DNA of 64,000 nucleotides. Source: an uncultured Phycisphaeraceae bacterium (GTDB lineage Bacteria > Planctomycetota > Phycisphaerae > Phycisphaerales > UBA1924). The position numbers and the translations under genes were made by a program. Of the stretch, positions 1-64,000 are shown one piece after another. The stretch spans positions 6,199 to 70,198 of the forward strand of contig CAYGLT010000001.1 of NCBI GenBank assembly GCA_964350875.1, read 5' to 3'. Under the pieces are notes generated by a model. That model did not search any database. It worked only from the letters and a program-made list of their open reading frames with translations, and was not told where the DNA came from. Every line of letters begins with the position of its first letter. The stretch's first letter is position 1.

Positions 1-93
1 GGAGGCGTCCCAGCGTTCGCGGATGCGCGGCTCGTGCTCGGCGGGCGAGTAGGCCTTGGGGAGGTCGTTCGTGGTGGTCTGCTGGGTCGTCAT
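1..93 (-). CDS. N-terminal fragment of a class I aminoacyl-tRNA synthetase (ValRS-like); gene continues past the window start
   Basis: A reverse-strand ATG at 91-93 opens MTTQQTTTNDLPKAYSPAEHEPRIRERWDAS. The LPKxY-P-x3-E-x6-W pattern is typical of ValRS/LeuRS N-termini. Only 31 codons are visible. Confidence 0.4.
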   Translation of the reverse strand, partial: MTTQQTTTNDLPKAYSPAEHEPRIRERWDAS

Positions 94-129
94 GGCTTCG
101 TTGGGCATGGGGATCGACGAGTGTAGGGG

Positions 130-1167
130 ATGGGCGGTACGCTGACCCCGATGGACGACCGCATTCGCGAACTCCGAAAGCGACGCTTCTTCGCGTCCCT
201 CGCCGCGCTGGGGCTGATTCTGCTGGCCGCCGGCGCCGCCTGGCTGCTGGTGGGGGCGGCCAACAAGGCCGGCTCGTCGCGCGCCGAGGCCCTGGCGCCC
301 GCCACGCGCGTCACCGAGATGCTCGAGGCCGCCCGCCAGCACCTGCGCAGCGATGACTTCGAAAGCGCCGAACTGCTCCTCCGCGACGCCGCCGCCCGCG
401 CGCCCGACGACTACGAGGTCTGGTCGCTCTACGGCGAGACCCTGCTCTCACGCGGCCGCACGCGCGAGGCCTACCAGGCTTACGCGAACGCCGCCCGCGC
501 CACGGCCGCTCCCGTCGAACTCGAGTTCAACGCCGGGACCGTCGCCAACACCGCCGGGCTCGTGGAGGAAGCGCTCGCGCACTACGAGCGTGCCAGCGCC
601 CGCCAGCCGGCGAACGCGCGGTTCGCGATCTACCTCGCCCAGATCCAGCGCAAACTCGGCGACGCCACGGGCGCCAAGGCGAGCCTGCTCCGCGCCGGCA
701 ACCTGCGCCCCGACATGGCCGTTGTCTGGGGCGTTCTGGCCGACATCTCGCTCGAAGAGAACAACCTGCCGATCGCGCGACAGCACATCGAGAAGGCGCG
801 CGAACTCGATCCCGAGAGCGTGCAGTGGCGCCTCATCGACGCGCGCATCCTGCGGAGGCAGAACGACCCCGAGGCCGCGGCCCGGTTGCTCCTCGCCATG
901 CCCGACGATCGGCTCCTCACCGATCCCGCGGCGGTGGACGAAGCGGCGACCGCGCTGGCGATGCTCAAGCGCACCGATGAAGCAGCATCGTTGTACCTGC
1001 GCGCCGCGGATCGGCTCTCGACCAACGCCGAGGTGAACTACAAGGCCGCGCTGATGCTCCAGCGCGCCGGGCGCATCGACGACGCGATCGTGCTCGCGCA
1101 GGTCGCCGCGGGTCTCGGCGATGAGCGTGCGAAAGACCTGCTTTCGACGCTCAGCGCTCCGCGTTGA
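130..1167 (+). CDS. TPR-repeat protein with N-terminal membrane anchor
   Basis: ATG at 130. There is a hydrophobic segment FFASLAALGLILLAAGAAWLLVG, followed by repeated A/L/Y-rich 34-residue-like units (EAYQAYANAAR, EALAHYERASARQP, ARQHIEKARELDP). Confidence 0.75.
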   Translation: MGGTLTPMDDRIRELRKRRFFASLAALGLILLAAGAAWLLVGAANKAGSSRAEALAPATRVTEMLEAARQHLRSDDFESAELLLRDAAARAPDDYEVWSLYGETLLSRGRTREAYQAYANAARATAAPVELEFNAGTVANTAGLVEEALAHYERASARQPANARFAIYLAQIQRKLGDATGAKASLLRAGNLRPDMAVVWGVLADISLEENNLPIARQHIEKARELDPESVQWRLIDARILRRQNDPEAAARLLLAMPDDRLLTDPAAVDEAATALAMLKRTDEAASLYLRAADRLSTNAEVNYKAALMLQRAGRIDDAIVLAQVAAGLGDERAKDLLSTLSAPR

Positions 1168-1693
1168 CGAGTTCCTGAGTGTCGTCGCTCGACGCCGGGC
1201 GTACGCGGATCACGCCGCGCGGCTCGGGAGCGGGGGCCTCCTCGACCTCACGCAATGCCTCGGCAGCGGAGTTCGTGTGCCTGCGCACGCTCCCGAGGAA
1301 GCCGTACCGCTCGAGGAAGTCCACGCGGGTCGACTCGATGGTCTCCAGCGGGCCGAACCCTTCGACTTGCGTCCACGGGTCGTAGGCGATGTTCGTCGGG
1401 CCGATGTTCATCGGGACATACAGGTCGTACAACGCCGTCGGGGCGCCGTAGGCCATCGGCTTCGAGAGGCGCGACGCGATGGACGGCGCGAGCGCCTCGG
1501 CCACGCCCGGTGCGCGGTCCTGATGCGCATTCACATAGGTTGGCCCCACGAACGCGCGCGACGCGGGCCGCACCGCCTTCTGCGCGAGCACGACGGGGCC
1601 GCCGCCTCCCGCGGTGAAGGTGGAAACCTGCGACAGCGCGGGCGCCGCGCACGCGATGCACGCGATCAGAGCCGGGGCGAGCCGTTCGAACAT
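1151..1693 (-). CDS. secreted hypothetical protein
   Basis: ATG at 1693. The signal-peptide-like N-terminus is MFERLAPALIACIACAAPALSQV. GC3-rich coding frame with no recognisable family. It overlaps the convergent TPR gene by 17 nt. Confidence 0.55.
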   Translation of the reverse strand: MFERLAPALIACIACAAPALSQVSTFTAGGGGPVVLAQKAVRPASRAFVGPTYVNAHQDRAPGVAEALAPSIASRLSKPMAYGAPTALYDLYVPMNIGPTNIAYDPWTQVEGFGPLETIESTRVDFLERYGFLGSVRRHTNSAAEALREVEEAPAPEPRGVIRVRPASSDDTQELVNAER

Positions 1694-1813
1694 CTCGTCT
1701 CTCCTTGTGATGACCGGGGGCGCCCGATAATCAGCGTCGCCGCGCCGGACGCGCGGCCTCTCGCTCGAAGTGTGCGCCGCAACGGGCAGGAAGCAACCGT
1801 CAGCGCGACGCGA

Positions 1814-2956
1814 TCAACTCACCCGGGCGCCCGCGGTGAACGCGATGGGCGCCGCGCCCGCGACCGTCTCGTACGCGCTGAGCGCGCCGCGAACATGTGC
1901 GCTCGCGAGCCGGTTCTCGCGCACGAAGGTCATCGCGCCCTCGAGCAATCTCGCGGCACGGGGTCGATCGTTGAGCAACGACAGGATCGCCCGCTCCCAC
2001 TCCTCGGCGTCGCCGCGCTCAATCACAACGGCGGTCTCGCCGTCACGGATCGCGGTCATCGGGCACCCTTCGCGGGCGAACAGCATCACGCCGTGGGCCA
2101 TCGCGTCGAGCAGGATCGTGCGGTGCTGCTGCAGCCGCTCGGGCACGACGACCGCGTCGACCTGGAGAGACAATTCGCGGCGGCTCTCGGTGTCTTCGAT
2201 CACCGATACGCAATCGAGGAGTTTCAGTTTCTCAGCGTGCTTCCAGAGCGCGTTCGAGGACCGCACCAGCGCGGCGTCGAGAAAGATGAGCAGCGTGGGC
2301 GCGACCGTGCGCAGCCGGCTCAGCCCGTCGAGCGCGGCCTTGCACGACGCGATGTCGTCGCCCGTCCCGAGCATCAGCACCGAGAAAGCGCCGTCACGCT
2401 TTGGCCATTCGGGACGCTCGTGGTTCGAGTGCACGCCCCACACCGCGAGCCGGCGGTTCATCCACGGCGTGTTCGCGTCGATGCGCTGCTCCACGCCCTC
2501 GTCGGGGCACAGGAAGATCACGCGTTTGCGATGTTCCTCGTCGCGCGACTTCAGCGCGCGGGCCAGCGCCAGCCCTCGCTGGACCGCGACCTCCGACCAC
2601 AGTTCGTAGACGATCGCCGCGTCCAGTTCACGCGCGATGCGCTCGCCCGCCGCCCACGCGTTGTCGCCCATGATGTGCACGAGGTCGATCGACTCGGTGT
2701 CCTGCACGGAAAGTTCGCGCATGGTCTCGATGTCCTGAAGCACTGCGCGGGCCGAGATCGGCGCGAACAGTTTCGAGGACGGTTCGGGGAACTTGATCCA
2801 GCGCAGGTACGGGTTGTCGAGCGATTCGGCGGCGGGCTCGATCGGCGTGACGCGCACCACGCGCACGCCTTCGTCGGCCAGCCCGACCTCCATCCGGGAG
2901 AGCAGCGCCCGCTCGCGCGAAGCAAACGAACCGTCGGCAAGGATCAGGGCGCGCAT
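1814..2956 (-). CDS. glycosyltransferase, GT1/GT4-like
   Basis: I chose the internal ATG at 2956 (MRALILADG) over the Arg-rich 5' extension of ORF 1814..3745. The C-terminal half contains the Glycos_transf_1-like stretch VVVPERLQQHRTILLDAMAHGVMLFA...IRDGETAVVIE. Confidence 0.75.
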   Translation of the reverse strand: MRALILADGSFASRERALLSRMEVGLADEGVRVVRVTPIEPAAESLDNPYLRWIKFPEPSSKLFAPISARAVLQDIETMRELSVQDTESIDLVHIMGDNAWAAGERIARELDAAIVYELWSEVAVQRGLALARALKSRDEEHRKRVIFLCPDEGVEQRIDANTPWMNRRLAVWGVHSNHERPEWPKRDGAFSVLMLGTGDDIASCKAALDGLSRLRTVAPTLLIFLDAALVRSSNALWKHAEKLKLLDCVSVIEDTESRRELSLQVDAVVVPERLQQHRTILLDAMAHGVMLFAREGCPMTAIRDGETAVVIERGDAEEWERAILSLLNDRPRAARLLEGAMTFVRENRLASAHVRGALSAYETVAGAAPIAFTAGARVS

Positions 2957-3711
2957 CGGGCACCAGCATATCGCGGGCGGCGTCGCCGCACAGCGGGGGC
3001 CATCGCGGCCAGAACCGCCCACGCGGCGCCCGGAGAGGGGATCGCCGTGATCAGGATGTCGTCGAAGTACGCCGCGACCGGCCCGTCGCCGACCGGAAAG
3101 CCCGCGTCCTGCCAGCCGTCGGACGCGAGCACGATCTGGTCGAGCGCACGGGCGAATCCCGTGGATGTCGATTGGTAGATCATCTCGCCCGCGTAGTAGA
3201 AGCGGGTCGCGTCGGGTTCCCACTCGACGCGCAGTTCCTCGAACGACCCGCGCGTGAAGAACACATTGGTGTCGATGAACGCCGGGCCCTTGCCCGTGTC
3301 GTCCACCACGAAGATCGTCCCGCCGAACTCGAACACCACGCGGAAGGTCGTGCCGAACTTCTCGATGGACTGGCCGACAACTGTGTAGTTGGCGCCCGCG
3401 AGATCGTCGATCCGCACGGACATGCTCACGGCGCCGCGCTCGCCCGGATCGAAGGTCTCGGGGCTGAGTGCGCCGATGAACATGCCATTGTTCGCGCTCG
3501 GGTTGTCCGAAAGCCGCAGCGCGCGGCGGCCATCGATCTCGGCGATATCGGCGCCCGCGCCCTTGGTCAGATCGAACTCGCTCCATCCCTCCTGCCCGCC
3601 GACGGCGCCGAGGGAATATCCCTCGCTCTCCTCGAAGTCGAAGAACGCGGGCTGCGCATGCGCCAGCGGAACCATAATGAGGGCGGCGACGACGCCGATT
3701 CGACGATGCAT
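2944..3711 (-). CDS. secreted protein with PEP-CTERM-like C-terminal anchor
   Basis: ATG at 3711 gives the signal peptide [20 protein letters not shown]. The C-terminus is [23 protein letters not shown], i.e. a P-x-P motif, a hydrophobic helix and an Arg cluster. It overlaps the downstream glycosyltransferase start by 13 nt. Confidence 0.6.
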
Positions 3712-3804
3712 GCTGACTCCCGCCGTGCGAGCGGAGAACGGACACGAACCCACATCATGCTTCGTGTCCGGCGATCCGCAAGTTGCGTCTTTGTCGTCCG
3801 AGAA

Positions 3805-4938
3805 TCACGCCCCGGCGGGTGAGATTCGCGGCGCTGTGCCCCTCGGGTGCTCGATCTCCTTCGCGGCGGGGGTTCTCCACGCCGCAACCCAGTGCTCCGG
3901 GGCCGCCAGAACGAGCGATGAGTCCTCCGCCGGGCCGGGAGCACACTCTGTGCCCTCGGGCGCGGCGTCCCAAGGCCACCATGGATCGAGATGCGCGACC
4001 TCCGGCCTCGAGGCGCCGAACCTGGGGCGTGCGCCGACCGATTGCGCGATCGTCGTGAGCCGATCGCGACGGTCGCGCAACGACGGAATGCACGCGAGCA
4101 GCCCGCGGGTGTACGGGTGGAGCGGGTGCGCGAAGAGTTCGCGAGTTCGGGCGTATTCGACCACGCGCCCGGCGTACATCACGCACACCACATCGGAGTG
4201 TTCGTACACCACGCCCAGATCGTGCGTGATGAAGAGCACGCCGAGCCCTCGCTCGCGTCGAAGATCATCGATGAGCGCGAGGATCTGCTTCTGGATCGTC
4301 ACATCCAGCGCGGTCGTCGGCTCGTCCGCGAGGAGCAGTCGCGGCTTGCACGCGAGGGCCATCGCGATCATCACACGCTGACGCATCCCGCCCGAAAACT
4401 CGTGTGGGTACGCGCTGAGCCGCTTGGCCGCGTTGGTGATGCCCACGGCGTCGAGGGCCTCGATCGCGACGCGGTCGGCCTCTTTGCCGCGCACGCCCTG
4501 GTGAAGCCGGATGGCTTCGCGGAGTTGCTCGCCGATCGTGAACACCGGATTGAGCGAGGACATCGGCTCCTGAAAGATCATCGCGATCTCGCCGCCCCGT
4601 ACGCCGCGCATCGCGCGCTCGTCGAGCGTGCGCAGGTCCACGGTGTCGCCTTGTTCGCGGCGCAGGAGAATGTGTCCCGCGTCGTACCTTCCGGGCGGCG
4701 TCGGCGCGAGCCCGAGTACGCTGAGCGCGGTGATCGACTTGCCGCAGCCCGACTCGCCGACAACCGCGAGGGTCTGCCCGTCGTAGACGCTCATCGAGGC
4801 GCCGTCGACCGCGAGGATGCGCGGGCCGCCCGGATTGTCGAACGACATCCTCAGGTCGCGCAGTTCGAGCAGGGGGGCCGTATCGGCCCGCGACGACGCG
4901 TCGCTCGCCACATCGTGCTGAAGCGCAGGAGCGTTCAT
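3805..4938 (-). CDS. Opp/Dpp-type ABC transporter ATP-binding protein (DppD/OppD-like)
   Basis: Walker A GESGCGKS, signature FSGGMRQR and Walker [13 protein letters not shown] are present. The oligopeptide-type C-terminal extension HPYTRGLL is also present. The ATG at 4938 overlaps the permease stop (ATGA). Confidence 0.9.
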
Positions 4939-6164
4939 CGCGCCCTCTTCGGGTCGAACGCCTCTCGCAGGCCCTCGCCCACGAAGTTCAGCGCGAGCAG
5001 CGTCACGCCGAGCATCGCGCACGGGAACACGAGCAGCCACCAGCGTGAACGGACCGTGTTCAGTTCGTTCAGCCCCGCGGCCGCGAGGTTGCCCCAACTC
5101 GGCATGGGCGGCATCACGCCGATGCCCAGAAACGAAAGGAACGACTCCTGCAGGATCGCCTGCGGCACCGTGAGCGTCGCGTACACGATGATCGGCCCGA
5201 GCAGATTCGGAAGCAGGTGTTTCAGGAAGATCCGGCGCGTGGGGGCGCCGACGGCGAGCGCGGCCTCGACGAACGGCTGGTTCTTCAGACTCAGCACTTG
5301 CCCTCGGACGACGCGCGCCATCGTCAGCCACGACACGCCGCCGATCGCCACCAGCAGCGTGACGATGTTCACCACGCTCCGGCGTGATTCGATCGCCGAC
5401 GAACTGAACCGCGTCGACGCCTCCGCCTCGATCTTCGCGATCGCGTCGTCGTCCTCGCGCTGCGCGGGCGGGAGGGCCGCGATCTCACGCTCGACGAACG
5501 CCTCACGGGCCGCGGCCGAGTTCGCCACGCTCCGCGCGATGGCGCGGTCAGCGAGCGAATCCGCCGCTACGGCGAGCAGCACCACGAGCAGGATGTACGG
5601 CAATCCGTACAGGATGTCCACGATGCGCATCATCACCGCGTCGACGCGGCCGCCGAACCAGCCCGCCGTCATGCCGTACGCCGTGCCGATCAGAACGCTG
5701 ATGAACGCCGCGGAAAGGCCGATGCCCAGCGAGATCCCGCCCCCGACCAGGATGCGCGTGAAGAGGTCGCGTCCGAGTTGATCCGCGCCGAGCGGGTAGA
5801 CCGGGACGGCGTCGTTGATCTGCGCCGGCGTCGGATCGGGCGTGTCCTCCGGCGCGACGCCGAGTTCCGCCGCGAGCAGCGCGCGGGCGTCCGCCTCCGC
5901 TGCGCGGTCGAGTTGCGCGCGTTCCTCGTCCGTGTGAGGGACCCACGCCGGGGGGAGTTTCGTCGCGTCGAGATTCCCCGCGCGGTACCGGGGCACGCCC
6001 GCGGAGGGCGAATCGCCCATCGTCCACGGCAGCGAGAAGAGGCACGCGCCGAGCATGATCGCCAGCACGGCGGCGCCGATCATCCCCGCGACGGAACGCG
6101 TGAACGGGTTGTCCTTCTTGCGCGGCGGCGCGAGGAGCGCCGGGACCGCTTTCTGTTCAGCCAT
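4935..6164 (-). CDS. Opp/Dpp-type ABC permease (DppC/OppC-like) with internal insertion
   Basis: Family motifs PLGADQLGRDLFTRIL, ARVVRGQVLSLK and ESFLSFLGIGVMPPMPSWGN are present. ATG at 6164. Confidence 0.9.
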   Translation of the reverse strand: MAEQKAVPALLAPPRKKDNPFTRSVAGMIGAAVLAIMLGACLFSLPWTMGDSPSAGVPRYRAGNLDATKLPPAWVPHTDEERAQLDRAAEADARALLAAELGVAPEDTPDPTPAQINDAVPVYPLGADQLGRDLFTRILVGGGISLGIGLSAAFISVLIGTAYGMTAGWFGGRVDAVMMRIVDILYGLPYILLVVLLAVAADSLADRAIARSVANSAAAREAFVEREIAALPPAQREDDDAIAKIEAEASTRFSSSAIESRRSVVNIVTLLVAIGGVSWLTMARVVRGQVLSLKNQPFVEAALAVGAPTRRIFLKHLLPNLLGPIIVYATLTVPQAILQESFLSFLGIGVMPPMPSWGNLAAAGLNELNTVRSRWWLLVFPCAMLGVTLLALNFVGEGLREAFDPKRAR

Positions 6165-6206
6165 CCACGCGAAGGATACCGGCCTGCGCCGTGACTCGCT
6201 GCATCC

Positions 6207-7067
6207 TCACCGCTGGGGCTGGCCGCGACGCTCGCCGCGCCTCGGTCCGGATTCACCGCCGGGCGGAGGAGGCTCGCCGGCCACGCCGCGCTCGAGTTCA
6301 TCGACTTTCTCGGCGACGATCTCGTCGCGACGGGACATCTCCGCGTCGAGTTCCTCGCGCATCCGCTCGATGCGCTTCTCGAACCGGTCGAGCATCATCG
6401 CACGCTCGCGGATGGTCAGATCCACACGCTCACGCACGAGGGCGAGCAGCGCGTCGCGACCTTCACCGTCCTGATTGTTGCGCGAGCGGAACGCGGCCTG
6501 CCTGATCCGCCAGTCCAGCCGCATCGACTGCAGGCGGATCTCGAACATCTCGGGGTCACGCTCGCGCAGTTCGATCTCCGGGATCACGCGCTGGGCCAGC
6601 CGGCCGTAGATCCGGTCCGCCTGGTCGGGATTCTCGCGGAGTTCCCGCTCGACACGCTCGGCCAGCGGCGGGGCGGTCTCGCGCAGGAAGTTCAGGATCT
6701 GCTCGCGTCGCTCGGGTGTGAGTTCCGCCGGATCGATCGAACGGTCCTGAGCGTCGCGATCACCGAAGCCGCGCTGCTCGCGCGGGTCGCGCATCAGCCC
6801 GCGGACGACCTGCGGCGCCGGTTCTCCTCGATCGAGGGCCTCCAACGCGTTCTGCAGCGCCGCTTCCTCGCGCCTCGTCTCGGCAAGACGCGCTTCGAGA
6901 CGCTCACGCAGGTTCTCTCCATCGAATCGCTGGCCCCCACGGTCCTGATCACCGCGGGGTGGACCGCCGCCCGGCTGCGCGAGCGACGCCGCCCCGAACT
7001 GCACGGCCGCCACGCACGCGACGGCCATGCAGATCAGGAACGAGTTGGTTCGATGCGTCCGGCGCAT
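6207..7067 (-). CDS. periplasmic coiled-coil protein, possibly Spy/CpxP-like
   Basis: ATG at 7067 gives the signal peptide MRRTHRTNSFLICMAVACVAAVQFGAASLAQ. The rest is highly charged E/R-rich helical sequence with an LTPERREQI motif resembling LTxxQ. It lies directly after the anti-sigma gene. Confidence 0.6.
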   Translation of the reverse strand: MRRTHRTNSFLICMAVACVAAVQFGAASLAQPGGGPPRGDQDRGGQRFDGENLRERLEARLAETRREEAALQNALEALDRGEPAPQVVRGLMRDPREQRGFGDRDAQDRSIDPAELTPERREQILNFLRETAPPLAERVERELRENPDQADRIYGRLAQRVIPEIELRERDPEMFEIRLQSMRLDWRIRQAAFRSRNNQDGEGRDALLALVRERVDLTIRERAMMLDRFEKRIERMREELDAEMSRRDEIVAEKVDELERGVAGEPPPPGGESGPRRGERRGQPQR

Positions 7068-7069
7068 AA

Positions 7070-7537
7070 TCACATCCACTCCTCGGCGTCGAACGCGGAC
7101 CCGCCGAGATCCTCGTACGAGATCGCGCGGTCCGCGTCGTCGAGTTCCGACCTGAACGACGCGAGGTTCGCGCGGCCGAAGACTTCGCCATCCATCGCCA
7201 GCCACGCGTCGAGGTCGGTCAGCACATCGCGTTCGTCGGTCGCGGCGAGGGTTGTGTCGGCGGGCGCGGGCGACTGCCCGCCGCGCAGCGCGACGACCGA
7301 CACCGCGCCGACCGTCAGGAGCAGCGCGATCGCCGCGGCCACACGGAACGCGCTCGAGCGCCAGAACCCCACGCGGGCGATGACGATCGCCGGGGCGGCC
7401 TCGGGGGCTTCGGCGCGGAGTGCGGCGCGGAGCACGCGGGCCTCGAAGCCGGCGTCCGGCTCGGCGCGGAGCCGTGCCGCGTCGCGGTCGAGCGCGTCGG
7501 TGATCGGGCGCAGGTTGGGATCGTCAGGAGTGTTCAT
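7070..7537 (-). CDS. putative anti-sigma factor (single-pass membrane protein)
   Basis: ATG at 7537 overlaps the sigma gene end by 14 nt. There is one TM segment, FRVAAAIALLLTVGAVSVVAL. The call is based on position immediately downstream of the ECF sigma gene. Confidence 0.6.
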   Translation of the reverse strand: MNTPDDPNLRPITDALDRDAARLRAEPDAGFEARVLRAALRAEAPEAAPAIVIARVGFWRSSAFRVAAAIALLLTVGAVSVVALRGGQSPAPADTTLAATDERDVLTDLDAWLAMDGEVFGRANLASFRSELDDADRAISYEDLGGSAFDAEEWM

Positions 7538-8180
7538 CGGTGTCGCTCGATGGCGGGGTGGTTGTATCAGATTCGATGGCGTCGCGGAGTTTGCGAAGCG
7601 CCCGGTGGTGCCGCGCGAGCACGGTGCCCACGGGCTGGCCGAGCATCGCGGCGATGCTCTTGAAGGACATCCCCGCGCGGTGGCGGAGTTCGACGACCTC
7701 GCGGTCGGCGTCGGGCAGGCCGCCCATCGCCCGGTGGAGCGAGGCGGTCTGCGCGGGATCGTGATCGTCGGCGTCGTCCGTTCGCGTCGAGCGTCCCGGG
7801 GCGTCGGCGGAGTCGCGGATCGTGGCCATCGCCGAGGCGCCGCGCTTCGACTTGCGGATCGCGTCGCGGACGCGGTTGGCGGCGATCTGGAAGAGCCAGG
7901 CCTCGAACGACCCACGCTCGTCGTACTCGCCCGACTGGATCTTGATGGAGACGGTGGCGAACACGGACTGGGCGATCTCCTCGGCCTGGTCGGGCCCGAG
8001 TTTCTTCGAACGCGCGAAGGCGTACAGCCGCCTCGCGTAGAGCGATACGAGCGTGGCCCAGGCGTCGCCCTCGCCCCGGCGTGCGGACTCCAGCACGGCC
8101 CCGAGGTCGCTCGGCGAGCGGCCCTGGGCGTGATCCGGGTTTCCGGACGAGGAGGAGGATTGCTCGGCCATTCGTTGCAT
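7524..8180 (-). CDS. ECF-type RNA polymerase sigma factor (sigma-70 family)
   Basis: Region 2 is FEAWLFQIAANRVRDAIR and the region 4 HTH is REVVELRHRAGMSFKSIAAMLGQPVGTVLARHHRALRKLR. The start is ambiguous (ATG at 8225, 8180 or 8171). Confidence 0.85.
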   Translation of the reverse strand: MQRMAEQSSSSSGNPDHAQGRSPSDLGAVLESARRGEGDAWATLVSLYARRLYAFARSKKLGPDQAEEIAQSVFATVSIKIQSGEYDERGSFEAWLFQIAANRVRDAIRKSKRGASAMATIRDSADAPGRSTRTDDADDHDPAQTASLHRAMGGLPDADREVVELRHRAGMSFKSIAAMLGQPVGTVLARHHRALRKLRDAIESDTTTPPSSDTDEHS

Positions 8181-8328
8181 CGTCCTGCTGGGAGGGGGAA
8201 CGCCGCTCGGGGCAGGGTATTGCATCCTTGAAGGGGCTGAAGGCGGGCTTTCGACGCGCCGATCTTGACCATCGGGCGAGGGAGGTGCTACCTTCCCCCG
8301 TCCCCCAGCCCCCTGTGGGGCGACATAC

Positions 8329-8401
8329 GGGTAGTTAGCTCAGTTGGTAGAGCACCGCACTGAAAATGCGGGTGTCCCCGGTTCAAGTCCGGGACTGCCC
8401 A
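8329..8401 (+). tRNA. tRNA-Phe (anticodon GAA)
   Basis: I folded a 73-nt cloverleaf by hand. The acceptor is GGGTAGT/ACTGCCC, the anticodon stem CCGCA/TGCGG with loop CTGAAAA, and the T-arm CCCGG-TTCAAGT-CCGGG. CCA is not encoded. Confidence 0.95.
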
Positions 8402-8438
8402 TTTCACCATCCTTTTTGGATCGTGACCAATGACGACG

Positions 8439-8475
8439 ACGCCTCGGGCTCACCCCCGGGGCGTTGTTCGTTTTC
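8439..8475 (+). terminator. rho-independent terminator downstream of tRNA-Phe
   Basis: A 10-bp stem pairs ACGCCTCGGG (8439-8448) with CCCGGGGCGT (8455-8464), including one G-U. The loop is 6 nt and the tail is TGTTCGTTTTC. Confidence 0.6.
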
Positions 8476-8600
8476 AGTTGCTCCCTCCCCTTATGCGCAG
8501 CATGGGGGAGGGCTGGGGAGGGGGCGAGAAACATCGGGCGAAGAAGAAGACCCCCTCCTTGCCTCCCCCATCGCCAGATGGTGGAGGGAGCGGAAGTCGT

Positions 8601-9806
8601 TCACGATTCCATTCCGCTCCGCCCCTCTGTGAGTGACGGATCGGAATCGAATCGGCCTCGCTCCGGATCGAGCGAATAGGTGTACGGGTCGCCCTTCACG
8701 CCCATGCCCGCACGCCGCCAGCGGCCGTGCCCTGCGCCGAAGTTCAGCAAGCCCATCAGCCGTCGCCTGCCGATGAGCGGCGTCGCCCCGTCGGTCGCCG
8801 AGGGCCAGCGCTCGCGCAGTTCATCCGCCGTGATCCCCACCCCCCCGGCTGGCAGGAGTTCGAGGATCGTCGCCTCGTCGTCCGCGGCCTTCACCTGCGC
8901 GCGCTCGCCGATGATGGTGTAGCCCGTGTCGGTGAGTTCGATCACCGTCTCGGGTGTGATGTCGTCGTAGCGCCCGTACGCGCGGAGCAGCCGTCGGCGG
9001 TCGCGCGGGTCTTCGGGGCTGTGCCGGCGCAGCTCGACGATGACATCGACGAACCCGGGCAGCGCCCCGGTGCCGCGCGTGGCGGTCGCCTCGCCGCCCC
9101 CGCCTTTGCGAGGGTGCATGACGAGCAGCACCGCCGCGCCTGCGTTGGAGAGGTCGCGCAGGGGGGTGAGCGCGTCGAGCGCCTCGCTCGCGTCGTTCTC
9201 GTTGCTCACGGGCCAGACGCTGGGCAGCGTGTCGATGACCACCAGCGCCACGCCCCGCCGTTTGACCTCCTCGACCATCGCGCCGATGAGCCGCAGCCAT
9301 TCGAGGATGTTCGTGCGCGCGTACGAGGGGCGTTGCACGATGAGCACGCGCTGCGGGTCGATGCCCAGCGCGTCGCGGCGGCGCGCCCACACACCGGCGG
9401 GTTCCTCGGAAACGATCAGGACCGGCCCGTCGATGGGCGACTCGACCAGCCCGCCCCCGGCGTGCAGGTCGCGGAGCAGGTGCGCGAGCATCGTGGACTT
9501 GCCCGCCTTCCACAGCCCGGTGAGAAGCGTGATCGCCTCGCTCGCGATGTAGCCGGGCATGATCCAGTCGGGCGCCTCCGACGGCCCGAGTTCGCCCAGC
9601 GTCACCAGCGTAAAGGGCGTGTCGCAGGGCGACGGTTTCGATTCCGTTCCGCCGCTCTGAGAGGGGCTGACCGGAATCGAAACGCTCGTGGGCTCGGGAT
9701 CGCGGGGGCGGTGGGGGCGGCGGATCTTCGTCGCGGTCTTGAGGACCGCCGTGATCTCGTCGTCGGTGAAGTCGAAGCGCGGGATAGATGAGGTTGGCGT
9801 CGTCAT
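8601..9806 (-). CDS. RecA-like P-loop ATPase (AAA_25/RepA-like, a mobile-element-associated type)
   Basis: Walker A is LLTGLWKAGKST and Walker B is ALVVIDTLPS. A later GAAVLLVMHPRKGG stretch is typical of RepA/DnaB-like RecA folds, and the C-terminus looks wHTH-like (EATILELLPAGGVGITADELRERW). ATG at 9806. Confidence 0.7.
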   Translation of the reverse strand: MTTPTSSIPRFDFTDDEITAVLKTATKIRRPHRPRDPEPTSVSIPVSPSQSGGTESKPSPCDTPFTLVTLGELGPSEAPDWIMPGYIASEAITLLTGLWKAGKSTMLAHLLRDLHAGGGLVESPIDGPVLIVSEEPAGVWARRRDALGIDPQRVLIVQRPSYARTNILEWLRLIGAMVEEVKRRGVALVVIDTLPSVWPVSNENDASEALDALTPLRDLSNAGAAVLLVMHPRKGGGGEATATRGTGALPGFVDVIVELRRHSPEDPRDRRRLLRAYGRYDDITPETVIELTDTGYTIIGERAQVKAADDEATILELLPAGGVGITADELRERWPSATDGATPLIGRRRLMGLLNFGAGHGRWRRAGMGVKGDPYTYSLDPERGRFDSDPSLTEGRSGMES

Positions 9807-9916
9807 GCGCCGAGAGTGCCCGAAAGCAGCCGAACCGCAAGGGCTCGAGCGCGCAGGGCCACGATTCGGCGCACGGCGCGTGCCGACGCGTGAACATTGC
9901 GCGCACGGCGGTGGTC

Positions 9917-11206
9917 TCACTCCGGGCAGGGCTGTCCGAAGTTGCTGAGCACCTCGTTCAGGTCGGCGAAGTTCACAACAGCATCGCCCGTGGTGTCGCC
10001 CGGGCAGGTCGCGCCGGGGAGCCGCTCGCTCCGGTAGACGCGCACACGCTGGCCGCCGGTTGCCGCGGCCATGAAATCGGGGATCCCGTCGCCGTTGACA
10101 TCGCCCCCGCCGCTGACGAAGTTGCCGAGCGTGTTGACTTCCCCCCGACCGTTGAAGGTGTGGAGGGTTGAACCGTCGGCGCCCGAGTAGACATAGACGG
10201 CGCCCGAATTGAAGCCTTCGGGGTCGGCGCCGCTCGCGCCGACGATGAGGTCGGGGACCCCGTCGTTGTTGACATCGCCTGCTGCGCCGACGGCGACGCC
10301 CAGGAAGTCGCCCAACGCAGCGCCGTTGAAGGTGTGCAGGGTTGAGCCGTCGGCGCCCGAGTAGACACGGGCGATGCCGGAGGTCAGTTCGACGACGGTC
10401 AGGGAGTGGCCGCCGGCGATGAAGTCGGCGAAGCCGTCGCCGTTGACATCGCCCGCGCCGCTGACGGACATGCCGAACCCGCTCGCGATCTGGTCTCCGG
10501 GGATGGTGTACAGGACCGAGCCGTCGGCGCCGGAGAAGACGCGCGCGGCGCCCGGTACGGTTCCCAGGACGAGGTTCCCCGGCATCCCGACGATGAGGTC
10601 GTCGAAGCCGTCGTTGTTGACATCGCCCGCGCCGCTGACGGAGGAGCCGAAATGGTCTTGGGCCATATCGCCGTCGAAGGTGTGCAGGATCGAGCCGTCG
10701 GCGCCTGAGAAGACGCGGGCCTGGCCGGTGTTGGCGTTGGCGTCGGGCGCACCGAGAATGACATCGTCGAAGCCGTCGTTGTTGACATCGCCTGCGCCGC
10801 TGACGGACGAGCCGAGCCCTGACAAGGTGTGGAGGACCGAGCCGTCGGCGCCGGAGAAGACCTGGGCGAGGTCGACATTCGTGCCGACGATAAGGTCGGG
10901 GGCTCCGTCATTGTTGACATCGCCCGCACCGCTGACGGAGACGCCAAAGTCGTTGCCCGGAGCGGCGCCGTTGAAGGTGTGGATGGTGTCGCCATCGAAA
11001 CCGGAGATGACCCGTGCGATGCCGGTCTGGCTGTTGTGGATGTTGTTGCCGATGATGATGTCATCGAACCCGTCGCCGTTGACATCGCCCGCGTTGGCGC
11101 ACACTCTGGCGGCGTCGATGGGATACTGGGGAAGGTGCGTGTGTTGGGCATGAACGACGGCGGGGAGGGCCATCAGGAACGCGGCGGCGATGAGACGATG
11201 AGGCAT
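9917..11206 (-). CDS. secreted FG-GAP (integrin-alpha-like) seven-blade repeat protein with single dockerin-like C-terminal module
   Basis: ATG at 11206 is preceded by AGGAG. The signal peptide is MPHRLIAAAFLMALPAVVHAQ. There are seven GDVN(G/N)DGxxD(L/I)IVG Ca-binding FG-GAP loops. Confidence 0.85.
   Translation of the reverse strand: MPHRLIAAAFLMALPAVVHAQHTHLPQYPIDAARVCANAGDVNGDGFDDIIIGNNIHNSQTGIARVISGFDGDTIHTFNGAAPGNDFGVSVSGAGDVNNDGAPDLIVGTNVDLAQVFSGADGSVLHTLSGLGSSVSGAGDVNNDGFDDVILGAPDANANTGQARVFSGADGSILHTFDGDMAQDHFGSSVSGAGDVNNDGFDDLIVGMPGNLVLGTVPGAARVFSGADGSVLYTIPGDQIASGFGMSVSGAGDVNGDGFADFIAGGHSLTVVELTSGIARVYSGADGSTLHTFNGAALGDFLGVAVGAAGDVNNDGVPDLIVGASGADPEGFNSGAVYVYSGADGSTLHTFNGRGEVNTLGNFVSGGGDVNGDGIPDFMAAATGGQRVRVYRSERLPGATCPGDTTGDAVVNFADLNEVLSNFGQPCPE
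9920..10006 (-). other. single Cys-bracketed dockerin-like EF-hand module (29 codons, protein C-terminus)
   Basis: The module sequence is CPGDTTGDAVVNFADLNEVLSNFGQPCPE followed by the stop. Confidence 0.8.
10020..11110 (-). repeat. intragenic coding repeats (FG-GAP blades, about 165-175 nt period)
   Basis: The plus-strand core gttgacatcgcc(c/t)gc(g/a)ccgctgacgga recurs near 10094, 10268, 10445, 10618, 10783, 10915 and 11078. Confidence 0.7.
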
Positions 11207-11454
11207 GAAGGATGCTCCTGTGCCGCTCATGCGGCGGGATGAGAGGTGGGTTGGGGGGCGAAAGTCGCTGCCGGGCCGAGTGTACAGAATGACGGCCGAG
11301 AAACAACCAACTCACGGCAGATCGTGTTTGCAAACGCGGATGGCGGCAGGATTTTTTCTCGCCGGAAGGTGCTAGATCTACCTCGCTTGCGCCAAGTCCC
11401 CTTTGGCGAGCGGCCGCGCATCCCGCGCGGCGCTCGGAACAAGGGAGACACCAC

Positions 11455-13722
11455 ATGCATTCATTGCGCACGCTATCGCTCGGTCGGCGACCCGCCGCCG
11501 GGATCCTCGCACTCACGGTCTGCGCCTCAGGCGCGCTGGCCGCGCCCGAACTCGTCGGCCTGCTCGACGACGCCCGCGAGGCACAACACCGGCCGCTCGT
11601 CCTGCGCGGCGCCGCGGACTGCGGCGCGGTCACGCTCACCCAATCGACCAACCCCGATGTCATCGGCAACGGGAGCGCCGCATGTGTTGACGGCGCCGCC
11701 AGCGCCGAGACTTCCGCCGCACGCGTCTTCGTTGCGCCGACCACCATGACGCTCAAGTGCGTGACCTTCGGCGTGCGGTTCAACCAGGGCGGAGACTGGC
11801 CCGTCGAGGTCAACATCCTCACGACGGACAATGTGCTCGGGCCGTACCGCAACCACAACAAGATCATGGAACATGTTGTGCAGTACATCATGTCGAGCGC
11901 GAACCGTGAGTTCTATACGGTTGAGTTGCCCGATGTCACGGTGCCCGCGGGGACGCAGTTCATCGTTGAACTCACCAGCCCCAGCCGCCGACCGGCCGAC
12001 GGGGGCGACGGCGGGCAACTCGCGTTCGGCTTCAACGGGCAGGGCCAGTCGGCGCCGACCTACTTCCGCGGCCCGTTCTGCGGCGCCGAGGACTTCGTCG
12101 ATATCTCGTCGCTCGGTTTCCCGAACCTGCACCTCGTGATGTCCGTGGGCTACGAGGAGGGCGCGTCGTCGCTGCTCCTCGACGGATTCCACCACAACAT
12201 CCTCGGCGATGCGCTCTTCACCTCGGACGGCTCGAACGAACTCGTCGTCGAGGGCGACCCGATGAGCGGCCCGTTCGGTTTCTCGGTTCCGTTCGGCGAC
12301 ACCACGATGGGCGTGCAGACGCCCTCGGCCGAATGGGAAGCCGCGCCGGGGACTGCCATGACCGTAAACTTCAACCTTGCGAGCGGCGAGACCGACACAC
12401 TGTCGTTCGTCACCGCTCCGGATGAATCGCTCACGCTGGAGACCGGGTTCACATCGTCGGTAGAGCCCGTGTTCGATGTCCTCGTATTCGACGATGGAGA
12501 ATTCGTCGGTGAGTTGCCCGACCAGACCTCAGGAAGCGTCTCGGTCACGCCGATCGAACGGTTCTCTCTCTTCGGGTTCAGCATCAGTTGCAATCGACAC
12601 AAGGTGGAATTTGCCGACGGGACCACGATTACCGACTCGAGCTACGGAGCGAGTTTTCGCGGCAACGCCCTCTTCGCGACGGTAGGTGCGGGGATCATCG
12701 GTGATTCCGTTGAACTCCGCCTGCGCGATGTCGCGGGCGCCACTCCCTCGCCTCCGCTCTCGGTGGACTTCCTCGCCGACGGCATGATTTCTTTCAAGCG
12801 CCCGCGTCACGGGGCCTTCGCGCCGGGTGTTCGCTTCGGCGATGCTTCGACTTCGCCGCGCGTCGTGGACGGGAACTTCACGGTTGACATCGGCGCCTTG
12901 GTCCAGGTGACCAACGGTAACGCGCCGATCGAGATCTTCGGCGAGGCGACGATGGCGGCGGGCGGGCCGCGCATTCGTGCCAACAACCTCGGTTCCTCGG
13001 GCAAGGACGGAGTGCGCGTCTCCTTCGGGGGCGTGGACAGCGCGACGGTGGACATCGACATGGTGAACCCCGACCCGCTCACGGCGTTCATGACGCTCGA
13101 CGCCACGCAACTCGGCGGCGGCTCGGGCGGCAGCGTCACCATCGACCCGTGCATGGGCTGCCCGCCCCCGATCATCGACGACTGGTGGAATCTTCATCCC
13201 GATTTCTCGGCCGTAGGATCGGGGACTTACACCCTCCAGATCGTCCACAACGACATGGTCGTGCATGAAGCGAGTGGTTTGAGTGGGTTCGCGGGCGCCT
13301 CGTCGGGTCGTCCGTGGAAGGGCGGCAAACTCGGCGGCGCGACGCCTTGCTGGCGCATGTGCTACCCGGACGACACGCCGTTCATCATCGCGAGCACCGG
13401 CGCGCAGGTGATGATGGACGAGGTGCGCATTCTCGCGGAGAACGCCGGGCCGCTCGAGCACCTCGACTACATCGAGATCCGCGCCGCGAACATGGAGGAG
13501 TTCGGGCTGCTCAACCCGCAGACCGTGCTGCCGCCGCTGCCGACTCCGTGCTTCGGCGACACCAACGGCGACAATGTCGTGAACTTCTCCGACCTCAACG
13601 CGGTGCTGGCCTCGTTTGGTCAGTCCGGCGCAGGCCTGCCGGGCGATATCGACGGCGACGGGCAGGTGAACTTCGCCGACCTCAACGGCGTGCTGAGCAA
13701 CTTCGGGAACTCGTGCCCGTGA
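11455..13722 (+). CDS. secreted 755-aa protein of unknown function with C-terminal double dockerin-like module
   Basis: ATG at 11455 follows GGGAG. The signal peptide is MHSLRTLSLGRRPAAGILALTVCASGALAAP. The body is beta-rich with no catalytic motif I recognise, and the dockerin-like tail is clear. Confidence 0.8.
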   Translation: MHSLRTLSLGRRPAAGILALTVCASGALAAPELVGLLDDAREAQHRPLVLRGAADCGAVTLTQSTNPDVIGNGSAACVDGAASAETSAARVFVAPTTMTLKCVTFGVRFNQGGDWPVEVNILTTDNVLGPYRNHNKIMEHVVQYIMSSANREFYTVELPDVTVPAGTQFIVELTSPSRRPADGGDGGQLAFGFNGQGQSAPTYFRGPFCGAEDFVDISSLGFPNLHLVMSVGYEEGASSLLLDGFHHNILGDALFTSDGSNELVVEGDPMSGPFGFSVPFGDTTMGVQTPSAEWEAAPGTAMTVNFNLASGETDTLSFVTAPDESLTLETGFTSSVEPVFDVLVFDDGEFVGELPDQTSGSVSVTPIERFSLFGFSISCNRHKVEFADGTTITDSSYGASFRGNALFATVGAGIIGDSVELRLRDVAGATPSPPLSVDFLADGMISFKRPRHGAFAPGVRFGDASTSPRVVDGNFTVDIGALVQVTNGNAPIEIFGEATMAAGGPRIRANNLGSSGKDGVRVSFGGVDSATVDIDMVNPDPLTAFMTLDATQLGGGSGGSVTIDPCMGCPPPIIDDWWNLHPDFSAVGSGTYTLQIVHNDMVVHEASGLSGFAGASSGRPWKGGKLGGATPCWRMCYPDDTPFIIASTGAQVMMDEVRILAENAGPLEHLDYIEIRAANMEEFGLLNPQTVLPPLPTPCFGDTNGDNVVNFSDLNAVLASFGQSGAGLPGDIDGDGQVNFADLNGVLSNFGNSCP
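13549..13719 (+). other. double Cys-bracketed dockerin-like module (57 codons, protein C-terminus)
   Basis: The module sequence is CFGDTNGDNVVNFSDLNAVLASFGQSGAGLPGDIDGDGQVNFADLNGVLSNFGNSCP followed by the stop. Confidence 0.85.
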
Positions 13723-13775
13723 GTTGAACCGATCGGATCGGCGGCACCGATCGCCACACTTCGACACCTACGACG

Positions 13776-13815
13776 ACAGCGCCCCGGACGACAGCCCGGG
13801 GCGTTGTTCGTTCTG
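13776..13815 (+). terminator. hairpin/terminator after the 755-aa gene
   Basis: The stem pairs 13776-13787 with 13796-13807 (core GCGCCCCGG/CCGGGGCGT), with an 8-nt loop and a tail TCGTTCTG that is a weak U-tract. It shares the 18-mer cccggggcgttgttcgtt with the tRNA-Phe terminator. Confidence 0.5.
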
Positions 13816-13831
13816 CGTGAATGCCGAAGAC

Positions 13832-14623
13832 TTACCCAGGGATGCGCACATACAGGAGCATGCTCCCGAATCGACGGAACCCGAGGCGCTCGTACACGGG
13901 AGCCCCCGCGACCGACGCCTGGAGAACCCCGACCGGATAGCCCGTCTCGGCGCCGGCGCGGAGCGCACCGGCGGTGACCCACGCGCCCAGGCCGCGCTTG
14001 CGTTGCTCGGGGATTGTCGAGATGCCGTAGATCCCCGCGAGCCCGTCGGCGAGGTTCAGCACCGCCGTCGAGACGATCTCGCGTTCTCGCGTGGCGGCGA
14101 AGTACACGAAGCCGGGCGCGCTGTCGCGCAGCGGGTCGGCGAAGATCATCGCGCTCTTGAGCGGGATCTGATAACCGCGCGCGAACGCGTCGCCCCATTC
14201 GTCGGCGCGCGACGGGTCGATGCGCACGAATTCGTACGCATCGTCGACCGGCGCATCGCGCAGGTCCGCGGCGTCGATCCCCATGATGGGCATCTCCTCG
14301 CCGAGGACGAACCCGCGCTCGGACAGGACCGACGCGACCTCGGGGTCGGCCGAGTCAACAGGAAGCACGATCGCGCACGGCAGTTCCGTCGGGAGCGTGT
14401 CGATCGCGGCCCGGACCGATTCGGCGTCGTGCTCCAATCCGAGCGACGCGAAGTTGCCGAACGGGTGGGGTTCGCCGGTGGAGACCGTGCAGAAGCGGTC
14501 GTCGGTGTTCGCGGACCGATTGCGCAGGAAGCGGCGGATCGTCGAATCCCAATGGCGTTGGATGACCGCGTTCGCGTCTTCGCCGAGGGAGGAGAGTGAA
14601 AGGTGGGGCATCGGCGAGAGCAT
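13832..14623 (-). CDS. GNAT family N-acetyltransferase
   Basis: The acetyl-CoA motif A is IPEQRKRGLGAWV, with the GNAT core VLNLADGLAGIYGISTIPE...APVYERLGF. The start is uncertain (GTG 14668, ATG 14623 or ATG 14611). Confidence 0.75.
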   Translation of the reverse strand: MLSPMPHLSLSSLGEDANAVIQRHWDSTIRRFLRNRSANTDDRFCTVSTGEPHPFGNFASLGLEHDAESVRAAIDTLPTELPCAIVLPVDSADPEVASVLSERGFVLGEEMPIMGIDAADLRDAPVDDAYEFVRIDPSRADEWGDAFARGYQIPLKSAMIFADPLRDSAPGFVYFAATREREIVSTAVLNLADGLAGIYGISTIPEQRKRGLGAWVTAGALRAGAETGYPVGVLQASVAGAPVYERLGFRRFGSMLLYVRIPG

Positions 14624-14693
14624 ACAGCGGGGTGAGCCGCGTGTGGGCGCCGGACTCGGCCGCGACACCTCGATGCTTGAAGCGTTGTTTCAA

Positions 14694-16343
14694 CTACGGG
14701 CAGGCAACGCCGAAGTGCGTCAGCACCTCGTTGAGGTCCATGAAGTCGACATCCCCGTCATTGTCGAAGTCGGCGGAGAGTCCCACGCCGGTGCGCCCGA
14801 ACTGTGTCAGGGCCGTGGTGAGATCGGAGAAGTTCACGAGGTTGTCGCCGTTCACATCGCCCGGGCAGTGCGAGGCGGGGACGATCGCGAGGATGGCCGC
14901 CTCGATGTCGGGCAGCGGTCCGATGTTCTGCGTCGCCGGGTTCGCGCCGTCCTGCTGGGGAAGCCCGGTGCTCATGAGCAGGGCGCGCATTTGATGAGAA
15001 GTGAGCGTCTGTCCCGGGTTGCGAACCTTATAGACAGACTGCACGAGCGCGCAGGCGCCCGCGACGACGGGCGACGCGCTCGAGGTGCCGCTGAAACTCG
15101 AGGTGTAATGCAGCGTCGGTCCCTCGGCGCTGTACGCGCCGCCGTAGCCCGTGGTCCACACGCCCTGCCCCCAGCCCTGCAGGTTCACGCGCGAGCCGTA
15201 GGTCGAGAACGAGAGCCGCGAGCGGGGCGTGGTGGTGTTGCCGAATCCGCTGCTCGCCGCGCCGGCGCCGACGATGATCGCGCCGGAGTCGTTCTCCGGA
15301 AGAAACGGCCAGTGCCCGCCGTTGCCCTGGCTGAACATCGGGTCGTCGAGGTTCTGCCCGCCGTTGCCCGCGGCCATGACGACGACCATCCCGTTGCCGA
15401 CCGCCGTGACGATCGCGTTGTACCACGGCGCGAACCACTCCACCGGGACATAGTTCCCGTTGGGGCCCGGGTACTGCTGTTCGATGAGGATGATGTCGCC
15501 CGGCTCCATCGCGTTTGTGGCAGCGACGAGCGCCGACGCGATGTTCCACGCCTGCCCGTCGTAACTCCCGGAGAAGTAGTGCTGGGCATCGGTCGCGATG
15601 CCCGTCGTGCCCCAGCCGTTGTCGCGCGAGGTGATCAGCCCGAGGACGGCCGTCCCGTGGTCGGCGCCGAATCCGGGATCGACTGGCGTCACGCCGACGA
15701 GTTGGATCGGCGGAAGATCCTGGTGGGCGGGGTCGAAGATGTACTCGATGTCCGCGATGCCGACCCCGGCGCCGCGCGTGCCGAGATCGTCCCACGCGTG
15801 GAGCGCACCGACGCCCGTGGGGGCGCGATCGAGGTACCCCTGGTTGGACTCGAAGTCTGGGGGAAGCGGGGGCGCGACTGGCTTGGGCATCGGGAGCGCA
15901 ATCTCGATGATGTCGAGCGCGTTGAGCGCGTCGATGACTTCTGCGGTGTCGGCGTCATCGTCGATGAACGCGAAGAACTCGGTGGTCATGTCGGCGAGTG
16001 AGCGGCCGAGTGAGCGCTGCGCGTCGGCTCGGAGTTGCTCGAGCCGCGCTTCGGGCAGGTCGTACACGGCGCGCCACCGAGCGATGGGGAGCGCATCGAT
16101 CGCGGCGCGTTCTCCTGCTTCAAGATCGACGACCGGGCTGGCCGCTCGCAACGAGACGGGGGAATCGTCGAGGAACTTGACATAAATCACACCTTCGGCG
16201 TGCGTGGCGCCCACACGGGTGTGCTCGGCTTTGATCCACGGCTGACGCGGCGCGAGCGGCCCGGGAGCCGCCGCGTGCAGACCGGATGCGGTCAGCAGCA
16301 GCGTCGTCACAGCAAGGGCGAGATGGTGTGCGCGTCTTTGCAT
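14694..16343 (-). CDS. secreted subtilisin-like serine protease (S8) with C-terminal double dockerin-like module
   Basis: ATG at 16343 follows GGAGGA. The signal peptide is MQRRAHHLALAVTTLLLTASGLHAAAP. Triad contexts are GVGIADIEY (Asp), HGTAVLG (His) and GTSSASP (Ser). Confidence 0.9.
   Translation of the reverse strand: MQRRAHHLALAVTTLLLTASGLHAAAPGPLAPRQPWIKAEHTRVGATHAEGVIYVKFLDDSPVSLRAASPVVDLEAGERAAIDALPIARWRAVYDLPEARLEQLRADAQRSLGRSLADMTTEFFAFIDDDADTAEVIDALNALDIIEIALPMPKPVAPPLPPDFESNQGYLDRAPTGVGALHAWDDLGTRGAGVGIADIEYIFDPAHQDLPPIQLVGVTPVDPGFGADHGTAVLGLITSRDNGWGTTGIATDAQHYFSGSYDGQAWNIASALVAATNAMEPGDIILIEQQYPGPNGNYVPVEWFAPWYNAIVTAVGNGMVVVMAAGNGGQNLDDPMFSQGNGGHWPFLPENDSGAIIVGAGAASSGFGNTTTPRSRLSFSTYGSRVNLQGWGQGVWTTGYGGAYSAEGPTLHYTSSFSGTSSASPVVAGACALVQSVYKVRNPGQTLTSHQMRALLMSTGLPQQDGANPATQNIGPLPDIEAAILAIVPASHCPGDVNGDNLVNFSDLTTALTQFGRTGVGLSADFDNDGDVDFMDLNEVLTHFGVACP
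14697..14867 (-). other. double Cys-bracketed dockerin-like module (57 codons, protein C-terminus)
   Basis: The module sequence is CPGDVNGDNLVNFSDLTTALTQFGRTGVGLSADFDNDGDVDFMDLNEVLTHFGVACP followed by the stop. Confidence 0.85.
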
Positions 16344-16612
16344 GTGTGTTTCCTCCGGAGCGCGTGCGCCCTCACGGAGGATCGGTGATGCGTCGGAGCG
16401 ATGCAAGGACAATCCGCGACGGAGCGGGGGAATTCTCGCGCGGGTCTGGGCGAGCCGATTCGCTTTGCGCAGCCGCGCTGTTCCAACCCCGGGAGGATCA
16501 CCGGGAGCGTCAGCGGAATCGCATGAACAAGGGGGGCGGCGACGCCCGATAGCGCGCGACGGGAGCGGCAGCGTCCGTTGCGCGACGGGTCGATATCATG
16601 GCGTCGACACAG

Positions 16613-16698
16613 GGCCCTGTGGCGGAATCGGCAGACGCAGCGGACTTAAAATCCGCAGCCCGGCAACGGGCGTGAGGGTTCGACCCCCTCCGGGGCCA
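16613..16698 (+). tRNA. tRNA-Leu (anticodon TAA)
   Basis: An 86-nt class II tRNA. The acceptor is GGCCCTG/CGGGGCC (one G-U), the D region TGGCGGAATCGGCAGACGC, and the anticodon stem GCGGA/TCCGC with loop CTTAAAA. There is a long variable arm, a T-arm GAGGG-TTCGACC-CCCTC and discriminator A. Confidence 0.9.
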
Positions 16699-16712
16699 TT
16701 GAGGGCCGTTTT

Positions 16713-17120
16713 TTATGCGCTCTTCGAGCCCGACGACGGCAGCAGCGGCGCGTCGCCCAGATGCTGGAGTTCCTTGCCCAGCGCGAAGCCGGTGATGATG
16801 CGCAGCGCGGCCACGCCTCCAAGGATCGCGAGTTGATCGAGCGTCGGACGGATCATCGTCTCGATGAGATCGGCGGCGATGAGCAGTTCGAGCGAGAACA
16901 AAAGGTACTGCCCGACGATCTGCCGGAGCGCGGGCCACTTCTGGAGCGGGTCCGTGCCGCGCCGAAATTCTGCGCGCATGAACATGACCAGGCCCACCAG
17001 AACTCCCCAGATTAACACGGCCGCGCACACGATGTTGATGCCCAGCACGACCCAGGTGAGCAGGTCCATGACCGTCTGATGGGCCGCGCTTTCGTATTGC
17101 ACTGATTGGCTGTGCTGCAT
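16713..17120 (-). CDS. small integral membrane protein, DUF1622-like
   Basis: ATG at 17120. TM segments include LLTWVVLGINIVCAAVLIWGVLVGLVMF and YLLFSLELLIAADLIETM, which resemble the DUF1622 family pattern. Confidence 0.65.
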   Translation of the reverse strand: MQHSQSVQYESAAHQTVMDLLTWVVLGINIVCAAVLIWGVLVGLVMFMRAEFRRGTDPLQKWPALRQIVGQYLLFSLELLIAADLIETMIRPTLDQLAILGGVAALRIITGFALGKELQHLGDAPLLPSSGSKSA

Positions 17121-17157
17121 GGAGGTGTGGCTCGGGGTGTCGTGAAAGAGGTGGAGG

Positions 17158-18210
17158 TCAGTCGGGCCGGCGCGCGATGGTGTACATGCCGAAGAGGTCG
17201 TCCTCGAAGTTCATCTGCGCGGCCCATCCGAGTTTCTCGCCCATCGCGCGGGCGGTGTCCGTGTCGTCGCGGTTGTACTCGATCACCTCGAACCCGGCGC
17301 GCTCCATCGCGTCCTTCGAGAACGGGCTGCGGCCATCGGCCCAGGGCTTGTACGGCTCGTCGGGGCCGGCCGGCTTCGGGTAGAGGTTGTAGATCACGAA
17401 CAGGCCGCCGGGTCTGAGCGCGTCGTGCGTGGCGCGCAGGAACGAGTCGTCGTCGACGCCGAGGTCGATGAGCATGTTCGGCGAAGGCGGCTCGCGCTCG
17501 GGGTGGATGTACCCGAGTTTGAGCACATTCTTGCTGATGATCAGCGCGTGGCCTGTGCCCACTCCCTGCTTGATCGCGCGATCTCTGGGGAATTGCCCCC
17601 GCAGCACGCTCAGCGATCCGTTCGATCCATCGCCCGCGGCCTTCGCACGCGCGACAACGCCCGTGTCGGAGGCGTTCGCGCTGTACAGCGCGTCGAGGAC
17701 CGGATCGACATCCACGCCCACGGCGTGCGCGCCCAGCGAGGCGAGCATCCTCAGATGACCGATCCCGCCGTAGCCGAAGTCGAAGACTTTCTGGTCGTCG
17801 AATCCGGTCAGTCCGTTCTGCGCGGCGAGGTCGATGGCCCGCGCGTAGGCGACGGGCGTGCCGTAGCGCGTGTAGTAGAAGAACCGCTCCGAGAGTTCGG
17901 TCCGTTCGTACCCGTCGCGGATGACCGCTTCCGTGCCGCGCTCGAACGCTTCGTCCTCGGTCAGCGCGTCTCGTGTCGTCCGGTTGAAGTACACGACCCG
18001 GGCGCCCGGGCGAGGCAGGTCCGCGGCGGAGTCGAGGAAACGCTTCGCGAGTTCGGTCTGCATGAGCGGCCGAACGGCGCGAGCCTCGCGCTGGATGGTG
18101 TCGATGGTGTCAGGGGGATTCCCGGGCTGGGCCCGCGCCGGCGAAATCCAGAGAGGGAGCGTCAGGAGCGCTGCGGACATCCGAAGCAGGAAGTGGGATG
18201 GAGGTCGCAT
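17158..18210 (-). CDS. class I SAM-dependent methyltransferase-like protein with N-terminal signal peptide
   Basis: I chose the ATG at 18210 (MRPPSHFLLRMSAALLTLPLWISPARAQP) over the 5' extension. Motif I-like sequence is VFDFGYGGIGHLRMLASLGAHAVGVDVD, and the post-II stretch is RPGGLFVIYN. Confidence 0.7.
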   Translation of the reverse strand: MRPPSHFLLRMSAALLTLPLWISPARAQPGNPPDTIDTIQREARAVRPLMQTELAKRFLDSAADLPRPGARVVYFNRTTRDALTEDEAFERGTEAVIRDGYERTELSERFFYYTRYGTPVAYARAIDLAAQNGLTGFDDQKVFDFGYGGIGHLRMLASLGAHAVGVDVDPVLDALYSANASDTGVVARAKAAGDGSNGSLSVLRGQFPRDRAIKQGVGTGHALIISKNVLKLGYIHPEREPPSPNMLIDLGVDDDSFLRATHDALRPGGLFVIYNLYPKPAGPDEPYKPWADGRSPFSKDAMERAGFEVIEYNRDDTDTARAMGEKLGWAAQMNFEDDLFGMYTIARRPD

Positions 18211-18361
18211 GATGGGTACCGCCAGAGAAGGGGGGTGGATGGCCGTTTGGATGTGTTTCGGCCGTTCGGCGCTGGTAGGATGAAGCGGATATCGGGTTTC
18301 GCCGACGATACGGACGAGCGTTGTGCGCCCGGATCCTGCACACCGAGTTGGGGAGATCAGC

Positions 18362-18826
18362 GTGAGCCAGAACTCGAACAAGTCATCCGGCGGCAACCCG
18401 CCGCTACCGTACTGGGATGAATACCTGGCGACGATCCTCCGCCCGCGGGTCGAGCGCATCGCGCAGGGGCTCGCGTCGAAAGTCGAGAAGTCAGCGATGG
18501 ATGCGCTCGCCCGACGCATCGCCGACGAGCAGCCGAACTTCCCCGGCGGCCCGGACGCGATCGAGCAGGTTTTGCGCGACACGCTCGGACTTCGCTTCCA
18601 AGTCACGCTGGAGCCGATCTTTGGCGTTCATGGAGAGGGGGCCGCCGTCGACGACGGCGAAGGGTTTCCGGAAGGGGACCTGACGGATCAGCAATCCGCT
18701 GCAGGCGAGATTGTCGATCCCGAAACCGGCGATGTGATCGAGGATCACGAGTCGGTCATCCAGCGGCGGCCTTTCGACAACCCGCTCGCACGGGCGGTCG
18801 GTATCCGCAAGGACCGCGGCCGGTAA
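18362..18826 (+). CDS. acidic hypothetical protein
   Basis: GTG at 18362 lies 6 nt after GGGGAG (18350-18355). GC3-rich frame with a TAA stop. No recognisable domain or signal peptide. Confidence 0.55.
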   Translation: MSQNSNKSSGGNPPLPYWDEYLATILRPRVERIAQGLASKVEKSAMDALARRIADEQPNFPGGPDAIEQVLRDTLGLRFQVTLEPIFGVHGEGAAVDDGEGFPEGDLTDQQSAAGEIVDPETGDVIEDHESVIQRRPFDNPLARAVGIRKDRGR

Positions 18827-18884
18827 ATATCCCTTCAGAGAGGGATGAAACCGGCGCTCCCGGGTGTTCCGTATATCTTGGTGT

Positions 18885-21707
18885 ATGCGGATTCCGGCGC
18901 ACGAGGAAGCGGGACCATGCGTTCGTCACTTCACGACGCTCCTGTGTTGTGCGCTCGCGGCGTCCGCACCAGCGCTTGCGCAGGCGCCTCCCAACGGACT
19001 CCCGATCGACGGCCCGGGCGCCGTGCCGATCGATCTTCCTCCGTCGACTCCGCCGCCCTCGTTCGTGCTCGATCTCGGCGCTGAGGGTTCGCCTTCGGGA
19101 CTGACCCTCTTCGCGCTGCTCCCCGCCGCGTCCGCGCAGTCGGCGCTCGAACTCCCCCTCGCCGAAAGTCCGGGCGGCCCGCGCGTCGTGACCGCGACCA
19201 ACCGCGTCGTGGTCGGCTTCCTACCCGTCGTCGCCGAGTATGTCGTGCGCAACCGCTTCCGAAATGCGGGAGTGACGGGCGAAGTCCGTCGCTTGCAAGG
19301 CCCGAGCGGGAACGGCCCGCCGAATGTATGGATCGCCGAGGTCGCGAGCGCGGCCGAAGCGTTCCGCGTCTCCGACGACATCCTTGCGGCGCCTGGCGTG
19401 CGGTACGCGCACCCAGACCTGCGCTTCGAACAACGCTTCTTCTCGATCGACGACGCGCTCTACCCCGAGCAGTGGCACCTCAACAACACGGGGCAGTCGA
19501 GTGGGGCCGCCGGTCTGGACTCGAATGTCGAACCCGCGTGGGACATCACCCTCGGGAGCGGCGTCATCGTCGGCCTTCTCGATCAGGGCGTCGATCCGAA
19601 CCACCCCGACTACGCGCCCAATGTCGCGGGCGAGTTCCGCAACAACTTCGATCCGCTGCGCCCCGCCGAGACCGGGACGCACGGCACCGCGATGGCCGGC
19701 CTGATCAGCGCACGCGACAACACGATCGGTGTGCGCGGTGTCGCGCCGCGGTCGCGGCTCTTCATCGCGCCCGTCGAGGGCCGCTCCGACGCCGAGATCA
19801 CCGAAGCGATGTACGAGGCCGACGCCGCCGGCGCGGATGTGCTCTGCAACGCGTGGGCGCCGCGATCGCTCGGCATCGTCTCGGGCGTCCTTCTCGACGG
19901 CATCAGCGATCTCGTGGACCGGGGGCGAGGCGGCAAAGGGCTCGTCTTCGTGGCCAGCGCGGGCGACGCGCAGATCCCCGTCGCGCTCCAGAGCGTCATG
20001 TCGTCGCTCCCGGGCGTCATCACCGTCGGGCGCTACACGAACCGCGGCGCGATCGTGCAACAGGCGTTCGGACCGTGGATGGACTGCCTCGCGCCCGGCG
20101 CCGGAACGACCGCGTCGATCGTGACCACCGATCTTCCCGGCGCTGCCGGCTTCTCGACATCCGAGTACACGCAGGAATTCATCGGCACGAGCGCCGCCAC
20201 CGCGCAGGCGGCAGGCGTCGCCGCGCTCGTGCTCTCGGTGAACCCCAACCTCACCGCGTTGCAGGTCGAGCGGATCGTGAAGGAGCACGCGCGTCGGCCC
20301 GGGCCGAACAACTCGCTCGTCTTCATCGGCTCGGTGCGCCGCTTCGACAACCTGCGCGAGTTCAGTGATTCGGTCGGCTTCGGCCTGATCGACGCCGGCC
20401 GCGCCGTCCAGGCCGCGTCGGACACGCTGCTTACCCCGGACCAGAGTTGGCCCGCGCCGCCGACGAAGGCGCGTCTCCTCGATAACTCCGAGGGCGGTGC
20501 GACCATCACATGGAACAACGCGCCAACCGGGACCGACGGCGAGTACGACCACGCGCTCGTCGTGCGCTTCACGGGCACGCGCGAGTGGGTGCCCTCGGAC
20601 GGAGCGATCTATCTGGTCGGCGACAAACTCGATCAGGGAGTGACCGTGGTCGCCGTCGGTGATTTCGACGAGGTCACCGACCCGAGCATCGAGGCGGGCG
20701 AGCATGCGCAGTACGCCGTGTACACCGTGAACGCCGCGGGGCGCTACAGCCCGGCCGAGACGGTGCTCAAACCTGCTGTCGGGAATGTCGTCGTCTTCCG
20801 CGACGACATGGAGCAGGAGCGGCTGGGCTGGCTCGAAGAGGGCGACTGGGCCCGCGGCGAGCCGGACATCTACAACGCGCGCGGCGGGCAGTCCCCGCTG
20901 CCCCGTCCGTTGCCGCCCGCCATCCTCGGCTTCAACATCCCGCGCTCCGGCGCGAACCTGCGAGCGACACGGCTCGACGGTTTCTACACCACCGGCGCGG
21001 CGAGCGTCCTCACTTCCCCATCGCTCGATCTCAGGAGCGCGGACTACTTCGGCGCAACGCTCACCTTCCACGAACTGCTCGAAGTCGAGGGATACCGCTT
21101 CGACCAATGCAAGATCGAAGTGATCGACGATCCGCCGCTCGGCAGCGATCCGGTCGTGCTCGGGACGCTCCTCGAGGAGCACGACATCACCGCGTACAAG
21201 TGGCGCACCCAGTCGTTCGACCTCACGCCCTATCTCGGTCAGAAGATCCGCATCCGCTGGACGCTCGAGAGCGAGCCGGGCGATTCGCCCGAGTTCCCCG
21301 GGTTCCTCGGCTGGTACATCGACGATGTGCTCGTCACCGCCGCCTGCGCGGGCGACAACTGCCAGGATGTCGAACCACCGCCGCCGCCCCCGCCTCCTCC
21401 TCCGCCACCACCTCCGCCGCCGCCTCCGCCGATCGACGGCTACCTGCCCCGTCTGATTCGCATCGGACTCGACCTCTTCGGCCCGGGGCTGGGCGGTCCC
21501 GGCGATGCAGCCGACGCGGCCCCGGCGCCCGTCGAGCCGGAAACGCTCTCGCGGTTCCTCCGGACCATCGGCACGGTCAAGGGTGAGTCGCCCTTCGACG
21601 CCGCGTTCGATTTCGACGGCGACGGGTACATCGGTATCCGTGACCTGACCGCGTTGCTGCAAGGCGCCCAGCCGATCGTCGAGCACGATTGGCGCAAGGC
21701 CCGCTGA
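18885..21707 (+). CDS. secreted kexin/furin-like (S8B-like) subtilase with accessory beta-sandwich domains, poly-Pro linker and single EF-hand-like tail
   Basis: The pro-convertase-like stretch [51 protein letters not shown] is present. Catalytic contexts are HGTAMAGLI (His) and [11 protein letters not shown] (Ser). The tail is [21 protein letters not shown] at 18885. Confidence 0.85.
21375..21431 (+). repeat. run of 19 consecutive proline codons (mixed CCN)
   Basis: I hand-counted the codons cca ccg ccg ccg ccc ccg cct cct cct ccg cca cca cct ccg ccg ccg cct ccg ccg, in frame within the S8B-like gene. Confidence 0.9.
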
Positions 21708-21751
21708 GCCCGCGCAGGACAGGGGCGGCTCCGCTCGCTACTCTGGCGTCT

Positions 21752-22282
21752 ATGGCGTCCACACACCCGACGAAAGCCCCGCTTGTGGGCGTCATCATGG
21801 GATCGCAAAGCGATTGGGAAACGATGTCCCACGCCTGCGACACCCTGCGCGACCTCGGCGTCCCCTTCGAGTCCAAGGTCGTTTCCGCGCACCGGACCCC
21901 GGACCTGCTGTTCGAGTACGCGGGTTCCGCCGAATCACGCGGCCTGCGCGCCATCATCGCCGGCGCGGGCGGCGCCGCGCACCTCCCCGGTATGTGCGCG
22001 AGCAAAACCGCCCTCCCCGTGCTCGGTGTCCCCGTGCAATCCAAGGCCCTGAGCGGCATGGACTCGCTCCTCTCCATCGCGCAGATGCCCGCCGGGATCC
22101 CCGTCGCCACCCTCGCGATCGGCAAGGCCGGCGCCATCAACGCTGCCCTCCTCGCCGCGGCGATCCTCGCGACCACCGACAACGCCGTGCGCGAGTCGCT
22201 CCACAAGTTCCGCGAGGCCCAGACCCGCAAGGTCCTCGACAACCCCGACCCGGGATCGCCCGCGAACGGAGGCCGCGCGTGA
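21752..22282 (+). CDS. purE: N5-carboxyaminoimidazole ribonucleotide mutase
   Basis: Diagnostic stretches are [21 protein letters not shown] and [24 protein letters not shown]. Confidence 0.95.
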
Positions 22283-23421
22283 TTCATCAGCAGACAACAC
22301 CCCACGCGGGCCTGCGCGTCGGCGTGCTCGGCGGAGGCCAACTCGGGCGCATGCTCGCGCTCTCCGGACTCCCTCTCGGCGCTCGTTTCACTTTCCTCGA
22401 CCCGTCGCCCGACGCGTGCTCGCGCGATGTCGGCCCGCTCATCGTCGCCGGGTACGACGACCGCCGCGCGCTCGGCAAACTCGCGAGCGAGTCCGACCTC
22501 GTGACCTACGAGTTCGAGAATGTCCCCAGCGACGCAGTGCGCTGGCTCGCGCAGCGCGTCCCGGTCTTCCCCGCGCCCGAGGCGCTCGACGCGTCGCAGG
22601 ACCGCCTGACCGAGAAGCGATTCTTCGAACTGCTCGGCGCCGCCGTCCCGCGCTACGCGCATGTCGATGTCCGTCAGGATCTCTCGGACGCCATCAAGCA
22701 CCTCGGACTCCCCGCCGTCATGAAGACGCGCCGCATGGGCTACGACGGGCGGGGCCAGTGGATCCTGCGCGAGAGCGAAGACGCCGAGGAAGCCGTCCAG
22801 CATCTGGGCGGCTGGGGCATGATCCTCGAGGAGTTCATCGACTTTGACCGCGAGGTATCGATCGTCGCCGCACGCTCGCGCGACGGCGCCGTCGTGTGCA
22901 TGCCGCTCGTCGAGAACCGGCACGACGGGGGCATCCTGCGTGAGACGATCGTCCCCGCGCCGGACACATCGCCCGCGGTGCAGGCCGAGGCCGAGCGCAT
23001 CGCGCGCGGCGCACTCGAGACGCTCAACTATGTCGGCGTGCTCGCCATCGAGTTCTTCCAGGCGGGCGACGCGCTGCTCGTCAACGAGATGGCGCCCCGC
23101 GTGCACAACACCGGGCACTGGTCTATCGACGCCGCGCCCGTGAATCAGTTCGAACAGCACCTCCGCGCGGTCATGGGATTGCCGCTGGGCGACTCCGCTC
23201 CCCGCGCACGGAGCGTCATGCTCAACTGCGTCGGAGGGATGCCCGCCGCGAGCGATCTTCTCGCGATCCCCGGCGTGCGCGTGCACGACTACGGCAAACC
23301 GGTGCGCGTCGGACGCAAGGTCGGGCATGTCACCGTGCTCGAACTCGAACCGAAGGACTCGACCTTCGCCGATCGAACGGCGCGCGTTCGCGAGATCGTC
23401 ACCGCCTCCTGGCGCCGCTGA
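22279..23421 (+). CDS. purK: N5-carboxyaminoimidazole ribonucleotide synthase
   Basis: GTG at 22279 overlaps the purE stop, and GGAGG lies upstream. ATP-grasp features are [13 protein letters not shown] and [12 protein letters not shown]. It sits directly after purE. Confidence 0.92.
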
Positions 23422-23426
23422 GGCGT

Positions 23427-25121
23427 TCAGTCGAATCCGACAGGCGAGTCGGGCGATTCATACACCGCCTCGCCTCCGATCACCGTCGCATACACCACCG
23501 TGCCAGCGATCTCGTCGGCGTCGATCGTCATCACATCGCGGTCGATCACCACGAAGTCTGCGAGTTTGCCCGGTTCGATCGATCCCTTCATCGATTCCGT
23601 GTACTCCGCGTACGCGGCGCCGAGCGTGAACCCGCGCAGCGCCTCCTCGCGCGTCACGCGTTCCTCGGGGCGCCACCCGCCCTCGGGCTGGTTGTCCCGG
23701 TTCTCACGGGTGATCGCCGCGTGGAGCCCGAAGAACGGGTTCTCCGGCTCGACGGGAAAGTCGCTCCCGAACGCGACCGGCACGCCCGCGCGGAGCAGCG
23801 TCGCCCACGCATATGAGCCCTTTGCGCGGTCCTTGCCGATTCGGTCCTCGACCCATCGCATGTCGCTCGTGCAATGCGTTGGCTGCATCGACGCGATCAC
23901 GCCCAGCGAGGCCATCAGCGGCACATCGTCGAGGTCCAGCATCTGCGCGTGCTCGATGCGGAACCCGCGGAAGTCCGCGCGCTCACGCTCGGGGATTCTG
24001 CGCTCCGCCGCGCGAAACGCGTGGAGAACCTCCGCGTTCCCGCGATCGCCGATCGCGTGCACGGTCACCTGGTACCCCAGCGGCCACGCGTGCTCCGCGA
24101 GTTCGCGCACCGCGCTCGGGGGCGTCAACGCCAGCCCCGTGTACGGGCGGCCGCGATCATCGGTCGGTCGATCGGAGTACGGCGCCTTGAGCCACGCGCC
24201 GCGCGAACCCATAGCCCCGTCCATGTACGCCTTGGTCCCGCGCATCGTGAAACGATCGCCCACGATGGGCTTGTTCTGCGAGAACCACTCGATCGCGTCG
24301 CCAGCATGAATCATCGCGTATACGCGCAGTCTTAGACGTCCGTCGCCCGCGAGCCGCTGATACACATCAATATCGTGGGGCGAGATACCCATGTCGTGCG
24401 CGCCGGTCAGGCCCGCCGCCAGGCACATCTCCTGGGCCTTGAGGATCGACGCTTCCGCTGTCATCGACTCGTCGTCGATCACGCCTCCCACGAGCGACAT
24501 CGCGTTGTCGATGAGCACGCCCGTCGGCTCGCCGTCGGCGTCGCGCAGGATCTCCCCGCCGGGCGGGTTCGGCGTGTCGCGGGTGATGCCCGCCAGCCGC
24601 ATGGCGGCGGCGTTCGCGAGCCCAGCGTGGCCGTCCACCCGGCGCAGCCACACCGGGTTGTCCGGTGTGACCTCGCTGAGCCGGTGATGGGTCGGCAGGT
24701 CCTTCCCGGGCCAACTCTCGTGGTCCCATCGACCGCCGAGCACCCACGCGCCCGCGTCCTTCTCGGTCGCGGCGCCGCGCACGGAGACGACGACCGCGTC
24801 GAAATCATCCGCGTAGGTGAAATCGAGCAGGCCCAGCCCGTACTCGCCAAGACCCTGCATGTGCCCGTGCGCGTCGATCAGTCCGGGAAGCACCGTCATA
24901 CCGCGCAGATCGACAACGCGTGTCGGCTGATCCGCCGTGCGTGCGGCGACACCCTCCGCGCCGACGGCGATGATCGTCGCGCCTTCCACCGCAAACTCGC
25001 TCACGCGCGGCCGCTCCGGATCCATCGTGTAGATGTTGCCGTTGCGGTACACCGTGACCTCGGCGAGGCCAGGCGCGGCCGCGACGATGATCGACAACGC
25101 CGCGGCGATGAGACGACGCAT
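23427..25121 (-). CDS. secreted metal-dependent amidohydrolase (Amidohydro_3/YtcJ-like)
   Basis: The signal peptide is MRRLIAAALSIIVAAAPGLA. The metal motif GLIDAHGHM is present, with later HAIGD and GSDFPVE. Confidence 0.85.
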   Translation of the reverse strand: MRRLIAAALSIIVAAAPGLAEVTVYRNGNIYTMDPERPRVSEFAVEGATIIAVGAEGVAARTADQPTRVVDLRGMTVLPGLIDAHGHMQGLGEYGLGLLDFTYADDFDAVVVSVRGAATEKDAGAWVLGGRWDHESWPGKDLPTHHRLSEVTPDNPVWLRRVDGHAGLANAAAMRLAGITRDTPNPPGGEILRDADGEPTGVLIDNAMSLVGGVIDDESMTAEASILKAQEMCLAAGLTGAHDMGISPHDIDVYQRLAGDGRLRLRVYAMIHAGDAIEWFSQNKPIVGDRFTMRGTKAYMDGAMGSRGAWLKAPYSDRPTDDRGRPYTGLALTPPSAVRELAEHAWPLGYQVTVHAIGDRGNAEVLHAFRAAERRIPERERADFRGFRIEHAQMLDLDDVPLMASLGVIASMQPTHCTSDMRWVEDRIGKDRAKGSYAWATLLRAGVPVAFGSDFPVEPENPFFGLHAAITRENRDNQPEGGWRPEERVTREEALRGFTLGAAYAEYTESMKGSIEPGKLADFVVIDRDVMTIDADEIAGTVVYATVIGGEAVYESPDSPVGFD

Positions 25122-26155
25122 CAGTGGTTCCCCTTCGAGGCGCCGCTCAGCACACGCACCGCGTGCTCGACACCCTGCGCCACCATCGTCAGTCGTTGGA
25201 GATCGAGCGTCTCGATGGTGTCACTGGCCTTGTGATAGTGCGGGTTTCGGAAGTTGCTGGTGTCCGTGACCATGACCGCGGGCACGCCGATGATCCAGAA
25301 CGGCGCGTGATCGGAGCGTCGGGTGTCGGGCATCGCCTCGCCGTTGCCCGGCACGAAGTCCACCGTGAATGTCTTGAGGTGGGGGGCGCCCGACTCCATG
25401 AGCATCACGAGTTCGCGTGCGAACGACGACGACGCCTGGTTCGCGATGATCACGATTGAATCACCGACGGTGGGGGGCTCGAACACGCCCGGGATGCGCG
25501 GGATGGGCGAACGCTGGCTGTTCGGCTCGTCGGAGAAGTAACCGATCATCTCGAGGTTGATCACGCCGACGATCCGCTGCTCGCTGGAGCGCAGTTCCGC
25601 GATCCGCGCGTGCTCGAACGACCCGTCCAGGCCCTGCTCTTCGACATTGAACAGCGCGAAGCGCACGGTGCGATCGGTTTGCGCCGCGAATGCGGGCGAC
25701 GACAGCCGACGCGCCACCTCCATCAGCCCCGCGACGCCCGAAGCGTTGTCGTCGGCGCCGGGCGATCCGGCGACGGCGTCGTAGTGCGCGCACACCAGCA
25801 GCACCTCGTCGGGACGAGTGTTGCCCGGGATCTCCACAATGATGTTGTTCCACCCCGCGGGCGCCGCGTCGTCGGGCCACGGGATCGGCTCCAGCGTCGG
25901 CGAATACCCGTAGTCCGCGAGACGGCGCATCAAGTCCCGCTCGGCGGCCTGCAGACCCGGCGAACCGGCGCGCTCCAGCGTCGCGACTCGCTCGGTCGGG
26001 ATCGCGAGGATCTGCCCCTCGATCGTGCGCGGCGTGATCGGTCCCGCGTACGCGGGCGGGCGGCGCACAGGCGCCGACGCCGTCGTGGCGCACGCGCTGT
26101 GAACGACGGCCGACAGGATCAACGCGGTTCCGGCGAGGATGGTCTTCGTGCTCAT
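25121..26155 (-). CDS. secreted M28 family aminopeptidase
   Basis: A signal peptide is present. Zn-ligand contexts are VLLVCAHYDAV, GADDNASGVAGLMEVAR and FALFNVEEQGLDGS. The stop overlaps the downstream amidohydrolase ATG by 1 nt. Confidence 0.85.
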   Translation of the reverse strand: MSTKTILAGTALILSAVVHSACATTASAPVRRPPAYAGPITPRTIEGQILAIPTERVATLERAGSPGLQAAERDLMRRLADYGYSPTLEPIPWPDDAAPAGWNNIIVEIPGNTRPDEVLLVCAHYDAVAGSPGADDNASGVAGLMEVARRLSSPAFAAQTDRTVRFALFNVEEQGLDGSFEHARIAELRSSEQRIVGVINLEMIGYFSDEPNSQRSPIPRIPGVFEPPTVGDSIVIIANQASSSFARELVMLMESGAPHLKTFTVDFVPGNGEAMPDTRRSDHAPFWIIGVPAVMVTDTSNFRNPHYHKASDTIETLDLQRLTMVAQGVEHAVRVLSGASKGNH

Positions 26156-26187
26156 GCCGCCATGGTACAGGCAGTCGGCCGCCGCGC

Positions 26188-27102
26188 TCAGTCGATGTCC
26201 AGCCCGAGGTCGAGCGACACGGCGGAGCGGGTCAGCCCGCCCACGGAGATCCGGTCAACGCCGGTCTCCGCGATTCCCCGGACCGTGTCCAGTCCGACAC
26301 CCCCGGACGCCTCCAGCAGCAGCGATGCGTTCTGCGCGTCGCGCAGCCCGACCGCTTCGCGCAGTTGCTCCAGCGACATGTTGTCGAGCAGCGCGATATC
26401 CACGAGCCCGGCGTCGACTTCGAGAAGACGCGCGAACTGGTCGAGGGTGTCCACCTCGACTTCCACGAAGAGCGCATCGTGGCGTTCCTTCGCCTCGCGC
26501 GCGGCGCTCGCGACCGCGTCGCGGAGTGCCTCCCCGCTCAGGTGCGCGATGTGGTTGTCCTTGATGAGCACGGCGTCGGACAGACCGAGCCGGTGCGACC
26601 GGCCGCCGCCGCATCGCACGGCGTACTTCTCGAACGCGCGCAGGCCGGGCGTGGTCTTGCGAGTATCGAGGATCGCGGCCTTGGTTCCTCGCACCGCATC
26701 GACAAACCGCGCGGTCATGGTCGCCACGCCCGACATCTTGCCAAGCAGGTTGAGCATGGTGCGCTCGAGCGTCACCAGTTGCGCGAGATCGCCGCGCAGT
26801 TCCACGAGCGTGTCACGCGACGAGACCCGATCGCCATCCCGCAGCGCGGGGGTGATCGCGAGCGAGGTCCCGAAGACCTCCGCGAGCAGCGGCAACGCGG
26901 CAAGACCGGACACAACGCCCTCGTCGCGCGCCCGGAGCACGGCTGTCGCCTCACGCGTTTCCGAGTGCATCACCGTGGCCGTCAGATCACGACCATCCGA
27001 GAGGTCTTCATCGCGGGCGAGTTCGAGCAGCCGACGCGCGCGGCCGTCACGCGAAAGGTGCGTCCAGAGCGAGGGAAGATCAAGCGAGTTCGGGTCGATC
27101 AT
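26188..27102 (-). CDS. nadC: nicotinate-nucleotide pyrophosphorylase (carboxylating)
   Basis: Diagnostic stretches are ERTMLNLLGKMSGVAT, ILDTRKTTPGLR, KYAVRCGGGRSHRLGLSDAVLIKDNH and LDNM. I chose the ATG at 27102 over the non-coding-looking 5' extension. Confidence 0.92.
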   Translation of the reverse strand: MIDPNSLDLPSLWTHLSRDGRARRLLELARDEDLSDGRDLTATVMHSETREATAVLRARDEGVVSGLAALPLLAEVFGTSLAITPALRDGDRVSSRDTLVELRGDLAQLVTLERTMLNLLGKMSGVATMTARFVDAVRGTKAAILDTRKTTPGLRAFEKYAVRCGGGRSHRLGLSDAVLIKDNHIAHLSGEALRDAVASAAREAKERHDALFVEVEVDTLDQFARLLEVDAGLVDIALLDNMSLEQLREAVGLRDAQNASLLLEASGGVGLDTVRGIAETGVDRISVGGLTRSAVSLDLGLDID

Positions 27103-27515
27103 GCGGGCGATCGTAGGGGGGCATCGCTCAGCGGGAGCACCTGCCACGCGTTGCCCGTGAAGCGTTTGTAGACCGGCGACTCTGCCGATTCGACGAAGTC
27201 GTCCAGCCACATCAGCGTCGCGTACCGGGAGCGGAGTTTCGCTTCCCACGCTTCGTCCGGGCCGCAGACAAGGTGATTGTATTTCGCTTTCAGATCCATG
27301 AGCGAGTCGGGCGTCAGGCCTTCGTAGCATTCGACCCTCGTCATGGTCGCTCGGGCGCGCATCGGGCCGCCGCTCTGCTTCATGTACAGCGTGTCGCCCG
27401 CAGACGCGATCCCGAACGGCGGAATGCGGTTGCGTGAGAGACGCAACTCCACACGCTTCTCCCGGCGCAGGATCATGTCGATGTACTTCGCGTAGATCAC
27501 CGCGACATGGATCAT
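27099..27515 (-). CDS. ASCH domain protein
   Basis: MIHVAVIYAKYIDMILRREKRVELRLSRNRIPPFG fits the ASCH beta-barrel N-terminus. It has 4-nt overlaps with lpxK (upstream) and nadC (downstream), and visibly lower GC than its neighbours. Confidence 0.7.
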   Translation of the reverse strand: MIHVAVIYAKYIDMILRREKRVELRLSRNRIPPFGIASAGDTLYMKQSGGPMRARATMTRVECYEGLTPDSLMDLKAKYNHLVCGPDEAWEAKLRSRYATLMWLDDFVESAESPVYKRFTGNAWQVLPLSDAPLRSPA

Positions 27516-28585
27516 TCGCCCGCCGCCTCGATGACTCGTTCGAGCAACTCACGCCCGCCTTCCCGGAATTCGATGTCCACACGGGGCACGATCCAGTCGA
27601 TGCCGGCGTCGTCACCCTCACGAAGCACGCGTCGGATCTTCACCCAGTCCTTCGCCGTCGTCACGATGGACGCCGCGCCCCGACGCGCGGCTTCTTCGAG
27701 TATCCCGTCCACCATCGCGCCGGTGTACGCGGCGTGATCTGCGAGGATGCGATCGCCCACGATCGACGCGCCGCACGCCGCGACCTGCGCACGGAACGCC
27801 TCCGGGTTGCCGATACCCGCGACGAGCATCGCACGGGCCCGCGAGAGCGCATCGGCGGGTTCGCGCTCGGCGGGCGCCTTCGGCCCGGAATATCGATCGA
27901 GGTGCGACCAGCGATGCGCGCAGGTCGCGAGTGTCGTGCCCTGGCCGGCGGCGATCTGAAGGCGATCACGGAGCCGTTCGAGCGTGCGACCGTCCACGCG
28001 ATCGGCGCGTGTGATCACGACCGCGTCCGCGCGGGCGAGCGAGTCGACGGGTTCGCGAAGCCAGCCGCGCGGGAGACAGTGATCGGTGAACGGATCGCGG
28101 GTCGCGTCGACAAGCACGATGTCCAGATCGCGCGCGACGAACCGGTGCTGGAACGCGTCGTCGAGCAGGATGCAATCGGCCTTCCCCCCGGCGTCAAAGA
28201 ACCCGGCGATGGCGGCCGCGCGGTCGGGGTTCGCGAGCACGCTCACACCCTCGAGCGACTCGCGGTACTCGGCCTCCTCGTCGGAGAGTTCGTCGCCGCG
28301 TTTCTTGTACCCGCGCATGGCGATGGCTGGACGCTTGTGACGCGCGAGCAACTCTCGGGCGAGCCTCGTGACCACGGGCGTCTTGCCGGTGCCGCCCAGC
28401 GTGAGATTCCCGACGCTGATCACGGGAACGGGCGCGCGCCAGACGCGCTCGCCGCGATCGAACCGCGCGTTCCTGCGGCGAACGGCCCACGCGTACAACG
28501 GCTCGAACACGCCGAGCGGCCGGAGCGGGAGAGGCAGGGGGGAGGATGGACGGCCGCCCGGCCGAGCGGGCGCGTCAGTCGTCAT
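27512..28585 (-). CDS. lpxK: tetraacyldisaccharide 4'-kinase
   Basis: The P-loop context VISVGNLTLGGTGKTPVV and the overall LpxK layout are present. I chose the ATG at 28585; a GTG at 28621 is also possible. Confidence 0.88.
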   Translation of the reverse strand: MTTDAPARPGGRPSSPLPLPLRPLGVFEPLYAWAVRRRNARFDRGERVWRAPVPVISVGNLTLGGTGKTPVVTRLARELLARHKRPAIAMRGYKKRGDELSDEEAEYRESLEGVSVLANPDRAAAIAGFFDAGGKADCILLDDAFQHRFVARDLDIVLVDATRDPFTDHCLPRGWLREPVDSLARADAVVITRADRVDGRTLERLRDRLQIAAGQGTTLATCAHRWSHLDRYSGPKAPAEREPADALSRARAMLVAGIGNPEAFRAQVAACGASIVGDRILADHAAYTGAMVDGILEEAARRGAASIVTTAKDWVKIRRVLREGDDAGIDWIVPRVDIEFREGGRELLERVIEAAGE

Positions 28586-28997
28586 GGTCGGATTGTGGCG
28601 TCTTTGAACCGTCTTTGCCACGCGCGGCCTGTTTGGCGATGTAGAGCATGCCCTCCCCGGTCGCCGCGGTCCGTCGGCGCGCCTCGGCGGCGATGCGCCA
28701 TGTGTTCAGCGCATCGACGATTGCGAGCAGCACGCTCACGATCACAAGCATGCCCACGACGGTCCAGATCAGGACGAACGCTCGAGCGGAAGTCTCGGCG
28801 TCCACGATCGAAACGCCGGCCGCGAAGAGCGGGACACAGAGCATCATGACCCAGGAGTTGGCCTGCCTGATCCGTTTGCGGCTCGCGGGCATCGGCCGAC
28901 GGTCCAGCCCGGTCGAATGCCACGCGATGAGGATAAGCGCGACGGCCGCGAGAGGGAGCGCGATCCACGGCGAGATCGTGACGGCGGCGAGGGTCAC
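28575..28997 (-). CDS. small multi-pass membrane protein, unknown function
   Basis: GTG at 28997 overlaps the maf stop (GTGA). It has three hydrophobic segments (ISPWIALPLAAVALILIAW, WVMMLCVPLFAAGVSIV, FVLIWTVVGMLVIVSVLLAIV). Confidence 0.5.
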   Translation of the reverse strand: MTLAAVTISPWIALPLAAVALILIAWHSTGLDRRPMPASRKRIRQANSWVMMLCVPLFAAGVSIVDAETSARAFVLIWTVVGMLVIVSVLLAIVDALNTWRIAAEARRRTAATGEGMLYIAKQAARGKDGSKTPQSDHDD

Positions 28998-29644
28998 GGG
29001 GTGGTCGCCAACGCGTCGAGGTCGCGGGTCAGGATCGGCGACAGCATTTTCATCGGGAGGCCGGTGATCGTTCCCGGGTCGCCCGTGTACTCGATGGGCC
29101 ACCCGTCGGCGAGGCGTTCCTCGAGGTTGTACGCTCCGGCCTTGCCGCGCCACCCGCCCGACACGATGTATGCGTCGATGCGATCGTCGCCGATTGTCCC
29201 GACGCGCACCGACGCGCTATCGACGAACAGGCGGCGTTTCCCGCCCGGCATGAGCAGCGCGACGCCCGTCAACACCTGATGCGACCCATCCTCGAGCGTA
29301 CGAACGGTCGAGTTCGCGTGCTCGGCGTCGCGGGGCTGGCCGATGACGGCGCCGTCTTTCACGACGACGGTGTCCGAGCCGAGGACGACCGCGCCGTCGG
29401 CGAGTGATCCAAGTTGGCGTTGGCCGCCTCGCGCCTTGATGTGCGCGAGCGCGATGACCCACTCCGAGGGCGTGACGGGTCCCATCTCCAGAAGGCCATC
29501 GTCCACGCCCGGGTTGACGGTCTCAAACTCGAACCCGTGGCGGCTCAGCAACTCGGCCCGGCGTGGGGATGTGCTCGCGAGGTACAGCCGGACCGTTCGC
29601 TTGGGCGGTTCGACCGTGGCGCCGGAATGAGCGGGCGAATCCAT
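28994..29644 (-). CDS. maf: Maf-like nucleoside triphosphate pyrophosphatase
   Basis: Diagnostic stretches are RLYLASTSPRRAELL, VLGSDTVV and GKAGAYNLEE. Confidence 0.88.
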   Translation of the reverse strand: MDSPAHSGATVEPPKRTVRLYLASTSPRRAELLSRHGFEFETVNPGVDDGLLEMGPVTPSEWVIALAHIKARGGQRQLGSLADGAVVLGSDTVVVKDGAVIGQPRDAEHANSTVRTLEDGSHQVLTGVALLMPGGKRRLFVDSASVRVGTIGDDRIDAYIVSGGWRGKAGAYNLEERLADGWPIEYTGDPGTITGLPMKMLSPILTRDLDALATTP

Positions 29645-29698
29645 CTGGGGATGGTACGAACGACGGGGGCGGAAGTTGCCCCGGGATTCCGCTCGGAA

Positions 29699-30499
29699 TT
29701 ACGAAGCCGGGTAGGTGGCCGAGGTCTTCTCGGTCTCCCAGACCGTGACAGTGCGGAGATTTGCGCCGGCCTCGGCGATCGGGCGGCGGAGAAGACCGAA
29801 GCACACTCGGGCGATGTTCTCGACCGAGGGGTTCAGGGCGTGGTCGCCGAACTCCTCGGTGTCGATGTTGAGGTGCTTGTGATCGAAGCGCTCAATGACA
29901 CGCTCGTCCGTGATGCGCTCGAGGTCGGCCAGCGAGAACGGGCGGTCCGCGTCGAGCGGGATCTCGACCGCTGGTTCGACGACATAGTTGTGGCCGTGCC
30001 CCGACGGGAGCGTGCACTTGCCGAAGAGGCGCCTGTTCTCGTCCTCGGAGAGCGTGGGCACATGCAGGCGGTGCGAGGCGGCGAACTCGAATCGCTGGCG
30101 GAGGATCGCGGTGGTCATTTGGTTCGGGCTCATCTCGATGCTGTAGGTCGGGCTGAGGGACCAACGGGCGCTGTGCAGCACGCCCCCGAGCGCGTCCTTG
30201 AGGGCCGGCAGGAAGCCGCGCATCACGGTCGCGGGCTCCGCTGAGGGCGTCATTCTGCACGCGTCGGCGATCGCCGGGATGGCGGCCGAACGGGCGGCGG
30301 CGTCTATCGCCTTGATGTCAAGGAAGTACCCGGTGTCCGGGCTGGCTTCCCCTCGGCAGGAGATATCGATCTGGTACCATCTTCCCAGACCGCGCATCGC
30401 GGGCTTCCCCGCGTAGCCGTTCGGGCTCGCGTCGATGGCCGCCGGCGAATCCGGCGCATCGTTGACGGCGAACCGGACTGTGCGCGAGAGGAATAGCAC
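29699..30499 (-). CDS. 6-pyruvoyl-tetrahydropterin synthase/QueD family protein (two-lobed)
   Basis: The C-terminal lobe has FEFAASHRL, GKCTLPSGHGHNY and FDHKHLN. I chose the GTG at 30499 because the longer ORF would overlap the divergent gpx start. Confidence 0.72.
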   Translation of the reverse strand: MLFLSRTVRFAVNDAPDSPAAIDASPNGYAGKPAMRGLGRWYQIDISCRGEASPDTGYFLDIKAIDAAARSAAIPAIADACRMTPSAEPATVMRGFLPALKDALGGVLHSARWSLSPTYSIEMSPNQMTTAILRQRFEFAASHRLHVPTLSEDENRRLFGKCTLPSGHGHNYVVEPAVEIPLDADRPFSLADLERITDERVIERFDHKHLNIDTEEFGDHALNPSVENIARVCFGLLRRPIAEAGANLRTVTVWETEKTSATYPAS

Positions 30500-30576
30500 G
30501 CCCGGATCGTAGCGTTGTCGGTGCGGCGGGCGCCCGCCCGCGACCAGGCAGAACACGCAAGAGGGAGTCCTGAACC

Positions 30577-31197
30577 ATGAAGTGCTCAATGTGCAAAACC
30601 GGTGTTGGACTGGCGCTCGCGGGCGCTGCCGCGGTAGGCATCGCGTCGATGACCGGTCCGGTCGCCGTCGCCGCGAATCCGGAGAAGACCGACATGACAG
30701 AGCAGTCCTCGTATGTGCTCGGGTACACCATGCCGCGCCTCGACGGGACCGAGCAGCCCCTGAAGGAATACGAGGGCAAGGTCATTCTCATCGTCAACAC
30801 CGCGAGCAAGTGCGGCCTCACTCCTCAGTACGAAGAGATCCAGGCGCTCTATGACGGGAAGAAGGGCGACGGATTCGTTGTGCTTGGGTTCCCGGCCAAC
30901 AACTTCATGGGCCAGGAGCCGGGCACGGACAAGCAGATCGCCGAATTCTGTTCCCAGAACTACGGCGTGACCTTCCCGATGTTCTCCAAGGTCAGCGTGA
31001 AGGGCGACGACGCCTGCGCGCTCTACAAGCAACTCACCTCGCAGCCCTCGCCGATCGGAGGGGAGATCCAGTGGAACTTCGATAAGTTCCTCGTCGACCG
31101 GTCGGGCAATGTGGTGGCGCGGTTCTCGCCGCGCACGAAGGTGACGGACGACGCGTTCAAGGCGAAACTCGCGGAGTTGCTCCGGCAGGACGCGTGA
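30577..31197 (+). CDS. gpx: glutathione peroxidase (Cys-type) with signal peptide
   Basis: Diagnostic stretches are LIVNTASKCGLTPQY, GFPANNFMGQEPG and WNFDKFLVDRSG. ATG at 30577 follows GAGGGAG. Confidence 0.92.
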   Translation: MKCSMCKTGVGLALAGAAAVGIASMTGPVAVAANPEKTDMTEQSSYVLGYTMPRLDGTEQPLKEYEGKVILIVNTASKCGLTPQYEEIQALYDGKKGDGFVVLGFPANNFMGQEPGTDKQIAEFCSQNYGVTFPMFSKVSVKGDDACALYKQLTSQPSPIGGEIQWNFDKFLVDRSGNVVARFSPRTKVTDDAFKAKLAELLRQDA

Positions 31198-31209
31198 GCG
31201 ATCTGCGGC

Positions 31210-33636
31210 TCACCGTTTCGGCTTCCAGCCGAGCAGTCGCAGCGCATTCAGCACAACAATGACGGTGCTGCCTTCGTGGAACACGACGGCCCAGCCGATG
31301 CTCGCGTCGCCCATCGCCGCGAGCGGCGCAAGCACGACGATCACGCCGAGCGCGAAGACCATGTTCTGAAGCACGATCCGCCGCGCGAACTTCGCGAGCG
31401 AGATCGCTTCGGGAAGGCGCGCCAGGTCGTCGTTGAGCAGCGCGACATCCGCGGTCTCGAGCGCGGCGTCGGATCCGGCTGCCCCCATCGCGATCCCGAT
31501 CGTCGCCGCCGCCAGCGCGGGGGCGTCGTTCACACCGTCGCCGACCATCGCGACGCGGTCGTACTTCTCGATCAACTCGCCGATGTGATCGAGTTTCTGG
31601 TCGGGCATGAGCGACGCGTGGGTCTCGTCCAGGCCGACCGCGGAAGACACAGCGAGCGCCGCGCCCTCGTTGTCGCCCGTGAGCATCGCCTGACGCTCGA
31701 TGCCCAGGCGGCGAAGCGCATCGATGCTGGCGCGTGCGTCGGGCCGAGGAGGATCGGCGAGCCCGAGCACGCCGAGGTATTTCCCGCCTTTGCGCACGAT
31801 CACGGCCGTGGCGCCGAGTTCTCGCTCCATCCGCTCGAGCGCGGATGTCGCGGTCGTCGGGAGCGCGGCGTCGTCGGCGAACATCTTGGGCGAGCCGACC
31901 TCGATCAACACTCCGTTCAGTTGGCCGTGCAGCCCCTTGCCTTGAACCATGGTCACCGAATCGGCTTCGGCGCCGTCCCATCCTTGTTCGCGCGCGGCCT
32001 CGATGATCGCGCGGGCCAGCGGATGGGCGCTCCCGGTCTCGATCGACGCCGCCGCGAACAGCGCGTCGTTGTCTCCCGCGCCATCGAGCGGCTCGTTCCC
32101 GACAATGCGCGGCTTGCCCTCGGTGAGCGTGCCGGTCTTGTCGAACGCGATGGCGCGCAGCCTCGCGAGGGATTCGAGGTGTGCGCCGCCCTTGATGAGC
32201 ACGCCGAGCCGCGCGGAGCGCGCGAGCGCGGAAAGCATGGCCGCGGGCGTGCCGATCGCGAGCGCACACGGTGACGCGGCGGTGAGGAAGGCCATCGACC
32301 GGTAGAACCAGGTCGCGAACGCGTCGGCGGTCGGGCCCGCGAGCAGGGGGGGCAGGAGAAAGATGAGCAAGGTCGCGCACAGCACGAGGGGCACATAGAA
32401 CCGCTCGACCTTCGTCGTGAACAGTTCGGTGGGGCTCTTGCGGGTCTGCGCTTCCTCGACGAGACGGATGGCCATCGCGAGGGTCGTCTCGGTGTACGCG
32501 CGGTCGACGCGCGCTTCGAGGGCGCCGTCGCCGTTGATCGTTCCCGCGAACACCCGCTCGCCCGGCGCTTTCTCGACGGGCGTGGATTCGCCCGTGACGG
32601 GAGACTGGTCGATGGACGAATAGCCCGAGAGCACATCTCCGTCGGCGGGGACGCGCTCGCCCGGCTTGATGACGACGACATCGCCGACCGCGAGTTCTTC
32701 GGCGCGCACTTCGGTCGTGGTGCCGTCGGGATTCTTCCGCCACGCCGTTTCGGGCGCGAGTTCGTGGAGGGCCTCGATCGCGCGGCGTGCGCGGTCCATC
32801 GCGAGGTGCTCCCCCGCGTGCCCGAACGCGAAGAGCACGAGCAGGAGGGCGCCTTCCTCCCAGTGCCCGATGACGGCCGCGCCGATGGCGGCGACGAACA
32901 TCAGCACATCGATGTTGAACCGGAAGCGAGCGAGGGTGAGAAATGTGTCGCGCGCGGTGTTCCAGCCGGCCAGCGGATACGCCGCGATGATGAGCGACAG
33001 CCACACCCACTGAGGCGCCCCGAAGACTTTCCAGGCGAGCATCCCGGAGCCCAGCGCGATCGCGCCGAGGATCGCGCCCATCAGTTCGGGAGACTCCCGC
33101 GCCTCGCTCCAGATCGCGGCGAGTTTCTGCTTGCGCGTCTTGATCCGCGCACGCGTGATGCGCCGCTCCGCTTCGCGCTCCGAGAGCGGTTCGACGCGGA
33201 AGCCCAGCGAGTTCAGACGCAGCGCGACATCGGCGAGTTGGCATTCCGCGCGGTCGAACTCGACACGGAGGGTGCACGACGGAAACGATGCGCTCGCGTG
33301 GACGCTCGGGAGCGCGCTCAGCGCCGCTTCGATGGCTTTCGCGCTTTGCGCAGACGCCATCCCGTCCACCGCGAGCATGACGCACCCCCAGCGCTCACGC
33401 AGGCCGATGCCCGCGTGCTCGGCCCAGCGGGCGAGGTCCTCGAGCGAGGCGGACCGTTCGTCCAACTCGACCGCGAGCCGGGGTTGCCTGCCGTCACGCT
33501 GAACGCTCACCGAGCGAACACCCGGCGTCTGGCGGGCGTGGCGAAGGAAATGCTCCAGCCGACGGGACGCCTCGGCGGCGTCGTCAGGGAGCAGGAGGGG
33601 GCACTCAACGGAGGTGATGGAGGCGGATTGGGCCAT
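31210..33636 (-). CDS. heavy-metal P1B-type ATPase, P1B-4-like (SPC / HEGST signature)
   Basis: The phosphorylation site is DKTGTLT, with TGES, GDGVNDAPAL, the TM motif AASPCAL and the last-TM motif FHEGSTVIVVLNALRLL. ATG at 33636. Confidence 0.92.
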   Translation of the reverse strand: MAQSASITSVECPLLLPDDAAEASRRLEHFLRHARQTPGVRSVSVQRDGRQPRLAVELDERSASLEDLARWAEHAGIGLRERWGCVMLAVDGMASAQSAKAIEAALSALPSVHASASFPSCTLRVEFDRAECQLADVALRLNSLGFRVEPLSEREAERRITRARIKTRKQKLAAIWSEARESPELMGAILGAIALGSGMLAWKVFGAPQWVWLSLIIAAYPLAGWNTARDTFLTLARFRFNIDVLMFVAAIGAAVIGHWEEGALLLVLFAFGHAGEHLAMDRARRAIEALHELAPETAWRKNPDGTTTEVRAEELAVGDVVVIKPGERVPADGDVLSGYSSIDQSPVTGESTPVEKAPGERVFAGTINGDGALEARVDRAYTETTLAMAIRLVEEAQTRKSPTELFTTKVERFYVPLVLCATLLIFLLPPLLAGPTADAFATWFYRSMAFLTAASPCALAIGTPAAMLSALARSARLGVLIKGGAHLESLARLRAIAFDKTGTLTEGKPRIVGNEPLDGAGDNDALFAAASIETGSAHPLARAIIEAAREQGWDGAEADSVTMVQGKGLHGQLNGVLIEVGSPKMFADDAALPTTATSALERMERELGATAVIVRKGGKYLGVLGLADPPRPDARASIDALRRLGIERQAMLTGDNEGAALAVSSAVGLDETHASLMPDQKLDHIGELIEKYDRVAMVGDGVNDAPALAAATIGIAMGAAGSDAALETADVALLNDDLARLPEAISLAKFARRIVLQNMVFALGVIVVLAPLAAMGDASIGWAVVFHEGSTVIVVLNALRLLGWKPKR

Positions 33637-33713
33637 GTGCGCGTGAGCACCGTATCGGCGACGGGGCGACCGGGGGTGGCGTCGAACCGGCATGAACACC
33701 CGTTCCTGGCTGA

Positions 33714-33730
33714 TTGAGACTCTGTCTCAA
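33714..33730. promoter_or_regulatory. 7-3-7 perfect inverted repeat in the ATPase/feoA divergent intergenic region (candidate metalloregulator operator)
   Basis: The repeat is TTGAGAC-TCT-GTCTCAA, followed 8 nt later by the -10-like TAGTAT (33739-33744). It lies about 70 nt upstream of feoA. Confidence 0.3.
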
Positions 33731-33798
33731 CGAAGGCGTAGTATGTCCCCCCAAGGCGCCCGGATGCGCCCGTCTCGCTCGATTGCGGAGGTTCGGCG

Positions 33799-34155
33799 TT
33801 GGTCCGTCGCAAGCAGGATGTGCCCCAGAACAGTGCTCCCGCGAAGGCGTCGGACGCTGCGCCCGCGGCGAAGCCCGACGACCGGATCCCCCTGACCCAA
33901 CTGCCCCGAGGGGCCACGGGCCGCATCGCGTGCACGAAGGGCCTCGAACCCTGCGATCAGTTCCTTCTCGAGACCCTCGGATTGGCCGACGACACCTGCG
34001 TACGCGTCTGCCGCGCGTCCGGGTCGTGCATTCTTGAGGTGGGCGTCGAGCACGGGCATACCAGCCGCATCGCGATCGCCCGCTCGCTGGCCGCCAAGGT
34101 GCTCGTCGGTCGGGTCGACGACCCCGCTCCGAAGCGCGACGCCGAGGGGGCCTGA
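33799..34155 (+). CDS. feoA: FeoA domain protein
   Basis: The core is IPLTQLPRGATGRIACTKG...LLETLGLADDTCVRV...ILEVG..SRIAIARSLAAKVLV. The start is uncertain (TTG 33799 or GTG 33820). Confidence 0.8.
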   Translation: MVRRKQDVPQNSAPAKASDAAPAAKPDDRIPLTQLPRGATGRIACTKGLEPCDQFLLETLGLADDTCVRVCRASGSCILEVGVEHGHTSRIAIARSLAAKVLVGRVDDPAPKRDAEGA

Positions 34156-34158
34156 TCC

Positions 34159-36177
34159 GTGGCCGAATCCCCCAGCGCGAGCCCCGCTCGCGAGCAGCGC
34201 CACGCGAACGGTGACGCCCTCGACGCTCCCCGCGTCGTCCTCGTGGGCAACCCCAACGCGGGCAAGACCACGCTCTTCAACCGGCTCTGCGGCCTCCGCC
34301 ACAAAGTCAGCAACTTCCCGGGCACCACTCAGGAGGCAGGCGTCGGTTCCATGCAGGTCGCTTCCGATCTGGGACCGGTGCAACTCCTCGACCTTCCGGG
34401 CGTGTATTCGCTCGCGCTCGACAACTCGGAAGCCGAGGTCTGCCGAGAGTCGCTCGATGGCCGACTCGCGCCGGGGGGTATGCGCCCCACGGTCCCCGAC
34501 GCCGCGATCATCGTGGTCGACGCGTCCAACCTTCAGCGCAACCTGACCTTCGCGGGAGAGATCCTCTCGCGCGGCACGCCGAGCGTCGTAGCCCTGACCA
34601 AAACCGCCGAGGCGCGCAAGCGGGGCGTGGTGGTCGACGCGGCGAAACTCGGCGACGAACTGAACTGTCCGGTCATCACGGTCACCTCCCGGGCCGCGCC
34701 GGAACTCGACGAGATCAAGGCCTCGCTCGCCGAGGCGCTGCGCACGCGCACGCCTTCCGGGCTCGAAGCGGTGGCTGTCTACGGCGAGCGGCGCGCCTGG
34801 GCGGAGCGCATCGCGCGAAATGTCACCAGCCGAGTTGCGATCGAGGACGGCGCCCGCGCCAGCGAGCACGCCGATGTCGTGCTGACGCACCCGTTGATCG
34901 GCCTGATCGCGTTCGCGGCGGTGATGGCGGCGGTCTTCTACATCATCTTCCGCGTCGCCGCGTACCCGATGGACTGGATCGACAACGCGTTCGTATTCCT
35001 GGGCGCGCAACTCGACTGGCTGCTCCCCGCAGGCGCGCTCCGCGAACTCGCGGGCGGCGTGATCGCGGGCGTCGGCTCGACCGTCATCTTCCTCCCTCAG
35101 ATCTGCCTGCTGTTCTTCCTGATCTCGCTGCTCGAACAATCCGGCTTCCTCGCACGCGCCGCGCTGATGACCGACCGCTGGCTGCGCCCGTTCGGTCTCA
35201 GCGGCCACGCGTTCGTCCCGCTCCTGAGCGCTCACGCCTGCGCGCTGCCCGCGATCTCCGCGACGCGCGGCATACCGGACCGGCGCGACCGCCTGGCCGC
35301 GATCCTCGCCGCGCCGTTCATGTCGTGCTCGGCGCGCATCCCGGTGTATGTCCTGCTGACCGTGCTGCTGTTCCCGGCAAGCCCGCTCAAGCAGAGCCTC
35401 GCGTTCGGCGCGTGCTACCTCATCGGCATCGCGGCGGGCCTGATCAGTTCGATGGTTGCGCGGCGGAGCATCCTGCCGGGCCGCAGCCGCGACATGGTCA
35501 TCGAACTCCCGTCCTACACGATGCCCTCGTTCCCCACGGCGATGCGCCTCGCCGGACGGCGCGGCCTCGACTTCCTGCGCAAGGCCGGCACGATCATCCT
35601 CGCCGTGTCGATCGTGCTGTGGTGGCTCGGTTCCTACCCGAAGTCGCAGCCCACGCCCGGCGCCGAAGAGATGCGCGCCCAGGCGGTCACCATCGTCGAG
35701 ACCTCTCCCGACGATGCGCAGTGGCTGATGGACGAGGCCGACCGTCTCGACGCGTCGCACGCCGCCAGTCGTTCCGTGCTGGGCCGCGTCGGGTCGTTCA
35801 TCCAGCCCGTCTTCGCGCCGCTCGGGTATGACCGGCAACTCACGATCGCCGTGCTCGCGAGTTTCGCGGCCCGCGAGGTGTTCGTCGCCACGATGGCCGT
35901 GCAGGTCGCGGGCGTTGATGAACTCGAGAACGAGGACCTGACCACCGCGATGGCCAACGCGACGCGCGACGACGGCTCGCCCGTCTTCACGCCGCCCGTC
36001 GCGTGGTCGCTGCTCATCTTCTATGTGCTGGCGATGCAATGCCTTCCCACCGTCGCGCTGACGGCGCGCGAGGCCGGTCACTGGAAGTGGGCGCTGCTCC
36101 AACTCGGATGGATGACCGCGCTCGCGTATGTCTCGGCGCTGGTCGTGTTCCAGACCCTCTCGGCGACGGGCGGCTGA
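34159..36177 (+). CDS. feoB: ferrous iron transporter B
   Basis: The G-domain has VVLVGNPNAGKTTLFNRL, DLPG and the NxxD-like region, followed by a multi-pass membrane domain. GTG at 34159 lies 4 nt after the feoA stop. Confidence 0.95.
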   Translation: MAESPSASPAREQRHANGDALDAPRVVLVGNPNAGKTTLFNRLCGLRHKVSNFPGTTQEAGVGSMQVASDLGPVQLLDLPGVYSLALDNSEAEVCRESLDGRLAPGGMRPTVPDAAIIVVDASNLQRNLTFAGEILSRGTPSVVALTKTAEARKRGVVVDAAKLGDELNCPVITVTSRAAPELDEIKASLAEALRTRTPSGLEAVAVYGERRAWAERIARNVTSRVAIEDGARASEHADVVLTHPLIGLIAFAAVMAAVFYIIFRVAAYPMDWIDNAFVFLGAQLDWLLPAGALRELAGGVIAGVGSTVIFLPQICLLFFLISLLEQSGFLARAALMTDRWLRPFGLSGHAFVPLLSAHACALPAISATRGIPDRRDRLAAILAAPFMSCSARIPVYVLLTVLLFPASPLKQSLAFGACYLIGIAAGLISSMVARRSILPGRSRDMVIELPSYTMPSFPTAMRLAGRRGLDFLRKAGTIILAVSIVLWWLGSYPKSQPTPGAEEMRAQAVTIVETSPDDAQWLMDEADRLDASHAASRSVLGRVGSFIQPVFAPLGYDRQLTIAVLASFAAREVFVATMAVQVAGVDELENEDLTTAMANATRDDGSPVFTPPVAWSLLIFYVLAMQCLPTVALTAREAGHWKWALLQLGWMTALAYVSALVVFQTLSATGG

Positions 36178-36359
36178 TGACCGCTCCCCAGGCGGGCTTC
36201 GACTGGCAGTTCTGGGTCGCCACCTTCGTCGCGGCCCTCGCGCTGGCGTGGATCGTGCGCTATGTCTGGCGCATCGTCCGGCCTCGGCGTGTCAAACGCA
36301 CTAAAGCGACGCTGACCGTCGGCGGCGAGCCGGTTTCCGAGCGCAAGTTCCGCGCATAG
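36177..36359 (+). CDS. 60-aa single-pass membrane protein translationally coupled to feoB
   Basis: ATG at 36177 overlaps the feoB TGA by 1 nt. The TM segment is FWVATFVAALALAWIV, followed by the basic tail RYVWRIVRPRRVKRTK. Confidence 0.45.
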   Translation: MTAPQAGFDWQFWVATFVAALALAWIVRYVWRIVRPRRVKRTKATLTVGGEPVSERKFRA

Positions 36360-36427
36360 GCCCGGTTACCCTGAATCCGAACATTCTGGACACACCCGCC
36401 CGTTTGGGTGTGTGGTACGCTGCCCGG

Positions 36428-37465
36428 ATGGAGAGAGTCATTACCCGGGCCCTGTGGGCGTTGTCCGTCATTGTCGTGTCCTCTGCGTCGCACGCGCTCG
36501 CCGATCCCGCCGGCATGGTGTGGATACCCGGCGGTGAGTTCGTCATGGGCAGCAACGCCTCCGACACGCCCAACACAGAGAAGCCCGAGCACCCCGTGCG
36601 CGTCGGGGGTTTCTGGATCGACCAGCACGAAGTCACCAACGCGCAGTTCCGCGAGTTCGTGCAGGCGACGGGCTATGTCACTACCGCCGAGCGACCCATC
36701 GACTGGGAAGAACTCAAGACTCAGGTCCCGCCCGGTACGCCCAAGCCGCCGGACGAGGCGCTCGCGCCGGGATCGCTCGTGTTCACGCCCCCGAACCGCC
36801 CCGTCCCGTTGCACGATTACTCCCAGTGGTGGGCGTGGGTGCACGGCGCCGACTGGAAACACCCGTCCGGGCCCGGAAGTTCCATCGAGGGGCTCGACGA
36901 CCATCCCGTCGTGCAGGTCTCGTGGGACGACGCCGTCGCGTACGCGGAGTGGGCGGGCAAGCGCCTGCCGACCGAGGCGGAATGGGAGTTCGCCGCGCGC
37001 GGCGGGCGCGCCCCGACACGCTTCGAGTGGGGGGACGAGCGCCCGAACGACACCATCATCCACGCCAACATCTGGCAGGGCAGGTTCCCGAATTCCAATC
37101 TGACCACCGACGGCTACGCCGCGACATCGCCCGTCGGAACCTTCGCGCCCAACGGCTACGGGCTCAGTGACATGGCCGGCAATGTCTGGGAGTGGTGCGC
37201 CGACTGGTACCGCGCCGACGCCTACGCGCGCCGCGCGGGAGAGGAAATCGTGGACAACCCGCAGGGCCCGGACAAGCCGTGGGACCCCATGGAGCCGATG
37301 TCGCTCAAACGCGTGACGCGCGGCGGCTCCTTCCTCTGTCACGAAGATTACTGCGAGTCCTACCGGCCCTCCGCCCGGCGAGGAACCGCGTACGACTCCG
37401 GCGCCTCACATATCGGATTCCGGTGCGTCTCTGACGCGCCTTCACCCTCAGGGAACGACCAATGA
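36428..37465 (+). CDS. formylglycine-generating enzyme (sulfatase-modifying factor)
   Basis: Diagnostic stretches are MVWIPGGEFVMGS, HPVRVGGFWIDQHEVTN, GNVWEWCADWY and RVTRGGSFLCHEDYCESYR. A signal peptide is present. Confidence 0.9.
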   Translation: MERVITRALWALSVIVVSSASHALADPAGMVWIPGGEFVMGSNASDTPNTEKPEHPVRVGGFWIDQHEVTNAQFREFVQATGYVTTAERPIDWEELKTQVPPGTPKPPDEALAPGSLVFTPPNRPVPLHDYSQWWAWVHGADWKHPSGPGSSIEGLDDHPVVQVSWDDAVAYAEWAGKRLPTEAEWEFAARGGRAPTRFEWGDERPNDTIIHANIWQGRFPNSNLTTDGYAATSPVGTFAPNGYGLSDMAGNVWEWCADWYRADAYARRAGEEIVDNPQGPDKPWDPMEPMSLKRVTRGGSFLCHEDYCESYRPSARRGTAYDSGASHIGFRCVSDAPSPSGNDQ

Positions 37466-38481
37466 ACGATCGTCTCAAGCAATGCTGGGTTGCAGCAGCC
37501 CTGCTCGTGTCGCTCGTCTGCTTCGGCTGCGCGAAGACCGATCCGCTGCCCTCGTGGAACGACACCGCCGCGAAGCGCGGCATCATCGAATTCGCCAACA
37601 ACGCGGCCGACCCGTCGAGCGACGGATACATCCCCGAGAAGGAGCGCATCGCCACCTTCGACAATGACGGCACGCTCTGGCCCGAGCAGCCCATCATCCA
37701 GTTGCTCTTCACGCTCGAACGGCTCCAGGAGATGGCGCGCACCGATCCGACCCTCCACCAACGCCAGCCCTTCAAAGCCGCCCTCGAAGGCGACATGGCC
37801 TACTTCCACGAGCACGGCGAAGAGGCGGTGATCAAACTCCTCGCCGAAACGCACGCGAACATGACCGAGGACCAGTTCGAGCCGCTGGCCCGCGCGTTCT
37901 TCGCGACCGGGACTTATCCCACACTCGGCGGCCCCGCGATCGTCGATCTCGCGTATCAGCCCATGGTCGAGGTCATGAACCTGCTCCGCTCGAAGGGATT
38001 TGATGTCTACATCTGCTCGGGCGGCGGCGTCGACTTCATGCGTGTCGTCACCGACCGCATGTACGGCATCCCACAGGAGAATGTCATCGGCAGCACGCTC
38101 GTCTACGAGCAGCGCGACATCGACGGCCGCTCCGTCCTGTGGCGCGAGCCCAAGGTCGGACGCATCAACGACAAGGCCGGCAAGCCCGTAGGCATCCAGC
38201 ATCACATCGGGATGCGCCCCGCCTTCGCCGCGGGCAATGTCCGCTCGGGCGGCGATATCCAGATGCTGCGCTACGGCCAGGATCGCGAAGGCCCCTCGAT
38301 GCAGATCCTCGTCAACCACGACGACGCCGTTCGCGAGTTCGCCTACGCCGAGAAGGAAGGCGAATCTCTGAAGGCAGCGAAAGCGAACAACTGGACCGTC
38401 ATCAGCATGAAGAATGACTGGAAGCGTATTTTCTCCGTCCCCACCCATCCGACCAAAGCCGATTGGGAGCGTCATCCATGA
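37462..38481 (+). CDS. HAD-superfamily hydrolase, probable lipoprotein
   Basis: Lipobox-like LVCFGCA is present. HAD motif I is ATFDNDGTLW and a later motif is ICSGGGVDFM. It has an ATGA overlap with the FGE stop. Confidence 0.72.
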   Translation: MNDRLKQCWVAAALLVSLVCFGCAKTDPLPSWNDTAAKRGIIEFANNAADPSSDGYIPEKERIATFDNDGTLWPEQPIIQLLFTLERLQEMARTDPTLHQRQPFKAALEGDMAYFHEHGEEAVIKLLAETHANMTEDQFEPLARAFFATGTYPTLGGPAIVDLAYQPMVEVMNLLRSKGFDVYICSGGGVDFMRVVTDRMYGIPQENVIGSTLVYEQRDIDGRSVLWREPKVGRINDKAGKPVGIQHHIGMRPAFAAGNVRSGGDIQMLRYGQDREGPSMQILVNHDDAVREFAYAEKEGESLKAAKANNWTVISMKNDWKRIFSVPTHPTKADWERHP

Positions 38482-40124
38482 GCCGCACGAGAAAGTCACT
38501 CACCGCGTGCATCGCTATCGGGGTCACGGCCCTGATGACGACCAGCGCCGTCGCGCAACAGCGCAACAACCAAACCCGCAACCAGCAGCAATCCAGAGGG
38601 CAGCAGCAGTCGAAGCCCAACATCCTCATCATCTGGGGCGACGACATCGGAACCTGGAACATCAGCCACAACAACCGCGGCATGATGGGTTACGAAACGC
38701 CCAACATCGACCGGATCGCCAAAGAAGGGATCTCATTCACCGACTACTACGGCCAGCAGTCGTGCACCGCAGGCCGCGCCGCGTTCGTGGGCGGCACGGT
38801 GCCTTTGCGTACTGGCATGACCAAGGTGGGCCTTCCCGGCGCGAAGGAAGGCTGGCAGGAACAGGACATCACCATCGCGGCCGTCATGAAATCGCTCGGC
38901 TACTCGACCGGGCAGTTCGGCAAGAACCACTTCGGTGACCGCGACGAGCACCTGCCCACCAACCACGGGTTCGATGAGTTCTTCGGCAACCTCTACCACC
39001 TCAACGCCGAGGAAGAGCCGGAGAATCGCGACTACCCGGGCGACATGGTCCTTCCCAACGGGAAGACCTTCAAGGAGCAGTACGGCCCGCGCGGCGTCAT
39101 GAAGGCCAAGGCCAACGGACGCATCGAGGACACCGGGCCGCTCACCAAGAAGCGCATGGAGACCATCGACGATGAGACCGTCGCGGCCGCCAAGGACTTC
39201 ATCACCCGCATGAACGACTCGGGTGAACCGTGGATGTGCTGGTGGAACGGCACACGCATGCACTTCCGCACGCATATCAAGGAAGAGCACCAGGGCCTCA
39301 GCGGCGCACGCGGCGACGAGTACCACGACGGGATGATGGAGCACGACATGCATGTCGGTGAACTCCTCGACCTGCTCGACGAACTCGGCATCGCCGACAA
39401 CACCATCGTCTTCTACTCCACGGACAACGGCCCGCACTTCAACACCTGGCCCGATGCGGGCTACACGCCGTTCCGCAAGGAGAAGAACTCCAACTGGGAA
39501 GGCGCGTACCGCGTCCCCGCGTTCGTGCGCTGGCCCGCGCGGTACCCCGCCGGCGAGACGCTCAACGGCATCGTCGCCCACGAGGACTGGATGACCACCT
39601 TCGCGTCAGCCGCGGGCAAGGGCGATCTCAAGGAGGACATGCTCGACGGGTACAACGCGATCGGGCGCAACTACCGTCAGCACCTCGACGGCTACGACAT
39701 GAACGAGTACTTCGCGAACGCCGACGAGTACGACTCGTTCGACGAGAACATCAAGGCCTCGCCGCGCAAGGAGTTCATCTATGTGAACGACGACGGCCAA
39801 GTCGTCGCGATGCGCCTGGGCGACTGGAAGGCGGTGTTCCTCGAGAACCGCGCCGACGCGTTCGAGATCTGGCGCGAGCCCTTCGCGGAACTGCGCGTTC
39901 CGCTGCTGTTCCATCTCCGCCGCGACCCGTTCGAGAAGGCGCAGATCGACGCGAACACCTACAACGACTGGTTCATCAGCCGCGCGTTCGTGATCGTCCC
40001 GATGCAGCAGGTCGCGGGCAAGTTCTTCCAGACCTTGCAGGAATACCCGCCGAGCCAGACCCCGGGCTCGTTCAATCTGGAGAAGGTCCAGGAGCAGATC
40101 GAGAACGCCGCCACCGGCAAGTAA
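38478..40124 (+). CDS. arylsulfatase (formylglycine-dependent)
   Basis: The stretch PNILIIWGDDIG is present, with the FGly motif SCTAGRAAF (C-x-A-x-R variant), GKNHFGD and YSTDNGP. A signal peptide is present. The ATG at 38478 overlaps the HAD stop (ATGA). Confidence 0.92.
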   Translation: MSRTRKSLTACIAIGVTALMTTSAVAQQRNNQTRNQQQSRGQQQSKPNILIIWGDDIGTWNISHNNRGMMGYETPNIDRIAKEGISFTDYYGQQSCTAGRAAFVGGTVPLRTGMTKVGLPGAKEGWQEQDITIAAVMKSLGYSTGQFGKNHFGDRDEHLPTNHGFDEFFGNLYHLNAEEEPENRDYPGDMVLPNGKTFKEQYGPRGVMKAKANGRIEDTGPLTKKRMETIDDETVAAAKDFITRMNDSGEPWMCWWNGTRMHFRTHIKEEHQGLSGARGDEYHDGMMEHDMHVGELLDLLDELGIADNTIVFYSTDNGPHFNTWPDAGYTPFRKEKNSNWEGAYRVPAFVRWPARYPAGETLNGIVAHEDWMTTFASAAGKGDLKEDMLDGYNAIGRNYRQHLDGYDMNEYFANADEYDSFDENIKASPRKEFIYVNDDGQVVAMRLGDWKAVFLENRADAFEIWREPFAELRVPLLFHLRRDPFEKAQIDANTYNDWFISRAFVIVPMQQVAGKFFQTLQEYPPSQTPGSFNLEKVQEQIENAATGK

Positions 40125-40149
40125 TCCGATCGGGCTGAACCAATCCCCT

Positions 40150-40182
40150 CCGCGCCGCGGGAGACCGCCGCGCGGGGCTTTC
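40150..40182 (+). terminator. GC-rich hairpin between the sulfatase gene and tRNA-Leu
   Basis: An 11-bp stem pairs 40150-40160 with 40165-40175 (one mismatch), with loop GAGA and the weak tail GGCTTTC. Confidence 0.4.
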
Positions 40183-40192
40183 ATCGAGGCAA

Positions 40193-40278
40193 TGCCGGAG
40201 GGGGGAATCGAACCCCCACTCCCGATCAAGGGAAACGGATTTTGAATCCGTCGCGTCTGCCAATTCCGCCACTCCGGC
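40193..40278 (-). tRNA. tRNA-Leu (anticodon CAA)
   Basis: The reverse complement folds as an 86-nt class II tRNA. The acceptor is GCCGGAG/CTCCGGC, the D region TGGCGGAATTGGCAGACGC, and the anticodon stem ACGGA/TCCGT with loop TTCAAAA. The T-arm is GGGGG-TTCGATT-CCCCC. Confidence 0.9.
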
Positions 40279-40447
40279 GAGTGGGCCCGTTGGGGCGCGA
40301 AGAGGATAGCCCAACCCCCGGCGCCGGTCGAAAGTGGCGATCACTCGCCCTGAATCCGCTCGATCCGGTGGTTTTACTTGTGCCGGGTCTCTCCGGGAGG
40401 TATGTTCCGGGCAGTCCTGCTCGTCGGGGCGTCCACAGGAGTCTGTT

Positions 40448-42076
40448 ATGCGTTATCGGAATGCCCTCGCTCTCGCGGCCTTCTCAGGCCTCTCCCTGTC
40501 CGTCGCGCCCGCGCTCGCCGCGCCGCCGATCGAGGAGGAGGCCCTCCCGCGAAACATGACCGAGGCCGAGGCCCGGTTCGTCGAGCAGAATCCTCTGACC
40601 GCCCTGCGCGGATTCACGCCCCCGAGCGACTACCCGGGCATCCGCGCAGCCGCCGAATACGAGCCGATGGACGCCATCATTTTCTCGTACGGAAACGGCG
40701 CATCCAGTTGGAACTCGATCATCGTCCAGATGGTCAGCCACATCACGACGACCGGCAACGCGGACGCCGTCGTCTATGTCGATTCACCCGGCTCGATCGC
40801 CAGCGTGACCAACACGCTCGTCGCGGGCGGCGCCGACCCGTCGCGCGTCAAGGTCTTCGCGCGCTCGCTCGACTCCATCTGGATGCGCGACTACGGACCT
40901 CGTTACATCTACGAGGGCGATGTCCGCTCCATCGTCGACCACACCTACAACCGCCCGCGGTTCAATGACAACAACCTCAATGTCTTCCACGCCGATGTGT
41001 TCAACCACACGCGCTATGAGGTCCCGCTCGTCCACGGCGGCGGCAACTACCACCTCGACGCGCTGGGCATCGGCTACGCGACACGCCTGATCAACAACGA
41101 GAACCCCGGGCTCTCGGAGTCCGAGATCATCCAGCGCTGGCAGGACTACCAGGGCGTCAACACCTCGCTCGAGACCCCGTTCCCGACCTTCATCGACTCG
41201 ACACAGCACATCGACATGTGGATGCAGGTGATCGCGGACGACAAGGTGATCATCAGCGACTGGCCCACCCAGTCGGGCACGACGCAGGACCAGATCTGCG
41301 ACGCCGCGGCCGCCGACCTCGCGAACTTGGGCTACACCGTCTACCGCACGCCGGCCGTCAGTTCGGGCGGCACGCACTACACCTTCACCAATATGGTGAT
41401 GTGCAACGACATCGTGCTCCTCCCGACCTACACCAACTCGACGGTCGTGAGCAACAACTTCAACCAGCAGGCCCTCGCCGTGCTCCAGTCGGCTCTGCCC
41501 GGCAAGACGATCATCCAGATCCCGTGCCAGAACATCGTTACCGCCGCGGGCGTCATGCACTGCATCGTCATGCACATGCCCGCGCATGTCGGCGGCGACA
41601 ACCCCACGGCCCTCGTGCGCTACCCCAACGGCGGCGAGGCGTTCGAGCCCGGCGCGGAGATCGAGATCCGCTGGTCCACCGACGACCGCGAAGGCGTCGC
41701 GAATGTGGACATCCTGCTCTCCACCGACAACGGCGCGAACTTCAACACCGTGATCGCCAGCGCGACCAACGACGACGGCTCGCACATGTGGACGGTTCCC
41801 GATGTCGCGTCTTCCAACGCCGTCATCCGCGTCGTTGCGCGCGGCGACGACAGCGACACCGGCTTCGACGACTCCGACGCGGTCTTCGCCATCCTCGGCG
41901 TCTGCCCGGGCGACACCAACGGCGACAATGTCGTGAACTTCACGGACCTCAACGCCGTGCTCGCCGCGTTCGGCCAGTCGGGCGCGGGCAACCCCGCCGA
42001 TGTCAACGGCGACGGCGTCGTGAACTTCAGCGACCTGAACGACGTCCTTGGCGCGTTCGGCGCCGACTGCAACTGA
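40448..42076 (+). CDS. secreted agmatine deiminase / Porphyromonas-type peptidylarginine deiminase family protein with beta-sandwich and double dockerin-like module
   Basis: ATG at 40448 follows AGGAG. The signal peptide is MRYRNALALAAFSGLSLSVAPALA. Family motifs are IWMRDYGP, HGGGNYHLD and the catalytic Cys context AAGVMHCIVMHMP. Confidence 0.82.
   Translation: MRYRNALALAAFSGLSLSVAPALAAPPIEEEALPRNMTEAEARFVEQNPLTALRGFTPPSDYPGIRAAAEYEPMDAIIFSYGNGASSWNSIIVQMVSHITTTGNADAVVYVDSPGSIASVTNTLVAGGADPSRVKVFARSLDSIWMRDYGPRYIYEGDVRSIVDHTYNRPRFNDNNLNVFHADVFNHTRYEVPLVHGGGNYHLDALGIGYATRLINNENPGLSESEIIQRWQDYQGVNTSLETPFPTFIDSTQHIDMWMQVIADDKVIISDWPTQSGTTQDQICDAAAADLANLGYTVYRTPAVSSGGTHYTFTNMVMCNDIVLLPTYTNSTVVSNNFNQQALAVLQSALPGKTIIQIPCQNIVTAAGVMHCIVMHMPAHVGGDNPTALVRYPNGGEAFEPGAEIEIRWSTDDREGVANVDILLSTDNGANFNTVIASATNDDGSHMWTVPDVASSNAVIRVVARGDDSDTGFDDSDAVFAILGVCPGDTNGDNVVNFTDLNAVLAAFGQSGAGNPADVNGDGVVNFSDLNDVLGAFGADCN
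41903..42073 (+). other. double Cys-bracketed dockerin-like module (57 codons, protein C-terminus)
   Basis: The module sequence is CPGDTNGDNVVNFTDLNAVLAAFGQSGAGNPADVNGDGVVNFSDLNDVLGAFGADCN followed by the stop. Confidence 0.85.
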
Positions 42077-42085
42077 TCCGACCGA

Positions 42086-45025
42086 TCACCGCGGCTGCAC
42101 GGGCTGGGATGTGCCGCATCCCGGGCCGTAGATCATCGCGTTGTGCAGCAGGCGCGTCGTGCCGAGCGTCGTCCCGCGGAAGGTCGGCGGCGACGCGAAA
42201 AGGATCACCTGCCCGTTGCCGACAGAGTCGCGCGTCAGGTACGCGGTGTTCATCAATCGCTGCGCGGCCTCGGGCCAGAGTAACCCGCTCATGCGCAGGC
42301 GTGCTTCAGTCCCGATCGGCGCGGGCGCGAACCCACGGCGGGCGGTCTTCGCCTCACCTTCTGATGATTCGTCGGAGTTCGTGGCGGCCGAAGTGTCAGT
42401 CTCGGGCGCCTCGACATACACACCGAAACGGACCGGCGCCTGCGTGGGCCGCTTGGCCATCAGCGTCGTTCCCCCCGTGTAGAGCACCGGGAGGACTTCG
42501 CCCAGCCCGACCGTCAGCCAGTTCCGATCATCGACGCGTGCGGCGAGGATCGCGCCCTGAGGCATGAACACCTCCTGGAAGTCGTCGCGCCGTTTCAGTT
42601 CGTCCTCGCTCGGCAGGTCCTCGATGCTCGCCCACGGGTACTCGATCTCGCCCACGGTGTTCGTGTAGACGGTCGTGGCTTCCGCCGTCGCGGTGTACCC
42701 CTCCGCTTCGCGAAGGACCTCCATCGCGTGCGATTCGAGATCACCCAGCGCGTCGGTCACACTCCGCGCCTTGGCGAGTTTCGCCGCTTCGTCCGCCGCA
42801 CCGCTCGCGCTGCCGCCGATCGCGATCAGCGTCCCGCCCTGCTCGACCCAGCGACGCAGGTCCTCCGCGTACCGCTTGATCAGCGAGGGGCTCGCGTCGG
42901 GGAAGACAAGGGTGTTGTACTCGCGCAGATCGGTGTATCCGAGATCGGCGGCGTCGAGGTACGACGCGCGCACGCCCAGCACCTGATCGAGCGTGTGCCA
43001 GACCGAGCCGTAGTCGGTGGGGCTCACCTGATTCCGGCCGACCACCGCGATCCGCGGGCGGCGCAGGAGGTGCAGGTGCCCGCCGCCCAGATCCGGCGCG
43101 TCGCCCGGTCCGAAGCCCGTGTCGATGGCGTACGCGTTGATCCCCAGCGTGCGCGAGACCTCATCGATCGAATCGACCAGCCCGGTGTGCGATTCGTTGT
43201 CGATGCGGAAGGCGATCACCGTGCCGCGCTCGAACGAGCGGCCACCCAGCGAGGTGTCCTTGTCGAGCATTCGCACCTGTACGCCGCGCTCCATGAGTTG
43301 CGCGGCCGCGGCAACGGAACGGTCGTCGGCGCCGTTGAACGCCCAGCCCACCTGAGGATCACGATCTTCAACACCGGCAGAGCGCGGTGATGCCGTGACT
43401 TCCTCGGCGTTTCGCGGGAGCGTCATCGAGAGTTCCGCTGTGTCCAGCCCGTAGAGCATGGGGATGTTCCACGCCGTGATGTCGTACAGGCGCGACTCGC
43501 CGAAGCGCAGCAACTCGCGCCGCTCCTCGGTCAGGAATTCGTCGGGCATCGGCGTGTCGAGTTCGAGGAGGGCCGCCGCCAGCCGCGCTTCCGGCTGGGT
43601 GGAAGGGATGAGCAGCGTCCCGGCGTCGAACGCCTTCGACTCGAAGGTGTCGCCCAGCCAGTCCTGTCCGTCTGCCTCGAACTCGTCCGTCGCGCGGTAC
43701 ACCTTCACGCCCTGCAGGTTCATGAGGTCGATGAATCGCTGGAGCCGCGCCTCGTTCTTCCCCGCGCTGACCGCGAACACGCGGCCGCTGTACTCACCAT
43801 CGCGTGCGATGTTCTCGCGGCGCTCGGCGACGAACTCGGACAGCATCGCGTCCTTGTTGGCGCGCAGGGTCTGCAGATTCGTCAGGCCGCTGAGCGCCTG
43901 CTTGTGCACGGACTCCTTGTAGGTCTCCACGCGTCCCTCGGGACGCTGGATGCCCGCGTCGGCGATGCGCGCCTGCTCGTACAGGATCGCGACGGCGCTC
44001 TTGAGCGACGCCCAGGCGTCCGTGTAACCGGGGTACCAACCCTCGTTCCATTCGCCCGTGTAATACCGCCAGCCGTTGCGATCAAACGCGTCCGCTTGAT
44101 CCTCGGCGAACTCCTTGTTCCAGTGCGCGCGGCGCTCGGGGAAGTGCGGATTGATCGGGGCGCGGCTGGGCGAGAAGAGATAGGTGTCCAGCGGCCACAT
44201 CTCGTGTGCATCCACGAACAGCAGGGGGCGCCACTCGCTCACGGCCTCAAGACGCCCGCGCGTCTCGGGGTGGACGCCGAAGATCGAATCTCGATTGAGA
44301 TCGAACAGGTAGTGGTTGCCGCGCCCCGCGGGCCAGTCTCCCGTGTGCACCAGCGACTGGTAGTCGGTGTTCGGGACATTGCCGCGGTTCTCCGCGACCA
44401 TCTTCAGGAAGCGGTCGCGGCCGTCGGGGTTCATCATCGGATCGATGATGATCACCAGTTCGTCGAGCAGCGCCTGTGTTTGCGGCGAGTTGTCGGCGAT
44501 GAGGTGGTGCGCGAGCGCGAGCGCGCCGTCAGCGCCCGATGTCTCGTCGCCGTGGATCGAATGCCCGAGCCACGCGACAGCGGGCAACCCCTGCATGATG
44601 CGCCGCGCCTCGGCGTCCGAAAGCCCGTCGGGATCGGCGAGCGTCGCGTAACTGGCCTTGATGTCCTCGAGCACACTCTGGCGATCGGGCCGCGTGATGA
44701 CGAGGTGGAACATCGACCGGCCCTCGTAGGTCTTGGCGTGCTCGACGAGGGTGGCGCGGTCGCTGATGTCCGCCCAGGTCCGAAAGCACTTCTCGATCTC
44801 GGCGTGCGTGGCGGCTCGGTCGCCCGCGTCGAAACCGATGAGTTGCTTGGTCGTCGGGATCGTTCCGCTGTGCTGTGCGCCGGGGAAGAACGGTTGCTGG
44901 TAGGTGAGTTCGGGTTGGGGCGAAGCGGGGGTTGGGGTCGGCGCCGCCTGCGCCATCGCGATTGTCGAGCCCGCGACCGACAGGATCGCGGCGAGGGTCA
45001 GGGCACGGCGGACGCGGTCGGGCAT
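42086..45025 (-). CDS. large secreted M14 zinc carboxypeptidase family protein
   Basis: ATG at 45025 gives the signal peptide MPDRVRRALTLAAILSVAGSTIAMAQA. The Zn-binding context HSIHGDETSG and IIDPMMNPDGRDRF are present, with long C-terminal accessory domains. Confidence 0.82.
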   Translation of the reverse strand: MPDRVRRALTLAAILSVAGSTIAMAQAAPTPTPASPQPELTYQQPFFPGAQHSGTIPTTKQLIGFDAGDRAATHAEIEKCFRTWADISDRATLVEHAKTYEGRSMFHLVITRPDRQSVLEDIKASYATLADPDGLSDAEARRIMQGLPAVAWLGHSIHGDETSGADGALALAHHLIADNSPQTQALLDELVIIIDPMMNPDGRDRFLKMVAENRGNVPNTDYQSLVHTGDWPAGRGNHYLFDLNRDSIFGVHPETRGRLEAVSEWRPLLFVDAHEMWPLDTYLFSPSRAPINPHFPERRAHWNKEFAEDQADAFDRNGWRYYTGEWNEGWYPGYTDAWASLKSAVAILYEQARIADAGIQRPEGRVETYKESVHKQALSGLTNLQTLRANKDAMLSEFVAERRENIARDGEYSGRVFAVSAGKNEARLQRFIDLMNLQGVKVYRATDEFEADGQDWLGDTFESKAFDAGTLLIPSTQPEARLAAALLELDTPMPDEFLTEERRELLRFGESRLYDITAWNIPMLYGLDTAELSMTLPRNAEEVTASPRSAGVEDRDPQVGWAFNGADDRSVAAAAQLMERGVQVRMLDKDTSLGGRSFERGTVIAFRIDNESHTGLVDSIDEVSRTLGINAYAIDTGFGPGDAPDLGGGHLHLLRRPRIAVVGRNQVSPTDYGSVWHTLDQVLGVRASYLDAADLGYTDLREYNTLVFPDASPSLIKRYAEDLRRWVEQGGTLIAIGGSASGAADEAAKLAKARSVTDALGDLESHAMEVLREAEGYTATAEATTVYTNTVGEIEYPWASIEDLPSEDELKRRDDFQEVFMPQGAILAARVDDRNWLTVGLGEVLPVLYTGGTTLMAKRPTQAPVRFGVYVEAPETDTSAATNSDESSEGEAKTARRGFAPAPIGTEARLRMSGLLWPEAAQRLMNTAYLTRDSVGNGQVILFASPPTFRGTTLGTTRLLHNAMIYGPGCGTSQPVQPR

Positions 45026-45222
45026 CGATCGACTCCGAAAGAGGGGGCGGCGGCTGGAGTTCAGCGTGTATGAGTGTCCCGGGAACAGGGAAACGAAGCA
45101 AGCCGCCGGCGGTGGTCGCGGCGGGAAGGGTTCGCCGAAGTGATGAGGAGTCGGTACCCTATGGATCAGCGGCGCCGCGCGAGGGCGCAGTTCCATCCCA
45201 GACCAGAAACAGGTGTTCCACG

Positions 45223-46953
45223 ATGAGCGAGCGTCAACCGCCGCCCCCGAACGGTGACCGCAGCCCTGAGATGCGGCAGCAATCCGAGCCCATGCCGGGC
45301 GATCAGCAGCTCGAAGGACCCGCGATGCGGACCCTCGCCGGGGGGCCGGGCGCGCCGCTGAAGGAACGCCAGCCGGGCGGCCTCTTCCTGCTCTTCATCG
45401 TCGAGATGTGGGAACGCTTCTCGTACTACGGCATGCGCGCCCTGCTCGTGCTGTTCATGACAGCGCAGATCATCAAGGGCGAGGATGGCATGCTGGGCGA
45501 AGGGCTCGGCTGGACCCGCGAACAGGCGGGCGTTCTCATCGCCTGGTACACCAGCATGGTCTACCTGACCGGCATTTTCGGCGGGTATCTCGCGGACAAA
45601 CTCATCGGCACACACCGATCGATGCTGACGGGCGGCGTCATCATCTCAATCGGCCACATCGTCCTCGCGGGCATGGGCATTACCGAGCCCGGCTCGGCCG
45701 CGACCGTCGCGATCTTCATCAGCGGCCTCGCGCTGATCGTCATCGGAACGGGCTTCTTCAAGCCCTGCGTCAGCGTCATGGTCGGCCAGTTGTACCGAAC
45801 GGGCGACAGGCGACGCGACGCGGGCTTCACGATCTTCTACATGGGCATCAATGTCGGCGCCCTGCTCGGTTCGCTGGGCTGCGGCTATCTCGGCGAGAAG
45901 GTGGGCTGGCACTGGGGCTTCGGCGCCGCAGCCGTCGGCATGATCGCGGGCATGATCGTGTACATGATCGGCAGACCCAAACTGCTCAAGGGCATCGGGC
46001 TGCCGCCCGCCAAGGAAGACCGCCCGCCCGCGAGCAAGACGCTCAGCCGACTGGCGATGATGATCGGCGCGACGGCGCTGCTCATCGGCATCGGGCAGAT
46101 CCTCAGCAGCCCCGGCGCGGTCATCCCGGGCGTGAACATCACGCTCCCGATGTTCCCGGAATGGGCCGCGCAGGCGTACGGCGTCACCATCCTGCTGGCC
46201 GTCATCGCGCTGATCATCTTCTTCATCGCGTCGCAGAAGCCGGGCGACAAGGGCCCGGTCGCCGCGATCTTCATCATTTCGACCTTCGTGATCTTCTTCT
46301 GGTTCGCGTTCGAGCAGGCGGTGACCTCGCTCAACCTCTTCGCGCTCCACCGCACCGAGCGCGTGCTGCCGGGCATGGAGAATCAGTTCCCCGCGACCTG
46401 GTACCAGTCGGTCAACTCGTCGTTCATCCTGATCTTTGCTCCGGTCCTCGCGATCCTGTGGGCGTGGATGGGCCGCCGACGCATCGAGCCGAGCACGCCC
46501 GTCAAGATGGGCTTCGGCCTCATCCTGCTCGGCCTCGGCTTCGTGGTGATGGTCTTCGTCGCGCAGAAGACCGATGGCGGGAAGTTTCTCGAAGAGGGCT
46601 CCAACCTCATCAAGAAGGTCGGGCCGTACTGGCTGATCCTCGTCTACTTCCTCCACACCATCGGCGAACTCTGCCTTTCCCCGATCGGGCTCTCGCTCGT
46701 GACCAAACTGGCGCCCGTCAAGTGGGTCTCGCTGCTCATGGGCGTGTGGTTCCTGGCCCCGGCGATCGCCCAGTTCATCGGCGGCATGACCTTCAGCAAG
46801 ATCGAACTCATCGAGAAGGGCGAACTCTTCAAGCCCATCATCGGAGGCCAGGCGGACTTCTTCCTGATCTTCGTCATCACCTCGTGCGGCGCCGGTCTGG
46901 TGATGCTCGCCATCAGCCCGATCCTCAAGAAACTGATGCACGGGAAGGCGTGA
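45223..46953 (+). CDS. proton-dependent oligopeptide transporter (POT/PTR2 family)
   Basis: The ExxERFxYYG motif is present (VEMWERFSYYGMRALLVLFM), as is the second PTR2 motif FGGYLADKLIG. The protein is multi-pass. Confidence 0.92.
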   Translation: MSERQPPPPNGDRSPEMRQQSEPMPGDQQLEGPAMRTLAGGPGAPLKERQPGGLFLLFIVEMWERFSYYGMRALLVLFMTAQIIKGEDGMLGEGLGWTREQAGVLIAWYTSMVYLTGIFGGYLADKLIGTHRSMLTGGVIISIGHIVLAGMGITEPGSAATVAIFISGLALIVIGTGFFKPCVSVMVGQLYRTGDRRRDAGFTIFYMGINVGALLGSLGCGYLGEKVGWHWGFGAAAVGMIAGMIVYMIGRPKLLKGIGLPPAKEDRPPASKTLSRLAMMIGATALLIGIGQILSSPGAVIPGVNITLPMFPEWAAQAYGVTILLAVIALIIFFIASQKPGDKGPVAAIFIISTFVIFFWFAFEQAVTSLNLFALHRTERVLPGMENQFPATWYQSVNSSFILIFAPVLAILWAWMGRRRIEPSTPVKMGFGLILLGLGFVVMVFVAQKTDGGKFLEEGSNLIKKVGPYWLILVYFLHTIGELCLSPIGLSLVTKLAPVKWVSLLMGVWFLAPAIAQFIGGMTFSKIELIEKGELFKPIIGGQADFFLIFVITSCGAGLVMLAISPILKKLMHGKA

Positions 46954-46970
46954 TCGTCTCTCCATACTGA

Positions 46971-47010
46971 AAAAGACAGCGGCGGGTCTCACGCGAGGCC
47001 CGCCGCTTTT
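46971..47010. terminator. bidirectional rho-independent terminator between convergent POT and S9 genes
   Basis: The element reads AAAAGAC-AGCGGCGGG(tctcacgcgagg)CCCGCCGCT-TTTTC. The stem pairs 46978-46986 with 46999-47007, with an A-run upstream and a T-run downstream. Confidence 0.75.
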
Positions 47011-47036
47011 CATGTGCAGTTCCTGTTCGTCGAAAC

Positions 47037-49349
47037 TTAGTCCGCTCGTTCCGGACCGCCCAGGTGCTCCTCGAAGTAGTCCACGACCCTCGTCCAGAGC
47101 GGGATCACGACCTCGGGATCGCGCACCATGTGCGTCTGGTTCGAGAGCGGGAGGAAGTCGAAGTCCTTGCCCGCCGCGAACAGCGCGTTGGCCATCTTGA
47201 GCCCGTGCACGAAGTAGACATTGTCGTCGGCGGTGCCGTGGATGATGAGCAGCGGTCGTTCGAGCCGGTCGGCGTAGGTCAGCACATTGCTGACTCGGTA
47301 CGACTCCGGGTCGGTCTCGGGATGCCCCGCGTACCGCTCGGTGTAGTGCGTGTCGTAATCGATCCAATCGGCGACCGGCGCACCGGCCACTCCCACGGTG
47401 AACACATCCGGGCGCTGCATGACGGCCATCGCGCTGAAGTAGCCGCCGTACGACCACCCGTAGATGCCCACGCGCGAGAGGTCCATCTCCCGGTAGCGCT
47501 CGCCGAGCGTCACCAGGCCCTCGGCCTGGTCTTCGAGGGGCTTGGTGATGAAGTCCTTGTGCACGGCGCGCTGCCATTCCGCGCTGCGCCGGGGCGTGCC
47601 GCGACCGTCCATCGACACGACGATGAACCCGTGGTCCGCGATCCACTGCTGGAACGCGTAGCGATCACGCACACGCTCGACCATGACCGAGGTCGGCCCG
47701 CCGTAGACATTGACGATGACCGGGTACTCGAGCGCGGGATCGAAGTCGCGCGGCCGGACGATGACCGCATCGATGTCGCGCCGCGGGCCGGTTCGCGTGA
47801 ATTCGAGCGAAGGAGAGAAGTTCGGTTCAATCGCAACGCTCCGCATCTCGCCGATGGGATCGCCCAGCGAGCCGGGCGCGGCGTCGCGGAGGTTGTAGAG
47901 CGTGGCGGTCCTCTCGCCGACCAGCGGACGCGACGAGAGCAACGCGGTCGATCCGTCCTTCGCGACCGAGAACGAGTGTGCGCCGGGGGCCGCCGTGAGT
48001 TTCACGGGCGGGCCGTCTTCGGGGTAGAGCGGCACGCGATACACATGTGTCTGCGTCGGATCGTCGGACGCCGACACGAATGCGGCGCCGCGGCCGCCAA
48101 ACGCGTCTTCGTCGATGTACCCGAGCGAGCGGAAGCCCAGCGAGGGCTCGACGACGGTGTGCTTGAGACGACCGTTGCGGTCGCGCATCTCGAGCGCCCA
48201 GCCGTCCTCCTTCTCGGTCGCCCAGAGGAACGCGGCGCCGTCGTTGATCCACTTCGGCGTCGAATCATCGAGGTTGATCCACGCGCGGTCGCGCTCGGTG
48301 AGCAGTTCGGTCGCGTATCCGCTCGCCGGGTCGATCGAGAGGTACTTCTGCTCGGTCTGCGCGCGGTTCTGCACGAGGATCGTCAGAGGAGACTCGCTTT
48401 GCCACTCGACCTTGGCGAGATAGGGGTACGCGTCGCGGTCCCAGCGGACTTCGACGGGAGCGCCGACACTTCGCGCACCATTGAGCGGCTGCACGAACAG
48501 CCGCACCTCGGCGTTCTTTGTTCCCGCGCGAGGGTAAGGCCAGGTCGTCGCCGGTTTCGCCGGGTTTGCGGGATCGGCGATTGTGAACGATTCGAGCCCG
48601 TCCACATCGGTGCGTTGGTAGACGACGGCGGAGTGATCCGGTGCGATCCAATAGCCGTGACGGCGTCCCATCTCTTCCTGCGCGACGAATTCCGCCTCGC
48701 CGTAGGACACGGTGTCCGGTTCGCCCGATCGGTTGGTGATGCGGTGCTGCTCGCCGCTCGCCGTGTCGATGATGTACAGATCGCCGTCGCGTACGACGCC
48801 CACGAGTGACGCGTCCTTGGTCATCCGCGCATCGAGGGGCGATCCGCCTTCGCTGGGCAGTTCGCGCCGTTCGCCCGACTTGCGGTCGACGAGGAACAGC
48901 CGACCCGAAAGCGGAACGAGCAAGGTGGAGCCGTCTTCGGACAGCGAGTACGACACGATCCCGCGCGCGGAAAGCCGCATGCGTTCGCGCCGCGCGAGTT
49001 CCTCGACGGTCAGTTCCTCCTCCGCGTCACCCAGCACCTGCGCGGCGGTGAGGAGTGTCCGCTCGCGACCGTTCGCGTCGACCACGAACAGGTTGCGCAC
49101 CGAAGACCGCGGCTCTGAGCGCAGAAAGATCGCGCCCTCGCCATTCGGGAGTAGTGTGACGGAGGTCGGTCGGCCGTTGGAGTAGCGCGAGGACTCGGCG
49201 TAGTCGCGCAGGAAATCAGGATCGGGGATGGGCGCCTGCGCGGTCGCGCGGGTTCGCTCCTGCGCGAAAGCATCGGCATGAACGGCCGCGCAGGTGAATC
49301 CCGCGGCGAGCACGAGGGAGCGGAGAAGTGAAGTCGGGCGTTGGCGCAT
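47037..49349 (-). CDS. secreted S9 family dipeptidyl peptidase IV / prolyl oligopeptidase
   Basis: A signal peptide and an N-terminal beta-propeller region are present. The catalytic Ser context is GIYGWSYGGYFS, followed by GTADDNV and a terminal His region. Confidence 0.9.
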   Translation of the reverse strand: MRQRPTSLLRSLVLAAGFTCAAVHADAFAQERTRATAQAPIPDPDFLRDYAESSRYSNGRPTSVTLLPNGEGAIFLRSEPRSSVRNLFVVDANGRERTLLTAAQVLGDAEEELTVEELARRERMRLSARGIVSYSLSEDGSTLLVPLSGRLFLVDRKSGERRELPSEGGSPLDARMTKDASLVGVVRDGDLYIIDTASGEQHRITNRSGEPDTVSYGEAEFVAQEEMGRRHGYWIAPDHSAVVYQRTDVDGLESFTIADPANPAKPATTWPYPRAGTKNAEVRLFVQPLNGARSVGAPVEVRWDRDAYPYLAKVEWQSESPLTILVQNRAQTEQKYLSIDPASGYATELLTERDRAWINLDDSTPKWINDGAAFLWATEKEDGWALEMRDRNGRLKHTVVEPSLGFRSLGYIDEDAFGGRGAAFVSASDDPTQTHVYRVPLYPEDGPPVKLTAAPGAHSFSVAKDGSTALLSSRPLVGERTATLYNLRDAAPGSLGDPIGEMRSVAIEPNFSPSLEFTRTGPRRDIDAVIVRPRDFDPALEYPVIVNVYGGPTSVMVERVRDRYAFQQWIADHGFIVVSMDGRGTPRRSAEWQRAVHKDFITKPLEDQAEGLVTLGERYREMDLSRVGIYGWSYGGYFSAMAVMQRPDVFTVGVAGAPVADWIDYDTHYTERYAGHPETDPESYRVSNVLTYADRLERPLLIIHGTADDNVYFVHGLKMANALFAAGKDFDFLPLSNQTHMVRDPEVVIPLWTRVVDYFEEHLGGPERAD

Positions 49350-49413
49350 GAAAAAGTCTCCGTCGAATGGTTCGACGGAGACTGTATATCAAGCCGGGGT
49401 GTTGCGGTTGAAC

Positions 49414-51597
49414 TTAGTTGCAGTCGAGGCCGAAGTTGGACAGGACCGTGTTGAGGTCGCTGAAGTCGACCGTGCCGTTGCCGTCGACATCGCCGGGGTT
49501 GCCCGCTCCGGTCTGGCCGAACGCGGCGAGGACCGTGTTGAGGTCGGTGAAGTTGACGACATTGTCGCCGTTGGTGTCGCCGAGGCAGATCTCGACGATC
49601 GCTTCGCCGACTTCGCCAGTGACGGCGACGGCGAAGCCCTGCTCGCCGACATTCACCGACGGGGCTTCGACGCGGACGGTCCAGACGCCGGTCTCGGGGG
49701 AAGCGACGATCACCTGCTCGACGGAGTTGATGCCGTCGGTGGTTCCGGAGTTCGCGATCGAGAGGCCGCCGCTCATGGCGTTGCCGCGGTAGAGCACGCC
49801 CGAGGGCGACTCGACCACGAGGTCAACATTGTTGACCACGGCGTTGAACGCGCCGGAGTTGGCGGGGGGGTCGGTGAACGCCATGGTGGCGCGGAAGTTC
49901 TCGCCCGAGCCGGTGACCTCGACCTCGAACTCGTACGAGCCGGAGGTGGCGAGCGCGTCATCGGAGGTGTTGCGCACATCGCGCACGACGATCGAGCGGG
50001 CGTCGCCCGGGAAGTGCAGCGCGTCGTCGGCGACGAGGCGGCCCCAACCCTCGAGGTTGCTCGGGTAGCCGGAGACGCCGGTCATGTCGCGCGTCGAGTT
50101 CAGGATGACGGCGCGGAGCAGCGCGGCCGACGGGGTGACCGAGTCGTTCGCGCCGGGCTCGCCCGTGGGGTAGTACCCGTCGGTGAAGTACTGGCGGATC
50201 AGCGCGGCTGCGCCGGAGATCGCCGGGGTCGCCATCGAGGTGCCCGACGAAGAACGCAGCGAGCACGAGGTGCCGTTGCGCGCGGACTGGATGCCGCATC
50301 CGGGCGCGTAGACCTCGGGCTTGCGGCGGCCGTCCTGCGTCGGGCCGACGCCGGCGGTGCAGTGGTTGTTGATGCCGGTGGGGAAACTGCGATCACTGCC
50401 GCCGACGGCCAGCACACTTTTCGCGTTCTCAGGCGTGTAGAGCGAGCTGCGGTTGGTGACGGCGAAGACGACGAGCGAGTCCTCGTAATCGTACGAGAAC
50501 TCATCGATGGCGCGTGTCCACGCGTTGTAATCAGTGCGGAAGTCGGCCCCCCACGAGTTGGTGTGGACCCGGGCGCCGGCGTTGTGAGCCGTGAGCAACT
50601 GGCTGTAGAACTGCGTTCCGTTGAGGAACGAAGGCGTGGGGGCGTAGGCGATCTTGGCGTCGTACGCGACGCCGTGGTAATCGTCGTCAGGGCCGGTGCC
50701 GATGCGGTTGCCCGCGATCGTGCCGCTGACGTGGGTGCCGTGAGATACGGCGCCGAACGAACCGACATAGTTGATGATCTTGCGGTGCCCGGGGCCGACG
50801 GGCATGGTGTCGTCGACGAACATGCAGTGGTTGATGTCGAGTTGGCTGTCCTGCACGCCGACGATCTGGCCTTCGCCGGTGAGGCCGTGGTCCCAGAGGG
50901 GCTGGCTGTTGCTCTCGCCGCTTTGCACGGCGTCGTGGCTGACGCTGTTGCGCTCGGTGGCTTCGAGGGCGGGCTCGACAAACTGCACCGAGGGGATCAT
51001 CGAGATCTGTGCCAGCGACTCCGCCGGAAGCGTCGCGGTGATCAGCAATTCGCTGCCGTTGCGCCCGGCATTGTGGATCTGCACATTGTCGATCTGGTTG
51101 AGGGCGACCTTGGCGTCGGCTTCGGCCTCGTCGCCAAAGAAGGAGATGTTCACATCGACGGCGCCGGCGAGTGCGAGCAACGAGGGCTCGACCTTCCATG
51201 CGGGCTGGTAGGGGGCTGACCAGCGCACGAACGCGAGGTTCCGGGCAGCGTCGGCGTTGGCGCCGGCGGGGAGCGAGAGCACGAACGCGTTCGGGGGCAG
51301 GTAGCCGACCACGCTGACGCCGGTGGCGTTGATCGCGGCGCGGCGTTGGGGGGTCATCGGGCCGTCGAGTTGGACGACGAGACGGTCGTTCGGACGCAGG
51401 TCGATCAGGGCGGCAGGGACGCCGATGTCGCCGGCGTCGTCGATCTGGAGGGCGTTGATCGGACGGCTGGTGTCGATCGCGCCAGCGCGGAGCTGGAGGG
51501 GGGCCGCGAGGGCTCCCGAGGCGAGGGCCAGGCCGGCGGCGGCGATGAGAAGAGACGCGCGGGTCGACCGCGCCCGAGGAGCCGGGTCAGAATGCAT
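49414..51597 (-). CDS. secreted subtilisin-like serine protease (S8) with C-terminal double dockerin-like module
   Basis: ATG at 51597 with a signal peptide. Catalytic contexts are IVGVQDSQLD (Asp), HGTHVSGTIAG (His) and GTSMATPAISGAAAL (Ser). Confidence 0.9.
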   Translation of the reverse strand: MHSDPAPRARSTRASLLIAAAGLALASGALAAPLQLRAGAIDTSRPINALQIDDAGDIGVPAALIDLRPNDRLVVQLDGPMTPQRRAAINATGVSVVGYLPPNAFVLSLPAGANADAARNLAFVRWSAPYQPAWKVEPSLLALAGAVDVNISFFGDEAEADAKVALNQIDNVQIHNAGRNGSELLITATLPAESLAQISMIPSVQFVEPALEATERNSVSHDAVQSGESNSQPLWDHGLTGEGQIVGVQDSQLDINHCMFVDDTMPVGPGHRKIINYVGSFGAVSHGTHVSGTIAGNRIGTGPDDDYHGVAYDAKIAYAPTPSFLNGTQFYSQLLTAHNAGARVHTNSWGADFRTDYNAWTRAIDEFSYDYEDSLVVFAVTNRSSLYTPENAKSVLAVGGSDRSFPTGINNHCTAGVGPTQDGRRKPEVYAPGCGIQSARNGTSCSLRSSSGTSMATPAISGAAALIRQYFTDGYYPTGEPGANDSVTPSAALLRAVILNSTRDMTGVSGYPSNLEGWGRLVADDALHFPGDARSIVVRDVRNTSDDALATSGSYEFEVEVTGSGENFRATMAFTDPPANSGAFNAVVNNVDLVVESPSGVLYRGNAMSGGLSIANSGTTDGINSVEQVIVASPETGVWTVRVEAPSVNVGEQGFAVAVTGEVGEAIVEICLGDTNGDNVVNFTDLNTVLAAFGQTGAGNPGDVDGNGTVDFSDLNTVLSNFGLDCN
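49417..49587 (-). other. double Cys-bracketed dockerin-like module (57 codons, protein C-terminus)
   Basis: The module sequence is CLGDTNGDNVVNFTDLNTVLAAFGQTGAGNPGDVDGNGTVDFSDLNTVLSNFGLDCN followed by the stop. Confidence 0.85.
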
Positions 51598-51923
51598 TAC
51601 GCAAGGGCCTCCGCTATGGGCACTATGTACAGAACAATCCCGGCAACAGGGGGAGGAGCCGGGACGCGAACTCCGTTCACTATGACGCAGACCCGGGGAT
51701 AATGCGAGGGGAATTTCCGGGTCCGGACAAAGATTTCGCCCGGATGTTCGGCCCCGAGGGGTGGGGGGTTTTGGGAAATGTCACCCTTTCTGACCCCTCG
51801 ACAGGGGCCATGGGGCCGGTATCCTCTGGATTCCTGCGCGGCGGAGCCCCGCCCGCCCCTTTTCCTGCAGCCCCGACGACTCGGACCTCGCTCCGAGCGC
51901 GTTCCACGCCGAAAGCCCGATCG

Positions 51924-53330
51924 ATGAGCACCATGACTACCCAGACCCCCCGGACCAACGACGCCGGATTCGACCCGATCGTGACCGTTTCTGACGCCGG
52001 CCCCTGCCGCAAGAAACTCCACATCGAGGCGCCCGCCGACGCCGTCCGCGCCGCGGTCGGTTCAACCTTCGACACCCTGATGGGCTCCGCGGTCATCAAG
52101 GGCTTCCGCCAGGGCAAGGCCCCTCGCGCACTCGTCGAGCGCATGTACGGCAAGGCCGCCCGCGACGAAGCGCGCAACCGCATCGTGTCGGCCGCGTATA
52201 GCAAAGCCATCGAGCAGCACAAACTCCGCGTCCTCGGCGAGCCCGAGGGCGGCGACGAACTGCAGGAAGCCGATCTCTCCGGCAGCAAGCCGCTCAAGTT
52301 CACTGTCGAAGTGGAAGTCGCTCCCGAGTTCGAACTCCCCGAAGTCGACGGCATCGCCGTCAAGAAGCCGCTCTTCGAAGTCACCGACGAGATGGTGAAC
52401 GAGCAGGTCGAGCGCTTCCAGGTCAACGACGGCGACCTCGAGGAACTCGACAAGGCCGAGCGCGGCGATTACTGCATGGGCCACGGCAAGATCCTCGTCA
52501 AGGGCAGCGACGACGCCGCCCTCGACATCAACGGCGCGGTCATCCAGATCCCCAAGAAGGGCGACGACAAGGGCCAGATCCTCGGCGTGCTCGTCGACGA
52601 CTTCGCCAAGCAGATCGGTCTCCCCAGCAAGGGCGACACCGTCGTCGTCAAGGCCAAGGGCCCCGAGGGTCACGAGACCGAGGCCGTGCGCGGCAAGGAC
52701 CTCGAGATCTCCTTCGAGGTCAGCGCGGTGTATCGCATCAAGCCGGCTCCGATCGAGTCGCTGTCCGAGCGTTACGGCTTCGCCGATGAGGCGGGCCTCC
52801 GCGAGGCGATGAAGAGCCGCCTCCAGCAGCGCGTCATGATCCAGCAGCAGTCCGCGATGCGCCAGCAGATCGCCGACTACCTGCTCAAGAACACCGAGAT
52901 GGAACTGCCCGAGCGTCTCAGCGCCCGCCAGGCCGAGCGTCGCCTCCAGCGCGCCCGTCTCGAACTCATGTACCGCGGCATGGACCCGATGGCCGTCGAG
53001 CACCGCATCGCCGAGATGCGCGCGTCGTCGCAGGACGCATCGCGCCGCGAACTCAAACTGTTCTTCATCCTCGACAAGGTCGCGACCGGCAACTCGATCA
53101 ACGTCACCGAGGCCGAGGTCAACGGCCGCATCGCGCAGATGGCGCACGAGCGCGGCGAGCGCCCGGAGAAACTGCGCAGCGATCTCATCGAGAACCGTCA
53201 GGTCGGTTTCGTCGTGCAGCAGATCCGCGAGCACAAGGCCATGGACCAGATCCTCAGCAAGGCCAAGGTCGAGGATATCGCGGCCGACAAGTTCGAGGCC
53301 GAGATGAAGAAGTCCGACGCCTCCGCCTGA
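51924..53330 (+). CDS. tig: trigger factor
   Basis: The ribosome-binding signature is GFRQGKAPRALVERMYG, with the overall N-domain / PPIase-like / C-arm layout. The start is ATG 51924 or 51933. Confidence 0.88.
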   Translation: MSTMTTQTPRTNDAGFDPIVTVSDAGPCRKKLHIEAPADAVRAAVGSTFDTLMGSAVIKGFRQGKAPRALVERMYGKAARDEARNRIVSAAYSKAIEQHKLRVLGEPEGGDELQEADLSGSKPLKFTVEVEVAPEFELPEVDGIAVKKPLFEVTDEMVNEQVERFQVNDGDLEELDKAERGDYCMGHGKILVKGSDDAALDINGAVIQIPKKGDDKGQILGVLVDDFAKQIGLPSKGDTVVVKAKGPEGHETEAVRGKDLEISFEVSAVYRIKPAPIESLSERYGFADEAGLREAMKSRLQQRVMIQQQSAMRQQIADYLLKNTEMELPERLSARQAERRLQRARLELMYRGMDPMAVEHRIAEMRASSQDASRRELKLFFILDKVATGNSINVTEAEVNGRIAQMAHERGERPEKLRSDLIENRQVGFVVQQIREHKAMDQILSKAKVEDIAADKFEAEMKKSDASA

Positions 53331-53376
53331 GCCGACCCCGAGATTCGTCAACATCCAGTCCCGTGAGGAGCGGCTC

Positions 53377-54708
53377 TTGAAGACGCGCACGCATTGTCGG
53401 CCCCCGGTTCGTTCGGCCCTCGTCGCGCTGGCGGCGATCGCGTGCTCGGCCGCGGCCTGGGCGCAAACCGCTACGCTCGTGCATTGCGGCACGCTTCTTC
53501 AAGTCGCTGGCGAGGCGCCCAGGGCGAGCGTGACGCTCGTCGTCCGCGACGGGGATGTCGTCGAGGTGCGCAACGGGCTGGTGTCCGCTGCGCAGTTCGG
53601 CGAGCGCGACGCCGAGGTCATCGACCTCTCCGACATGTTCGTCATGCCGGGCCTGATCGACTGCCATGTCCATCTCACGGGTGAGATGTCTCCCGATGCG
53701 CGGCTCCGCGCGGTGCAGAACACCGAAGCCGACGCCGCGATCGACGGCGTGGTGTACGCGAGGCGCACGCTCGACGCCGGGTTCACGACGGTCCGCGATG
53801 TCGGCGCGAGCGGGGACGCGATCTTCGCGCTCCGCGACGCGATCAACGCAGGCAAGATCGTTGGCCCGCGCATTCTCGCGGCGGGCGAGGCGATCACGCC
53901 CACGGGCGGCCACGGCGACGGCACGCACGGCTATCGCGAGGGCGTCTTCGACTACCCCACGCCGCTCGTGGGCGTCGCTGACGGGCCGTACGAGGCCCGC
54001 AAGGCGGTGCGCAATCAGGTGAAGCGCGGCGCCGATGTCATCAAGCTCACCGCGACGGGCGGCGTGCTCTCCGCCACCGCGGCGGGCACCGAGCAGCAGT
54101 TCTTCGAGGACGAACTCGCAGCGATCGTCGAGACGGCGCACGCGCTCGGACGCAAAGTCGCCGCGCACGCCCACGGCGCAGAGGGCATCAAAGCGGCGCT
54201 CCGCGCCGGGGTGGATTCGATCGAGCACGGATCGTTCCTCGACGACGAAGCGATCGTGCTCTTCAAACAGACAGGCGCGTTTCTGGTGCCCACGGTGTTC
54301 GCGGGCGAGACGGTCACGGTGCTCGCGGAACGCAACGACTATCTCGTGCCTGCGGTTCGGGAAAAGGCGCGCGCCGTCGGACCCGTGATGCTCGGCACGC
54401 TCGGCAAGGCGCACCGCGCGGGTGTGAACATCGCGTTCGGCACGGATTGCGGCGTCGGCCCGCACGGGCAGAACGCGCGCGAACTCGAACTGATGGTCGA
54501 GGCCGGCATGCCGATCGACGCCGTGCTCCGCTCGGCCACCGTCTCCGCCGCGGAACTGTGCGGGCTCAGCGATACGGTCGGCACGCTTGAGCCCGGCAAG
54601 TCGGCTGATTTCATCGCCGTGCGCACCTCTCCGCTCGACGACATCTCGGCGCTGCGCACCGTGACGGTCGTTGCGCGCGACGGCGTGGTGGTGAAGGACG
54701 AGCGGTGA
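53377..54708 (+). CDS. secreted amidohydrolase family protein (Xaa-Pro dipeptidase/imidazolonepropionase-like)
   Basis: TTG at 53377 lies 6 nt after GAGGAG, with a signal peptide. The metal motif is PGLIDCHVHL, with later KVAAHAHG and FGTDCG. Confidence 0.85.
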   Translation: MKTRTHCRPPVRSALVALAAIACSAAAWAQTATLVHCGTLLQVAGEAPRASVTLVVRDGDVVEVRNGLVSAAQFGERDAEVIDLSDMFVMPGLIDCHVHLTGEMSPDARLRAVQNTEADAAIDGVVYARRTLDAGFTTVRDVGASGDAIFALRDAINAGKIVGPRILAAGEAITPTGGHGDGTHGYREGVFDYPTPLVGVADGPYEARKAVRNQVKRGADVIKLTATGGVLSATAAGTEQQFFEDELAAIVETAHALGRKVAAHAHGAEGIKAALRAGVDSIEHGSFLDDEAIVLFKQTGAFLVPTVFAGETVTVLAERNDYLVPAVREKARAVGPVMLGTLGKAHRAGVNIAFGTDCGVGPHGQNARELELMVEAGMPIDAVLRSATVSAAELCGLSDTVGTLEPGKSADFIAVRTSPLDDISALRTVTVVARDGVVVKDER

Positions 54709-55097
54709 CCGTGACGGCGGCGCAGTCGGCGGGCGTGGGCAACGCGATGCAGATCGCCGTGTGGGCGGTCGTGCTCATCCTGCTCGCGATCGTGGGCTTC
54801 TGGGCCGCGATGTGGATCCGCAAGCGTGCGCTGGGCGAGGCGGAGACCAGCGACGAGGGGCTCACGCTCGGGGCGTTGAGGACGATGCACAACCGGGGGG
54901 AACTCTCCGACGAGGAGTTCGAGGCCGCCCGGGCCGCCATCGTGAGCCGCGCAGGCCTCGACCCTGACAAAGCACGATCCGTGCGCTCGGACGGGGGATT
55001 CGCGCTGAAGGCGGGCCCCGGGGTCGATCTGACGGGCGCCCCGTTGCCCGTGCGGCGTGACGAAGAATCCAAGGATTCTGAGGGCGGCGCGAACTAG
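54705..55097 (+). CDS. membrane-anchored SHOCT domain protein
   Basis: GTG at 54705 overlaps the upstream stop. The TM segment is IAVWAVVLILLAIVGFWAAMWI. The SHOCT-like stretch is LRTMHNRGELSDEEFEAARAAI. Confidence 0.62.
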   Translation: MTVTAAQSAGVGNAMQIAVWAVVLILLAIVGFWAAMWIRKRALGEAETSDEGLTLGALRTMHNRGELSDEEFEAARAAIVSRAGLDPDKARSVRSDGGFALKAGPGVDLTGAPLPVRRDEESKDSEGGAN

Positions 55098-55258
55098 GAC
55101 CGAGAACCATGCGGATGATCTGTGGAAGGATCTTCCGCGAATGATCAGTGTTTCTGCGCATCGAGAACAAGCCCCGGCGTGCCGATAGACTTGCCTATCG
55201 ACCGCGCGGTGGAGTCGCTCGCGGCGACTGACCTTGCGCAGCACACCCCGAGGACCGC

Positions 55259-56641
55259 ATGGCCAAGAATCGAATGGATGGAGAGGGACCGACCAGCACC
55301 AACGCCCCGGAGATGTCCGGAGGCTCAGGCGGAGGGTCCGGAGGCGGCGGCGGCTCGGGTGGTTCCGGCGGCGGCGACGGCGGTTTCCGCGGGCGCCGCA
55401 TCACCACATGCTCGTTCTGCGGCAAGTCCTCCCGCGAGGTCGGCCCGATGGTCGAAGGCCCGAGCGAGGTCTACATCTGCTCGAACTGCGTCGATCTGTG
55501 CCAGAACATCTTCAAGCAGGAGCGTCGCCGCGTCTCGTCGTCGCGCCCCGTGCTCGGCGCGATCCCCTCGCCCCGCCAGATCAAAGAGTTCATGGACCAG
55601 TACATCGTCGGCCAGCAGCTCGCCAAGAAGGGGCTCTCGGTCGCCGTCCACAACCACTACAAGCGTCTGACGCAACTCGAGAACGAGCAGTCGCCCGTCG
55701 AACTCGACAAGAGCAATGTGCTCCTCGTCGGGCCCACCGGCTCGGGCAAGACGCTCCTCGCGCGCACCATGGCGCGCATGCTGAATGTCCCCTTCGCCAT
55801 CGGCGACGCCACCACGCTCACCGAGGCGGGGTATGTCGGCGAGGATGTCGAGAACCTGCTCCTCAAACTCCTCCAGGCGGCGGACTACGACCTCGAGGCG
55901 GCGCAGCGCGGCATCATCTACATCGACGAAATCGACAAGATCGGGAAGACCTCGAACAATGTCTCCATCACCCGTGATGTGAGCGGCGAGGGCGTCCAGC
56001 AGTCGCTGCTCAAGATGCTCGAGGGCACCGTCGCGAATGTGCCTCCTCAGGGCGGCCGCAAGCACCCCGAGCAGCAGTACATCCAGATCGACACCAGCAA
56101 CATCCTCTTCATCTGCGGCGGCTCGTTCGTCGGGCTGGAAGATGTCATCCGCCGGCGCATCGGCAAGAAGCGCATCGGCTTCACCAACCAGGCGCCCGCC
56201 TCGCACGACGAGATCATCGAGTCGGCCGAGGTGCTCGCGAAGGTCGCGCCCGAGGATGTCATCGAGTACGGCATGATCCCCGAACTCGTCGGCCGCCTCC
56301 CGGTCATCACGCCGCTCGAGCCGCTCTCGCTCGAGGCGCTCAAGAAGATTCTTCTCGAACCCAAGAACGCGATCGTCAAGCAGTATGAGCACCTGTTCTC
56401 GCTCGAGAACGCCAAGCTCACGATCACCGACGACGCGCTCGAACTCATCGCGAAGAAGGCCCGCGAGCGCAAGACGGGCGCCCGCGCCCTCCGCGCCGTG
56501 ATCGAGGAGATCATGATCGACCTGATGTTCGATCTCCCCGACATGGACAACCAGGGCGCCGAGTATGTCCTCGACCGCGAGGCGATCCTGAACCCGCGCG
56601 GCCTGAAGGCCATGCGTGTCCAGCGCAAGGAATCGGCCTGA
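55259..56641 (+). CDS. clpX: ATP-dependent Clp protease ATP-binding subunit ClpX (with Gly/Ser-rich N-terminal extension)
   Basis: The zinc finger is CSFCGKS...CSNCVDLC, Walker A is [14 protein letters not shown] and Walker B is IIYIDEIDK. The GYVGEDVEN pore loop and the IGF-like loop region are present. Confidence 0.97.
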
Positions 56642-56701
56642 TCGAGGCGGCACGGGCGCCCCAGCGGCGTTCCGAACCGGCACGCCCTGCTTCCCGGCGT
56701 C

Positions 56702-56717
56702 AGTCAACTTGTTGACT
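56702..56717. promoter_or_regulatory. 7-2-7 inverted repeat, candidate MarR operator overlapping a -35-like TTGACT
   Basis: The repeat is AGTCAAC-TT-GTTGACT. TTGACT (56712-56717) is followed 16 nt later by TAGCGT (56734-56739). It lies immediately upstream of the marR-like ATG at 56746. Confidence 0.5.
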
Positions 56718-56745
56718 TGGCCCCGGGCGCGGCTAGCGTTCCCCC

Positions 56746-57315
56746 ATGGGAAAGTCAGGGGACGCAGTCGGTGACAATCGCGAATCGGGCGCGCCCGTTC
56801 GTTGTGAGGCCGGGGCCATCGCGGCCGGTCACGGCGCGTGCTGCCCCGACAGCGTGCACGATCTGCCGCTGATCATCCGCTTCTTCATCATCCACAACAC
56901 CACGATGCGCATCGGCGACCGCCTCACGGCGCCGCTGGGCATGACCGGCTCGCGCTGGCTGATGCTCTGCGCAATCAACCGGCACGGGGACAACCACCCG
57001 CGCATCTCCGACCTCAGCGCCGACGCGATGCTCAGCGCGCAGAATGTCAGCCGCATGGTCGCGTCGCTCGAGGACGAGGGCCTCGTGGACCGCTTCACCA
57101 TCCAGGGCGGCGGCCGCGCGACCTATGTGAAACTTACGCCCAAGGGCGAGAAGATCATCGAAGAGTGTGATCGACTCGGCGAACGATTCGACGAATGGTT
57201 CCTCGCGCGACTGACCGAGGACGATGTCGAGTTGCTCAAGCGCAAACTCGACCTGTTGATCGAGAACATCTCCGCCTTCGAGCGGTACCTGGACGAGAGC
57301 AAGGAATCGAAGTGA
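56746..57315 (+). CDS. MarR family transcriptional regulator
   Basis: The wHTH region is RISDLSADAMLSAQNVSRMVASLEDEGLVDRFTIQGGGRATYVKLTPKG. The true start may be internal. Confidence 0.8.
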   Translation: MGKSGDAVGDNRESGAPVRCEAGAIAAGHGACCPDSVHDLPLIIRFFIIHNTTMRIGDRLTAPLGMTGSRWLMLCAINRHGDNHPRISDLSADAMLSAQNVSRMVASLEDEGLVDRFTIQGGGRATYVKLTPKGEKIIEECDRLGERFDEWFLARLTEDDVELLKRKLDLLIENISAFERYLDESKESK

Positions 57316-58487
57316 TGCAACGGACGCGCATGCAGTTTCTGGCGGCGGCGGTGTGTCTTATGTTCCTCAGCGCGGCCCGCGCGCAGGACGCGGCGGCCGT
57401 GCGGGTCGGCCTGGTCGAGATGCGGCCGGTCGAGCAACGCGCAAGCGTGACGGGCGAGGTCCGCGCGACCCAGCGGTCGCGGATCGCCTCTCGCGAGGCG
57501 GGCAAGGTCGTCACGGTCCGGGTCCGCGAGGGCGACAGCGTGAAGAAGGGCGATGTGCTCGTCACGCTCGACGAATCGCTCCTCCGCATCGACCTCGCCA
57601 GCGCGAAGGCCCAACTCGCCGCGGCCGATTCCTCGCTGGTCGAGGCGAAGTCGGTCCTCGATCGGCGCGAGCGCGACCTGCGCAAACTCGAAGAGTTGCA
57701 GCGTCGCCAGAGCGCCACCGAAACCGAAGTTCAGGACGCCCGATCGGAAGTCGACGCGCAGGCGGCGCGTGTCGCCGCGCGCACGGCGGAGATCGAGGGC
57801 GCCAAGGCGCGTGTCGCGCGTCTGGAGGAACAGCTCTCCGACATGACGGTCGTTGCGCCGTTCAACGGGCGCATCTCGCAGAAACTCGTCGACGAGGGCG
57901 AGTGGGCGGGGCAGGGCGACGCGCTCGTCGAACTCGTCGCCTCGGACACCGTCGATGTCTTCCTCGATGTGCCCCAGCGGTACGTGAACGCGATCCAGGC
58001 GGGCGACGCCTCGATCTCGGTGCGATTCGATGCGCTCGGCATGGAAGCGACGCTGTCGAACGGCAGCGTGGTGCCGGTCGCGGATTCCGCGGCTCGCACC
58101 TTCCCGGTGCGTCTGGTGGCGCCCAACGACGAGGGGCTTATTCAGCCCGGCATGTCGGTGACGGCGTCGATCCCCGCGGGATTCAGCGGGCCCGCGATGC
58201 TGGCGCCCGCCGACGCGCTGCTCCGCGACGACGCGGGCTGGTTCGTGTACACGGCCACGCCGGGCGAGCAGGGCCACATCGCGCTCCCGGCGCGCGTTGA
58301 GCAACTGTTCCGCACCGGCGCGTTGGTGGCGATCAGGCCGATCAGCGGCCCGGTGTTCCCGGGCGCAGCGGTCGTGACCGAAGGCAACGAGCGCATCCTG
58401 TTCCCGGGACAGCCCCTGCAGGTGACGAATCCCCAGGCGCTCGATCAGTCGGCGTCGGCGGGGGAGCGTGACGGAGCGACACAATGA
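57315..58487 (+). CDS. RND efflux membrane fusion protein (HlyD/AcrA family)
   Basis: The ATG overlaps the marR stop, with a signal/anchor. The lipoyl-like stretch is VRVREGDSVKKGDVLVTLD, with a coiled-coil hairpin and the beta-barrel stretch VVAPFNGRI. Confidence 0.88.
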   Translation: MQRTRMQFLAAAVCLMFLSAARAQDAAAVRVGLVEMRPVEQRASVTGEVRATQRSRIASREAGKVVTVRVREGDSVKKGDVLVTLDESLLRIDLASAKAQLAAADSSLVEAKSVLDRRERDLRKLEELQRRQSATETEVQDARSEVDAQAARVAARTAEIEGAKARVARLEEQLSDMTVVAPFNGRISQKLVDEGEWAGQGDALVELVASDTVDVFLDVPQRYVNAIQAGDASISVRFDALGMEATLSNGSVVPVADSAARTFPVRLVAPNDEGLIQPGMSVTASIPAGFSGPAMLAPADALLRDDAGWFVYTATPGEQGHIALPARVEQLFRTGALVAIRPISGPVFPGAAVVTEGNERILFPGQPLQVTNPQALDQSASAGERDGATQ

Positions 58488-61400
58488 GTCTGATTCGGTT
58501 CTGCATCAACCGACCGGTCACCGTGATCGTCGGCGCGGTGGTGCTTGTGCTCGCGGGCCTGCTGAGTTTCTCGGCGGTCCCGATCCAACTCACGCCCAAC
58601 ATCGACAAGACCAGCATCACCGTGCGCACTTTCTGGGAGGGCGCCAGCCCGATCGAGATCGAGCGCGAGATCATCGACGAGCAGGAAGAGCGTCTGCGCG
58701 GCGTCTCGAACCTCGTGAAAATGCGATCGGTCTCCCAGCAGGACACGGGCGTCATCACGCTCGAGTTCGCGATCGGCACCGACAAGAATGTCGCACTGCG
58801 CGAAGTCTCCGACCGCCTGCGTGAGGTCCCCGATTATCCCGAGAATGTCGACGAGCCCGTGGTGCGCACGGGCGACGACCGCGACCGCGACTACATCGCG
58901 TGGATCATCGCGGGCACGACCGACCCGGACTACGACATCCGCCAGATGTTCGACTTCTTCGACGACCGGGTGAAGCCCTATCTGGAGCGATCGCCCGGCG
59001 TGTCGGAGGTGAATGTCCTGGGCGGCACGGAGCGCGAGGCGCGGCTGCTCGTCGACGCCGAGAAACTCGCCCAGCGCGGCGTGACCTTCCCCGAACTGAT
59101 CGCGGCGCTGCGCGGCGAGAATGTGAATGTCTCGGCGGGCCAACTCCCCGAGGGCAAGCGGAATGTCCGCGTGCGCGTCGTCGGCGAGTACGAATCGCCC
59201 GGGCAGATCATGGACACGATCCTCGCGTACCGGAGCGGCGCGCCGGTCTATTTCCGCGATGTCGGCACGGTCGACATTTCGTACAAGGAAGCCACGAGCG
59301 AGGTCCGTCAGAACGGCAATGTCTCGCTCGCGATCAATGTGCAGCGCGAGCCGGGCTCGAATGTGCTCGCGGTGATGGACGGGGTGCGTTCGCGCATCGC
59401 CGAACTGAACGCGCCGGGCGGCCTGCTGGAGCAGGAAGCGCGGCGGGTCGGCATGAACGGTTCGGTTCAGATGAAGCAGGTCTACGACCAGACCATCTAC
59501 ATCTACACCGCGCTCGACCTCGTGCGAAGCAACATCTTCCTGGGCGGCATTCTCGCGATCATCGTGCTGCTCGCGTTCCTTCGCTCGTTCCGCGCGACGC
59601 TCATCGTCGCGATCACGATCCCGGTGTCGATCATCGGGTCGTTCATCGTGCTCAAGGCGCTGGGGCGGAACATCAATGTGATCTCGCTCGCGGGCATGGC
59701 GTTCGCCACGGGCATGGTCGTGGACAACGCGATCGTGGTGCTGGAGAACATCTACCGCCGCCGCCAGATGGGCGACGAGGCGCCGCAGGCGTCGCTGCGC
59801 GGCACGAACGAGGTCTGGGCCGCCGTCCTTGTTTCGACGCTGACGACGGTGATCGTGTTTGCGCCGATCCTGACCATCCAGGAGGAGATCGGCCAACTGT
59901 TCCGCGACATCGCGCTGTCGATCTGCGCCGCGGTGCTGCTCTCGCTGATCGCATCGATCACGATCATCCCGATGTTCGCCGCCCGTCTGCTGCGCCGGGG
60001 CGTCGCGGGCGTGAATCAGCCGAAGAAGAAGCGCCGCAACCCGATCACGGGCGCGTTCGGCGCTATCGATCGCGCCGCGGCGAAACTCCGCGACGGGTAT
60101 GTCTCGTTGCTGACCGTCGTGATGCGTTCGTGGATCGCGAGGATCGTGGGAGTCGGAGTGATCACGATCGGCGCGCTGGTCGGCGCGATGATCCTGCTGC
60201 CGCCTTCGAGTTACCTCCCCGCGGGCAACCGCAACCTGATCTTCGCGTTCATGATCCCGCCGCCCGGCTACAACCTCGCGATGCAGAGCGAACTCGCGCA
60301 GCGCGTCGAGTCGACGATCCGTCCCTACTGGGAGGCCGCTGGCGACGAGCAGGCGGCCGAAGCGCTGCCCACCGTGACCGGCCCCGATCCGATCTCCGGT
60401 CAGATCGTCACGGTGCAGCCGCCGCCCATCGACAACTTCTTCTTCGTCGCGATCGACGGCGGCATGTTCATGGGAGCGATCGCGACGGAAGAGGCGCGGG
60501 TGCGCAATCTGATCCCGCTCTTCCTGCAGGCGGCGGGCCCGAACGCCGCTCCCGGCGTTTTCGCGTTCCCGATCCAGTTGCCCCTGTTCCAGGTCGGCGG
60601 CTTCGGCTCGGGCAACTCTGTCGAGGTCGAGATCGTCGGCGACGATCTCGGACAGGTGCGCAACGCCGCGTACGCGCTCATGGGCGCGGGCTTCCAGTAT
60701 GTCGGCCAAGGCGTGTTCGAGTCCATCCGTCCCGATCCGGGCAACTTCAACATCTCGGGGCAGGAAGTCCGCGTCGATGTCGACCGCGTCCGCGCCGCGG
60801 AGGTCGGGTTCAATGTGAGCCAGGTCGCGTCAGCCGTGAGCGCCGCGGGCGACGGCGGCATCATCGGCGAGTACCAGGACGGCGGCACGCGCATCGACAT
60901 GCGCGTCATCGAGACGCGTCAGAACGACACGATGAATCCCGCGCTCGACTTTGGGCAACTCGCCGGCATGCCGATCGCGACGCCGAGCGGCGATGTGGTC
61001 ACCATCGGCGATCTCGCGACGCTCAGCCGCGTGGATTCTCCCCAGCAGATCAACCGTTCGGAGGGTCAGCGGAGCGTGACGCTGAACATCTCGGCGCCCG
61101 CGGGCCGCGCGCTCGAGGATGTGATGGCGGTGATCGAGAACGAACTCATCGCGCCGATGCGTGAGCAGGGGGTCATCCCGCCCACGGTGCAGACGAACCT
61201 GTCGGGCGCCGCGAGCAAACTCACCGAAGTGCGCAACGCGATGCTCGGCGAGTGGACGGGCGGGTTCTTCGCCGCGCTCATGAGCGTGCTCACGAGCCGC
61301 ATGTTCCTCGCGATCCTTTTCTGCTACCTGCTCATGTGCGCGCTTTTCGAGAGTTTCCTGTACCCGCTCGTGATCATGGCGACGGTGCCCCTCGCGCTCA

Positions 61401-61984
61401 TCGGCGGGGTGCTCGGCCTGCGCCTTGTGCACGAGTTCGACACGACCCAGCAACTCGACACGCTGACCATGCTCGGCTTTGTCATCCTTGTGGGCATCGT
61501 GGTGAACAACGCCGTGCTCATCGTGGCGCAGTCACTGAACTTCATGCGTGGGTTCGGCGAGACCGAGAGCGATCCGATCGAGCCCATGGAGCCTCACGCG
61601 GCGGTCGCGGAGTCCGTGCGCACACGCACGCGACCGATTATGATGACCACGCTGACCTCGGTCATCGGCATGGCCCCGCTCGTGCTCATGCCCGGCGCGG
61701 GATCGGAGTTGTACCGGGGGCTCGGCTCCGTCGTCCTCGCGGGACTGCTCTGCGCGGCGGTGTTCACGCTGGGCGTGGTGCCGATGCTGCTCACGCTCGT
61801 GCTCGACGCCAAGCAGGTGATCTTCGGGACCGCCGACGGACCGGCCAGGGCCGCCCGTGAGAAGTGGGAGCGCATGGCGGCGCAGCGTGCGAAGCCGGCG
61901 CACGGCGGCGTCGGTTCACAGAACGGCGCGGAGGTGTCGAGCAAGCCCGCCGAGCGCCGCAAGGAAGCCCCGGCGACGATCTGA
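58484..61984 (+). CDS. RND superfamily efflux transporter (AcrB/AcrD/AcrF family)
   Basis: The N-terminus is MSLIRFCINRPVTVIVGAVVLVLAG, and it has the 12-TM / two-large-loop architecture. VDNAIVVLENI and VVNNAVLIV motifs are present. It has an ATGA overlap with the MFP gene. Confidence 0.95.
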   Translation: MSLIRFCINRPVTVIVGAVVLVLAGLLSFSAVPIQLTPNIDKTSITVRTFWEGASPIEIEREIIDEQEERLRGVSNLVKMRSVSQQDTGVITLEFAIGTDKNVALREVSDRLREVPDYPENVDEPVVRTGDDRDRDYIAWIIAGTTDPDYDIRQMFDFFDDRVKPYLERSPGVSEVNVLGGTEREARLLVDAEKLAQRGVTFPELIAALRGENVNVSAGQLPEGKRNVRVRVVGEYESPGQIMDTILAYRSGAPVYFRDVGTVDISYKEATSEVRQNGNVSLAINVQREPGSNVLAVMDGVRSRIAELNAPGGLLEQEARRVGMNGSVQMKQVYDQTIYIYTALDLVRSNIFLGGILAIIVLLAFLRSFRATLIVAITIPVSIIGSFIVLKALGRNINVISLAGMAFATGMVVDNAIVVLENIYRRRQMGDEAPQASLRGTNEVWAAVLVSTLTTVIVFAPILTIQEEIGQLFRDIALSICAAVLLSLIASITIIPMFAARLLRRGVAGVNQPKKKRRNPITGAFGAIDRAAAKLRDGYVSLLTVVMRSWIARIVGVGVITIGALVGAMILLPPSSYLPAGNRNLIFAFMIPPPGYNLAMQSELAQRVESTIRPYWEAAGDEQAAEALPTVTGPDPISGQIVTVQPPPIDNFFFVAIDGGMFMGAIATEEARVRNLIPLFLQAAGPNAAPGVFAFPIQLPLFQVGGFGSGNSVEVEIVGDDLGQVRNAAYALMGAGFQYVGQGVFESIRPDPGNFNISGQEVRVDVDRVRAAEVGFNVSQVASAVSAAGDGGIIGEYQDGGTRIDMRVIETRQNDTMNPALDFGQLAGMPIATPSGDVVTIGDLATLSRVDSPQQINRSEGQRSVTLNISAPAGRALEDVMAVIENELIAPMREQGVIPPTVQTNLSGAASKLTEVRNAMLGEWTGGFFAALMSVLTSRMFLAILFCYLLMCALFESFLYPLVIMATVPLALIGGVLGLRLVHEFDTTQQLDTLTMLGFVILVGIVVNNAVLIVAQSLNFMRGFGETESDPIEPMEPHAAVAESVRTRTRPIMMTTLTSVIGMAPLVLMPGAGSELYRGLGSVVLAGLLCAAVFTLGVVPMLLTLVLDAKQVIFGTADGPARAAREKWERMAAQRAKPAHGGVGSQNGAEVSSKPAERRKEAPATI

Positions 61985-62001
61985 TCCTGCTGTTTGGGCG
62001 G

Positions 62002-63291
62002 TCAGTTCAACTCGGCAACGCACCACGCGCGCTCGCCCGCGATGTCGACCGATCCGACGAAGTGAACGCGAATGTCCGCATCCAGCAGATGGCGCACACG
62101 CTTGGGGCGGTCGGTGAACAGGTGGAGCGTCGCGGGGCGGTCGATGTCGATCGCGCTCCCCAGCGCGGTCGCGCACGCCGCAGCAAGGATCTGACGATTC
62201 AACTTCGTCCACGCCTGCGCGGAGAGGAGCAAAGCGGTCGGGTTCGCGTCGTCTTCGTCGCGTGCCAGCAGGTGAAGTCCGCCGGATGAATCGGCGGCGA
62301 GTTCGACGCCGTCACATCGAGGGATGCTGAACGGGACCGGCGCGAGGTTCTCCAGCCGCGCCGCCAGCGTCGTCTGATCGGTTGGGAGTGTCCTTTCAGC
62401 GGCCTGCACGGGGGGCGTTTCGCTGACCGGAGGATCGACCGGAGCGGGCTTGTGCTCGATCATGGGGGCGGCGGGAGGGGCGGGTTGCTCCATCGCCTTG
62501 GATCGAGGTCGATTCACCGAGCGGATCACCGCGTCGTTGTCGGCGTCGGTCGGGCCGCGGAACACGCACACGCTCGGCGCGGGTTCGATGCGCTCGACAT
62601 GTCCCGCGTACTCCAGCGGGGTCTCCAGGAACACACGGGCGGCGCGGGCGATCTTCTCGAACGCCCGGCGGCCTTGTTCTTCGGAGGCGCCCATCGCGGC
62701 GATGCGGACGCGCGGGGGAGTGGTGCGTCCGGACCAACGCGGAGCGAGCGATTTCAGTGTGCGGTACGCGGCGATCAGCGCGGGCTCGTCGATCCCGGTG
62801 AGGATCACGACCGAAGCGACGCCTTCATGCGTGGCGAGTTCGACCTCGCTGGTTTCGCCCGTGCGGAGGATGACTCGAGCGCAGTGCGTAGCCGCTGCAT
62901 TAATCGCGTCGTCGAGCGTCGATGCACGCGTCGGCGCATCGGTGTTGGTGTCGAGGCCGAGGATGTCCACGCTGCCCTCGCCCGCGAGTGTGCGGACGAG
63001 CGCGATCGGGGCGTCGACTCGAGCGGACTCTGCGCGCACGAACTGGGTGATCCAGGCGCTTGCGTAGACAGGGAGACTGCCGAGCAGAACGGCGTCGACG
63101 GGCAACGGCCCGGCCGGCTTGAGCGCCTCGGGCGGGTCTGCTTCGGTCGTTTCATCCTCGACGAGCCGGAGCGATGCCTGCGCAGAGGCCGGGCGATGTT
63201 CGTCGCCGAGAAAGAGATCGGCGAGCGCGTCGTACTCGCCCACGAGTCTGGGGCCGGTGTCGGACTTGCGGTCGGTCGGGAACGAACTCAT
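62002..63291 (-). CDS. hypothetical protein with ParA/MinD-like fold signature but no P-loop
   Basis: ATG at 63291 overlaps the upstream stop (ATGA). Its layout resembles MinD/FlhG (VVILTGIDEPALIAAYRTLKSL; RVRIAAMGASEEQGRRAFEKIARAARVFLETPLEYAGHV). GSLPVYAS sits where GKGGxGKT would be expected. Confidence 0.6.
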   Translation of the reverse strand: MSSFPTDRKSDTGPRLVGEYDALADLFLGDEHRPASAQASLRLVEDETTEADPPEALKPAGPLPVDAVLLGSLPVYASAWITQFVRAESARVDAPIALVRTLAGEGSVDILGLDTNTDAPTRASTLDDAINAAATHCARVILRTGETSEVELATHEGVASVVILTGIDEPALIAAYRTLKSLAPRWSGRTTPPRVRIAAMGASEEQGRRAFEKIARAARVFLETPLEYAGHVERIEPAPSVCVFRGPTDADNDAVIRSVNRPRSKAMEQPAPPAAPMIEHKPAPVDPPVSETPPVQAAERTLPTDQTTLAARLENLAPVPFSIPRCDGVELAADSSGGLHLLARDEDDANPTALLLSAQAWTKLNRQILAAACATALGSAIDIDRPATLHLFTDRPKRVRHLLDADIRVHFVGSVDIAGERAWCVAELN

Positions 63292-64000
63292 GCCCTCGCT
63301 CCCTGCGGCAGCGCAGCGGGCTCGAGCGGTTCGGCGGATCGGACGGTGATCACGCTGTTGACCTCGCCGAACGCGTTGCTCGTGGTATCGGGGTTGTGCG
63401 GGTCCGCCTGCCAGCGGCCGTCGACGATCAGTCGATACTGACGCCTGCCAGGCGGGAGCGTCAGCAGCGCGGTGTGCGCGTTGATCCTGGGGTCGAAGGT
63501 CATCGGCGCCGCCGCGGGCGACCAGTTGTTGAAATCGCCCGCGATCACCACTCGCTGATCGGCGCGGCCCGGGTAGATGAATCGGATGCCTTCCGGAGTG
63601 TGCCGTACGCCCGCGAACGGCGGGCGTGGCGTGGCATTCAGCGCCGTCTCGTTCTCACGCGAGGAGGATTCGTCGATGATCGCGTCGTCGAACCGGCGCA
63701 TCGCGGCGGCGACCTTGGGATCGGACGACAAACGATCCTGGAGTTTGCGGCTCTGCTCGACGAGTTGGCGCGCCCGGGCGGCGAGTTCGCCAGCGCGGCT
63801 GAGCACGGGATCAGCGCTGGGCGCCGTCGTCGGCGCAGGGGCGGGTTCCTCGGCGACCGGGGCGGGCTGGGGCTTGAGTTCGGTGATCGAAGGAGCATCG
63901 CCCGCACGCTTGAGCGCGGTGCTGCTGAGCAGCCAGTCTCCCAGCGCCCCGTAGTCGGTCGCGCCGTTGGAACTCGGCGCGTATTCGCTGACGGGCTGGC
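63288..64000 (-). CDS. coiled-coil protein with C-terminal CBM48/AMPK-beta glycogen-binding-like domain (5' end outside window)
   Basis: The stretch IRFIYPGRADQRVVIAGDFNNWSPAAAPMTF...LPPGRRQYRLIVDGRWQADPHNP matches the AMPK1_CBM pattern. The frame stays open to position 64000 with no upstream ATG. Confidence 0.7.
   Translation of the reverse strand, partial: QPVSEYAPSSNGATDYGALGDWLLSSTALKRAGDAPSITELKPQPAPVAEEPAPAPTTAPSADPVLSRAGELAARARQLVEQSRKLQDRLSSDPKVAAAMRRFDDAIIDESSSRENETALNATPRPPFAGVRHTPEGIRFIYPGRADQRVVIAGDFNNWSPAAAPMTFDPRINAHTALLTLPPGRRQYRLIVDGRWQADPHNPDTTSNAFGEVNSVITVRSAEPLEPAALPQGARA

Follow-up and report, generated by a model that had tools for sequence, protein, structure and literature searches.

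Known dockerins and related systems

Type I dockerins (PF00404), such as that of B. cellulosolvens Cel48 (2Y3N_B), are C-terminal domains of secreted enzymes with a duplicated F-hand, D-x-N-x-D-G-x-x-x-x-x-D loops and an internal two-fold symmetry. Dockerins can be closed by an intramolecular clasp in which a residue at position -3 to -1, ahead of the first loop, is joined with a C-terminal residue, locking the fold, aiding Ca2+-dependent folding and raising both the melting temperature and cohesin binding; the clasp types described by Slutzki et al. 2013 are non-covalent (Trp-Pro, Trp-Tyr, Lys-Tyr and Arg-Glu), with no mention of a cysteine or disulfide (PMC3821032). Dockerins are also used to attach S8 proteases to cellulosome-like complexes or the cell surface, as in the dDoc_0689 S8 protease of C. 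thermocellum and the S8/C25 peptidases of Cloacimonadota. In contrast to the modules described below, these dockerins lack a Cys bracket and are accompanied by identifiable cohesin scaffoldins.

In Phycisphaerae dozens of dockerins per genome were reported, located on secreted proteins that include M12B/M14 peptidases, and a cohesin-dockerin “planctosome” for the surface display of proteolytic enzymes was proposed (Andrei et al. 2019, ISME J, PMC6461901). The planctosome is a hypothesis mentioned in few papers. Its basis is cohesin calls made at the InterProScan level for a single MAG, in which dbCAN finds 0 cohesins; the Nemodlikiaceae encode 0-2 cohesins per MAG, the large MAGs having 25-42 dockerins versus 0-1 dbCAN cohesins (PMC6461901).

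The closest described object is the NCBIfam family NF041540, “GC-type dockerin domain-anchored protein”, a C-terminal domain of two F-hands modelled from Cys to Cys. In the literature we found neither a publication nor an experiment behind this model, nor an experiment on any GC-type dockerin.

Five secreted proteins end in a GC-type dockerin

The analysed window, a stretch of 64,000 nucleotides from an uncultured Phycisphaeraceae bacterium, encodes five proteins with a C-terminal module, four of them with a double copy of 57 aa and one with a single copy of 29 aa:

9917..11230, minus strand: FG-GAP (integrin-alpha-like) beta-propeller carrier with signal peptide (Pfam FG-GAP, E 1e-39 to 7.9e-39, seven stretches)
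9920..10006, minus strand: its single-F-hand module of 29 codons, CPGDTTGDAVVNFADLNEVLSNFGQPCPE, with one Ca2+ loop and a helix between two Cys (half-repeat HMM, 46.0 bits)
11455..13722, plus strand: orphan all-beta carrier of 755 aa with signal peptide (AlphaFold mean pLDDT 62, multiple beta-sandwiches)
13549..13719, plus strand: its double module, 57 aa (half-repeat HMM; NF041540 17.7 bits in the whole-protein scan)
14694..16412, minus strand: S8 subtilase a carrier (Peptidase_S8, 8.4e-15)
14697..14867, minus strand: its double module, 57 aa, the most divergent copy of the window (NF041540 22.3 bits on the isolated tail)
40448..42076, plus strand: PAD_porph/agmatine-deiminase-like carrier with an Ig-like domain and signal peptide (PAD_porph, 3.8e-32)
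41903..42073, plus strand: its double module, 57 aa (NF041540 32.0 bits, Cys to Cys; AlphaFold pLDDT >90)
49414..51597, minus strand: S8 subtilase b carrier of 727 aa with signal peptide (Peptidase_S8, 1.9e-34)
49417..49587, minus strand: its double module, 57 aa (translation and half-repeat HMM)

The translations of all five modules agree exactly in sequence and coordinates with the initial annotation, and each is directly followed by the stop codon. When the whole window was scanned in six frames with the half-repeat HMM, nine half-repeats were detected, all C-terminal and all within the same five ORFs. The cargo had been described as secreted proteins other than glycosidases, namely two subtilases, a PAD/agmatine-deiminase homologue, an integrin-like propeller and an orphan protein, and the Pfam assignments bear this out. 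The N-termini of all five carriers show the basic-hydrophobic-AxA pattern typical of Sec signal peptides, as judged by eye. The FG-GAP carrier probably starts eight codons downstream, at MPHRLIAA (its orthologue P0177 has 429 aa), and S8 subtilase a at about position 16346 (MQRRAHHLALAV...), giving about 550 aa as compared to 547 aa in the syntenic orthologue. An orthologue of the PAD-like gene with 87% nucleotide identity is present in locus L001. For the orphan carrier no Pfam domain was found, and the matches of a Foldseek search with its model were all weak (lectins or jelly-rolls) and included no cohesin; the module is kept in 9 of 9 homologues of this family.

The module is a GC-type dockerin with a type-I-like fold, consisting of two F-hand units in about 55-57 aa, each with a predicted Ca2+ loop and a helix after it. 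Across 114 copies the Ca2+-ligand positions 1, 3, 5, 9 and 12 are kept in both halves (D 0.99, N/D, D 0.89-0.94, N/D 0.95 and D 0.99, respectively), in agreement with the dockerin-like F-hand loops noted initially. The tail of the PAD-like protein reaches 25.5 bits with Pfam Dockerin_1 (cutoff 22.9) and, as an isolated tail, 32.0 bits with NF041540 (dockerin_GC; cutoff 29), positions 1-67 of the latter model spanning it exactly from the first to the last Cys; isolated tails of relatives score 35.6-42.9 bits. A phmmer search matched the module to the dockerin 2Y3N_B in the PDB (E=1e-5). Since the Dockerin_1, NF041540 and phmmer evidence is independent of our in-house HMM, the identification is not circular. 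In the AlphaFold model, made for the PAD copy, the whole module has a pLDDT >90, and ranks 1-32 of a Foldseek search against the PDB are exclusively dockerins, with 2Y3N_B at the top (TM 0.71/0.78, rmsd 1.4 A, 37% identity).

Despite this common fold, the module differs from type I dockerins in several respects. It is shorter, the aromatic or electrostatic clasp is replaced by a Cys pair, and the equivalents of the cohesin-contact residues are F-[TAS] and L-[AS] instead of S-T and K-R. Moreover, its cargo consists of peptidases, propellers and other non-cellulases, and it occurs in a planctomycete that is aerobic, Gram-negative and high in GC. The Pfam PF00404 threshold is reached by only about one copy in four. 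The window subtype (V-N-F-x-D-L-N, 57 aa) is marginal even for NF041540, whole-protein scans of the window proteins giving 26.6 bits, 17.7 bits or no match. Among 78 carriers NF041540 matched 44 at E<=1e-3 and 8 at about its cutoff, so that most of them escape routine annotation. The suggestion of a novel system does not hold nevertheless, as the Cys-to-Cys module is already curated as NF041540 and both the dockerins of Phycisphaerae and the planctosome model have been published. The system studied here shares with the latter the class, the M12B/M14 cargo found among the module carriers and the idea of surface display; it differs in the GC content of the window's lineage (66-69% versus 57-60% in the Nemodlikiaceae) and in the Cys bracket and the single-F-hand form, neither of which is described for the planctosome.

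Abundance, position and conservation of the module

The module is an abundant hallmark of the Phycisphaerales (Planctomycetota), one related MAG having at least 33 copies. A profile built from the four double copies matched 20,942 proteins out of 1.84 billion at E<=1e-3. The carriers include proteins with choice-of-anchor D and Q domains as well as relatives of MYXO-CTERM, PEP-CTERM and T9SS cargo. The strictly terminal position asserted for the window extends to about 98% of the family (loci, 113 of 115 copies; library, 112 of 113); one copy is located near the N-terminus (L046), and one protein carries three modules in tandem (P0029). In contrast, the fixed length of exactly 57 codons applies to the four double copies of the window only, the Cys-to-stop length across the family being 53-61 aa with a mode of 57 (54-55 aa in a sister subtype).

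The window copies, although located on unrelated cargo, have a mean column identity of 79% (56-79% to the PAD copy), while about 30% of the synonymous sites in conserved codons differ. This points to old paralogues under selection at the protein level. The invariant residues include the equivalents of the cohesin-contact positions 10-11 and 17-18, as mapped by homology, and the two halves are nearly symmetrical, like those of dockerins with a dual binding mode.

A putative disulfide clasp

Counted from the conserved Gly that precedes loop 1, the first Cys is at position -2; the second lies three residues past the final Phe-Gly. Both are present in 97 double forms, neither in 7 and only one in 6 (Fisher p=4e-7), corresponding to about 88% of copies with both and about 6% with neither, and each tandem module of P0029 has its own pair. 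The Cys residues are thus kept or lost together, as would be expected of the disulfide pair that had been suggested, and they presumably join the N- and C-termini of the module. Such a bond would be a covalent variant of the known clasp, which likewise connects the region before loop 1 with the C-terminus (PMC3821032). It would not be essential since about 6% of the copies are devoid of both Cys.

The match of the single-F-hand form to NF041540 is confined to half of the model (positions 42-67, 14.0 bits). This form recurs in the orthologue P0177 (95% identity) and, among the 120 closest FG-GAP homologues, in about 16; it is a conserved variant on FG-GAP propellers. The tails of the homologues of the window FG-GAP protein vary: some are GC-type modules, single or double, others a different dockerin-like sequence or a PEP-CTERM-like tail.

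Proposed role of the module

In the Phycisphaerales, dozens of Sec-exported proteins carry the GC-type dockerin as their C-terminal domain, among them peptidases, FG-GAP propellers, PAD-like enzymes, nucleases/phosphatases and many uncharacterised beta-proteins. Following export and oxidation, the Ca2+-loaded module, stabilised by its disulfide clasp as the covalent counterpart of the non-covalent clasps of other dockerins, would dock its cargo non-covalently onto a common cell-surface or scaffold partner and thereby hold a degradative set of exoenzymes close to the cell and its peptide transporters. We regard this Ca2+-dependent docking as probable, on account of the conserved copies on unrelated cargo, the invariant contact-equivalent residues and the near-symmetrical halves; the C-terminal position, the cargo related to choice-of-anchor, CTERM and T9SS proteins and the exchange of tails among FG-GAP homologues argue for an anchor-like role. 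A divergent cohesin, in line with the planctosome idea, or another receptor may serve as this partner. Pfam detected no cohesin in the about 45 window proteins scanned, in agreement with the initial annotation, nor among the 78 carriers or in 10 proteins of the library whose modules are not terminal.

This scarcity or absence of cohesins would also fit a domain without any partner, acting as a Ca2+-dependent disulfide-locked cap or mediating Ca2+-dependent sticking to an envelope glycan or acidic polymer. Dockerins without cohesins reportedly occur in many genomes beyond those of cellulosome producers, according to Peer et al. 2009, and Pfam gives sub-threshold EF-hand matches. However, a generic stabiliser would require neither a surface kept nearly identical in its residues between unrelated cargo and between genomes nor placement at the extreme C-terminus behind flexible linkers on propellers, subtilases and PAD enzymes, which makes this explanation unlikely. 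We consider it slightly less probable still that the modules bind one another, with F-hand pairing and possibly disulfide exchange oligomerising the enzymes, the single form dimerising through two intermolecular disulfides to rebuild the two-F-hand fold and tandem-only proteins serving as scaffolds. EF-hand-type motifs are normally stable only when paired, FG-GAP propellers have conserved the single form, and the pseudo-linker of the putative dimer, G-Q-P-C~C-P-G, would have seven residues, as many as the linker in the shorter of the double subtypes; the library furthermore contains secreted proteins of about 370 aa with about seven tandem dockerin-like units. Known dockerins, however, bind cohesins and not one another, and the double forms are already self-complete.

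Least probable appears a C-terminal sorting or secretion signal that is cleaved or covalently attached, as are T9SS CTDs or the PEP-CTERM/exosortase, LPXTG/sortase and MYXO-CTERM signals, a possibility raised in the initial annotation. The almost strictly C-terminal position, the overlap of the cargo with choice-of-anchor domains and with relatives sorted by T9SS, PEP-CTERM and MYXO-CTERM, the PEP-CTERM-like tails that replace the module in FG-GAP homologues and the word “anchored” in the NCBIfam family name would all suit it. Yet the tail is confidently predicted to be a folded two-helix Ca2+ domain with the dockerin fold, unlike both a beta-sandwich CTD and a transmembrane helix that ends in a basic tail, and the module sequences show no hydrophobic segment or cleavage motif. 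The three tandem copies of P0029 and the near-N-terminal copy of L046 would be intolerable for a terminal signal, the five window carriers already possess Sec signal peptides (by eye), and no dedicated processing enzyme was found near the tagged genes among the window proteins scanned.

Gene neighbourhood

Docking close to the cell, the reading preferred here, draws support from the untagged genes between two tagged ones, listed here together with the third subtilase:

18864..21707, plus strand: third S8 subtilase, which has a poly-Pro linker and, in its tail, a single EF-hand-like loop (1.1 bits with the half-repeat HMM, E=22)
42086-45196, minus strand: M14 carboxypeptidase, untagged (Pfam scan)
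44932-46953, plus strand: POT-family peptide transporter, untagged (Pfam scan)
47037-49349, minus strand: S9/DPP-IV peptidase, untagged (Pfam scan)

The third subtilase had been listed as a sixth protein with a degenerate loop. The lone loop is present, but the protein stands outside the module family because of its half-repeat HMM score of 1.1 bits and the lack of a Dockerin_1 match; dockerin_GC did not match it either. The M14, POT and DPP-IV genes, none of them tagged, occupy 42086..49349 between the tagged PAD and S8 genes. Together with the tagged genes they form a protein-scavenging neighbourhood.

A Cys-bracketed module at the C-terminus of five secreted proteins

Five proteins of the window end in the same Cys-bracketed module, which occurs in a double form of 57 aa (four copies) and in a single form of 29 aa (one copy):

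9917-11230, minus strand: FG-GAP propeller protein, single form (9920-10006)
11455-13722, plus strand: orphan protein of 755 aa, double form
14694-16412, minus strand: S8 subtilase (S8a), double form
40448-42076, plus strand: PAD-like protein, double form
49414-51597, minus strand: S8 subtilase (S8b), double form

The five peptides quoted in the initial annotation proved to be exact translations at their coordinates, each directly followed by a stop codon, and in all five proteins one or two residues lie between the last Cys and the stop codon. A search of the whole window in six frames with an HMM built from the nine half-repeats (one F-hand unit each) detected nine units, all located at the C-termini of these five ORFs and in no others. 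The Pfam scan agreed with the proposed cargo, identifying an FG-GAP propeller (7.9e-39), a PAD_porph/agmatine-deiminase-like protein (3.8e-32) and two S8 subtilases, and found no Pfam domain in the 755-aa orphan. The predicted signal peptides were likewise supported, as all five N-termini were judged by eye to be Sec-like (basic, hydrophobic, AxA-type).

A degenerate loop at the end of a sixth protein had furthermore been noted. This protein is a third S8 subtilase (18864-21707, plus strand), in which at least 18 consecutive Pro precede a tail of some 90 aa with one lone EF-hand-like loop (14 residues). The loop scored only 1.1 bits (E=22) with the half-repeat HMM and gave no dockerin match, and the tail is without significant relation to the module, so that this protein is left out of the set.

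The double copies share 56-79% identity with the copy of the PAD-like protein despite their unrelated cargo. Neither gene conversion nor a recent duplication accounts for this likeness, given a nucleotide identity of 66-82% among the window copies and synonymous differences in about 30% of the conserved codons. Judged from these comparisons, the copies are old paralogues the likeness of which appears to be maintained by selection at the protein level.

Assignment to the GC-type dockerins

The Ca2+ ligand pattern and the predicted fold show that the module was correctly called a dockerin, and we regard its assignment to the GC-type dockerin fold as close to certain. In 114 aligned copies both halves keep the F-hand Ca2+ ligands at loop positions 1, 3, 5, 9 and 12, and the helix signature D-L-N...V-L..F-G is almost invariant in both, resulting in a near-perfect internal two-fold symmetry. 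The ligand residues are invariant across the four double copies of the window; the single form has only one such segment. For the PAD tail AlphaFold predicted two loop-helix units, with a pLDDT >90 throughout the module, and a Foldseek comparison of this predicted structure with the PDB returned exclusively dockerins at ranks 1-32. The best match was a dockerin of Bacteroides cellulosolvens (2Y3N_B; TM 0.71/0.78, rmsd 1.4 A, 37% identity), which is also reached by sequence search alone (E=1e-5).

Two other folds were considered. A canonical, calmodulin-like EF-hand pair was rejected since the EF-hand_1 scores of 16.8-18.6 bits remain below the cutoff of 25.4, entering helices are missing from the loop-helix (F-hand) units of the model and calmodulins ranked below the dockerins. 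A T9SS C-terminal domain, i.e. a beta-sandwich of about 80 aa, does not agree with the two predicted loop-helix units, which contain no beta-sandwich.

In scans of isolated tails the curated family NF041540 (dockerin_GC, "GC-type dockerin domain-anchored protein") aligned end to end, from the first Cys (model position 1) to the last Cys (model position 67), and the Cys-bracketed terminal module is thus the NF041540 family. The scores (Table) suggest that the window copies are a marginal subtype of it. No publication describing this family was found in the literature searched.

Table. Scores against NF041540 (curated cutoff 29 bits)
PAD tail, window: 32.0 bits isolated; 26.6 bits within the whole protein
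S8a tail, window: 22.3 bits isolated
Orphan, window: 17.7 bits in whole-protein scan
Single form, window: 14.0 bits isolated, second half of the model only
S8b and FG-GAP proteins, window: no match at E<=0.01 in whole-protein scans
Tails of other Phycisphaerales genomes, shorter subtype: 35.6-42.9 bits

The tag is under-called by routine annotation. The gathering threshold of PF00404 (22.9 bits) is reached by one of the five window proteins (PAD, 25.5 bits), and 17 of 78 relatives match PF00404 at E<=1e-3. Overall, the Pfam threshold recovers about a quarter of the carriers, i.e. the proteins bearing the module, the whole-protein cutoff of NCBIfam about a tenth and the annotation of syntenic contigs none. 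The latter refers to the loci L080-L082 (ENA assemblies ERZ25043444, ERZ25043436 and ERZ25043434) with the conserved gene order S8, orphan, FG-GAP, ECF sigma factor, ..., ABC transporter, TPR and ValRS, in which the precomputed Pfam annotation leaves all three tagged carriers without a dockerin; the tag thus escapes standard pipelines.

Distribution, length and position

A scan of 185,579 species-representative genomes revealed 160 relatives, the best 80 of which are all located in Phycisphaerales/Phycisphaeraceae genomes or unclassified MAGs. Synteny with the window, at 80-87% nucleotide identity, was found in the Phycisphaeraceae MAG CBDUPB01, which has the tagged orthologues in place and at least 33 tagged ORFs in the fetched loci alone. 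A profile search through the full set of 1.84 billion representative proteins resulted in 20,942 matches with E<=1e-3, of which 1,207 had E<=1e-10. A word-indexed search with the 57-aa module detected only 21 short metagenome fragments, in which the Cys bracket was confirmed, and a plasmid collection searched with the module gave no match.

The 115 tagged ORFs of the loci fetched from related genomes mostly carry the double form (110), and in 113 the module is C-terminal. Among the best 150 library matches together with the earlier fragments, 113 proteins have a single copy of the module; it is terminal in 112 of them, terminal and Cys-bracketed in 105, and 56-61 aa long with a mode of 57. The terminal position assumed in the initial annotation is therefore the rule, albeit not a strict one, while the supposedly fixed length of 57 aa is merely the mode of a Cys-to-stop distance ranging from 53 to 61 aa in the fetched ORFs. 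A sister subtype (V-D-L-A-D-L-N) has a shorter linker and measures 54-55 aa. In this subtype (L044, L064, L066, L068, L070, L071) an extra Cys is often found 2-6 residues upstream of the bracket Cys, e.g. CTADPCPGD or CPCPGD, which is absent from the subtype of the window.

The sole ORF in the fetched loci with the module near its N-terminus (L046:118-1233, plus strand, MAG CAYPGJ01) has an adaptor-like layout, with 264 aa of beta-rich sequence following the module. Beyond its dockerin this protein matches neither a Pfam family nor a PDB sequence.

The Cys pair as a probable covalent clasp

The first Cys is located at -2 from a conserved Gly (C-P-G-D) and the second Cys follows the last helix (F-G-x-x-C). 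The termini of dockerins are generally held together by an "intramolecular clasp", in which a residue at -3 to -1 from the conserved Gly pairs with a residue near the C-terminus; without this clasp, cohesin binding was about tenfold weaker and the Tm fell by up to 20 degrees C (PMC3821032). Of the 110 double forms, 97 have both Cys, seven have neither and six have only one (Fisher p=4e-7). P0029, a library protein of 600 aa, ends in three tandem modules with one Cys pair each, which shows the Cys-to-Cys unit to be a self-contained domain. Because one Cys is rarely found without the other, each module of P0029 has its own pair and the proteins are exported, the bracket probably forms a disulfide, i.e. 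a covalent clasp. No natural disulfide clasp in dockerins was described in the literature searched.

About 6% of the double modules lack both Cys at once, e.g. ...LPGDTNGD...NFGTTNG; they are found in the loci L022, L028, L048, L058, L073 and L076. This natural Cys-less variant would lend itself to measuring what the putative clasp contributes to stability. A compact dockerin of 55 aa with a natural, putatively covalent clasp could serve as a robust and oxidation-stable tag in designer enzyme assemblies.

The single F-hand form

The single Cys-bracketed F-hand at 9920-10006 also ends the 95%-identical orthologue P0177 and many FG-GAP propellers at 43-56% identity. Such tails of 27-29 aa, often of the form ...NFGxPCPE, are present on propellers from many metagenomes, among them P0177, P0178, P0193, P0210, P0268 and P0276. 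On the basis of these homologues the single form is a conserved architecture of FG-GAP propellers and not a one-off deletion. EF-hand-type motifs are normally stable only in pairs. In a disulfide-linked dimer of two single forms the pseudo-linker G-Q-P-C~C-P-G would comprise seven residues, equal to the linker of the shorter double subtype. Taking the need for pairing and this length together, a dimer restoring the two-F-hand fold is plausible, if speculative.

The tails of the 120 closest homologues of the window FG-GAP protein are varied and include about 16 GC-type single forms, about 10 Cys-bracketed double forms of several sequence types, nine Cys-less dockerin-like double forms and two PEP-CTERM-like tails; the homologues P0202 and P0230 end in VPEP, a TM segment and RRK. 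In NCBIfam, carriers furthermore match the choice-of-anchor domains D and Q, and some are related to proteins associated with MYXO-CTERM, PEP-CTERM/T5SS and T9SS. The varied FG-GAP tails and the anchor-linked cargo indicate that the tag fills the slot of covalent or membrane anchors in other lineages.

Cargo and gene neighbourhood

Among 78 complete carriers, Pfam detected peptidases of the M10, M12B (reprolysin), M14 and trypsin-like types, FG-GAP and other propellers, PPC, PKD, endonuclease/exonuclease/phosphatase and phytase-like domains as well as FGE-sulfatase, PAD, GDSL lipase and metallophosphoesterase domains; many carriers are without a recognised Pfam domain. In the window the stretch 40310-51597 encodes the tagged PAD-like protein, an untagged M14 carboxypeptidase of 1036 aa, a POT peptide transporter, an S9/DPP-IV peptidase and the tagged S8b, and is a protein-scavenging neighbourhood. 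An M28 peptidase and amidohydrolases are encoded elsewhere in the window. An operon or genomic island of tagged genes was rejected, since outside the PAD-to-S8 stretch these are dispersed among housekeeping genes (ClpX, trigger factor, LpxK, NadC, FeoB).

An FGE-type sulfatase-maturing enzyme, a HAD hydrolase and a sulfatase are encoded in a row at 36404-40124 (plus strand). In related genomes, FGE-sulfatase domains are also found on proteins that bear the module.

Possible function and partner of the module

We propose that the tagged proteins would be exported via Sec, and that the tail would fold as a clasped dockerin once the Cys pair is oxidised and Ca2+ is loaded. The conserved symmetrical helix surface, which involves positions 10-11 (F and T/A/S) and 17-18 (L and A/S), may then dock the enzyme on a shared partner at the surface or on a scaffold; by homology, these positions correspond to the cohesin-contact positions of clostridial dockerins. 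Docking would keep proteases and other exoenzymes close to the cell and its peptide transporters. That the module docks its cargo to a partner seems to us somewhat more probable than the other readings of its function combined.

One of these readings is a sorting signal that is cleaved off. Signals such as PEP-CTERM, LPXTG, MYXO-CTERM and GlyGly-CTERM require a motif, a TM helix and a basic tail, however, whereas the module has no hydrophobic stretch and ends in C-x or C-P-E. The module could also act without any partner, as a stabiliser or glycan binder, or as a homotypic assembly unit.

With regard to a docking partner, the initial annotation recognised no cohesin-like protein in the window, and the Pfam scan agrees, PF00963 being negative in about 45 window proteins. 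No cohesin was found by Pfam in the 78 carriers either; for the 39 larger ones, of which the best 25 of 34 matching families were considered, this applies to matches stronger than about 1e-5. Pfam was also negative for cohesins in ten library proteins with non-terminal modules. The model of the orphan carrier, which is all-beta and multi-sandwich at low to moderate confidence, did not reveal a hidden cohesin and gave weak lectin- or jelly-roll-like matches.

For the Phycisphaerae (Nemodlikiaceae) a "planctosome" was proposed by Andrei et al. 2019 (PMC6461901), in which a lamin-tail-anchored scaffold and a cohesin-bearing adaptor hold dockerin-tagged M12B and M14 peptidases. The CAZy table for the large Nemodlikiaceae MAGs lists 25-42 dockerins and 0-1 cohesins, with none in the MAG behind the planctosome model, and cohesins per Nemodlikiaceae MAG overall number 0-2 (PMC6461901). 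An experimental follow-up was not found in the searchable literature. Limihaloglobus, a member of the class Phycisphaerae, encodes one Coh2-Doc1-Coh1 protein and 13 dockerin proteins, so that cohesins do exist in this class. We consider it less likely than not that the partner of the module is a cohesin. A bolder reading, which we consider improbable, is that the GC-type dockerins of Phycisphaerales function without a cohesin, at least 30 tags per genome docking on a non-cohesin receptor or on each other, with the single form of the FG-GAP proteins as a disulfide-dimerised "half-dockerin". If true, a Gram-negative phylum would possess a new logic of surface display or assembly that depends on redox state and Ca2+.

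Relation to known dockerin systems

The possible novel system suggested in the initial annotation is largely pre-empted by the curated family NF041540, by published Phycisphaerae dockerins, which are abundant on non-glycosidase exoproteins, and by dockerin-tagged S8 and other peptidases known elsewhere. Not encountered in the searchable literature were the Cys bracket as a probable covalent clasp, the division into subtypes, the variation in length, the conservation of the single-F-hand variant and the extent of under-calling by routine annotation. The present findings do not overturn the current understanding and instead extend the non-cellulosomal dockerin world, and the planctosome idea gains concrete, testable components. 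They also sharpen the question of what receives 25-40 dockerins in genomes with 0-1 recognisable cohesins.

In lakes, oceans and sediments, Phycisphaerales are abundant degraders of polymers. The tag appears to be present on about 1% of their genes, and its recognition would delimit a displayed exo-proteome of proteases, PAD-like enzymes, propellers, nucleases and many uncharacterised proteins.

Eight library proteins (P0022, P0023, P0025, P0026, P0032, P0052, P0073 and P0087) are secreted, about 370 aa long and consist of a signal peptide and about seven tandem dockerin-like F-hand pairs and nothing else; they could be Ca2+ buffers or scaffolds.
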